A DNA stretch of 34,644 nt from Bacteroidota bacterium (GCA_023440945.1 JAEZRL010000510.1:1-34644), one strand, 5' to 3'. Shown: positions 1-34,644, counted from the first letter of the stretch. Translations and numbers: made by a program. The notes: generated by a model from the letters alone, not told the origin.

Positions 1-1
1 T

Positions 2-256
2 TTCCGAAGCGCAGAATTTGATATTATATTTGGTGAAGGCATTAGTAAGATAGGCGAGATATTGGATATGGGTGTTGAACTTGGCATAGTACAAAAAAGC
101 GGAAGCTGGTTTAGTTATGATGGAAATAAATTAGGCCAGGGCCGGGATGCTGTAAAAAATCTTTTATCAGATAATCCGGAACTTGCTAACGAAATCGAAG
201 GTAAAATAAGAGGAAAGATCTTGGAAAGCCAGGTAGCCCCTGTTGCTGTAAAATAA
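2..256 (+). CDS. recA: RecA recombinase, C-terminal part (5' end outside the window)
   Basis: The frame is open from the window edge. Translation [66 protein letters not shown] matches the conserved RecA C-terminal region. TAA stop at 254-256. Confidence 0.9.
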
Positions 257-316
257 TTACCGATGGGTCGGTAAGTAAAAAGCCATCCTTTTTTGATTTG
301 GATGGCTTTTCTTTAT
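257..316 (+). terminator. Tandem hairpins after recA (probable rho-independent terminator)
   Basis: TTACCGA-tggg-TCGGTAA (257-274), then AGCCATCC-N11-GGATGGCT (281-307) followed by a T-rich tail. Confidence 0.6.
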
Positions 317-403
317 TCAGATAGTTATACTTCTGTTGGGTTATTTTAAGTGAGAAGTGAAACGACAGGTGTAAAATTCGTCTTCCACCTTTTAATTGAA
401 CAC

Positions 404-982
404 TTAGCTTATTCTTGCATCTATCTCTTTACAAATAGCATCAAAAATCTCATCTACACTTCCTTCGCCTTTTATGGTAACAAGTTTATGAAAGCTTTCA
501 TAATAATCAGCAACGATGGATGTTTTTCTGCGATATTCTGCTATGCGATCACGAATCACCTGTTCGTTTGAATCATCTGAACGTCCGCTTGTTAAACCAC
601 GATTTAATAAACGTTTTACAAGTTCTTCTTCACTAACTTCCAAAGCAATTACAACATTAATATCCTGTTGGTTAAACCATAATAATTTATCTAATGCTTC
701 GGCCTGCGCCTGAGTGCGTGGAAAGCCGTCAAACAAAAATCCTTTTGCATCTTTATTATTATTAAGAGCAGAGCTTATCATGCCTATCACTACTTCATCC
801 GGAACAAGAATACCTCTGTCCATGAAATTTTTTGCTTCAATTCCAAGTGTTGTTTGCGTTGCGATCTCGGAGCGCAATAAGTCGCCGGTACTCAAATGTT
901 TTAAACCATACTTCTCAATTATCTTTTCACTTTGCGTTCCTTTACCGCTACCCGGAGGGCCAAACAAAACAATATTGAACAT
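404..982 (-). CDS. adk: Adenylate kinase (short form)
   Basis: 192 aa with P-loop GPPGSGKGTQ, LSTGDLLR and GFLFDGFPRT motifs typical of Adk. Confidence 0.95.
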   Translation of the reverse strand: MFNIVLFGPPGSGKGTQSEKIIEKYGLKHLSTGDLLRSEIATQTTLGIEAKNFMDRGILVPDEVVIGMISSALNNNKDAKGFLFDGFPRTQAQAEALDKLLWFNQQDINVVIALEVSEEELVKRLLNRGLTSGRSDDSNEQVIRDRIAEYRRKTSIVADYYESFHKLVTIKGEGSVDEIFDAICKEIDARIS

Positions 983-1102
983 ACGCTTATGTTTTTTGAA
1001 TGAGCGGCAAATATAGGAAGCATCAATAGAAAATCATTTAATAAAAACGCTTATCCTTTAGATAGTTAAACTCTAAAGATGCAAATTTTTTAAATGATGA
1101 AA

Positions 1103-1981
1103 CTATTTCAAGCTTTTTACCAGTTCATTATAATATTTCACTTCCTGTATAACAGAAGGTAAATTAGTAGGCTGCTCTTCTGCGTCTCTCTCAATATAAA
1201 TGTGCCCTTTAAAGCCTTGCTTCTTCAGTTCCTGGAAGATCGCAGGGAAATCTATAATCCCTGTTCCTGTTGGAACATCTAATAAAGCAGGATTATTATA
1301 CGCGGCAATATCTTTAAAATGAATACCAATGATATGTCCCTGCAATTTTTTTACGGCTTCCAGCGGATTAATACCGCTTTTCGGCCAGTGACCAAGATCA
1401 GCACAGGCGCCAAAATTAGGATGGCCTTTTATCGCCATTAATACTGTATCAGGATTCCAGTAATGACTAAACCCTTTCCAATGTTCATGAATTGCGACTT
1501 TGATACCGTAAGCACCTGCCAGACTATCAATACTGTCCCACATATTTAGTGGTGGTTCTGTTGTAACATATTGCACGCCGAATTGTTTGGCAATATCAAA
1601 TTGTTTTACCCATGATTGTAATGTAGAATCGCCAACGATGTAAAGTGATTCACAGATAAGGCCCTTTTGATTGATAAGCGATTTCAGTTTTTCAATTCCT
1701 GATGGTGATAATTGCAGTATAAGCGAATCTTTCAACTCAGGTCCGGCTTTATGAAAAGTATTAGGCTCGATGTACTTCAATCCGGCACTATCAACTTTAT
1801 CTAAAGATGCAGGAAAATCAACCCGGTGAAAAGTCCATAATGCCACGCCAAATTTCCAGTCCTGGGCAGGATCAGCAGAAGTTGTGATTGAAGAATTGTT
1901 GCTGTTATTAGATGCAGATTGTGCATTACTGCAGGCTGCAAATACAACCATACAACTAAGCGCAGAAAGAAGTGTTCTCAT
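1103..1981 (-). CDS. Sugar phosphate isomerase/epimerase-like TIM-barrel protein with lipoprotein-type signal
   Basis: 292 aa. The N-terminus MRTLLSALSCMVVFAAC is lipobox-like. The body resembles xylose isomerase-like TIM-barrel proteins (IHEHW, GHIIGIHFKD, YIERD). Family call is from motif recollection. Confidence 0.7.
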   Translation of the reverse strand: MRTLLSALSCMVVFAACSNAQSASNNSNNSSITTSADPAQDWKFGVALWTFHRVDFPASLDKVDSAGLKYIEPNTFHKAGPELKDSLILQLSPSGIEKLKSLINQKGLICESLYIVGDSTLQSWVKQFDIAKQFGVQYVTTEPPLNMWDSIDSLAGAYGIKVAIHEHWKGFSHYWNPDTVLMAIKGHPNFGACADLGHWPKSGINPLEAVKKLQGHIIGIHFKDIAAYNNPALLDVPTGTGIIDFPAIFQELKKQGFKGHIYIERDAEEQPTNLPSVIQEVKYYNELVKSLK

Positions 1982-2069
1982 AAAATTTTTTTGATAGAAT
2001 GATGTTTGAAGTGATTTGGAGTTGTTAAAGTAGTGATTTTCATTTGGAAATGAAGCAGTAAGTTATAGA

Positions 2070-2106
2070 AAACAAAAAAGCCCTGAAAGCTAATGCTGTC
2101 AAGGCT
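2070..2106 (-). terminator. Terminator after tRNA-Leu
   Basis: The minus strand reads AGCCTTGACAGC-atta-GCTTTCAGGGCT (12-bp stem, 2 mismatches) followed by TTTTTGTTTT. Confidence 0.55.
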
Positions 2107-2122
2107 TCTATTTTTAAAGCTG

Positions 2123-2208
2123 TGCCCCAGGCGGGACTTGAACCCGCACTCCCGTTGCGGGGAACAGGATTTTAAGTCCTGCGTGTCTACCAATTCCACC
2201 ACCAGGGC
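2123..2208 (-). tRNA. tRNA-Leu (anticodon TAA)
   Basis: Minus strand GCCCTGG..GTGGAATTGGTAGACAC..CAGGA-CTTAAAA-TCCTG..long variable arm CCCCGCAACGGGAG..GCGGG-TTCAAGT-CCCGC-CTGGGGC-A. This is a class II cloverleaf with anticodon loop CT-TAA-AA. No encoded CCA. Confidence 0.9.
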
Positions 2209-2212
2209 TCCG

Positions 2213-2240
2213 AAAAAAAATCCCGCATTAAGCGGGAATC
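2213..2240 (-). terminator. Terminator-like hairpin between tRNA-Gly and tRNA-Leu
   Basis: The minus strand reads GATTCCCGC-ttaat-GCGGGA followed by TTTTTTTT. The T-run ends 4 nt before the tRNA-Leu 5' end. Confidence 0.5.
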
Positions 2241-2243
2241 CAG

Positions 2244-2316
2244 AGCGGAAGACCGGGCTCGAACCGGCCACCCCAACCTTGGCAAGGTTGTGCTCTACCA
2301 AATGAGCTACTTCCGC
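2244..2316 (-). tRNA. tRNA-Gly (anticodon GCC)
   Basis: Minus strand GCGGAAG-TA-GCTC-ATTTGGTA-GAGC-A-CAACC-TTGCCAA-GGTTG-GGGTG-GCCGG-TTCGAGC-CCGGT-CTTCCGC-T. Canonical 73-nt cloverleaf. Confidence 0.92.
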
Positions 2317-2393
2317 TTGTTTTATAAAGAACTTTATTTGGGAGTGCAAAAATAGGGAACTGAATTTTATAGCAAAATTTTTGCGCAGGTTTT

Positions 2394-2594
2394 TTATTTA
2401 TACTCCGGTGTGTACTTGGTGTTACCCGGCACTTCCACGTTTGGCTTACCTTGATAACGATGCTGGTACAATTTATAACATCCACCAATTGACCAAGCTA
2501 CAAAACAGCCTACGGTTACAAAAAATAAAAAACGGGAAGAGCTAACCCAGTTGTATCCAAAATCTTTCTGTTTGCTATTGTCTGTTTCTACCAT
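2394..2594 (-). CDS. Hypothetical small membrane protein
   Basis: 66 aa with one hydrophobic helix (FLFFVTVGCFVAWSIGGC), 47 nt downstream of the GT2 gene on the same strand. No recognisable family. Confidence 0.35.
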   Translation of the reverse strand: MVETDNSKQKDFGYNWVSSSRFLFFVTVGCFVAWSIGGCYKLYQHRYQGKPNVEVPGNTKYTPEYK

Positions 2595-2641
2595 AACATT
2601 GCGTTAATAGGCTGCAAAAATAAGGCTCATTCTATAAATTA

Positions 2642-3667
2642 TCATTCTTCTGACTGAATAATTTCTTTGAAAGATTTTTTATGCCCGATAAAATAGCTCC
2701 AAACAACAGATTTGCGCATAACGCCTTTCAAACTTTTCATCGGTTTTTTTGGTAAAACAAGTACATTTTTTTTCTGTGAATTCCATTTCAATACAGCGAT
2801 ATGAGCCTGGAAAACTGCTTTGAAAGAAGATACATCTCCACTAATTAAAGCTTTGAAAGCAAAAAGTATATCTAAAAAAATACGTAATGGTATCTTCCAC
2901 AGTTTTTCAGTTGAAGGAAGATTTTTGCAAAGCATTATTAAGTTGTTGCGAAAATTGAGAAACGTTTTTCTGTCTCCTTTTGGTAATGTACCACCACCAA
3001 CATGATAAACAACAGAAGCCGGACAAGCCGCGATGTTATAACCTGTTCTTTGCAATCGCCAGCAAAGATCAATTTCTTCCATGTGGGCAAAAAAGAAATC
3101 ATCGAAGCCTCCAACTTCATGAAACAATTCAGATCGCACAAACATTGCAGCGCCTGATGCCCAAAATATATACGCGTTTTTATCGTATTGTCCTTTATCT
3201 TTTTCAAGTGTTTCAAATACACGTCCTCTTGCAAAAGGATAACCTAAATAATCAATCCATCCACCTACACCGCCTGCATATTCAAAATAATTGCGTTGTT
3301 TATAATCTAACAGTTTTGGTTGGCAAGCCGCAATTGTTTTATCTTCTTCCATTAGTTTTATCACAGGTTCTATCCAGTCTTTCGTAACTTCCACATCTGA
3401 ATTAAGCAACACATAATAATTTGCTTCAACCTGTTTCAATGCTTTGTTATAACCTGAGGTAAAGCCATAATTTTCATCAAAACAAATCAGTTCAACAGAA
3501 GAAAAATTTTGCTGTACAAAAGTTACCGAATCGTCGGTAGAAGCATTATCTGCAAGAATAATCTTTATAGGATTGTAAGTGGAAGCAAGCACAGAAGGAA
3601 GAAAAGTTTCTAAATATTTTCTTCCGTTATAATTCAAAATAACAACCGCAACTAAAGGCAAAGACAA
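2642..3667 (-). CDS. Family 2 glycosyltransferase
   Basis: 341 aa. N-terminal VVILNYNGRKYLETFLPSVL, DNASTDDS, LLNSDVEV and SGAAMFVR motifs are typical of GT2 (rhamnosyltransferase-like) enzymes. Confidence 0.88.
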   Translation of the reverse strand: MSLPLVAVVILNYNGRKYLETFLPSVLASTYNPIKIILADNASTDDSVTFVQQNFSSVELICFDENYGFTSGYNKALKQVEANYYVLLNSDVEVTKDWIEPVIKLMEEDKTIAACQPKLLDYKQRNYFEYAGGVGGWIDYLGYPFARGRVFETLEKDKGQYDKNAYIFWASGAAMFVRSELFHEVGGFDDFFFAHMEEIDLCWRLQRTGYNIAACPASVVYHVGGGTLPKGDRKTFLNFRNNLIMLCKNLPSTEKLWKIPLRIFLDILFAFKALISGDVSSFKAVFQAHIAVLKWNSQKKNVLVLPKKPMKSLKGVMRKSVVWSYFIGHKKSFKEIIQSEE

Positions 3668-3787
3668 GATTTATAATTTCATCAAAAATAAAGCTATTAT
3701 ATAATGGATGGAATGCAATGAAATATCAGGGAATATTCTCAGCGCATAAAATAAATTTCATATTTAGTTTTTTATTTTTTGTAAATG

Positions 3788-3877
3788 TTTTTTGTACTTG
3801 GCTGCATTGCTGCTATTGTACTTCCGTTGTGTCACTCACTTCAAGGTTTTGTTCTTTATTCAGCAAGAATGAAAGCG
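3788..3877 (-). repeat. Intergenic repeat family, copy A
   Basis: Minus-strand core GAAGTGAGTGACACAAC (3826-3842). It has the shared flanking blocks TTGCTG..AAGAACAAAACCTT upstream and ..GCCAAGTAC + A6 downstream. Lies between the divergent GT2 and Rrf2 genes. Extent is approximate. Confidence 0.8.
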
Positions 3878-3944
3878 ATTGACGAAATGTAAAAGTTCCA
3901 ATAATTATAAATAAGTAAGCATCATGTTGTGTATTTTTACGGCG

Positions 3945-4394
3945 ATGCTTTCCAAAAAAACAAAATATGCGATCAATGCGTTAGTTTATTTAGCAAAAAA
4001 TAATACAGGCGAGCCGGTTCAGATAAGTAAGATCGCAGAAAGTGAAAATATTCCCCGCAAATTTCTTGAAGCTATACTTCTTGATCTTCGTAATGCAGGT
4101 ATGCTCAGCAGTAAAAAAGGTAAAACCGGAGGATACTATTTATTGCAAAGCCCGGAAGAAATAAATGTTGCAGAAATAGTCCGTTTGTTTGAAGGTGCTA
4201 TTGCATTACTTCCCTGCGTGGCTCATCGTTATTATGAACGCTGTGAAGAATGTAAAGACGAAGCTACCTGTGGCATCCGCGATGTTTTTTCTGATGTAAG
4301 AAACGAAACCGTTAATATGCTCAAGCAGGCAACTTTGGCGCAGATAATTCAGCGTGAACAGGCGCTCGAAAACTCTCTTAAAAAAATAAAATAA
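3945..4394 (+). CDS. Rrf2 family transcriptional regulator with a 4-Cys cluster
   Basis: Start chosen at MLSKKTKYAINALVYLAK, the typical Rrf2 N-terminus; the ORF track starts 21 nt earlier. It has a wHTH region and Cys91-x8-Cys100-x2-Cys103-x5-Cys109, comparable in position to the IscR/NsrR cluster ligands. Confidence 0.85.
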   Translation: MLSKKTKYAINALVYLAKNNTGEPVQISKIAESENIPRKFLEAILLDLRNAGMLSSKKGKTGGYYLLQSPEEINVAEIVRLFEGAIALLPCVAHRYYERCEECKDEATCGIRDVFSDVRNETVNMLKQATLAQIIQREQALENSLKKIK

Positions 4395-4408
4395 AATTTT
4401 TTTAAATT

Positions 4409-4433
4409 AATTCCTATTAAATCAATAGGAATT
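4409..4433. promoter_or_regulatory. Perfect 10-bp inverted repeat AATTCCTATT-aaatc-AATAGGAATT (candidate operator or terminator stem)
   Basis: Read directly from the sequence. Sits 15 nt after the Rrf2 stop and 26 nt before the DUF2490 start. No T-run follows. Confidence 0.5.
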
Positions 4434-4458
4434 GTAGATTTGATAAAAATTTTAAAAT

Positions 4459-5271
4459 ATGAACAAACAACCAAAACTAACTACACCCTACAAAAAGGCT
4501 GTAAACCAAGTATTCATCTTGCTTATTTTTAGTGCTTTCGCCAATCCTTCAAAAACCATTGCACAAAAAACCCACATTCATCAAACACAATTATGGTATG
4601 CGTATTTCAATACGCTAAAATTTAGTGATAACTATCGTTTAGTTACAGATGTACAGGAAAGACAGTTTATTGAACCGGTTGGTTCGCAAGGAAATTTTAT
4701 TCTTCGTACTATTCTTTATAGGAATCTTGGTAACAACTGGGAAGCCGGTTTAGGGTCGGCACTTTTTTTTAACAGCCCACAGAAAGTTCCTTCTCCCACT
4801 AACACTGTAATACCAGAAATAAGGCCAACACTTGATATCGTGAACAAACAAAAAGTAGGCAAATTAAATATTGGCCATCGTTATCGTGCTGAAGCAAGAT
4901 TTAACCACAATTCATCCGATGGTAAACTTGTTGGTGGCTATACTTTCAGCAATTTTCGTTTTCGCTACCAGATATCTGCTGATTATCCCATTATAAGAAA
5001 TGCAGAGAAAAAAACAATTTTAGCCGTGAAAGTATATGATGAAGTTCATGTGAATTTCGGAAAAAAAATAATCTCCAACTCGTTCGATCAAAACAGAATT
5101 TACGGCGGTTTTACTTACAATGTCAGTAATGCTTTTGCTGTTGATCTTGGTTATCTATTCTGGTTCCAGGAAACAAGTGATGGCAAATCTTATTACGACA
5201 GGAATGTTTTCCGTCTCGGTATAAATCATCGAATTGATTTGAGCAAATCATCTGCTAACAACAAGAAATAA
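4459..5271 (+). CDS. DUF2490-like outer-membrane protein
   Basis: 270 aa with a signal peptide ending TIAQ. QLWYAYFNTLKFSDNYRL..VQERQF.., ..RPTLD.., HRYRAEARF, FRFRYQ and FDQNRIYGGF follow the DUF2490 pattern as I recall it, with alternating beta-strand character. Confidence 0.6.
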   Translation: MNKQPKLTTPYKKAVNQVFILLIFSAFANPSKTIAQKTHIHQTQLWYAYFNTLKFSDNYRLVTDVQERQFIEPVGSQGNFILRTILYRNLGNNWEAGLGSALFFNSPQKVPSPTNTVIPEIRPTLDIVNKQKVGKLNIGHRYRAEARFNHNSSDGKLVGGYTFSNFRFRYQISADYPIIRNAEKKTILAVKVYDEVHVNFGKKIISNSFDQNRIYGGFTYNVSNAFAVDLGYLFWFQETSDGKSYYDRNVFRLGINHRIDLSKSSANNKK

Positions 5272-5316
5272 CCTCGGCAAAAAATACACTTCACTTTTCC
5301 TTTAAAAATTATAAAA

Positions 5317-6282
5317 ATGAATTTCATCAAAAAAGCATTCCTCCCTTTATCTGTGCTTATCGTATTAAATTCCTGCAGTACGAAAGATGATAATAATGAT
5401 AAAGATCAAACAGTTTCTATTTCTTTTTCAGGTGCATTTGCATTATATCCATTAGCGCAAAAATGGGCGGAAGAATACAATAAAACGCACCCAAACATTC
5501 GCTTCGATATTCAGGCAGGTGGTGCGGGAAAAGGATTAACAGATGCGCTTTCCGGTGCAGTTGATGTTGGCATGTTTTCCCGTGAAATAACAGATGCGGA
5601 AAAAGCAAAAGGTGTGTGGTGGATTTCTTTATGTAAAGATGCTGTGCTTCCAACAGTTAATTCATCCAATCCTGATATCAATACATTGCGAACACAGGGA
5701 TTGACCAAAGAACAATTTGAATCAATCTTTACAAACAAACAACCACAAACCTGGGAAAGCCTGTTACGTCTTCCTTCTAAATCATCCAATAAAATCTCCG
5801 TTTATACCCGTGCTGATGCCGCTGGTGCTGCAGATTCCTGGGCCGCATTTTTTGGTAAGAAACAAGAAAACCTGCAGGGCATAGGTGTTTCAGGTGATCC
5901 GGGTGTTGCAGATGCTGTAAGAAAAGATAAGAATGGCATTGGTTACAACAATACATTGTTTGTATTCGACATTAACAGCGGTAAAAAAAATCCGGGTATC
6001 GAAGTGGCGCCTATTGATGTAAATGGCAATGGTAAGATTGATGAAGATGAAAATGTATATACTGATCTAAAAACTTTTTTAGAAGCGGTAAACAATGGAA
6101 AATTCCCTTCCCCGCCTGCACGTGATCTTTACTTTATCACTAAAGGAAAGCCCGTTAAGAAGGAAGTGACAGATTTTTTTAAATGGGTGTTAACGGATGG
6201 ACAAAAATATGTTCAGTCTGCAGGTTATGTGCCTTTGCCTGCCAACACCATTGATGAACAAAAAAGCAAGCTCGATCAATAA
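5317..6282 (+). CDS. pstS: PstS-family phosphate-binding lipoprotein
   Basis: 321 aa with a lipobox (LNSC). SGAFALYPLAQKWAEEY..IQAGGAGKGLTDALSGAVDVGMFSREI is typical of PBP-like-2/PstS proteins. Confidence 0.8.
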   Translation: MNFIKKAFLPLSVLIVLNSCSTKDDNNDKDQTVSISFSGAFALYPLAQKWAEEYNKTHPNIRFDIQAGGAGKGLTDALSGAVDVGMFSREITDAEKAKGVWWISLCKDAVLPTVNSSNPDINTLRTQGLTKEQFESIFTNKQPQTWESLLRLPSKSSNKISVYTRADAAGAADSWAAFFGKKQENLQGIGVSGDPGVADAVRKDKNGIGYNNTLFVFDINSGKKNPGIEVAPIDVNGNGKIDEDENVYTDLKTFLEAVNNGKFPSPPARDLYFITKGKPVKKEVTDFFKWVLTDGQKYVQSAGYVPLPANTIDEQKSKLDQ

Positions 6283-6297
6283 AAAACAGAGGTTCAT

Positions 6298-6346
6298 GCC
6301 GGTAGCGAAAATGGTTACGGTTTATCGAAACGTTACCGGCTTTTTT
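6298..6346 (+). terminator. Intra-operon hairpin between pstS and pstC (attenuator/partial terminator)
   Basis: GCCGGTAGCG (6298-6307) pairs with CGTTACCGGC (6331-6340) with 1 mismatch, followed by TTTTTT (6341-6346). Confidence 0.6.
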
Positions 6347-6369
6347 AAACACTTGCTCAAATGTTTTAA

Positions 6370-7254
6370 ATGAACAGACGAAAATTAATTGACAATATTT
6401 CATCCCGATGGATGTTGCTATGTCTTGTATTTTTTTTATTGTTGCCATTGGCAATAGGTGCAGGACTTGTTTTTAAATCAACTGACTTGTTGCAAAATCA
6501 TTCTATCACTAAACTTATTTTTTCTTCTGACTGGTCGCCGTCAAACGGTCAATTTGGTTTTTGGCCGTTTATCTTAAGTTCTTTATGGGTAACGCTTGCT
6601 GCTTTGCTAATTGCATTGCCTTTGTGTTTACTTGCAAGCATTTATCTTACACAATTTGCACCGGTCTGGATGCTGAAATTTATGCGTCCTGTAATTGATA
6701 TTCTTGCGGGCATTCCTTCTGTTGTTTATGGGGTTTGGGGTGTTCTTGTTATTGTTCCTTTGGTGGGAGATAAAATTGCTCCTTTGTTTCATAAAGAATC
6801 TATTGGTTATAGCATTCTTGCCGGGGCATTGGTTTTGGCAGTAATGAGTATTCCCTACATTTTAAATATGCTGCTTGAAGTATTCAGGCAAATCCCTGTT
6901 GAATTAGGCGAAGCTTCTTTATCACTTGGTGCAACAAAATGGGAAACGATAAAACATGTTTTTATACGTAAAGGTGGAACCGGAATTATATCCTCTTATG
7001 GACTTGGTTTTTCAAAAGCATTGGGAGAAACAATTGCTGTTTTAATGGTTGTTGGCAATGTTGTGCAGAAACCTTCATCGTTGTTTGATGCAGGTTATCC
7101 TTTGCCAGCGCTTATTGCAAATAATTATGGTGAAATGATGTCTATTCCATCTTATGATTCAGCATTAATGTTTGCTTCGCTGGTGCTTTTTGTTATCATT
7201 CTTATCATCAATATTTTTTTCCGTTACCTCATTTATAAATCTGAAGTTGTATGA
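6370..7254 (+). CDS. pstC: Phosphate ABC transporter permease PstC
   Basis: 294 aa, multi-TM, with an EAS.SLGATKWETI.. EAA-loop-type motif. Positioned between pstS and pstA. Confidence 0.85.
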   Translation: MNRRKLIDNISSRWMLLCLVFFLLLPLAIGAGLVFKSTDLLQNHSITKLIFSSDWSPSNGQFGFWPFILSSLWVTLAALLIALPLCLLASIYLTQFAPVWMLKFMRPVIDILAGIPSVVYGVWGVLVIVPLVGDKIAPLFHKESIGYSILAGALVLAVMSIPYILNMLLEVFRQIPVELGEASLSLGATKWETIKHVFIRKGGTGIISSYGLGFSKALGETIAVLMVVGNVVQKPSSLFDAGYPLPALIANNYGEMMSIPSYDSALMFASLVLFVIILIINIFFRYLIYKSEVV

Positions 7255-8087
7255 AGTTATCCCGCAAAATTGAACAAAGTTTTTTCACGTATTTATCTGC
7301 TGCTGTAACACTTGTTATTGTATTGGTGTTGGCCTATATTCTTTTTGTTATCATTAAAAAAGGATACTCTTCTCTCTCCTGGGAAATACTTTCACAGGAA
7401 CCAAAAGGCGGATTTTATTTTGGAAGAGAAGGTGGCATTTTAAATGCAATAACAGGTTCGTTTTATCTGGCTGTGGGTGCAACGATAATCGCTTTTATAG
7501 TGAGTTTACCTGTTGCATTATTTATGAATGTTTATCTTGTACGGTTTCAAAAATTGTTGGTAGGCATTCGTTTTTTTCTCGATGTTTTGTGGGGTATTCC
7601 TTCGATTGTTTATGGCACTTTTGGATTTATTATCTTATTATTTTTTGGATTGAAAAATTCTTTAGGCGCAGGAATGATTACTGTTGCTGCACTTATATCT
7701 CCTATTATGATAAGAGCAATGGATGAAGTTTTAAAAACCATCCCTATCGGTTTACAGGAAGCCGCTTATTCATTAGGCTCTAACAAAACGGAAACCGCTT
7801 ATAAAGTTTTTTTCAGGCAGGCTTTACCGGGATTTGCTACAGCTATTTTACTCGCTTTTGGCAGAGGTATCGGTGATGCAGCTTCTGTTTTATTTACAGC
7901 AGGCTACACAGATCATATTCCACGAAATCTTAGCGATCCAACAGCAACACTTCCTCTTGCCATTTTCTTTCAACTTAGTTCACCGATAGAAGCTGTGCAA
8001 AACCGTGCATTTGCAGCAGCGATCATTCTAACTTTTATTGTTCTCTGTATCAGTATAACATCCCGTTTGTTATACAAAAGAAAATAA
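7251..8087 (+). CDS. pstA: Phosphate ABC transporter permease PstA
   Basis: 278 aa, multi-TM, with motif EAAYSLGSNKTET. The start overlaps the pstC stop (ATGA). Confidence 0.85.
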   Translation: MKLSRKIEQSFFTYLSAAVTLVIVLVLAYILFVIIKKGYSSLSWEILSQEPKGGFYFGREGGILNAITGSFYLAVGATIIAFIVSLPVALFMNVYLVRFQKLLVGIRFFLDVLWGIPSIVYGTFGFIILLFFGLKNSLGAGMITVAALISPIMIRAMDEVLKTIPIGLQEAAYSLGSNKTETAYKVFFRQALPGFATAILLAFGRGIGDAASVLFTAGYTDHIPRNLSDPTATLPLAIFFQLSSPIEAVQNRAFAAAIILTFIVLCISITSRLLYKRK

Positions 8088-8112
8088 AACAATCATTGCT
8101 AAAATCAAACTT

Positions 8113-8916
8113 ATGCAAACAACAACAACAGGTGTAAATACAATCGTTCGCTCAGTAAAAAATGAAATTCCTCTTTTAAACATTCATGCTTTAAATGTGC
8201 ATAGTAAAAATGCTCACCTATTGAAGAATATTAATCTTAATATTCCAAGAAATAAGATAACCGTTTTATTAGGTCCTTCAGGTTGCGGTAAAACAACTTT
8301 ATTAAAGTGCATGAATCGTTTAACAGATCTATATAGTGAACTAAAACTAAGCGGTTCAATTGAAATTGACGGACAAGATATTTTGAATGAAAAAAATGAT
8401 ATAACACAGATAAGACAAAAAATGGGACTGGTTATGCAAAGGCCTTTTCCTTTACCAATGTCTATTTACGATAACATCGCTTATGGTTTGAAAATAAAAG
8501 GTATTCGGAATAAAAACATCATAAAAGAAAAGGTAGAGAAGCATTTGCGGGAAGTGGCATTATGGGATGAAGTAAAAGACCGTTTAAAAAGTTCCGCTCA
8601 ACGATTATCTATAGGACAGCAACAGCGCCTCTGTCTTGCAAGAGGTTTAGCTGTTGAACCTGAAATTATTTTAGCAGATGAGCCTACATCTGCACTTGAT
8701 CCTATTTCAAGCAGGGTGATAGAAGAGCAGTTTACGGAATTAAAAGATAATTATACTATCATACTTGTAACGCATATTTTGAGGCAGGCAAAACGACTTG
8801 CAGATTATGTTGTATTCATGTATTACGGTGAAATAATTGAGCAGGGAACTGCAGAAGAAATATTTGATCATCCAAAAACAGAAATACTAAAAGAATATTT
8901 AAGAGTTGGACACTGA
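8113..8916 (+). CDS. pstB: Phosphate ABC transporter ATP-binding protein PstB
   Basis: 267 aa with Walker A GPSGCGKTT, PstB-like MNRLTDL..G.I..DG.DI, FPLPMSIYDNIAYG, ALWDEVKDRL, signature LSIGQQQRLCLAR and Walker B ILADEPTSALDP. Confidence 0.88.
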   Translation: MQTTTTGVNTIVRSVKNEIPLLNIHALNVHSKNAHLLKNINLNIPRNKITVLLGPSGCGKTTLLKCMNRLTDLYSELKLSGSIEIDGQDILNEKNDITQIRQKMGLVMQRPFPLPMSIYDNIAYGLKIKGIRNKNIIKEKVEKHLREVALWDEVKDRLKSSAQRLSIGQQQRLCLARGLAVEPEIILADEPTSALDPISSRVIEEQFTELKDNYTIILVTHILRQAKRLADYVVFMYYGEIIEQGTAEEIFDHPKTEILKEYLRVGH

Positions 8917-8953
8917 CCTTTTGTTGTTGGGAAGTGTACGTTTGAGCAAACCG

Positions 8954-8980
8954 GCCGTCTTGTCTAAGACGGCTTTTTTT
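8954..8980 (+). terminator. Rho-independent terminator after pstB
   Basis: GCCGTCTT-gtct-AAGACGGC followed by TTTTTTT. Confidence 0.8.
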
Positions 8981-9019
8981 AGAAGACAGAAGATAGGAGA
9001 AAGAAGAATCGCTCACCTT

Positions 9020-9976
9020 TCATATTTCAAGTTTTGCATTTCCAGTTTCGGCTTTCAATGAATATGGTTCAATGAAAATTTGTTTGATAACAGGATATTT
9101 TTCCTGGATGTTCTGTTGAAGCCGTCGTATTGCTTTGATAATATCATCGGTACTAAGCCCTTCTTTAAAGACAGTTTCAAGCACCAATAAAATTTCTTCG
9201 GGAGCAAGGTAAGTAGATAAAGGATAAAAAATTTTTTCAACCGCTTCATCCTGCTGTGCTATTGCTACAACATTTTTCAATATTTCAGGATCAGCAGTTT
9301 CTCCCATCAATAAACTCCGGCTTTCTCTTGCAAGTAATAATGACACTACCGTTAATATCAATCCTATAATAATAGATGCAATACCATCGAAATAGGGATT
9401 ATTATAACGATGACCAAAATAAACACCTGCAAAAGCCACAAGTATGCCTAACACATCAGCTGCATCTTCAAACAACACAACAAAAGTTGCGGGATCTTTA
9501 CTTTTTTTGATTGAACTCCATACAGAACGATCGCCTCTTATTTTATTAAAGTTGCGAAGGGCTACTAAAAAAGATGTGCCGTCAAATAAAAAAGCAACTC
9601 CTAATACAATATAACTCCAGGTAGGATCTTCAATCAATTCGGGCTGCTGCAAATGCGTTATGCCTTCATAAAATGCAATACCGCCGCCAATGCCAAATAT
9701 TAAAATAGAAACAATAAACGACCAAAAGTATAATTCTTTTCCATAGCCGAAAGGACGGTCTTTATCTGCAGGTTTTTTGCTTTTATGTATGCCGAGTAAT
9801 AACAGAATTTCATTGCCGGTATCAACGGTTGAATGTATGCCTTCAGATATCATAGCAGAGCTTCCGCTGATAGCTGCTGCAATAAATTTTGTTATCGCAA
9901 TCGCAAGATTTGCAAACAATGCGCTGTATATAGGAAGTTTTGAAGAAGCCACTTTCCAAGATGCATTCAAAACCAT
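9020..9976 (-). CDS. Cation diffusion facilitator (CDF) family transporter
   Basis: 318 aa with six TM segments. SSAMISEGIHSTVDTGNE and FEDAADVLG are HxxxD/DxxxD-type motifs typical of CDF transporters, and there is a C-terminal cytoplasmic domain. Confidence 0.85.
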   Translation of the reverse strand: MVLNASWKVASSKLPIYSALFANLAIAITKFIAAAISGSSAMISEGIHSTVDTGNEILLLLGIHKSKKPADKDRPFGYGKELYFWSFIVSILIFGIGGGIAFYEGITHLQQPELIEDPTWSYIVLGVAFLFDGTSFLVALRNFNKIRGDRSVWSSIKKSKDPATFVVLFEDAADVLGILVAFAGVYFGHRYNNPYFDGIASIIIGLILTVVSLLLARESRSLLMGETADPEILKNVVAIAQQDEAVEKIFYPLSTYLAPEEILLVLETVFKEGLSTDDIIKAIRRLQQNIQEKYPVIKQIFIEPYSLKAETGNAKLEI

Positions 9977-10053
9977 GCCATCAGGTTCAACAATTCCTAA
10001 TATCCTGATCGAACTGCTGATACTGATATTTAAAAATTTTCATTATGCATTAT

Positions 10054-10084
10054 AAAAAAAGAGCTTGTAAAAACAAGCTCTTTT
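10054..10084 (-). terminator. Terminator after the DUF2911 gene (structurally bidirectional)
   Basis: GAGCTTGT-aaaa-ACAAGCTC flanked by A7 on the plus strand, which is T7 on the minus strand after the stem. Confidence 0.75.
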
Positions 10085-10143
10085 CATTTCAAATAATTTC
10101 AGATCTTTATCAGCAGCATTAGTTTTATCAAGCAATAAAAAAG

Positions 10144-10977
10144 CTATAAGGTTTTTATCAATTCATTTGCCATCCGCACATAATCATCATTTTTTGCTGC
10201 AGTTGCGGTAGTAATACATTTTTGTGCACTTGCTTTTGCTGCAGCTTTATCACCTAAGGCTTTTTCAATTCTTGCTTTAAGAAGATGCATATAAAAAGCA
10301 TCATCATTGTTTTGGAGTGCGCTATTTACATTCTCCAATGCTTTGCTGTAATTCTTATCCATTTCATAATAAAAATTCGCAGCCTGCCAGTAAGGTTTTT
10401 TATCAGACTGCAAAGCAGATTCAATCTGTGCTCTTAGTTTGTCTTTAATGTTTGTAGTGATGGGTACGCGAACATCAGTATTAGCCCACTTCAAATGCAG
10501 ATCGCAGCTTTCTGCAGTAATGTTGCCGAACTGCATGGTAAAGGTTTCAACAGGGGAAGAAGTTTTTTGAGATGCTACTGTAAATCTTGCAACGTCATTT
10601 TTTTCATCGTAGTCAGTGCCAGATTTGTCTGCACCTTTGTTGATGATAACTGTCCATTCTTTCTGTCCGGGAACAGTGAAAATAGCATAAGTGCCACTAT
10701 CTAATTGCTTGCCACCAATAGTTACAGGGTTGTCAAAAATGATTTTTGTGGCATTGTTTGCCCCTGTGCGCCATACTTTACCCAACGGAGCAAGCTCACT
10801 ATTTTGTTGGAAAATCTGTCTTCCCTTAATAGAAGGACGGGAATATTCAAGCACAATTTTGCCTACTCCAAAATTTTGAATAATAGTTTGTGTAGGGCTT
10901 GCCTGCGGCATGTTTAATTGTGCATTCGAGAAAAATACAAAGGCAAAACATAAGTGTAACAACAATAATCTTTTCAT
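10144..10977 (-). CDS. DUF2911 domain protein with C-terminal TPR-like helices
   Basis: 277 aa with a signal peptide. ASPTQTI.Q.FGVGKIVLEYSRPS.KGR.IF..LAPLGKVWRTGANNATKI.F and GTYAIFTVPG..EWTVIINK follow the DUF2911 pattern as recalled. Confidence 0.7.
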   Translation of the reverse strand: MKRLLLLHLCFAFVFFSNAQLNMPQASPTQTIIQNFGVGKIVLEYSRPSIKGRQIFQQNSELAPLGKVWRTGANNATKIIFDNPVTIGGKQLDSGTYAIFTVPGQKEWTVIINKGADKSGTDYDEKNDVARFTVASQKTSSPVETFTMQFGNITAESCDLHLKWANTDVRVPITTNIKDKLRAQIESALQSDKKPYWQAANFYYEMDKNYSKALENVNSALQNNDDAFYMHLLKARIEKALGDKAAAKASAQKCITTATAAKNDDYVRMANELIKTL

Positions 10978-11034
10978 AAAAAGTAGTTTTTACAAACGTA
11001 CAATTTGTAAACAGCATTTTACACAGTGCAGTTG

Positions 11035-12222
11035 TTAATACTTTACTTTGATGCGACTTCTTTTATCGGTATTGCTTGTTGTCCATTTCGGGCCGCTCTT
11101 AATGGCCTCAATTGCTTTATTGGTTAAAGCATTATCGGTTGAGTGAAGTATTTTAAAATTATAAGGGTGGCCTTCTTCGTTTATTGAAAACTCAAGCTCA
11201 ATTTCATTCTCGGCAGAATAAGTTGTATCGTAAGGTTTGTTGAGTTTTTTATAAACATATTCCTGGAATGACTCCCAACCACCTTCGGGAATTGAAGCTG
11301 TGGTATCTTTTGTTAAAGCTGACTTCTTTTTTGTACCGAAACCTGTAACAACAACTTCCGAAAGCGAAAATGTTTTGTCTTTTAATACAACTGTGTTATA
11401 GGCATTATTATGAAGCCGTGTAACAACAGGCTTATAACCCATTGCGGAAATATTTGAAACCACAGAACTATCGCCAGAATTAAAACTGAAATAGCCGTTC
11501 TTATCTGTGACAATGGTGCTGTCATTAATTTTTATCTCTGCATTCACCACAGGTGAGCTGTCTTTATTAATAACTCTTCCTGCTATATAAGAATTGTTAT
11601 CCCTAAAAGCAGACATCCTTGCAGATGCTGCAGCAAAGGCTGATGTACTTTCTGCCTCTTTTGTAAAAGGTTTTTTTGCTTCGGCTATGTTTCTGGCTTT
11701 ATCTACCTCTTTTTCGTTTTGGTGAAATGATTTCTTTTTTCCTTTTTCTAAAGTTTTTGAATTTTCAACCTTAGCTATTACAGGTTCTTTTTTTAAAGTA
11801 AGCAGTGTATCTGCAATATTTTTTTCTTCAATCGGTTTGATACTGTCCGCTGAAAGTGTAGAAGTGTTTTTCGCTAACTCAACTTCTTTCCCAGCAAAAT
11901 TTCTGTTCAAAATAATCACTGTTATCAAACCGATACCAACAAGTAATAACACTGATGCTGCTATCATCCAGCTATTTTTCTGCGAAGGCATTATAACAAC
12001 TCTCGCAGGCTGAGATTTTTGTAAAGCTGTTTTTATTTCTTCTAAGTTTTTCTTAGCTGTAGTAAAGGAGGATTTACCGTAACCTTCAATGGCATCAGCA
12101 AGAAAAGGATCTTGCAAAGCAGCACGTTCTATTTCGTGCATTTCTTTCGCATTCATTTTCCCTTGCAGATATCTTTCAATATCTTCTAAAGTGTAATTGA
12201 TATGTCTTGATTCACCTGCCAT
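11035..12222 (-). CDS. Putative anti-sigma factor/membrane protein with CarboxypepD_reg-like and TonB-C-like domains
   Basis: 395 aa. The cytoplasmic N-terminus (LEDIERYLQGKMNAKEMHEIERAALQDPFLADAIEGY) is followed by one TM, then a GRVINKDSSPV..A.I beta-sandwich motif and a C-terminal TonB-like segment. Overlaps the ECF sigma gene by 11 nt. Confidence 0.6.
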   Translation of the reverse strand: MAGESRHINYTLEDIERYLQGKMNAKEMHEIERAALQDPFLADAIEGYGKSSFTTAKKNLEEIKTALQKSQPARVVIMPSQKNSWMIAASVLLLVGIGLITVIILNRNFAGKEVELAKNTSTLSADSIKPIEEKNIADTLLTLKKEPVIAKVENSKTLEKGKKKSFHQNEKEVDKARNIAEAKKPFTKEAESTSAFAAASARMSAFRDNNSYIAGRVINKDSSPVVNAEIKINDSTIVTDKNGYFSFNSGDSSVVSNISAMGYKPVVTRLHNNAYNTVVLKDKTFSLSEVVVTGFGTKKKSALTKDTTASIPEGGWESFQEYVYKKLNKPYDTTYSAENEIELEFSINEEGHPYNFKILHSTDNALTNKAIEAIKSGPKWTTSNTDKRSRIKVKY

Positions 12223-12697
12223 TTTTTTCCATGCAAATTTTCAGGTTACGTCTTCCATTTTGAATAAGGCTTCTTATTTTATTCCATTCAAAACCCGTTA
12301 ATTCAACTATTTCATTATAACATTTGTTCTGTAAATAAAAAAGCTCAATGCTTTGCTTTTGTTCTGCCGGAAGCTTTTCTATACAATGCTCTAGTTTCTT
12401 TAGCTCCTGCTCTTTTTCCAGCACATTATCAAGATGCGAAAAATCTTCTGATTGCATAACGGTAGAAGGAAATTCAACCGTTATCATTTTCTTTTCCTTT
12501 CGCAGTTGCATCAAACAAAAATTCTTTGCTACAGCATACAACCAGCTTTTAAAATTATCAATATTATGTTGTGGAACTTTCTGCAATAATTCTTCATAAA
12601 TACTCATCACCGCATCTTTTGCAGCTTCTTCATCCAGGTATTTTACGCAAACGCCATAAGTTAAGTCAACATAACGCAGGTAAAGACGAGCAAGCAT
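12212..12697 (-). CDS. ECF-type RNA polymerase sigma-70 factor (N-terminus apparently truncated)
   Basis: 161 aa with region 2 (WLYAVAKNFCLMQLRK) and region 4 (LPAEQKQSIELFYLQNKCYNEIVELTG..IRSLIQNGRRNL). See the finding on the in-frame TAG upstream. Confidence 0.85.
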   Translation of the reverse strand: MLARLYLRYVDLTYGVCVKYLDEEAAKDAVMSIYEELLQKVPQHNIDNFKSWLYAVAKNFCLMQLRKEKKMITVEFPSTVMQSEDFSHLDNVLEKEQELKKLEHCIEKLPAEQKQSIELFYLQNKCYNEIVELTGFEWNKIRSLIQNGRRNLKICMEKNGR

Positions 12698-12787
12698 TTC
12701 CTGCTCACCCGTTTGCTTGAAAGCGAGAAATAATTCCTAATCTGTTTCCGGCGCTTTTTCTATGTGTTTTGCAGATATCAAATACTA

Positions 12788-12882
12788 TTTTTTCTATGTT
12801 GTACTTAGCGTTGTTGCTACTATTATACTTTGTTGTGCCACTCACTTGTACTGCAGTAATCGCTTCAGCAGCTTTCAAAAAG
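12788..12882 (-). repeat. Intergenic repeat family, copy D
   Basis: Minus-strand core CAAGTGAGTGGCACAAC (12832-12848). Shares CTTTTTGAAAGCTGCTG with copy B upstream and AATAGTAGCAAC..GCTAAGTAC with copies A and E downstream. Confidence 0.8.
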
Positions 12883-13047
12883 TTATCCTGTTTTCTCTGC
12901 CTTAAAAACTTCTATCGGCAAAGTAAGACAAAAAAAATTCAGAAGGGTTTATGTAAAAAAATCCAAAGCTGCATCTTTTTTAAAACATCAAGCATTTAAT
13001 TACGGAGAGTCTTATTCAATAAATTATCTCATCCTAAATCAGACATT

Positions 13048-14955
13048 ATGAAAAGTATTCTGTTATGCTTAATGGCATTCGCATTTTCCGTATCAACAAC
13101 TGTTTCTTCAACAGTCATAAAAGGAGTAATAAAAGACGAAAACAACAATCCTGTCAGCGGTGCTTCAGTTGCAATTAAAGGAACGCAAACAAGCACAGTT
13201 ACAGATTCTTCAGGTGCTTTTGAAATAGAGGTTCCAAATGAAAAAGCAGTGCTAGTAATTTCTGCCCTTGGTTATGTTACACAGGAAATATCTGTTAATG
13301 AAAATAATTTTCTAAATATTCAATTGAAAGCTTCAAATGCAGTGTTACAGGATGTAGTAGTTACAGGCTATTCGGTGAACAAACAAATAAATCAAACAGC
13401 AAGTGTTGTATTAGCAGGCAGAGCAAACGGCATAATGGTAAGAGGAGCAGCAAGCTTATCAAAAAGAAAAGCAGAATATAAAAACGGCTACAATGCTCAC
13501 TGGCGTTATAATAATAATTACAACCGGGAAGGTTATGATAAGATAACTGATAATCCATTTTTGAAAGTAAAAGATAATCCTTTATCTACTTTCTCCATTG
13601 ATGTGGATGCAGCTTCATACGCAAACGTCAGAAGATTTATTAATGAAGGACAACTACCTCCGGCAGGAGCAGTGAGAATTGAAGAAATGATAAATTATTT
13701 CAGCTACAAATATCCACAGCCATCCGACGATAGACCTTTTAGTGTGAATACAGAATTATCTGTTTGTCCCTGGAACAACAAACACGGACTTTTATTAATT
13801 GGCTTACAGGGCAAGATCATTCCAGCAGGAAATCTTCCTCCATCCAATCTTGTTTTCCTGGTTGACGTAAGTGGCAGCATGATGGATGAAGACAAACTTC
13901 CACTCGTTCAATCTTCTTTAAAATTATTAGTTGATCAGTTAAGGCCGCAGGATAAGGTTGCAATGGTTGTTTATGCAGGTAATGCCGGAGTGGTTTTACC
14001 TTCAACACATGGTGATAATAAAACGAGAATAAAAGATGCAATCAATCGCCTTGAGGCCGGTGGTTCAACTGCTGGCGGAGAAGGCATTCAGCTTGCGTAT
14101 AAAATTGCAAGAGAAAACTTTTTAAAGAATGGTAATAACCGGGTTATTCTTTGCACAGATGGCGATTTTAATGTAGGCATCAGCAGCGATGATCAACTTG
14201 AAACGCTTATTGAAAACGAAAGAAAGTGCGGCGTGTTTCTTACTGTTTTAAGTTATGGAACAGGCAATTATCAAGATGCAAAAATGCAAAAGCTGGCAGA
14301 TAGAGGCAATGGCAATCATGCTTATATTGATGGATTATCGGAAGCGAAAAAAGTATTGATACATGAGTTCGGTGGCACTTTATTTACGATAGCAAAAGAT
14401 GTAAAACTGCAGATAGAGTTTAATACTGCTAAAGTGCAGGGTTATCGTTTGATCGGATATGAAAACCGCCTCCTGGCAAAAGAAGATTTTAATAATGATA
14501 AAAAAGATGCAGGAGAATTAGGCAGTGGTCATAGCGTTACAGCTTTGTATGAAATTATTCCGTCAGGTATAAAAACAAACGAATTGGATAGTGTTGATGC
14601 GCTTCGTTATCAAAAAACAAAAAGAGAGAAAAATACAGATGGGTTTACAAACGAGATAGTAAATATAAAACTTCGCTATAAGGAACCGGATGCTGAAACA
14701 AGTAAACTTATTCAACATCCGGTTTTGGATAATGTTGTTGCTTTGGAAAACACTTCTGATAATTTCCGCTTTGCTTCATCTGTAGCTGCATTTGGAATGT
14801 TACTAAGAGATTCAAAATACAAAGGCACAAGCGATTTTGATCTGGTAAACAAATTGGCTAAAAAAGCAATCACTGATGACGAAGAAGGTTACAAAATAGA
14901 GTTTATCAAACTTTCAAAAGCAGCATCCTTATTAAAGAACAATAAAGAAAAGTGA
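13048..14955 (+). CDS. von Willebrand factor type A (YfbK-like) protein with N-terminal CarboxypepD_reg domain
   Basis: 635 aa with a signal peptide and GVIKDENNNPVSGASVAIKGT (CarboxypepD_reg-like). MIDAS motif DVSGSM in LVFLVDVSGSMMDEDKLPL, plus GGSTAGGEGI and ILCTDGDFNVG. The C-terminal part resembles the DUF3520 region of YfbK-like proteins. Confidence 0.85.
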   Translation: MKSILLCLMAFAFSVSTTVSSTVIKGVIKDENNNPVSGASVAIKGTQTSTVTDSSGAFEIEVPNEKAVLVISALGYVTQEISVNENNFLNIQLKASNAVLQDVVVTGYSVNKQINQTASVVLAGRANGIMVRGAASLSKRKAEYKNGYNAHWRYNNNYNREGYDKITDNPFLKVKDNPLSTFSIDVDAASYANVRRFINEGQLPPAGAVRIEEMINYFSYKYPQPSDDRPFSVNTELSVCPWNNKHGLLLIGLQGKIIPAGNLPPSNLVFLVDVSGSMMDEDKLPLVQSSLKLLVDQLRPQDKVAMVVYAGNAGVVLPSTHGDNKTRIKDAINRLEAGGSTAGGEGIQLAYKIARENFLKNGNNRVILCTDGDFNVGISSDDQLETLIENERKCGVFLTVLSYGTGNYQDAKMQKLADRGNGNHAYIDGLSEAKKVLIHEFGGTLFTIAKDVKLQIEFNTAKVQGYRLIGYENRLLAKEDFNNDKKDAGELGSGHSVTALYEIIPSGIKTNELDSVDALRYQKTKREKNTDGFTNEIVNIKLRYKEPDAETSKLIQHPVLDNVVALENTSDNFRFASSVAAFGMLLRDSKYKGTSDFDLVNKLAKKAITDDEEGYKIEFIKLSKAASLLKNNKEK

Positions 14956-15097
14956 TGATAAGAAAGTTTTATTGGGTTGATAAGGCTTCAACAAAATGAA
15001 TAATCAATCTTTTAAAGATTTTATGTCATAGAATTAAGGAAAAGACTTGCAATTGATGCTGTAATCAATTTTCATTTCAATTAGAAGATTTTTCGAA

Positions 15098-15178
15098 CCA
15101 CATAAGAAACATTAGAACACAATAGGAATCACATAGAGAAGTAGGTTTTTGATCTATGTTCCTATGTGCCTTATGTGG
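15098..15178. other. Long imperfect hairpin built from CACATA(A)G / CTATGTG units
   Basis: Three nested pairings: CCACATAAG (15098-15106) with CTTATGTGG (15170-15178); CACAATAGGAA with TTCCTATGTG (one bulge); ACATAGA with TCTATGT. Confidence 0.6.
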
Positions 15179-15230
15179 TAAACTATTTTTCTTGCTCTTT
15201 TATTTAAAACTTTTATGCAAATACGAATTC

Positions 15231-16133
15231 TTAATTCCTGAATGCCGGATGAAACTGATGTAAAGTTGCTCTCAAATAATCACGGTCTAAATGTGTATAA
15301 ATTTCAGTAGTGGTAATGCTTTCGTGACCAAGCATTTCCTGTACGGCACGCAAATCAGCGCCACCTTCTACCAGATGTGTTGCGAATGAATGACGAAATG
15401 TGTGTGGTGAAATATTTTTAGTGATACTTGCTTTTTTCGCCAGATCTTTTATGATATAAAAGATCATGATTCGGGATAATTTTTTTCCAAATTTGTTCAA
15501 AAATAAAATGTCTTCAAAAACATTATCCACCTTTTGATGAACACGAATATTTTCTTTATAAAGCTTAATGTATTTTATCGCATCACTGCCGATGGGCACT
15601 AATCTTTCTTTATCACCTTTCCCTATCACACGGATAAAACCAACATCAAGATAAAGACAACTTATTTTTAAATTAACTACTTCGCTTACCCTTAATCCAC
15701 AACTATACATCGTTTCGAGAATTGCCTTGTTGCGGCCGCCATCAGGTTTACTTAAATCAATTTGTGCAATTATTTTTTCTATTTCTTCAAAGCTTAATAC
15801 ATCAGGTAAAGCCCGTTTCAGTTTTGGCGTTTCCAGCAAAGTTGTCGGGTCGATCGAAACAATTTCTTCCAGCAAACAATATTTATAAAAAGCACGCAAT
15901 CCTGAAATCATTCTTGCCTGCGAAGTTGCGGTCATGCCTAATTCTCCCACCCATTTTACAAACTGCTGTAAATCTTTCAATTCAACTTCTACAGGTGCTT
16001 TTGCATTTTGTGTTGCCTGCAAAAATTCTGTTAGTTTATCCACGTCACGCAAATACGCTTCAACAGAATTATCACTCAACGATTTCTCTAATTGTAAATA
16101 GGCTTTAAATCCTTTTTTATACGCATCCCACAT
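15231..16133 (-). CDS. xerD: Tyrosine site-specific recombinase XerD-type
   Basis: 300 aa with an N-terminal SAM-like domain (YLQLEKSLSDNSVEAYLRDVDKL). Catalytic motifs: CGLRVSE (Arg), HTFRHSFATHL (H-x-x-R), LGHESITTTEIYTH (His, Tyr). Confidence 0.8.
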   Translation of the reverse strand: MWDAYKKGFKAYLQLEKSLSDNSVEAYLRDVDKLTEFLQATQNAKAPVEVELKDLQQFVKWVGELGMTATSQARMISGLRAFYKYCLLEEIVSIDPTTLLETPKLKRALPDVLSFEEIEKIIAQIDLSKPDGGRNKAILETMYSCGLRVSEVVNLKISCLYLDVGFIRVIGKGDKERLVPIGSDAIKYIKLYKENIRVHQKVDNVFEDILFLNKFGKKLSRIMIFYIIKDLAKKASITKNISPHTFRHSFATHLVEGGADLRAVQEMLGHESITTTEIYTHLDRDYLRATLHQFHPAFRN

Positions 16134-16197
16134 ATAGCATTTGAAAATAAGATCAATATTAAAACAACTAAGTAATTGAACGTGTTATGCATGATGT

Positions 16198-16315
16198 TAT
16201 ATTTTTTGTTACCAGCATTTGTGCTCATAGCATCGTCCCTTGCGTCGCACTCTTCATCTTCAGATCATTACGCGGCTTTGGTTTCAACTTCAAGAACGGT
16301 TAACAAAAATTATTA
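16198..16315 (-). repeat. Intergenic repeat family, copy F (best-defined inverted termini)
   Basis: Minus-strand core GAAGAGTGCGACGCAAG (16239-16255). Termini are ATTTTTTGTTACC (16201-16213) and GGTTAACAAAAAT (16298-16310, reverse complement ATTTTTGTTAACC). Confidence 0.8.
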
Positions 16316-16419
16316 CAGGCTGCAATAAAAACAATTTTGGAATTACTGTAAACACTTGCGATATTGCCCGTGATAAGTTTTTGTTTCTTATTTTTCTCAC
16401 GCATTCTTACACTCGCATC

Positions 16420-16923
16420 ATGCAACCGGTAAACTTTAATTCGTTCAGACAAAAAGTACGTATCTACCGAAAATTATTCAAGCGTTTTTTAGGTAAGGTT
16501 GAAAAAAATCCTCCCAAAAATCTTGATGCAATTGCAGATGAATTAAACACTGAAGTTTGGCAGCAAGTTGATTGTTTATCCTGTGCTAACTGCTGCAAAA
16601 GAATGACGCCTACTTTCACGCCAAAAGATATCAAACGCATCTCCGCTCACCTTGGTATGAAATCTTCTGCATTCAAAGAAAAATGGTTGTATTATGATAA
16701 GAAAGATGGTGACTGGATGAATGTAAACCAGCCCTGCCAGTTTCTTGATCTCACTACCAACATGTGCAGCATCTATGAAGTTCGGCCTGCAGACTGCGCA
16801 GGCTTTCCACATTTGAATAAAAAGAAAATGGTACAATATATTCATGTTCACCAGCAGAACATTGATTATTGCCCGGCTACATTTAAAATGGTGGAGAAGA
16901 TGATGAAGAAAATCAATCCCTGA
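16420..16923 (+). CDS. YkgJ-family cysteine-cluster protein (putative Zn/Fe-chelating domain)
   Basis: Start moved to MQPVNFNSF, because the longer ORF from 16240 runs through repeat copy F. CLSCANCC (CxxCxxCC), CQFLD..NMCSIYEVRPADC and CP motifs are typical of UPF0153/YkgJ. Confidence 0.7.
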   Translation: MQPVNFNSFRQKVRIYRKLFKRFLGKVEKNPPKNLDAIADELNTEVWQQVDCLSCANCCKRMTPTFTPKDIKRISAHLGMKSSAFKEKWLYYDKKDGDWMNVNQPCQFLDLTTNMCSIYEVRPADCAGFPHLNKKKMVQYIHVHQQNIDYCPATFKMVEKMMKKINP

Positions 16924-16999
16924 TGTTGATATCTTCTGATCACTCTGATGAGAAAATTATCTGCACAATTAATTTTCTCGATAAATTGGTGATTATTTC

Positions 17000-17079
17000 T
17001 TGTTGAGTTACTTATTACAGTAAAAGTGTGCGACGCAACCGAAGAATAATAGTAGCAATGCAGATGGGTTCAAAAAAAA
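17000..17079 (+). repeat. Intergenic repeat family, copy E
   Basis: Plus-strand core AAAGTGTGCGACGCAAC (17023-17039), with TTGTTG upstream and AATAGTAGCAATGCAG..GGGTTC + A8 downstream. Lies between convergent gene ends. Confidence 0.8.
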
Positions 17080-17128
17080 TAATAATAAATAATAGAATTT
17101 TACATAAGTAATATCAGGCGACCGTGAT

Positions 17129-17485
17129 TTAGAAATACACATCTTCAATCAAATAGAATTCTGCGTGTTGATTATATAATAACGTAATAGCAAGCACATC
17201 GAACTGTACATATTTCCATTCGGGATGCATATATTGATATTCTTCTGCAGCATTTTTAAGATTGGTCATTTTTTTTGTGCTGATACTTTCTTCCGGCTTG
17301 CCATATTTATCGGAAGTGCGTGTTTTTATCTCGAAGAAATGTAACCGATTACCCTTTGATGCAATAACATCTACTTCAAGATGTTTGTACCGCCAGTTGC
17401 GTTCAACAATAGCATAACCTTTTTGCTGCAAATATCCCACCGCCATTTCTTCGCCTTTATTTCCTGTGGTTCTATTCCATTGCAT
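17129..17485 (-). CDS. yraN: YraN family (UPF0102) endonuclease-like protein
   Basis: 118 aa. GEEMAVGYLQQKGYAIVERNWRYKHLEVDVIA...HFFEIKTR is the typical YraN/PD-(D/E)xK-like pattern. Confidence 0.8.
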   Translation of the reverse strand: MQWNRTTGNKGEEMAVGYLQQKGYAIVERNWRYKHLEVDVIASKGNRLHFFEIKTRTSDKYGKPEESISTKKMTNLKNAAEEYQYMHPEWKYVQFDVLAITLLYNQHAEFYLIEDVYF

Positions 17486-17516
17486 TGTATTAACTTGCTG
17501 TATTTAATTGGAAAAG

Positions 17517-18725
17517 ATGAGTTTTTTACAAGATAAAATTTTCAAACTAAAAGGCCAAGTTCAACATTACGCGTGGGGCGGTTATGATTTTATTCCTGCT
17601 TTTCTCGGAATTGAAAACAAAGAGCATAAACCATATGCTGAATATTGGATGGGAGCACATCCCTCTGCCTCTTCGATATTGATAACAAAGAATGGCGAGC
17701 TATCGTTACACCAGTTGATCCGGGATTATCCCGAAGAGTTTTTAGGTGAAAAAGTGCAACAACAGTTTGGAGAGTTGCCTTATCTCTTAAAAATTCTGGA
17801 TGTACGGGATATGCTAAGCATACAGGTTCATCCGACAAAAGAGCAGGCTGCAAAAGGTTTTGAAGAAGAAGAAGCTGCAGGCGTTGTTATAGGCGCAGCA
17901 CATCGCAATTACAAGGATAAAAATCATAAGCCCGAAATAATGGTTGCTCTGAGTGAGTTTTGGCTGCTGCATGGTTTTTTAACAGAGGGGAAATTGAAGC
18001 AGGTTTTGCAAACTGTTCCGGAGTTTGAACATTTCACATCTTATTTTGACAACGGAGGGTATAAAGCATTGTATGAACACGTGATGCATATGCTTCAGTC
18101 TGAAGTGACTTCTTGTTTAAAACCTTTGGTAGAACGTGAACTGGAAAGAAAATCAAGAGGCGAGTTAACAAAAGATCAACCTGGCTGGTGGGTGGCAAAA
18201 TTGTATGAAAACCAAAAGATGGAAGAGATTGACCGGGGCGTTTTCTCTATTTATTTTTTCAACATAGTGAAAGTAAACCCGGGTGAAGCTGTGTTTCAGG
18301 GGGCAGGAGTTCCGCATGCTTATTTGGAAGGACAAAATGTTGAGTTAATGGCAAACAGTGATAATGTTTTGCGTGGCGGACTAACCCCAAAACATATTGA
18401 TGTGGCCGAACTTTGCAAGCACGTTTTGTTTGAAGGTGTAATCCCGGAGGTGATGAAAGGTGATAAATTGAATGACGAAGAAAGAAATTACGCTTGCCCC
18501 GTTCCTGATTTTGGTATCCATAAAATTGAGATGCAGGCTCACGATGAATTTAAAATAAAAACATCTTCACTGGAAATATGGGTAGTATTAGAAGGTGAAT
18601 TGCAGGTTTCGGGTTTAAACAAATTACAGGTAAAAAAAGGTGAAGCAATTGCTGTTATGCCCAATGAAACTTTGAAAGTTATAGCTGAGAACAATACTGT
18701 TGCTTATCGTGCTTTTGTTCCCTGA
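17517..18725 (+). CDS. manA: Mannose-6-phosphate isomerase, class I
   Basis: ATG chosen at 17517 (the track uses TTG at 17508). Motifs YAWGG, EYWMGAHPSASS, LSIQVHP, PHAYLEG and NSDNVLRGGLTPKH are characteristic of class I PMI. Confidence 0.85.
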   Translation: MSFLQDKIFKLKGQVQHYAWGGYDFIPAFLGIENKEHKPYAEYWMGAHPSASSILITKNGELSLHQLIRDYPEEFLGEKVQQQFGELPYLLKILDVRDMLSIQVHPTKEQAAKGFEEEEAAGVVIGAAHRNYKDKNHKPEIMVALSEFWLLHGFLTEGKLKQVLQTVPEFEHFTSYFDNGGYKALYEHVMHMLQSEVTSCLKPLVERELERKSRGELTKDQPGWWVAKLYENQKMEEIDRGVFSIYFFNIVKVNPGEAVFQGAGVPHAYLEGQNVELMANSDNVLRGGLTPKHIDVAELCKHVLFEGVIPEVMKGDKLNDEERNYACPVPDFGIHKIEMQAHDEFKIKTSSLEIWVVLEGELQVSGLNKLQVKKGEAIAVMPNETLKVIAENNTVAYRAFVP

Positions 18726-18822
18726 CAACAGTTTATCCACACTGGTTCAATAAAAACTATAAAATTGTTACTGCATCAACAGCATTTAAAACTTAATTTT
18801 GTTCTCCCATAATCGTTTTGCT

Positions 18823-19392
18823 ATGAAAATTACAAAAGCTGTTATCATATCGCTTGTATTACTTGTTCTTGTTTCAGCATTGTACAGAATATTTCCAAAC
18901 AGACCCTACGGCTTTGCTCCGCAATACGCCATGGCAATTTTTGGCGGAGTTATTTTTCGTAAAAACAAAAGCTGGGCTTTTATCCTGCCTTTGTTATCCA
19001 TGTTTTTAAGCGATCTGTTGTACGAAGTTTTATATAGCAGCGGTGCTTCTGTAATGCCGGGTTTTTACCAGGGACAATGGCAAAATTATTTATTGATCGG
19101 TTTATTAGCATCAATTGGTTTTCTGATTAAGAAGGTAAACGTGCTCAACGTATTTATTGCATCCATTGCTTCACCAACTGTTTACTTTTTATTGTCCAAT
19201 TTAGTTGTTTGGGCAGGCGGCGGCGGATGGCATCATCCTAAAACTTTCGATGGTTTGATGCTAACCTATCAGGATGCCTTACCCTTCTATCCAAACAGTT
19301 TATATGCAACTGTTTTCTTCTCTGCTATATTGTTTGGCGGTTATTATTCTATAAAGAACTATTGGCTGAGCAAACAAACGCAGACAGCATAA
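18823..19392 (+). CDS. DUF6580-like integral membrane protein
   Basis: ATG chosen at 18823 (MKITKAVIISLVLLVL). About 5-6 TM segments. FAPQYAMAIFGG and LSNLVVW resemble the DUF6580 putative transport family as recalled. Confidence 0.55.
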   Translation: MKITKAVIISLVLLVLVSALYRIFPNRPYGFAPQYAMAIFGGVIFRKNKSWAFILPLLSMFLSDLLYEVLYSSGASVMPGFYQGQWQNYLLIGLLASIGFLIKKVNVLNVFIASIASPTVYFLLSNLVVWAGGGGWHHPKTFDGLMLTYQDALPFYPNSLYATVFFSAILFGGYYSIKNYWLSKQTQTA

Positions 19393-19410
19393 AAATTTTT
19401 CATGACACAT

Positions 19411-19444
19411 AAAAAAATCCGGAGCAATAGTTCCGGATTTTTTG
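19411..19444. terminator. Bidirectional terminator between DUF6580 gene and rnhA
   Basis: A7-ATCCGGA-gcaatagt-TCCGGAT-T7; serves both convergent genes. Confidence 0.8.
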
Positions 19445-19445
19445 T

Positions 19446-19928
19446 TTAGAGCAAAGTATTCGTATCGCCTTCATAACCTTCGTCAATTAGCAGGTTTCTG
19501 CCCATAGCAGCCTGGGTTGCCAGTTCATCACAGCGGTTGTTGAAGGAATTATCAGCATGGCCTTTCACCCATTTTAAAGCAACCTGGTAGTTTCTTGCGA
19601 GTTTATAATAACGAAGCCAGAGATCTTTATTTTTTTTACCGCCTTTAAAATCGGTTCTTATCCAGCCATCAAGCCATTTTTTTTCAATGCTGTTAACTAC
19701 GTACTGACTATCTGTATAAATCGTAAGCGGAATATTTGTTTTTGTTAATGATTCCAGTGCGACAATCACGGCCAGTAATTCCATGCGGTTGTTGGTTGTT
19801 AACCGGTAGCCAGCGGAAAGTTCCTTACGTTTATCGCCCCACATTAAAATAACGCCATAGCCACCTGGGCCGGGATTGCCTCTTGAGGAACCGTCAGTAT
19901 AAATAATTAATGGATGAGATTGTTGCAT
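19446..19928 (-). CDS. rnhA: Ribonuclease HI
   Basis: Start at MQQSHPLIIYTDGSSRGNPGPGGYG. The 33 extra codons in the track run through repeat copy H. Contains DGS..GNPGPGG, NNRMEL, YTDSQYV and VKGHA motifs. Confidence 0.9.
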   Translation of the reverse strand: MQQSHPLIIYTDGSSRGNPGPGGYGVILMWGDKRKELSAGYRLTTNNRMELLAVIVALESLTKTNIPLTIYTDSQYVVNSIEKKWLDGWIRTDFKGGKKNKDLWLRYYKLARNYQVALKWVKGHADNSFNNRCDELATQAAMGRNLLIDEGYEGDTNTLL

Positions 19929-19930
19929 AA

Positions 19931-20033
19931 GTATTTTTTGGTGAGCGGCTTTTGTAACTCCGGTTAAACATCGTTGCGTCGCATTACGTTCATCTTTTGT
20001 ACTACTATTAAACAATTGATCCGGCAAAAATAA
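19931..20033 (-). repeat. Intergenic repeat family, copy H
   Basis: Minus-strand core GAACGTAATGCGACGCAAC (19973-19991). Its A6 run ends 5 nt before the rnhA ATG. Termini are TATTTTTTGG (19932-19941) and CCGGCAAAAATA (20021-20032). Confidence 0.75.
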
Positions 20034-20217
20034 GGGGATAAGATGCTGAAAAATTTTTAAACAAATAATGGTTTTTTAGCGGCGCCGAAGTCAATACTTC
20101 GTAATCGTCTTTTTATTGTGAAGCTTAAACTCCTTCACCTTATAAAACATTGTTTCTGCCTATGCCTGTAAACATTTGTAAACTAATGTGGTCTTTTTTT
20201 TGAAATATACATATAAA

Positions 20218-20312
20218 TATTTTTTGAAAGCTTTGCTGCGTAATGAACAGGAAGTTGAAGTGAGTGACACAACGATGCTTGTTAACAGCACAGGTGCCGG
20301 GTACAAAAAATG
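20218..20312 (+). repeat. Intergenic repeat family, copy B
   Basis: Plus-strand core GAAGTGAGTGACACAAC (20257-20273). The left end is TATTTTTTGAAAGCTTTGCTGCGTAATGAACAGGAAGTT and the right end is GCCGGGTAC + A6 (20305-20310). Confidence 0.8.
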
Positions 20313-20343
20313 TATTATGATGATGTTTAATAAAACAGGTTAT

Positions 20344-23205
20344 ATGAATCTTTTGAAAATAATTTTTACCGGGGTCATTTTATTTTTCGTAACCGCTTTA
20401 AAAGCACAGGTAAATTTTATCGGCAAGGTGGTTGACAGTGCAAGTGCGCCTTTGAATGCCGCTACAGTTCAACTTAATAAAGACAGCGGAAATGTAAGCT
20501 TGCAGGCAACTTACAGTGATTCAACAGGCCAGTTTAAATTAACCAATGTGAGCAATGGAAAATATATACTTACTGTTTCTTTTGTAGGTTATGGTACCGT
20601 TTCAAAACCTTTAACCGTTATCACAGACAGCACAACTGTTGATACCACCATTAATATTGGAAATATAACTCTAAATAAAGCCTCCGGTGAGTTAACCGGT
20701 GTAACGGTAACAACGAATGTTCCGCCGGTAACACAAAAAAATGACACCACGCAATACAATGCTTCGCAATACAAAGTAAACCCGGATGCTACCACTGAAG
20801 ACCTTGTAAAAAAGATGCCCGGCATAACGGTTGACGCAAGTGGAAATGTGCAGGCACAAGGAGAAAATGTTCAAAAGGTTTTGGTAGATGGAAAAGAATT
20901 TTTTGGTGATGATGCAACACTTGCTCTGAGAAATCTGCCGGCTCAGATCATTGATAAGATACAAGTTTTCGATAAACTTAGCGATCAGGCCCAGTTAACG
21001 GGCATTGATGATGGCAATACGTATAAAGCAATCAATATTGTTACAAAAGGAAATTTAAGAGCAAGCCAGTTCGGTAAACTGTATGCAGGTTATGGAACAG
21101 AAAACCGTTATATAGGCGGCGGTAACCTTAATTATTTTGATGGGGACAGACGTATCTCTATAATCGGATTAACGAATAATGTAAATCAACAAAATTTTTC
21201 GCAACAGGATATTTTAGGCGTTATCAATACAGGATCGGGTGGGGGTGGAAGAGGCGGTTTTTCAGGAGGCAGACGGGGTGGCGGCCGTACGGGGACAAGA
21301 GGTGGTGGTGGTAATTATGGAGGCGGTTATGGCGGAGGTAATGCAAATAATTTTTTAGTAGGCCAGCAAAATGGTATTAATTCTACCACTTCATTTGGAG
21401 TTAATTACACCGATAACTGGGGAAAGAAACTTGCCGTTACAGGAAGTTATTTCTTTAATAACAGCAAGAACGCAACAGAACAATCAACTAACCGGGAAAC
21501 CTTTTTAACATCAGATAGCAGTTTGTTGTATGATGAAAATATGAACCGGGTGAATAACAACTTTAATCACCGGGCAAGTTTAAGAATGGAATATACCATT
21601 GATTCGGCCAATAAACTTATCATTACACCCACGGTTAGTTTTCAAAACAATAATTCAACGAGTAATATAACCGGTATTAATTCAATCAAAACGGGAACAA
21701 CATTAAGTGATATCATTAACAGCACACAAAGCAAAACCTCAGGTTATAATTTCCAGGCAAATATTCTATACAGGCATTCATTTGCAAAGAGAGGAAGAAG
21801 CTTATCGCTTAGCATAAATCCCGGTCTAAGCAACAGGGATGGTGAAATTTTTCAGGATGCCTTTACCACTTATATTTCAGGAAATAATCTTAGTGATTCT
21901 TTGCGGCAAATGCAAAACAAAGATTCTAAAACAAATTCGATCTCAGGACGACTTGTTTATACTGAACCAATTGGCAAAGGCTTATTGCAGTTAAATTATT
22001 CGCCTTCTTTCTCAAAAAGTAATTCAAGCCAATATACTTATCAGTTTGATAACTCTATTGCAAAATATACTTCTCTTGATACAAGCCTGAGTAATTTATT
22101 TGATAATAAAGTTATGCAGCAAACTGGTGGAATTACTTATCGTTTGGGTGACAGAACGAAGAACTTTTCTGTTGGCATAAATTATCAATACACTGATCTT
22201 GCAAGTACACAAACTTATCCATACAGCACTGTTGTTAATAAAACATTCGATAACGTGTTGCCGAATGCAATGTTTAATTACAGGTTTTCTACAAAAAGTA
22301 ATGTACGCATTATGTACCGTGCAATGACGCAAACTCCTTCTATCAATCAATTGCAAAATGTTATTGATAACAGTAACCCTTTATTTATTTCAACCGGTAA
22401 TCCTGAATTGAAACAACAATATGGAAACGTAGTAAGTGCGCGTTATACTTTTACGAATGCAGGTAAAGGACAAACATTTTTTCTTAATGCTTTTATCCAG
22501 CAGAATAATAATTACATAACCAATGCAAGCTTCATAGCTGCAAAAGATTCTGTGCTTACGCCTACAGTAACATTATTGCAGGGATCACAGTTAACAAAAC
22601 CCGTTAACCTTGATGGCTATTGGAGTTTTAGAACGTTGGCAACGTTTGGTTTGCCGGTTAAGTTTATAAAAAGCAATATAAATTTAAATGCAGGGTTCAA
22701 TTATATCAAGTTACCGGGATTGATCAATAATCAATTAAATGTTTCAAACAATTATGCTTATAATGGTGGCGTTGTTATAGGCAGCAACATTAGTGAGTAC
22801 ATTGATTTTACTTTGGCTTATAACGCTGCATACAACGTTGTAAAAAATACTTTACAACCACAGCTGAACGATAATTATTTTTCACAAACAGCTTCTTTCA
22901 ACCTGAATTTATTGAGTAAGAAAGGATGGGAATTTCAAAGCAATTTTAGTAATCAGTTATATACCGGTCTTGCAAATGGTTATAATCAGAGTTATAATTT
23001 ATGGAATCTTGCTATTGGCAAAAAGTTTTTGAAAGATAAAAAGGGAGATCTGCGTTTAACTGTTTTTGATGTACTGAAACAAAACAAAAATATTGATCGA
23101 AATGTGACAGAATCTTACATAGAAGATGTAAAAACAAATGTATTGCAACGCTATTTCATGCTAACCTTCACTTACAGGCTGAATAATATACGCACAAAAT
23201 CATAA
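20344..23205 (+). CDS. TonB-dependent-receptor-like outer-membrane beta-barrel protein with CarboxypepD_reg domain
   Basis: Start chosen at MNLLKIIFTGVILFFVTALKAQ (signal peptide); ATGs at 20317-20325 are alternatives. GKVVDSASAPLNAATVQL is CarboxypepD_reg-like, with a plug-like segment (DLVKKMPGITVD..VLVDGKEFFG), a Gly/Arg-rich linker and a long alternating beta-barrel ending in ..FTYRL. Confidence 0.8.
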   Translation: MNLLKIIFTGVILFFVTALKAQVNFIGKVVDSASAPLNAATVQLNKDSGNVSLQATYSDSTGQFKLTNVSNGKYILTVSFVGYGTVSKPLTVITDSTTVDTTINIGNITLNKASGELTGVTVTTNVPPVTQKNDTTQYNASQYKVNPDATTEDLVKKMPGITVDASGNVQAQGENVQKVLVDGKEFFGDDATLALRNLPAQIIDKIQVFDKLSDQAQLTGIDDGNTYKAINIVTKGNLRASQFGKLYAGYGTENRYIGGGNLNYFDGDRRISIIGLTNNVNQQNFSQQDILGVINTGSGGGGRGGFSGGRRGGGRTGTRGGGGNYGGGYGGGNANNFLVGQQNGINSTTSFGVNYTDNWGKKLAVTGSYFFNNSKNATEQSTNRETFLTSDSSLLYDENMNRVNNNFNHRASLRMEYTIDSANKLIITPTVSFQNNNSTSNITGINSIKTGTTLSDIINSTQSKTSGYNFQANILYRHSFAKRGRSLSLSINPGLSNRDGEIFQDAFTTYISGNNLSDSLRQMQNKDSKTNSISGRLVYTEPIGKGLLQLNYSPSFSKSNSSQYTYQFDNSIAKYTSLDTSLSNLFDNKVMQQTGGITYRLGDRTKNFSVGINYQYTDLASTQTYPYSTVVNKTFDNVLPNAMFNYRFSTKSNVRIMYRAMTQTPSINQLQNVIDNSNPLFISTGNPELKQQYGNVVSARYTFTNAGKGQTFFLNAFIQQNNNYITNASFIAAKDSVLTPTVTLLQGSQLTKPVNLDGYWSFRTLATFGLPVKFIKSNINLNAGFNYIKLPGLINNQLNVSNNYAYNGGVVIGSNISEYIDFTLAYNAAYNVVKNTLQPQLNDNYFSQTASFNLNLLSKKGWEFQSNFSNQLYTGLANGYNQSYNLWNLAIGKKFLKDKKGDLRLTVFDVLKQNKNIDRNVTESYIEDVKTNVLQRYFMLTFTYRLNNIRTKS

Positions 23206-23207
23206 GT

Positions 23208-23999
23208 TTATTCTTCATTACTTACGTTGTATGTTCCCTGCATATACAACACTACATTGCCTGCCATTGTAACTCTGTCGCCTTTTAGTTCACATAATAA
23301 ATCACCGCCTCTTTTTGATAATTGTTTTGCAGTAAGCACTGATTTATCCAATTCTGCACTCCAGTATGGGATCAATGAACAATGGGCAGAGCCGGTAACA
23401 GGATCTTCACCAATAGAAGAATTGGTTACAAAAAAACGGGATACAAAATCAACATCGTTTCCTTTTGCAGTTATAATAATGCCGATGCAATCAAACTGAT
23501 TAAGTATGCTGAAATCAGGAATAAAATTGCGAACATCTTCTTCCTTATCATACACAAAAAAGTAATCTCTTGATTTTAAAATTTTTGTTGGGGGAATGCT
23601 TAATCCTCCCAATAATTTTTCATTCACTTCTGTTTCAACAGGCATACGTGAAGGAAAATTGAGTTCAATAAGATCACCTTTCTTCTTCACTTCCAATAAA
23701 CCGCTTTTGCAGGTGAAATAAATAGTATCTGAATTGTGATTTAAAAAATTGAAAATAACAAATGCAGAAGCAAGTGTTGCATGACCGCAAAGATCAATTT
23801 CGTATTCAGGCGTAAACCAGCGTATATGATATTGTTCACTGTTTTTTACAAAAAAAGCAGTTTCGGAAAGATTGTTTTCTGTTGCCAATTTTTGCATCAG
23901 CTCATCCGGAAGCCATTCCTGCAAAGGGCAAACCGCAGCCGGGTTTCCGGCAAATAATTTATTTGTAAAAGCATCAACTTTGTAAACAGGCAGTTGCAT
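23208..23999 (-). CDS. PhzF family isomerase
   Basis: 263 aa. VDAFT...F.GNPAAV, ETAF, CGHATLA and TGSAHC motifs are typical of PhzF-like epimerase/isomerase proteins. Confidence 0.85.
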   Translation of the reverse strand: MQLPVYKVDAFTNKLFAGNPAAVCPLQEWLPDELMQKLATENNLSETAFFVKNSEQYHIRWFTPEYEIDLCGHATLASAFVIFNFLNHNSDTIYFTCKSGLLEVKKKGDLIELNFPSRMPVETEVNEKLLGGLSIPPTKILKSRDYFFVYDKEEDVRNFIPDFSILNQFDCIGIIITAKGNDVDFVSRFFVTNSSIGEDPVTGSAHCSLIPYWSAELDKSVLTAKQLSKRGGDLLCELKGDRVTMAGNVVLYMQGTYNVSNEE

Positions 24000-24079
24000 A
24001 AAGATTTATTTTCTACTGCAAGATTAAGTGTTTCTTTATTATAGCTGATTCGATTTTTATTTCTTAAATTGAATAAGAT

Positions 24080-24095
24080 GTTATTTCGAAATAAC
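24080..24095. promoter_or_regulatory. Perfect 16-bp palindrome GTTATTTCGAAATAAC in a divergent promoter region
   Basis: Read directly from the sequence. Lies 81 nt upstream of the PhzF start and 29 nt upstream of the helicase ATG. Confidence 0.45.
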
Positions 24096-24123
24096 GATAC
24101 TTGCAACTGTGAACCTTAAAAAA

Positions 24124-26619
24124 ATGGTGATGAACGATCCGTCTAACACTCTGTTTGATCTCGCTGCAGACTTTATCAATTATACAAACCGTTCTGTTTT
24201 TCTAACAGGAAAAGCGGGCACAGGAAAAACTACTTTTTTAAAACACATAAAAAAGAATTCTGCTAAAGAGACAGCAGTCGTTGCACCAACAGGAGTGGCG
24301 GCTATCAATGCCGGTGGCGTTACCATACATTCATTTTTCCAATTGCCATTTACGCCATTTGTTCCTGGTTATGCAGGAAGTCAGGCAATGGATAAACATC
24401 ATTTGCTTGGAAGACTTAAAATAACAAGAGAGCGAAGGCAAATATTACAAAAGCTGGAATTGCTTATTGTTGATGAAATAAGCATGGTAAGATGCGATGT
24501 GCTGGATGCAATGGATATGGTTTTACGTCATTTTAGAAATCGCTGGAACGAACCCTTTGGCGGTGTGCAAATGTTGTTGATAGGAGATATGTTTCAACTT
24601 CCTCCTGTAGTGTCAAACGATGAAAAAAATATCTTAGATAGGTTTTACAACAGTCCCTATTTCTTTGATAGTAGAGTGTTGCAACAACAGCAATTTGTTC
24701 ATATCGAACTTGATAAAATTTATCGGCAGAATGAACCGCATTTTATCGGATTGCTTAATAAGATTCGTAACAATGAAATGGATTCTTCTGCATTCAATCT
24801 TTTACACAAACGGCTCGATCCTTCTTTTCAAACTTCTGCAAATAATGGTTATATTATTCTTACAACGCATAATAACAAAGCGGATGCAGTGAATGCTGAA
24901 GAAATTGCAACACTTGAAGGAGAAGTTATTACTTACAAAGCTGAAATTTCTGGAGAGTTTTATGAAAAATCTTATCCGGCCGAGGAATTACTGCAATTAA
25001 AAGTTGGTGCACAGGTTATGTTTTTAAAAAATGACGCAGAAAAAGTAAGAAGATATTACAATGGAAAGATTGGCATTGTTACAAAACTGGAAGATGAAAC
25101 AATACATGTTCAATGTAAAGACGAAAAAGATGCGATTGAAGTGAAAAGAGAAACATGGGAGAATCTTCGTTATTCTTTAAATGGGCAAACAAAAAAAGTA
25201 GAGGAAGAGGTAATAGGTTCCTTCAAACAATTTCCTTTACGATTGGCCTGGGCTATCACCATTCATAAAAGTCAGGGATTAACTTTTGATAAAGTTATAA
25301 TTGATGCAGGTGCAGCTTTTGCACCGGGACAAGTATATGTTGCTTTAAGTCGCTGCACTTCTTTCTCGGGAATTATTTTGAAAACGGGCATTTCGGAAAG
25401 AAGTTTAAAGAATGATGAACGCATTGTACAATTCTCTAAACAAAAACATGTTTATGATGATTTGATGAATGAACTGCATCAATCAAAACGTGATTATGAA
25501 GAATATGTTTTAAAAAGTCTTTTTGATTTCAGTGTTGTTATTACTCAAATAAACGAAGTAAAAAAAGTTGTTGAAGAAAATGCAGCTTCTTTTAATACAG
25601 AATCACAAACATGGTTGAACGAATTAGCAGATTGTGTAAACAGTATAAACGAAACAGGAATAAAATTTCAGCCACATTTAAAACTGTTATTACAAGAACA
25701 AATACCGGCAGAGAAACATTTCGCATTACAAGGCAGACTGAAAGCTGCAGCAAATTATTTTACTCAGCAACTAAATGATGTTTTGAATAAAATAAATGCT
25801 TCCATCGCAGTGTCTGATAGCAAGCAAGCTGCCTACTCTTTTAATAATGAACTGAAAGAATTGCATACACTTGTTGCATTAAAGCTGCATGAATTTATTA
25901 TTTGCAAAAATGGCTTTTTGTTAGATGACTATGCTGCAAAAAAGAAAGAGTTTATTCAGCCGGCTTTTCGTGTAAATGCTTATGCAGCTGCGAATAATTA
26001 TTCAGGAAGTGAAAGTCCTCATCCTGAATTAGAAAAGAAATTAAGGCAGCTTAGAAATCTTATTTGTGAAGAAAAAGATCTTCCTGTTTATCTTGTTGCT
26101 TCTTCTTCTACAATTAATGAAATGACTGAATACCTTCCGCTTACAAAAGACGATCTTTCACTTATCAGTGGTTTTGGCAAGGCAAAAACAGAACGTTTCG
26201 GTAGTAGATTTTTAGAAGTAATAAATGATTATTGCAAAGAAAAAAATCTTTCTTCACTCATCGAAAAAAAGTCACCTAAAAGGCAGCGTAAGGAAAAGCC
26301 CGCAACAACAACAGATACAAAACAGGAAACTTACAAATTGTTTAAAGAAGGTCGCGGCATCAATGAAATTGCAACTGAACGAAAATTAGCAACAGGTACA
26401 ATTGAACAACATTTTGCTTATTTTGTTCAGAAAGGTTTGATAACAATTGAAGAAATTCTGGCAAAAGAAAAAATACTATTAATAGAGTCTGTTGCAAAAG
26501 AATTTGAAGGTGGTTCTATAACCCCATTGAAAGAAAAATTAGGCGAAGATGTAAGCTATGGCGAAATACGATTGGTGCTTGCATCTCTTTCGTTTGAAAA
26601 AAATAAAATAAATACCTAA
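24124..26619 (+). CDS. PIF1/RecD-like superfamily 1 helicase with C-terminal HRDC-like and HTH modules
   Basis: ATG at 24124 (the track uses GTG at 24109). Walker A GKAGTGKTT, Walker B LLIVDEISMV, GDMFQLPPV, and WAITIHKSQG..VYVALSR (PIF1-type motifs). The C-terminus has an HRDC-like segment (LRQLRNLICEEKDLPVYLVASSSTINEM) and an HTH-like segment (GINEIATERKLATGTIEQHF). Confidence 0.8.
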   Translation: MVMNDPSNTLFDLAADFINYTNRSVFLTGKAGTGKTTFLKHIKKNSAKETAVVAPTGVAAINAGGVTIHSFFQLPFTPFVPGYAGSQAMDKHHLLGRLKITRERRQILQKLELLIVDEISMVRCDVLDAMDMVLRHFRNRWNEPFGGVQMLLIGDMFQLPPVVSNDEKNILDRFYNSPYFFDSRVLQQQQFVHIELDKIYRQNEPHFIGLLNKIRNNEMDSSAFNLLHKRLDPSFQTSANNGYIILTTHNNKADAVNAEEIATLEGEVITYKAEISGEFYEKSYPAEELLQLKVGAQVMFLKNDAEKVRRYYNGKIGIVTKLEDETIHVQCKDEKDAIEVKRETWENLRYSLNGQTKKVEEEVIGSFKQFPLRLAWAITIHKSQGLTFDKVIIDAGAAFAPGQVYVALSRCTSFSGIILKTGISERSLKNDERIVQFSKQKHVYDDLMNELHQSKRDYEEYVLKSLFDFSVVITQINEVKKVVEENAASFNTESQTWLNELADCVNSINETGIKFQPHLKLLLQEQIPAEKHFALQGRLKAAANYFTQQLNDVLNKINASIAVSDSKQAAYSFNNELKELHTLVALKLHEFIICKNGFLLDDYAAKKKEFIQPAFRVNAYAAANNYSGSESPHPELEKKLRQLRNLICEEKDLPVYLVASSSTINEMTEYLPLTKDDLSLISGFGKAKTERFGSRFLEVINDYCKEKNLSSLIEKKSPKRQRKEKPATTTDTKQETYKLFKEGRGINEIATERKLATGTIEQHFAYFVQKGLITIEEILAKEKILLIESVAKEFEGGSITPLKEKLGEDVSYGEIRLVLASLSFEKNKINT

Positions 26620-26703
26620 GCGTCTTTTTTAATCTTTCTCGTCTATCGGATGTTAATATTTTATTTCTGCGCTTTAGCAAAATCAGGATCAGCTAAACAG
26701 GTG

Positions 26704-26729
26704 TGAAATATGAGTATAATCATATTTCA
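26704..26729. promoter_or_regulatory. Perfect inverted repeat TGAAATATGA-gtataa-TCATATTTCA (candidate CRP/FNR-family operator)
   Basis: Two 10-bp arms with a 6-bp spacer, i.e. TATGA-N6-TCATA spacing like CRP-type sites. Lies 43 nt upstream of the ATG at 26772. A TAnnTTTA box (26746-26753) follows. Confidence 0.5.
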
Positions 26730-26771
26730 ACAAATTACACTAAGGTACTTTTATGCTTCAAAAATTCTGAT

Positions 26772-28004
26772 ATGAATACAATTGATACCTTGTTTGTACC
26801 TGATTTACAGCCAGCTTTAAAGCATCCAACCATCCTGAAAAAGTTTGATGATTTAAACAACGGTGATTCATTTTTATTAGTTAACGATCATGATCCTATA
26901 CCCTTATATTATGAAATGAAAGCAGAGAAAGGAGATGTGTTTGAATGGAAAAAAATTGAAAGCGGTCCTGAAGTTTGGAAAGTGGAGATAACAAAAAAGA
27001 ACAATTCATCCTGTTCTGTTAACCCTATAAAGGAAGAAGAAACAAAACAGAAAGAAAAAGAAGAAACGTTTGTTTTAAATGTAACGCTCATTGAGCCTAA
27101 ACTAAAGCATCCTACCATCTTCAAACATTTTGATGCGTTGGAAGAAGGGAGGGCTTTCCAGATATTAAATGATCATGATCCAAAGCCTTTGTATTACCAA
27201 TTATTGGGCGAAAGAGGAAATATTTTCACCTGGACTTACCTCGAAAAAGGTCCGCAATGGTGGCGTGTACAAATAAAAAAGAATGATTCGCAAAGTGGTG
27301 AAACTGTTGGCGAGATTGCAGCGAAAGATCTGCGCAAAGCAGAAGTGTTTAAAAAATATGGAATTGATTTTTGCTGCGGCGGAAAGAAATCTTTGAAACA
27401 AGCCTGCGAAGAAAAAGGCATTGATGTAGCTGTTGTGGAAGCTGAGTTACAGAATCCAACACAACAGGTTCAATCTGCAAATAATTATAATGCATGGGAA
27501 CCCGATTTTTTAGCTGATTATATTTACAATCAGCATCATCTTTATTATTACAATGAAGTGCCACGCATACAGGAAGTGTTTGCAAAAGTAGTTGGTCATC
27601 ATGGCGCTAATCATCCTGAGCTGAAATATTTATACCAGCTTTTTGGCGAATTACTGCAGGAATTGAATGTTCATTTTATGCGTGAAGAAAAAGTGGTGTT
27701 TCCATTTATCAAAGCACTTGTTACTGCAAAAAGAAGTGGTAATCGTGATGCTCTGAATAGTCAGCCTTCACTTACTGAACCCGTTAGAATGATGGAAGTG
27801 GATCACGAAGCAGCAGGCGATATTTTAGCTGAAATGAAACAGGTTGCAAAGGATTATAATCCACCAGCAGATGCCTGCAACAGTTATCAATTTCTATATA
27901 AGAAATTAAATGAACTGGATGAAGATCTGCATCAGCATATTCATCTTGAAAACAATATTCTCTTTCCAAAAGCATTGAAGCTGGAACTGGAATTGCGCAA
28001 ATAA
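26772..28004 (+). CDS. Fusion protein: two DUF2249 domains + iron-sulfur cluster repair di-iron protein (RIC/ScdA/YtfE-type)
   Basis: Start at MNTIDTLF. Two copies of the pattern KHPTI..FD.L..G..F.L.NDHDP.PLYY......G..F.W.....GP..W.V.I.K (DUF2249). These are followed by the ScdA_N motif YGIDFCCGG and hemerythrin-type His/Glu motifs (HHLYYYNEV, HFMREEKVVFP, EVDHEAAG, HQHIHLENNILFP). Confidence 0.8.
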   Translation: MNTIDTLFVPDLQPALKHPTILKKFDDLNNGDSFLLVNDHDPIPLYYEMKAEKGDVFEWKKIESGPEVWKVEITKKNNSSCSVNPIKEEETKQKEKEETFVLNVTLIEPKLKHPTIFKHFDALEEGRAFQILNDHDPKPLYYQLLGERGNIFTWTYLEKGPQWWRVQIKKNDSQSGETVGEIAAKDLRKAEVFKKYGIDFCCGGKKSLKQACEEKGIDVAVVEAELQNPTQQVQSANNYNAWEPDFLADYIYNQHHLYYYNEVPRIQEVFAKVVGHHGANHPELKYLYQLFGELLQELNVHFMREEKVVFPFIKALVTAKRSGNRDALNSQPSLTEPVRMMEVDHEAAGDILAEMKQVAKDYNPPADACNSYQFLYKKLNELDEDLHQHIHLENNILFPKALKLELELRK

Positions 28005-28014
28005 ATTTCTCAAA

Positions 28015-28060
28015 CATGTTCCGGTGACTATAACCGGAGCATGTTCGTTGTTTATTTTTT
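28015..28060 (+). terminator. Terminator after the RIC fusion gene
   Basis: CATGTTCCGG-tgactataa-CCGGAGCATG (10 bp including one G-T pair) followed by TTCGTTGTTTATTTTTT. Confidence 0.65.
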
Positions 28061-28132
28061 GTACCCCGCTTTTGAATATGCATCAAGCTTTGGTTGCGTC
28101 GCACACTTGTACTTCCGGTTCTTTAGCAACAA
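28055..28132 (-). repeat. Intergenic repeat family, copy G
   Basis: Minus-strand core CAAGTGTGCGACGCAAC (28093-28109), with TTGTTGCT upstream and GCGGGGTAC + A6 downstream. Lies antisense between two plus-strand genes. Confidence 0.8.
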
Positions 28133-28161
28133 TTAAACAGAATTGAATTTAGTTTTATAAA

Positions 28162-28968
28162 ATGATCATCAATGCAAATACAAAAATTGCTTCTATTTTA
28201 AAAGAGAATGCAAATGCATTAGAGGCAATTGTAAGTCTTAGTCCAAAGTTTGAAAAGCTGCGTATTCCTTTGCTTCGTAAGGTGATGGCGCCGAGAACAA
28301 CTTTGGCAACAGCATCAAAAATGGGTGGTTGTACGTTAGACGATCTTTATAAAAGACTAGAACCACTTGGCTTTAAAGCCGACAAGCAAACAAAAGCTGA
28401 AGAAGATGAGCCGGTGCAAATTCCTGATTTTGTAAAATCACTTACTCAAATAAAGGTTATTGATTTAGATGTTCGTCCAATTATTTCTTCTGGCAGCGAT
28501 CCATTGAAAATGATAATGGAAGAAGTAAAAAAAATAAAACCGGGAGAAGCACTGAAGATCATCAACAGTTTCAAACCAACACCTTTGATAACCATGTTAC
28601 AGAAAAAAGGTTTTGAAACATATAGCGATACTATTTCAGACGATCTTTTCGAAACTTACTTTTATAAGAAAGCAGATACCAGCATTGAAAACGTAGAAGA
28701 AGAAAAACCAGCGAGCAACGATTGGGAAAGTGTACTTAAAGAGTTTAAGGATAAGCTTCAAAACATTGATGTAAGGCATTTGCAGATGCCGCAGCCAATG
28801 CTCACTATTCTTGATGCATTAGAACATCTTCCCCAAGGCAATGCATTATACGTTTACCATAAACGCATACCTGTTTACCTGTTACCAGAGTTGGCAGAAA
28901 AAGGTTTTGAATACCGGATAAAAGAAATAAAAGAAGGCGAAGTGCATCTTCTAATTTTTAAACAATAA
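28162..28968 (+). CDS. DUF1858 domain protein with two DUF2249/TusA-like modules
   Basis: 268 aa. The N-terminus (IASILKENANALEAIVSLSPKFEKLRIPLLRKVMAPRTTLATASKMGG) follows the DUF1858 pattern. It is followed by LDVRPIISSGSDPLKMIMEEVKKIKPGEAL and IDVRHLQMPQPMLTILDALEHLPQGNALYVYHKRIPVYLLPELAEKGF. Domain names are from recollection. Confidence 0.65.
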   Translation: MIINANTKIASILKENANALEAIVSLSPKFEKLRIPLLRKVMAPRTTLATASKMGGCTLDDLYKRLEPLGFKADKQTKAEEDEPVQIPDFVKSLTQIKVIDLDVRPIISSGSDPLKMIMEEVKKIKPGEALKIINSFKPTPLITMLQKKGFETYSDTISDDLFETYFYKKADTSIENVEEEKPASNDWESVLKEFKDKLQNIDVRHLQMPQPMLTILDALEHLPQGNALYVYHKRIPVYLLPELAEKGFEYRIKEIKEGEVHLLIFKQ

Positions 28969-30257
28969 TGGCAGGTTTTATAAACGATACAAGCGCAGTT
29001 AGAAATACTTCTTACAAAATTGTTGTTCCCTTTTATGTTTATGCTGCACTTTCTTTTTTAACGGCAACACTGCTTTTATTTTTTTCTTCGCATGCTTTTA
29101 CTGGCCATTATTTTCAACCACATATTCTTGCCGTTACGCATACCATGGCTTTGGGTTGGGGAACGATGATTATTTTAGGTGCAAGTTATCAGCTTGTTCC
29201 TGTTTTAATAGAAGCTGAATTACACAGCAATCTTCTTGCTTATTTATCCTTTGCCTTTGCAGCATTAGGCATACCACTTTTAGTGTTTGCATTTTATACT
29301 TTCCAGCTACATTGGATAGCTATTGCAGGAGCCGTTTTTATCAACGGAGCAATACTTTTTTATGTTATCAATTTAGCGCTTAGTCTTTCAAAAAGTAAAA
29401 ATGAAAATGTTCACGCCGTTTTTGTCCTTACCGCATCATTGTGGCTTTTTATTACAACCTTAATTGGCTTATTACTTGTTTGTAATTTCACGCATTCCAT
29501 TTTTACTAAAGATTCTTTACATTATTTATCCCTTCATGCTCATATCGGCATTGTTGGCTGGTTTTTATTGTTAATTACAGGCGTTGGTTCAAGATTGATA
29601 CCTATGTTTCTTATCTCAAAATATGATAATCCAAAACGACTTTGGTTAATTTATTATTTAATAAATATTGGTTTGGTTTTATTTATCATCTTTTTCTTTT
29701 TAAACTTTTCTGTAATTATTTACCTGCTTCCTGTTATCGCTTTATTAGCAGCATTAGTATTGTTCATTTTATATTGCAGAAAAGCTTACAAACTGCGTAT
29801 CCGCAAAAAAGTAGATGAGCAAATGAAGCTTTCTCTTCTTTCTGTTTTGATGGTATTGCTTCCTGTTATTGTGTTGCTTGTATTGATAATTTTATTGTTG
29901 TTTACTGAAATGAATGTAAAGCTGGTACTTGTTTATGGTTTCACTATTTTCTTTGGATGGATAACAGCTATCATTTTTGGAATGACCTTTAAAACACTTC
30001 CTTTCATCATCTGGAATAAAAATTATCATGATAAGGCAGGCAATATAAAAACGCCCAATCCGAAAGATCTTTTCAGTGACACAATTTTTAAAAGCATGGG
30101 CTGGAGTTATTTAACAGGCTTTGGTCTTTTTGTTGCCGGTATATTAATGTCGAACAATTTTGTTTTGCAGATAGCAACGATTTTATTGCTTTTGACAGCG
30201 ATTTTATACAACTGGAATGTATTGAAATTACTCATGCATAAACCCGTGATGAAATGA
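28968..30257 (+). CDS. 12-TM membrane protein resembling heme-copper oxidase subunit I (function unknown)
   Basis: 429 aa with about 12 hydrophobic helices. Motif (H)-x4-GW-x6-G-x4/5-L-x-P recurs in TM2, TM6 and TM10, with His in TM2 (THT) and a His pair in TM6 (LHAHIG). The start overlaps the upstream stop (TAATG). Confidence 0.6.
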   Translation: MAGFINDTSAVRNTSYKIVVPFYVYAALSFLTATLLLFFSSHAFTGHYFQPHILAVTHTMALGWGTMIILGASYQLVPVLIEAELHSNLLAYLSFAFAALGIPLLVFAFYTFQLHWIAIAGAVFINGAILFYVINLALSLSKSKNENVHAVFVLTASLWLFITTLIGLLLVCNFTHSIFTKDSLHYLSLHAHIGIVGWFLLLITGVGSRLIPMFLISKYDNPKRLWLIYYLINIGLVLFIIFFFLNFSVIIYLLPVIALLAALVLFILYCRKAYKLRIRKKVDEQMKLSLLSVLMVLLPVIVLLVLIILLLFTEMNVKLVLVYGFTIFFGWITAIIFGMTFKTLPFIIWNKNYHDKAGNIKTPNPKDLFSDTIFKSMGWSYLTGFGLFVAGILMSNNFVLQIATILLLLTAILYNWNVLKLLMHKPVMK

Positions 30258-30580
30258 GTGAAGTAATAACCAACAATAATATCAAATGCACTATTGCGTT
30301 AGCAGCATTACAACATGTAATTGACCCTGAAATAGGATTAAATATTGTTGACCTTGGCCTGGTTTATCAAATTGATTTTGATGAAGAAGGTAAAGAAATT
30401 TTCATTTCGATGACGCTTACCACGCAATACTGCCCGATGGGTGCAAGTATAAGAGATGGCGCAGAAAGAGCATTGCAAAATGCTTTCCCCGATTATTTCA
30501 TACATCTTGAATTAGTATTTGATCCACCGTGGAGACCAGATAGAATTTCTGAAGAAGGCCAGGCATTTTTGAACCAATAA
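30254..30580 (+). CDS. DUF59 (MIP18/SufT-like) metal-sulfur cluster assembly factor
   Basis: 108 aa. IDPEIGLNIVDLGLVY....MTLTTQYCPMG is the canonical DUF59 pattern. The start overlaps the upstream stop (ATGA). Confidence 0.85.
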   Translation: MSEVITNNNIKCTIALAALQHVIDPEIGLNIVDLGLVYQIDFDEEGKEIFISMTLTTQYCPMGASIRDGAERALQNAFPDYFIHLELVFDPPWRPDRISEEGQAFLNQ

Positions 30581-30700
30581 TTCAAGTCCTATTATGAATT
30601 GAAAAGCTTAACCTTCATTAGCGGAGTTTTTTAACATTAATACCATTTTCTATTATAAGCAGGGTTCAGTTTTTGATGTCTGTAACATAAATTATATGTT

Positions 30701-30805
30701 ATGTTTAGTATGCTTTTTTTCATTTTTGTTGCAATGATTGTTCTTGCTGTTTTTATTTTTATATGGGTAAGACGGCAACAGCATAAAAACAATACCCTGC
30801 GATAG
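30701..30805 (+). CDS. Possible 34-aa single-TM peptide (unannotated small ORF)
   Basis: ATG..TAG encoding MFSMLFFIFVAMIVLAVFIFIWVRRQQHKNNTLR, a hydrophobic helix followed by a basic tail. Lies 120 nt downstream of the DUF59 gene on the same strand. No other support. Confidence 0.25.
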   Translation: MFSMLFFIFVAMIVLAVFIFIWVRRQQHKNNTLR

Positions 30806-30895
30806 TTGAAAGATGAATAATTCTATTCAAATAAGTTTTTCTGCTTTTCCTGTATAAAATACTCATCTTATACAACATGCTTTTATAGTTGTATG

Positions 30896-32050
30896 TTACC
30901 ACTTAACAACTGTAAAAACAATAGAAGAATAATTGTTCTTTTCATACAATATTCCAATCCTTTTATTATCGAGTTGCACAATATCACTATAAGCTGAATT
31001 ATCTGCTGCGCCTGTTTTATCAATCACAACATTTTTTTGCCAGGTTTTACCATCATCAAAGCTTATACGCAAGGTTAGGTTATCTCTTATTGAAGTATCA
31101 GCGTTATTGCAGAAGGCGAGTATATTTTTCTGTTTTTTCTTTCCGATCGTAAGAATGCTTCCTTCGCAAACAGGATCAGGAAGTTGTTCATCAAAATAAG
31201 CTGTATCCCATTTCACGCCGCCATTATTGCTTATGGCAACGATTCTTGATTTGATATCGCCTTTTTGGTTGCGGATATTCATCATAAGCTTATTGTTTGA
31301 TAAGGCTGCTGCTGTTGCTTCATTACTGCCATCAATAGGAATATTATCACTTAAGTGAAAAGTTTTTCCGTGATCATCCGTATAAAAACCATGCGCTTTG
31401 TAATCAGAAAAATCTGGCATTGGCTCGCCTTCTGAATGATTAGCTGCCACATACATTCTTCCTTTATAATTTCCTTCTTCAAACTGCATTGCATGGCCGG
31501 GAGTGTTCGCATAACTTCTCCAATCTTCTGTGAAATTGTAAGCACTATTTATTGAAGGCTGTTTTGGTTTATGAACTTCTAAAGTTATGTTCACTGCATC
31601 ACTCCATGTTTCGCCATTATCCGTTGATGTTTTATACCAAACTTCACGCAAACCATTTCCTTTTCTCACTTCGTGTTCATTGTTATTGCCTGTGTTATAA
31701 AATAAAAATATTCTTCCGTTTGAATAAGCCGGATCACTTCTGTCAACAACAGGTGCAGGATTACCTGCTTGTTTTGTTTTATTGTCCGCAATTACCTTCA
31801 AAACGCTCCAGGTTTTTCCGCCATCCTTACTTCTCTTCATTACAATATCTACATCACCGTAATCCGCTGCATTATCAACTCTGCCTTCACAAAAAGCAAG
31901 AAGATCGTTATTGGGAGCACGAATAATTGCCGGAATGCGATAACTTTTATATCCATCCATTCCCGAAACAAAAACTGGAATAATTTGTTGCGATAACACT
32001 GTTATAGAAATGGAAACAAGCGCAATTGTTATCAACAGTAATTTCTTCAT
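30896..32050 (-). CDS. Exo-alpha-sialidase (GH33, BNR/Asp-box repeats)
   Basis: 384 aa with a signal peptide and an FRIP-type motif YRIP. Asp-boxes are SKDGGKTW, STDNGETW, TDDHGKTF, SNNGGVKW and SFDDGKTW. Confidence 0.88.
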   Translation of the reverse strand: MKKLLLITIALVSISITVLSQQIIPVFVSGMDGYKSYRIPAIIRAPNNDLLAFCEGRVDNAADYGDVDIVMKRSKDGGKTWSVLKVIADNKTKQAGNPAPVVDRSDPAYSNGRIFLFYNTGNNNEHEVRKGNGLREVWYKTSTDNGETWSDAVNITLEVHKPKQPSINSAYNFTEDWRSYANTPGHAMQFEEGNYKGRMYVAANHSEGEPMPDFSDYKAHGFYTDDHGKTFHLSDNIPIDGSNEATAAALSNNKLMMNIRNQKGDIKSRIVAISNNGGVKWDTAYFDEQLPDPVCEGSILTIGKKKQKNILAFCNNADTSIRDNLTLRISFDDGKTWQKNVVIDKTGAADNSAYSDIVQLDNKRIGILYEKNNYSSIVFTVVKW

Positions 32051-32071
32051 GAATTGATTTTAGCGGAAAAG

Positions 32072-33340
32072 TTAACTAAACTGAGAAAGATTTAGTTTCG
32101 GGTCTAATCTATCACCTGAAAAATACACTTCATCCCAGGTCATTTCTCTTTGTCTTGTAGCAGAATCTCTTCCAAGAATGGCGGTAAGTGTTGATTCTGC
32201 TCCGGATCGTGTTTCATTCAAATAATTTCCTGTTTCAATGCTTTTTACAAAAGCTATGTCTTTATTTGAATCCGCATCATGCAGCGAAGAACTAAAAACG
32301 CCTGATGCTCTTTGCTGCTCAGTAAGTTCAGCCGCACTTTTTGCAATGCCGGAATCCCATTTATTTTCTCCTTCAATAAAAACACCGCCGCTGTAGTGTG
32401 CTTCTGCAAAACCTTTCGTGCCGAGAAATCTGCAGCACACATCCCCAAATGCGGGTCCTACTTTTGTTGTGTGTATGCTTACGTTTACATTATTCGGATA
32501 TTGATAAACAACCTGGAAATTACTAAATGTATCGCCAAGGTCGGGAAGACCTGAATCGTTTGCTCTTCCAATTGCATTCAAGGGATGATTTTTTAATGCC
32601 CAGTTACAAACATCAAGCATGTGAATACCCTGGTCTAAAATAATATCTCCGCACATAGCACGATAAAAATAATGATTCCGTATTCTTACTTCATCATAGG
32701 ATGCATTCTTATTCACTGGTACCCATGTTGCACCTGATGAAAGATAATAAAGCTGTACAGTTATCAAATCGCCAATATCACCACGCTGAATTCTGTTAAC
32801 CATTTCTGCATACGCACTTGCATAACGTATCTGGAAACCGATTGCCACACTTTGTTTGCCATTTAATTTTTGTCCGGCTTCTATCACTCTTCTGCATCCG
32901 TCTGCATCCGTTGCAACAGGTTTTTCGCAATACACATGTTTTCCTGCAGCGACAGCAGCTTCAAGAAATTCAACATGACTATATGCAGGAGAAGAGATAA
33001 GCACTGCATCCACATCTTTGTTATTTAACAATTGCAGATAGGCTTTTGAACCACGATAAATATTTTGTTTGCTCAATGCAGGAAAATTTTTCTTTGTATT
33101 CAATTCATTAAAATTTTTTTCTCCTGCCAGAAGTTTATCTTCGAAAAGATCTGCAATGGCAATAATGTTCGTGTTTGTATTTGCAGATATGGAAGATATT
33201 ACGGCTGTACCCCTGTTGCCACAGCCGATAACACCAAAACGTATAGCAGAATTAGCTTTTGATCCGAAAACAATGTCTGGTCTTAAAATAGAAAAAGCAG
33301 AGATAGTGGCGGTGCTTTTAATAAAATTTCTTCTTTGCAT
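32072..33340 (-). CDS. Gfo/Idh/MocA family oxidoreductase with Tat signal (GH109-like architecture)
   Basis: Start chosen at MQRRNFIKSTATISAFSIL (twin-arginine motif); the track starts 16 codons earlier. Rossmann motif IRFGVIGCGNRG. Confidence 0.8.
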   Translation of the reverse strand: MQRRNFIKSTATISAFSILRPDIVFGSKANSAIRFGVIGCGNRGTAVISSISANTNTNIIAIADLFEDKLLAGEKNFNELNTKKNFPALSKQNIYRGSKAYLQLLNNKDVDAVLISSPAYSHVEFLEAAVAAGKHVYCEKPVATDADGCRRVIEAGQKLNGKQSVAIGFQIRYASAYAEMVNRIQRGDIGDLITVQLYYLSSGATWVPVNKNASYDEVRIRNHYFYRAMCGDIILDQGIHMLDVCNWALKNHPLNAIGRANDSGLPDLGDTFSNFQVVYQYPNNVNVSIHTTKVGPAFGDVCCRFLGTKGFAEAHYSGGVFIEGENKWDSGIAKSAAELTEQQRASGVFSSSLHDADSNKDIAFVKSIETGNYLNETRSGAESTLTAILGRDSATRQREMTWDEVYFSGDRLDPKLNLSQFS

Positions 33341-33500
33341 GATCTTGTTCGTTAGATTTTGGTAAGATGATAAGAAAACATGATTCATCTAATATATTTC
33401 AAAACATTTATATGGCAAGTTTTATACAGATATAACCGTTTGAAATATTCGAAAGATGCGCTAAGCAATTTTTTATATTGCAGTATAAACCAAACACATT

Positions 33501-33971
33501 ATGAGAAATTTTACAGGCTTTGTTGCAATGCTCCTGCTTTTTGCATCATGCAATACAACGATAAGCAGGGAAGAAACAAAAACTTCAAAACTACCGATAG
33601 AAGGCACGTGGAAATTACTTACAGGAACACTTGTTGAAAAAGGAGATACAACTGTTACCGATTATACAAAAGGGAAGGAATTTATAAAGATCATTAACGC
33701 AACGCATTTTGCTTTTTTAAGCCATGATCTCAATAAAGGAAAAGATTCTGCTACTGCTGAATATTCATCCGGTGGTGGAACTTACACTTTGAATGATGAT
33801 GCTTATACAGAAAATCTTGAATATTGCAGTGCAAGAGAATGGGAAGGAAACAGCTTTAATTTTATAATTACTATTAATAATGATACATTGATACAACAAG
33901 GCGTAGAAAAGATTGACAGTCTTGGCGTTAACAGGATAAACACAGAGAAATATGTTCGTGTGAAAAATTGA
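33501..33971 (+). CDS. Lipocalin-like lipoprotein (hypothetical)
   Basis: 156 aa with lipobox LLFASC. GTWKLLTG...THFAF...GGGTYTL resembles lipocalin-like domain proteins of Bacteroidota. Confidence 0.55.
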   Translation: MRNFTGFVAMLLLFASCNTTISREETKTSKLPIEGTWKLLTGTLVEKGDTTVTDYTKGKEFIKIINATHFAFLSHDLNKGKDSATAEYSSGGGTYTLNDDAYTENLEYCSAREWEGNSFNFIITINNDTLIQQGVEKIDSLGVNRINTEKYVRVKN

Positions 33972-34028
33972 TGTGGGATAAAATCTTGTTATATAGAATT
34001 GAATACGTTTAATAGTAAATCCAAAATT

Positions 34029-34108
34029 TTGTTTAATAATGAACAGAACCTTGAAGTGAGTGACACAAGAGGCGATGCCATAAAAAGCCGGTGCCGGGAA
34101 CATAAAAA
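34029..34108 (+). repeat. Intergenic repeat family, copy C
   Basis: Plus-strand core GAAGTGAGTGACACAAG (34053-34069), with TTGTTTAATAATGAACAGAACCTT upstream and GCCGGGAAC-ATAAAAA downstream. Confidence 0.8.
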
Positions 34109-34149
34109 TTATTTTCGTTCAAAATATTTTTAGAAGATTGATCATAAAA

Positions 34150-34184
34150 CAAAAAGGATGAGACCTTACGCCTCATCCTTTTTA
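34150..34184. terminator. Bidirectional terminator
   Basis: A-run, AGGATGAG-accttacgc-CTCATCCT, T-run. Lies 18 nt beyond the stop of the minus-strand acyl-CoA dehydrogenase gene. Confidence 0.8.
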
Positions 34185-34201
34185 TAAGGATGCTTTACAA
34201 G

Positions 34202-34644
34202 CTAATAACAATATTCTCCTTTTTCAATCATCTTATCAGCTATTCTTCTTCTTGCATCTTTTGAATTAAATGCATCTGTTTTGGTGAAACGTTTTAAACC
34301 TATCAGCGTCATTTTCAATTCATCACCTTCTGCAAATGCATTCAAAGCATCTTTGCCGGCTTTGTTTATTTTATCAGCCGCATCATATAAATAAGTCTGC
34401 ATAATATCTTTATAAAGCTCAACTGCTTCGTCGCCTTTTTGTTCGGTAAGTTTCATTGCACGAAGCAAAGCGCTTTCCGCATTAAATGTTTCAATCGCCA
34501 TATCGGCAATATTCATCAATAATTCCTGTTCTTTATCAAGCTTCATCATCAGTTTTTGAACCGCCGCACCTGCCACCATTAATATTGCTTTTTTAAAGTT
34601 GGCGATATATTTTTTCTCTTTTGAGAATGCAGCTTCATCATTAC
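34202..34644 (-). CDS. Acyl-CoA dehydrogenase family protein, C-terminal part (5' end outside the window)
   Basis: The frame stays open to the window edge (..NDEAAFSKEKKYIANFKKAILMVAGAAVQKLMMKL..). EQELLMNIADMAIETFNAESALLR and the C-terminal helical tail are typical of long FadE-like ACADs. Confidence 0.75.
   Translation of the reverse strand, partial: NDEAAFSKEKKYIANFKKAILMVAGAAVQKLMMKLDKEQELLMNIADMAIETFNAESALLRAMKLTEQKGDEAVELYKDIMQTYLYDAADKINKAGKDALNAFAEGDELKMTLIGLKRFTKTDAFNSKDARRRIADKMIEKGEYCY

Follow-up and report, generated by a model that had tools for sequence, protein, structure and literature searches.

The repeat unit and its copies in the window

The window analysed here, a 34,644 nt stretch of DNA from a Bacteroidota bacterium, carries short similar sequences in its intergenic regions, which raises the question of whether they are copies of one repeat and what kind of element that repeat is. 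A preliminary description had listed eight copies, whose coordinates, strands and core strings all read as given there. The same eight were found by an iterated nhmmer profile (E = 1.6e-15 to 1e-6; next-best match, E = 3.9) and by a covariance model (CM) trained solely on the eight window copies and run with filters off (E = 3.9e-17 to 4.7e-10; next-best match, E = 0.31); all eight had E <= 1e-6, and nothing else in the window rose above chance. When up to two mismatches were allowed, the degenerate core AAGTGWGYGACRCAA matched the window at 7 places versus 0.42 expected, and 7 or more were seen in 0/100 shuffles. In 100 unrelated loci, the model built from the eight copies recovered 137 further copies. 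The eight window sequences are true copies of one repeat family. Three weaker candidates in the preliminary description (348-369, 8931-8950 and 983-1010) turned out to be non-members, the sole trace being a match at 992-1016 with E = 29.

The unit of ~80 nt consists of a 5′ block (GCTGAATAAAG-like), a 20 nt core, a variable segment of ~23 nt, the block GCYGGTWAC and a run of A. The family consensus, GCTGAATAAAG..CA.AAC-GTTGAAGTGAGTGACACAAC-(~23 nt)-GCTGGTTAC-AAAAAA, agrees with the order of blocks described earlier (TTGCTG, AATGAACAG, core, variable segment, GCCGGGTAC and A6). The core exists in two types, GTTGAAGTGAGTGACACAAC (type I) and GTACAAGTGTGCGACGCAAC (type II). The core columns G30, G32, C36 and A38 were present in 182/182 copies, and the flanking columns were near saturation. 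Mean column identity among the eight window copies is 57%, yet their cores are intact, and no near-identical copies were found among the eight. No reading frame was consistent across the units. The ends of the unit, GCTGAAT... and ...GGTTACAAAAAA, are non-complementary, leaving it without terminal inverted repeats; MITE-type terminal inverted repeats were therefore rejected, inverted arms occurring only in head-to-head dimers.

Type I cores are found in copies A, D, B and C. Copy A (3788-3866, minus strand; nhmmer E = 1.6e-14, CM E = 5.4e-15) carries GTTGAAGTGAGTGACACAAC at ~3826-3845 and lies in a divergent gap, with its A-run end facing a gene that ends at 3667 or 3352 and its 5′ end 57 nt from the start of an Rrf2-like gene (3924). 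Copy D (12799-12870, minus strand; nhmmer E = 7.3e-9, CM E = 1.6e-14), earlier delimited as 12788-12882, has a core with a GTAC start and the loop variant GGC (GTACAAGTGAGTGGCACAAC) in the divergent gap between an ECF sigma gene and a VWA gene. Copy B (20233-20310, plus strand; nhmmer E = 1.6e-15, CM E = 3.9e-17) is located upstream of a gene for a 1005-aa CarboxypepD_reg/OMP_b-brl_3 outer-membrane protein, whose likely start is MNLLKII at ~20350. Copy C (34029-34108, plus strand; nhmmer E = 1.2e-12, CM E = 3.1e-12), with a core ending in G (GAAGTGAGTGACACAAG), occupies a convergent gap, and a bidirectional terminator hairpin (34149-34185) follows 40 nt past its A-run.

The other four copies have type II cores. 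Copy F (16202-16276, minus strand; GAAGAGTGCGACGCAAG; nhmmer E = 4.4e-11, CM E = 1.2e-12) lies in the divergent xerD-ykgJ gap, and copy E (17001-17078, plus strand; AAAGTGTGCGACGCAAC; nhmmer E = 1.2e-10, CM E = 1.2e-13) in the convergent gap between ykgJ and a UPF0102 gene. Copy H (19934-20014, minus strand; nhmmer E = 1e-6, CM E = 4.7e-10) has a core whose 5′ half is degenerate (..GTAATGCGACGCAAC), with only 5 nt between its A-run end and the start codon of the RNase H gene. Copies F and H stand as members, but the limits first given for them (16198-16315 for F) ran ~20-40 nt past the ~78-80 nt model on the 5′ side. Copy G (28055-28125, minus strand; CAAGTGTGCGACGCAAC; nhmmer E = 2.8e-11, CM E = 8.8e-14) sits between tandem plus-strand genes, antisense to both; its T-run (plus strand, 28047-28060) is directly 3′ of the terminator hairpin of the upstream gene (28013-28045), and G is the only unit whose T-run follows a neighbouring hairpin. 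All eight copies are intergenic with respect to real genes, as had been claimed, since the mechanical ORFs over B, H and F are start-codon extensions. Of the gaps exceeding 200 nt, said earlier to hold a copy in most cases, 6/9 do so; G is in a gap of 157 nt.

The unit is asymmetric and non-palindromic save for a 7-9 nt motif, and a small palindrome, G-Y-G-A-C-R-C, is kept in both core variants. Its inner pair switches between T-A and C-G, with mixed states in 1/182, 0/203 and 1/137 cases (the last in the CM alignment), and the sole supported helix in the unit is this core helix of 2-3 bp with a 3 nt loop. Single-sequence folds gave z from -0.3 to +1.8, the mean z over 80 copies was -0.43 forward and -0.36 reverse, without a structure signal on either strand, and RNAalifold returned 0 pairs on the units. 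A REP palindrome or stem-loop of 20-40 nt was rejected on the near-zero fold z and the 2-3 bp helix. The earlier inability to assign the family to a known repeat or RNA persisted: scanning the whole window against Rfam 15 with cmscan (E <= 1) gave no match to the unit, the output consisting of two tRNAs and, at a terminator, a Termite-leu match below threshold, and a search of a collection of papers found no description of the ~80 nt repeat. An sRNA gene family or a riboswitch-like cis-regulatory RNA would fit the intergenic location, the terminator-like hairpins within ~50 nt after C and G, and the small core stem with its one compensatory change. The Rfam and folding results, the size of the only helix, a family model without a conserved promoter or terminator, and an orientation that is random with respect to genes argue against such a structured RNA, which we consider very unlikely.

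Distribution and placement in Chitinophagaceae

Among the matches listed, the exact 18-mer of the type I core was present in >110 genome loci and the exact type II core in >120 metagenome loci, both lower bounds, and almost all of these matches were labelled Chitinophagaceae or Chitinophagales. Our total collection comprises ~400 unit copies. The repeat is common to the family Chitinophagaceae, bacteria of soil and water. Searches of plasmid, phage and IMG/VR collections returned zero copies. The element had been expected to be very abundant if the density of the window held across the genome. This expectation holds up, but density is uneven: the 34.6 kb window holds 8 units, versus 2, 0 and 0 in three 20 kb stretches of relatives that were fetched via protein, independently of the repeat. 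Because density is non-uniform among genomes, that of the window is not safely extrapolated to the whole family. In one Flavihumibacter MAG, copies at separate loci share 88-93% identity across the full length of the unit, compared with a family mean of 57%, and their similarity ends at the unit ends. Abundance and subfamilies are lineage-specific.

A comparison of intergenic with genic density placed unit midpoints in ORFs in 8/182 and 3/223 cases, though ORFs make up 81-85% of the sequence. This ~20-fold coding depletion and the sharing of the repeat across Chitinophagaceae bear out the dispersed intergenic family with a conserved core that had been proposed. In ~0.86 Mb of fragments, the recurrent neighbours of the units were housekeeping orthologs, and no transposase, RAYT-like (Y1 transposase) gene or other recurrent candidate gene was found beside them. 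Likewise, the sampled loci, the plasmids, the phages and IMG/VR yielded no autonomous parent element whose ends match those of the unit.

The orientation of the unit is unrelated to the direction of genes, with 45 units in tandem-sense, 49 in tandem-antisense, 25 in divergent and 21 in convergent positions. Position relative to gene boundaries follows a rule: among solo units, the end nearer a gene was the A-run end in 75/101 and 70/101 cases and the 5′ end in 26 and 31, and stop codons lay within ~10 nt of the A-run end in 26/78. Many forward copies finish 3-60 nt upstream of an ATG. These last copies, together with A, D, F, H and B in the window, which face a downstream gene (H and B stopping a few nt short of start codons), would suit an alternative (ECF-like) sigma promoter or a standard 5′ leader for the gene faced by the A-run, as would a GAAC-N16-(C/T)GAC motif seen by eye in some copies. 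Half of the copies, however, are unable to serve a gene in this way (the 49 tandem-antisense and 21 convergent ones), and in the window E and C occupy convergent gaps and G is antisense between tandem genes. Moreover, the putative -35 GAAC occurs in a minority only, with columns 11-14 below 0.8 bit, and no -7 box TAnnTTTG stands at a fixed distance on either strand. We consider a promoter or leader very unlikely. The Bacteroidetes sigma-A promoter (-33 TTTG, -7 TAnnTTTG) was rejected as well, as TAnnTTTG boxes around 159 units did not cluster at any position on either strand, and orientation is random. We also rejected an intrinsic terminator: the unit has no hairpin, the T-run comes first in reverse orientation, and 25 units are in divergent gaps.

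Close pairs of units were head-to-head in 62/64 cases (22/24 and 40/40, in ~1.5 Mb) and tandem in 0, and they occurred in all gap types. Copies H and B (19934-20310), with their 5′ ends facing across a 218 nt spacer and type II and type I cores combined, are the window's instance of this inverted-dimer arrangement typical of the family. The two arms of a dimer were no closer to each other than random copies were (similarity 0.48 vs 0.44, and 0.43 vs 0.445). Compact head-to-head dimers of 146-190 nt are imperfect palindromes that fold back, with a mean z of -5.1. Solo units with a gene on each side number at least 101, and no remnants of lost partners were found beside 117 solo units. The preliminary description includes neither the division of cores into two types nor the rules on head-to-head pairing and on position at gene boundaries.

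Orthologous gaps and the nature of the element

Orthologous gaps may be filled or empty. The gap corresponding to that of F holds a decayed-core copy in the related locus L114 and no unit in L077, L115, L117 and L118; that of E holds an intact-core copy in L115 and is empty in L077, which is syntenic with the window and lacks both E and F. In L117 and L118, the F-equivalent gaps are 67-90 nt and the E-equivalent gap is 0 nt. The L115 ortholog of E, located via protein and not via the core, has an intact core and unalignable flanks. Two ALDH-like genes separated by 13 nt in L025 have a unit plus ~45 nt between them in L208, where the original gene end CAATAA survives downstream of the insert; this filled/empty pair is compatible with a (C/T)AAT target-site duplication but is not proof of one. 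Flank repeats of at least 4 nt around 25 dimers numbered 4, versus 1.7 expected from shuffled pairings, with no clear excess. In a sample selected through the intact core and therefore biased, the unit recurred in the holB-PSP1 gap in nine species, upstream of maeB in five loci, and upstream of htpG. Its orientation varies among species at one and the same orthologous gap.

We lean, with modest confidence, toward a non-autonomous dispersed repeat resembling REP, BIME, ERIC and MITE elements, co-transcribed in UTRs and with the core as a putative recognition site of a trans-acting protein. This reading draws on the family-wide spread, intergenic restriction, gene-independent orientation and head-to-head dimers; on the uneven copy number, the homogeneous Flavihumibacter subfamily, and gain and loss at orthologous gaps; and on the missing Rfam match, fold, promoter box and reading frame. 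Mobility may be the cause of these distribution patterns: intergenic DNA would acquire and lose copies, which would be amplified to very unequal numbers among genomes, with head-to-head inverted dimers frequent and able to fold back. The near-invariant core is probably the recognition site of a putative trans-acting protein, which by binding it would spread or maintain the element. Inserted copies would then be passive passengers in transcripts, sense-oriented in 5′UTRs, where the A-run adjoins the start codon, and antisense in 3′UTRs, where the T-run immediately follows the stop codon.

We counted several observations against the dispersed repeat. It has no transposase neighbour in ~0.86 Mb, no terminal inverted repeats and no dimer arms more alike than random copies; no target-site duplication was detected around the 25 dimers, nor remnants of lost partners or copies in plasmids, phages or IMG/VR; and it persists at the holB-PSP1, maeB and htpG gaps, albeit in a biased sample. 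Simple random insertion does not predict the A-run position rule, and the divergence of the window copies around intact cores makes purifying selection in place look likelier than a recent burst.

A serious rival, which we regard as possible though rather improbable, is a host-maintained cis element: a platform for a DNA- or RNA-binding protein specific to Chitinophagaceae (e.g., nucleoid-associated or UTR-binding), selected at gene boundaries, whose repeat-like look would reflect many independent recruitments or an old domesticated mobile element. It would account for the nearly invariant core amid near-saturated flanks, for the intact core of the L115 ortholog of E, for the near lack of mixed states in the T-A/C-G switch, for retention at holB-PSP1 and maeB, and for the placement of the A-run end by gene starts and stops. 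The switch may, however, represent one historical subfamily split instead of repeated compensation. Against host maintenance, the same gaps are empty in relatives and too short to have held a unit, unit density varies between 0 and 8 per 20-35 kb, the F ortholog in L114 has a decayed core, and orientation differs between species at the same gap; nor does a binding-site model predict variable regions homogenised within one genome. Quite unlikely, in our estimate, is a selected Chitinophagaceae-specific gene-boundary element whose 20 nt core would be the target of a dedicated protein or guide RNA. The cores of sense copies in 5′UTRs are perfectly complementary to those of antisense copies in the 3′UTRs of other genes, so that the two could pair in trans, and head-to-head dimers in cis. 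If true, this would link hundreds of genes in one post-transcriptional network, which could act, for example, via RNase III cleavage or translation control.

Comparison with known repeats

The family is apparently undescribed, and its construction is unlike that of REP, ERIC and MITE elements. In REPs, head-to-head dimers predominate and head-to-tail ones are missing, and the defining criteria include a GTAG or CGTC tag, conserved and unpaired, at one stem end (PMC3733652). The dispersed repeat shares with the REP/BIME/REPIN elements of Enterobacteria and Pseudomonas (the GTAG- and CGTC-tagged superfamilies) a high copy number, extragenic location in both orientations, dominance of head-to-head over tandem pairs, two sequence types that can be combined in one dimer, singlets beside dimers, and a strongly species-dependent family size. 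Whereas a REP is a 20-40 nt imperfect palindrome with a 5-13 bp stem and GTAG or CGTC as its tag, our unit is ~80 nt with only the 7-9 nt palindromic motif and no fold signal, no RAYT-like neighbour was seen in ~0.86 Mb, and its dimer arms lack covariation. In our repeat, CGTC is confined to the reverse-complemented type II core (GCGTCGC), where it belongs to the mini-palindrome and does not flank an 8-9 bp stem.

MITEs such as Correia/NEMIS of Neisseria and RUP of Streptococcus are, like the unit, small, non-coding, intergenic and present or absent at orthologous sites; both show lineage-specific bursts, as in the homogeneous subfamily of one genome, and both can come to lie in UTRs or adjacent to stop codons. 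The unit differs from them in having no terminal inverted repeats, no target-site duplication detected around 25 dimers and no parent insertion sequence with the same ends in the sampled loci, and the window copies are old and diverged except in the core.

ERIC (IRU) is a 127 nt enterobacterial repeat, a single imperfect palindrome that is family-wide, intergenic and transcribed with neighbouring genes, and whose location depends on the species. Our repeat is likewise family-wide, intergenic, putatively co-transcribed with its neighbours and species-dependent in location, and its compact dimers of similar size (146-190 nt) fold back. The basic unit, unlike ERIC, is one asymmetric arm that often stands solo; there is no known sequence relationship between them, the comparison by sequence being with Rfam only and otherwise by description. 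BOX elements of Streptococcus pneumoniae are modular (boxA-boxB-boxC), intergenic and non-coding, with extensive secondary structure, and belong to one genus. The unit resembles them in its conserved blocks, variable spacing and intergenic, non-coding nature, but is unstructured and spans a whole bacterial family.

The repeat unit and its core

When the eight copies of the repeat in the window (units A to H) were put in one orientation, their text was exactly as given in the preliminary description. The degenerate core AAGTGWGYGACRCAA, allowing up to two mismatches, matched the window (G+C content of 35.8%) at 7 sites, where 0.42 would be expected. An nhmmer profile refined iteratively with 110 fetched loci and the window retrieved exactly eight matches in the window with E-values of 1.6e-15 to 1e-6, the next one having an E-value of 3.9. 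By this profile, three weaker candidates proposed earlier at 348-369, 8931-8950 and 983-1010 are not members of the family. A covariance model trained solely on the eight window copies and run with filters off separated them cleanly (E ≤ 4.7e-10) from all else in the window (E ≥ 0.31), and retrieved 137 copies in 100 other loci.

All eight copies lie in intergenic regions relative to real genes, and the earlier statement that most gaps longer than 200 nt carry a unit holds for six of the nine such gaps in the window. One of the three gaps devoid of a unit is the 325-nt gap at 2317-2641, beside the tRNA-Leu(TAA) and tRNA-Gly(GCC) genes (2122-2316, minus strand). A repeat filling a large share of the longer gaps affects gene calling: the three mechanical ORFs over units B, H and F result from start-codon extension and run wrongly through the units. 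On a contig of the same species, an ECF sigma gene is called as 189 aa with its start at the equivalent of window position 12781, 7 nt beyond unit D, while in the window (12698-12781, minus strand) a TAG stop precedes the ATG at 12697 in this frame. The discrepancy is either a strain difference or an artefact of the caller.

The consensus of ~182 copies in the genome loci consists of GCTGAATAAAG..CA.AAC, GTTGAAGTGAGTGACACAAC, ~23 variable nt, GCTGGTTAC and AAAAAA. Conservation drops abruptly at both ends of the unit, and its forward strand is rich in A (37%, versus 22% T). The eight window copies share only 57% identity per column, but their cores are nonetheless intact. The core occurs in two variants, type I, (G)TTGAAGTGAGTGACACAAC, in units A, B, C and D, and type II, (G)TACAAGTGTGCGACGCAAC, in units E, F, G and H.

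Inside the core lies a palindrome of 7-9 nt around one central A, G-Y-G-A-C-R-C. Its inner pair is T-A in 131, C-G in 50 and other in 1 of the copies in genome loci, and C-G in 178, T-A in 25 and mixed in none of those in metagenome loci. In the covariance model alignment, the inner pair is C-G in 79 copies, U-A in 57 and other in 1, the middle G-C pair is invariant (137/137), and the outer pair forms in type II only. The T-A/C-G switch is suggestive, but not strong, evidence of base pairing or dyad recognition; it may be a single historical double change dividing the two subfamilies, since the remaining core columns are equally invariant. An outer stem of GTTG/CAAC is broken by a GTAC variant with no compensation. 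Four sub-repeats initiated by GYTGAA, or direct repeats around the core, were seen in the subfamily of one genome and are not general; the similarity between the 5′ block and the mid-block was 0.55, and that in shuffled sequence 0.50.

Placement relative to genes and head-to-head pairing

The units were then located relative to genes in two sets of fetched loci, genome loci seeded with type I and metagenome loci seeded with type II, which serve as replicates. Genes were called naively (ATG-first, ≥100 aa), which makes distances to stop codons robust and those to start codons approximate. Unit midpoints fell into ORFs in only 8/182 cases in the genome loci and 3/223 in the metagenome loci, although ORFs cover 84.5% and 81% of these sequences, respectively. 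The nearer gene lay at the A-run (3′) end rather than the 5′ end of solo units, those with no close partner, in 75 versus 26 cases in the genome loci (p = 1e-6) and 70 versus 31 in the metagenome loci (p = 1e-4). Orientation was independent of gene direction (45 tandem-sense, 49 tandem-antisense, 25 divergent and 21 convergent in the genome loci). In tandem gaps, the downstream start codon follows sense copies at a median of 36 nt, subject to the approximate starts, and the upstream stop codon lies at a median of 28 nt from antisense copies.

For 26 of 78 stop codons the distance to the A-run end was no more than ~10 nt, and the T-run often comes immediately after the stop. A T5 run lies within 15 nt of only 7% of unit-free stop codons. 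Because unit-free stops are not followed by T-runs, the T-run is part of the unit, and the same figure argues against insertion aimed at A/T-runs already present at gene ends. At 28013-28060 of the window, the T-run that ends unit G starts right behind the terminator hairpin belonging to the gene that ends at 28004, and this run may double as the U-tract of the neighboring terminator.

Close pairs (<400 nt) were head-to-head, with the 5′ ends facing and the A-runs outward, in 22/24 cases in the genome loci and 40/40 in the metagenome loci, and no tandem arrangement was seen among the close pairs of either set. A rare tail-to-tail pair is present at 926-1003(+)/1011-1090(-) of L114, a locus related to the window. 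Pairs were found in every gap type, with spacers ranging from overlapping to ~120 nt. If each unit independently obeyed the position rule, ~40% of the pairs would be expected not to be head-to-head, so that the dimer qualifies as an entity in its own right. The dimers fold back on themselves (mean z of -5.1). Nevertheless, the similarity of their two arms does not exceed that of random copies (0.43 versus 0.445 and 0.48 versus 0.44 in two comparisons), which argues against single insertions with matching arms. The idea that solos are decayed dimers was rejected as well, as no partner remnants were found beside 117 solo units. The two sets disagreed on a preference for type I/II heterodimers, which was dismissed.

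The head-to-head spacers often hold a second type of repeat, hairpins of the form (A)CCACAGAG...CTCTGTGG(T) or CACAGATGA...TCATCTGTG, as in the fetched loci L024 (~515-610), L047 (~7733-7800), L022 (~1135-1220), L027 (~1969-2189) and L061 (~4123-4195). CACAGAG and CTCTGTG lie exclusively 5′ of the units. The window contains no such spacer-hairpin pair.

Distribution and turnover of the units

The exact type I 18-mer was found in >110 stretches of species-representative genomes and the type II 18-mer in >120 metagenome contigs, both numbers counting stretches or contigs among the matches listed and not copies per whole genome. The genera labelled among the listed type I matches include Ferruginibacter, Segetibacter, Chitinophaga, Niastella, Filimonas, Flavihumibacter, Sediminibacterium, Flavisolibacter, Hydrotalea, Niabella, Ginsengibacter and Parafilimonas, and many more matches belong to unnamed Chitinophagaceae or Chitinophagales MAGs. 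Collections of plasmids, phages and IMG/VR viral contigs yielded zero copies. Copies with the exact core were also found in MAGs of unrelated taxa, on two contigs labelled Bosea thiooxidans (L017 and L047) and one labelled Nitrososphaeraceae archaeon (L107); these contigs are probably mis-binned, and for this reason the repeat could be used as a lineage marker to check bins. Soil, rhizosphere, freshwater and activated sludge all harbor abundant Chitinophagaceae.

The window comes from an uncultured member of this family; contigs of the same species are 99.9% identical to it, and the nearest syntenic genome stretch is ~70% identical. Units E and F are missing from the syntenic Ferruginibacter stretch (L077). 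In three relatives fetched via the YkgJ protein (20 kb each), the xerD-ykgJ gap is 189, 67 and 90 nt; ykgJ and the UPF0102 gene abut in two of them (gap of 0 nt), another gene following ykgJ in the third, and the 20-kb stretches carry 2, 0 and 0 units. L115 (76% identical) keeps unit E with an intact core between unalignable flanks. L114 (81% identical) retains the ortholog of unit F with a decayed core. In L114 xerD is located downstream of ykgJ, whereas in the window it is upstream and divergent, and comparison of window 16134-16323 with L114 900-1140 and 1764-2047 places the breakpoint at unit F. As the repeat coincides with this one rearrangement breakpoint, it may be relevant to assembly as well.

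A probable insertion lies between two ALDH-like genes, which are 13 nt apart in L025. In L208, a type II unit (9814-9893) plus ~45 nt lies between the same genes directly after the stop codon, and the original gene end CAATAA is still present downstream of the insert, which points to an insertion in L208 rather than a deletion in L025. A type I unit occupies the same junction in L067 (3168-3244), reflecting either a type switch in place or two independent insertions at one spot. In one Flavihumibacter MAG, copies at separate loci are 88-93% identical over the whole unit, compared with the family mean of 57%, and their similarity stops at the unit borders. The recurrent neighbors of units are orthologous housekeeping genes; no transposase was found beside units in ~0.86 Mb of fragments, and no target-site duplication was detectable around 25 dimers.

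Evidence of constraint in place comes from the intact cores of the otherwise diverged window copies and from gaps in which units persist. In nine species the holB-PSP1 gap is occupied, by a forward unit in five, a pair in two and a reverse unit only in two, a pattern consistent with an old head-to-head pair whose members were lost differentially, and units recur upstream of maeB and htpG. Conservation at these three loci is partly ascertained, because they were picked through an intact core. Such persistence would suit a protein-binding or UTR element maintained by the host, possibly a domesticated descendant of a mobile repeat, while the apparent insertion in L208 and the homogeneous Flavihumibacter copies speak for spread; we regard host maintenance, the main rival reading, as rather unlikely. 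The two readings are not mutually exclusive. We lean slightly toward a putative trans-acting protein that would recognize the core and spread or maintain the element, whose copies, judged by position, would be carried in UTRs and whose dimers could form fold-back duplexes. Both rules, strict head-to-head pairing and placement relative to start and stop codons, offer concrete experimental handles, and Chitinophaga pinensis, Niastella koreensis, Segetibacter koreensis and Ferruginibacter paludis are culturable species suited to such experiments.

Candidate functions and relation to known repeats

The unit had been called unassignable to any known RNA family, and a search of the whole window against Rfam 15 at E ≤ 1 agreed, returning two tRNAs and one sub-threshold match on a terminator. 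The latter, to Termite-leu at 19383-19456 (plus strand; 29.3 bits versus a gathering score of 51), coincides with a terminator-like hairpin that separates the convergent genes for DUF6580 and RNase H, and is in all likelihood due to chance. Single copies folded no better than shuffled sequences (z of -0.3 to +1.8), the mean fold z of 80 copies on both strands was ~-0.4, and RNAalifold predicted zero pairs in the units. That the single unit acts as a structured RNA is therefore most improbable. A small ORF or signal peptide was rejected as well, since the six-frame translations contain stops and share no common frame.

We consider it equally doubtful, to the point of near dismissal, that the unit is a promoter. 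An ECF-like promoter of the form GAAC-N16-CGAC is contradicted by an unconserved -35 part and random orientation; unit D has the TGGCAC of a sigma-54 promoter, yet G occupies that column in just 2/182 copies; and the -7 box TAnnTTTG of the standard Bacteroidetes promoter peaks at no particular position on either strand. A link to the RNA-guided transcription systems of dCas12f-sigmaE was also discarded, since the study of these systems contains no description of the repeat and reports target sites without a conserved motif (PMC13472631). Our full-text literature search retrieved neither the core sequence nor such a repeat in Chitinophagaceae.

The family behaves like the non-autonomous intergenic repeats of the REP/BIME/ERIC/MITE class. 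Unlike members of the REP/MITE class, however, the unit is ~80 nt long and asymmetric, with no fold signal or hairpin and no terminal inverted repeats, and unlike REPs it has no RAYT-like partner in the sampled loci. The unit likewise does not fit the structural definition of CGTC-tagged REPs (PMC3733652). Because the unit structure fails to match, we do not file the family as REP or MITE. Nevertheless, head-to-head dimers predominate among REPs and head-to-tail dimers are missing (PMC3733652), and the unit family is also dominated by head-to-head pairs, devoid of head-to-tail ones, and characterized by two core types and an uneven copy number. Such REP-like behavior of an element with no hairpin, inverted ends or visible transposase implies an unknown mobilizing or maintaining mechanism, or a core that has been recruited by the cell.
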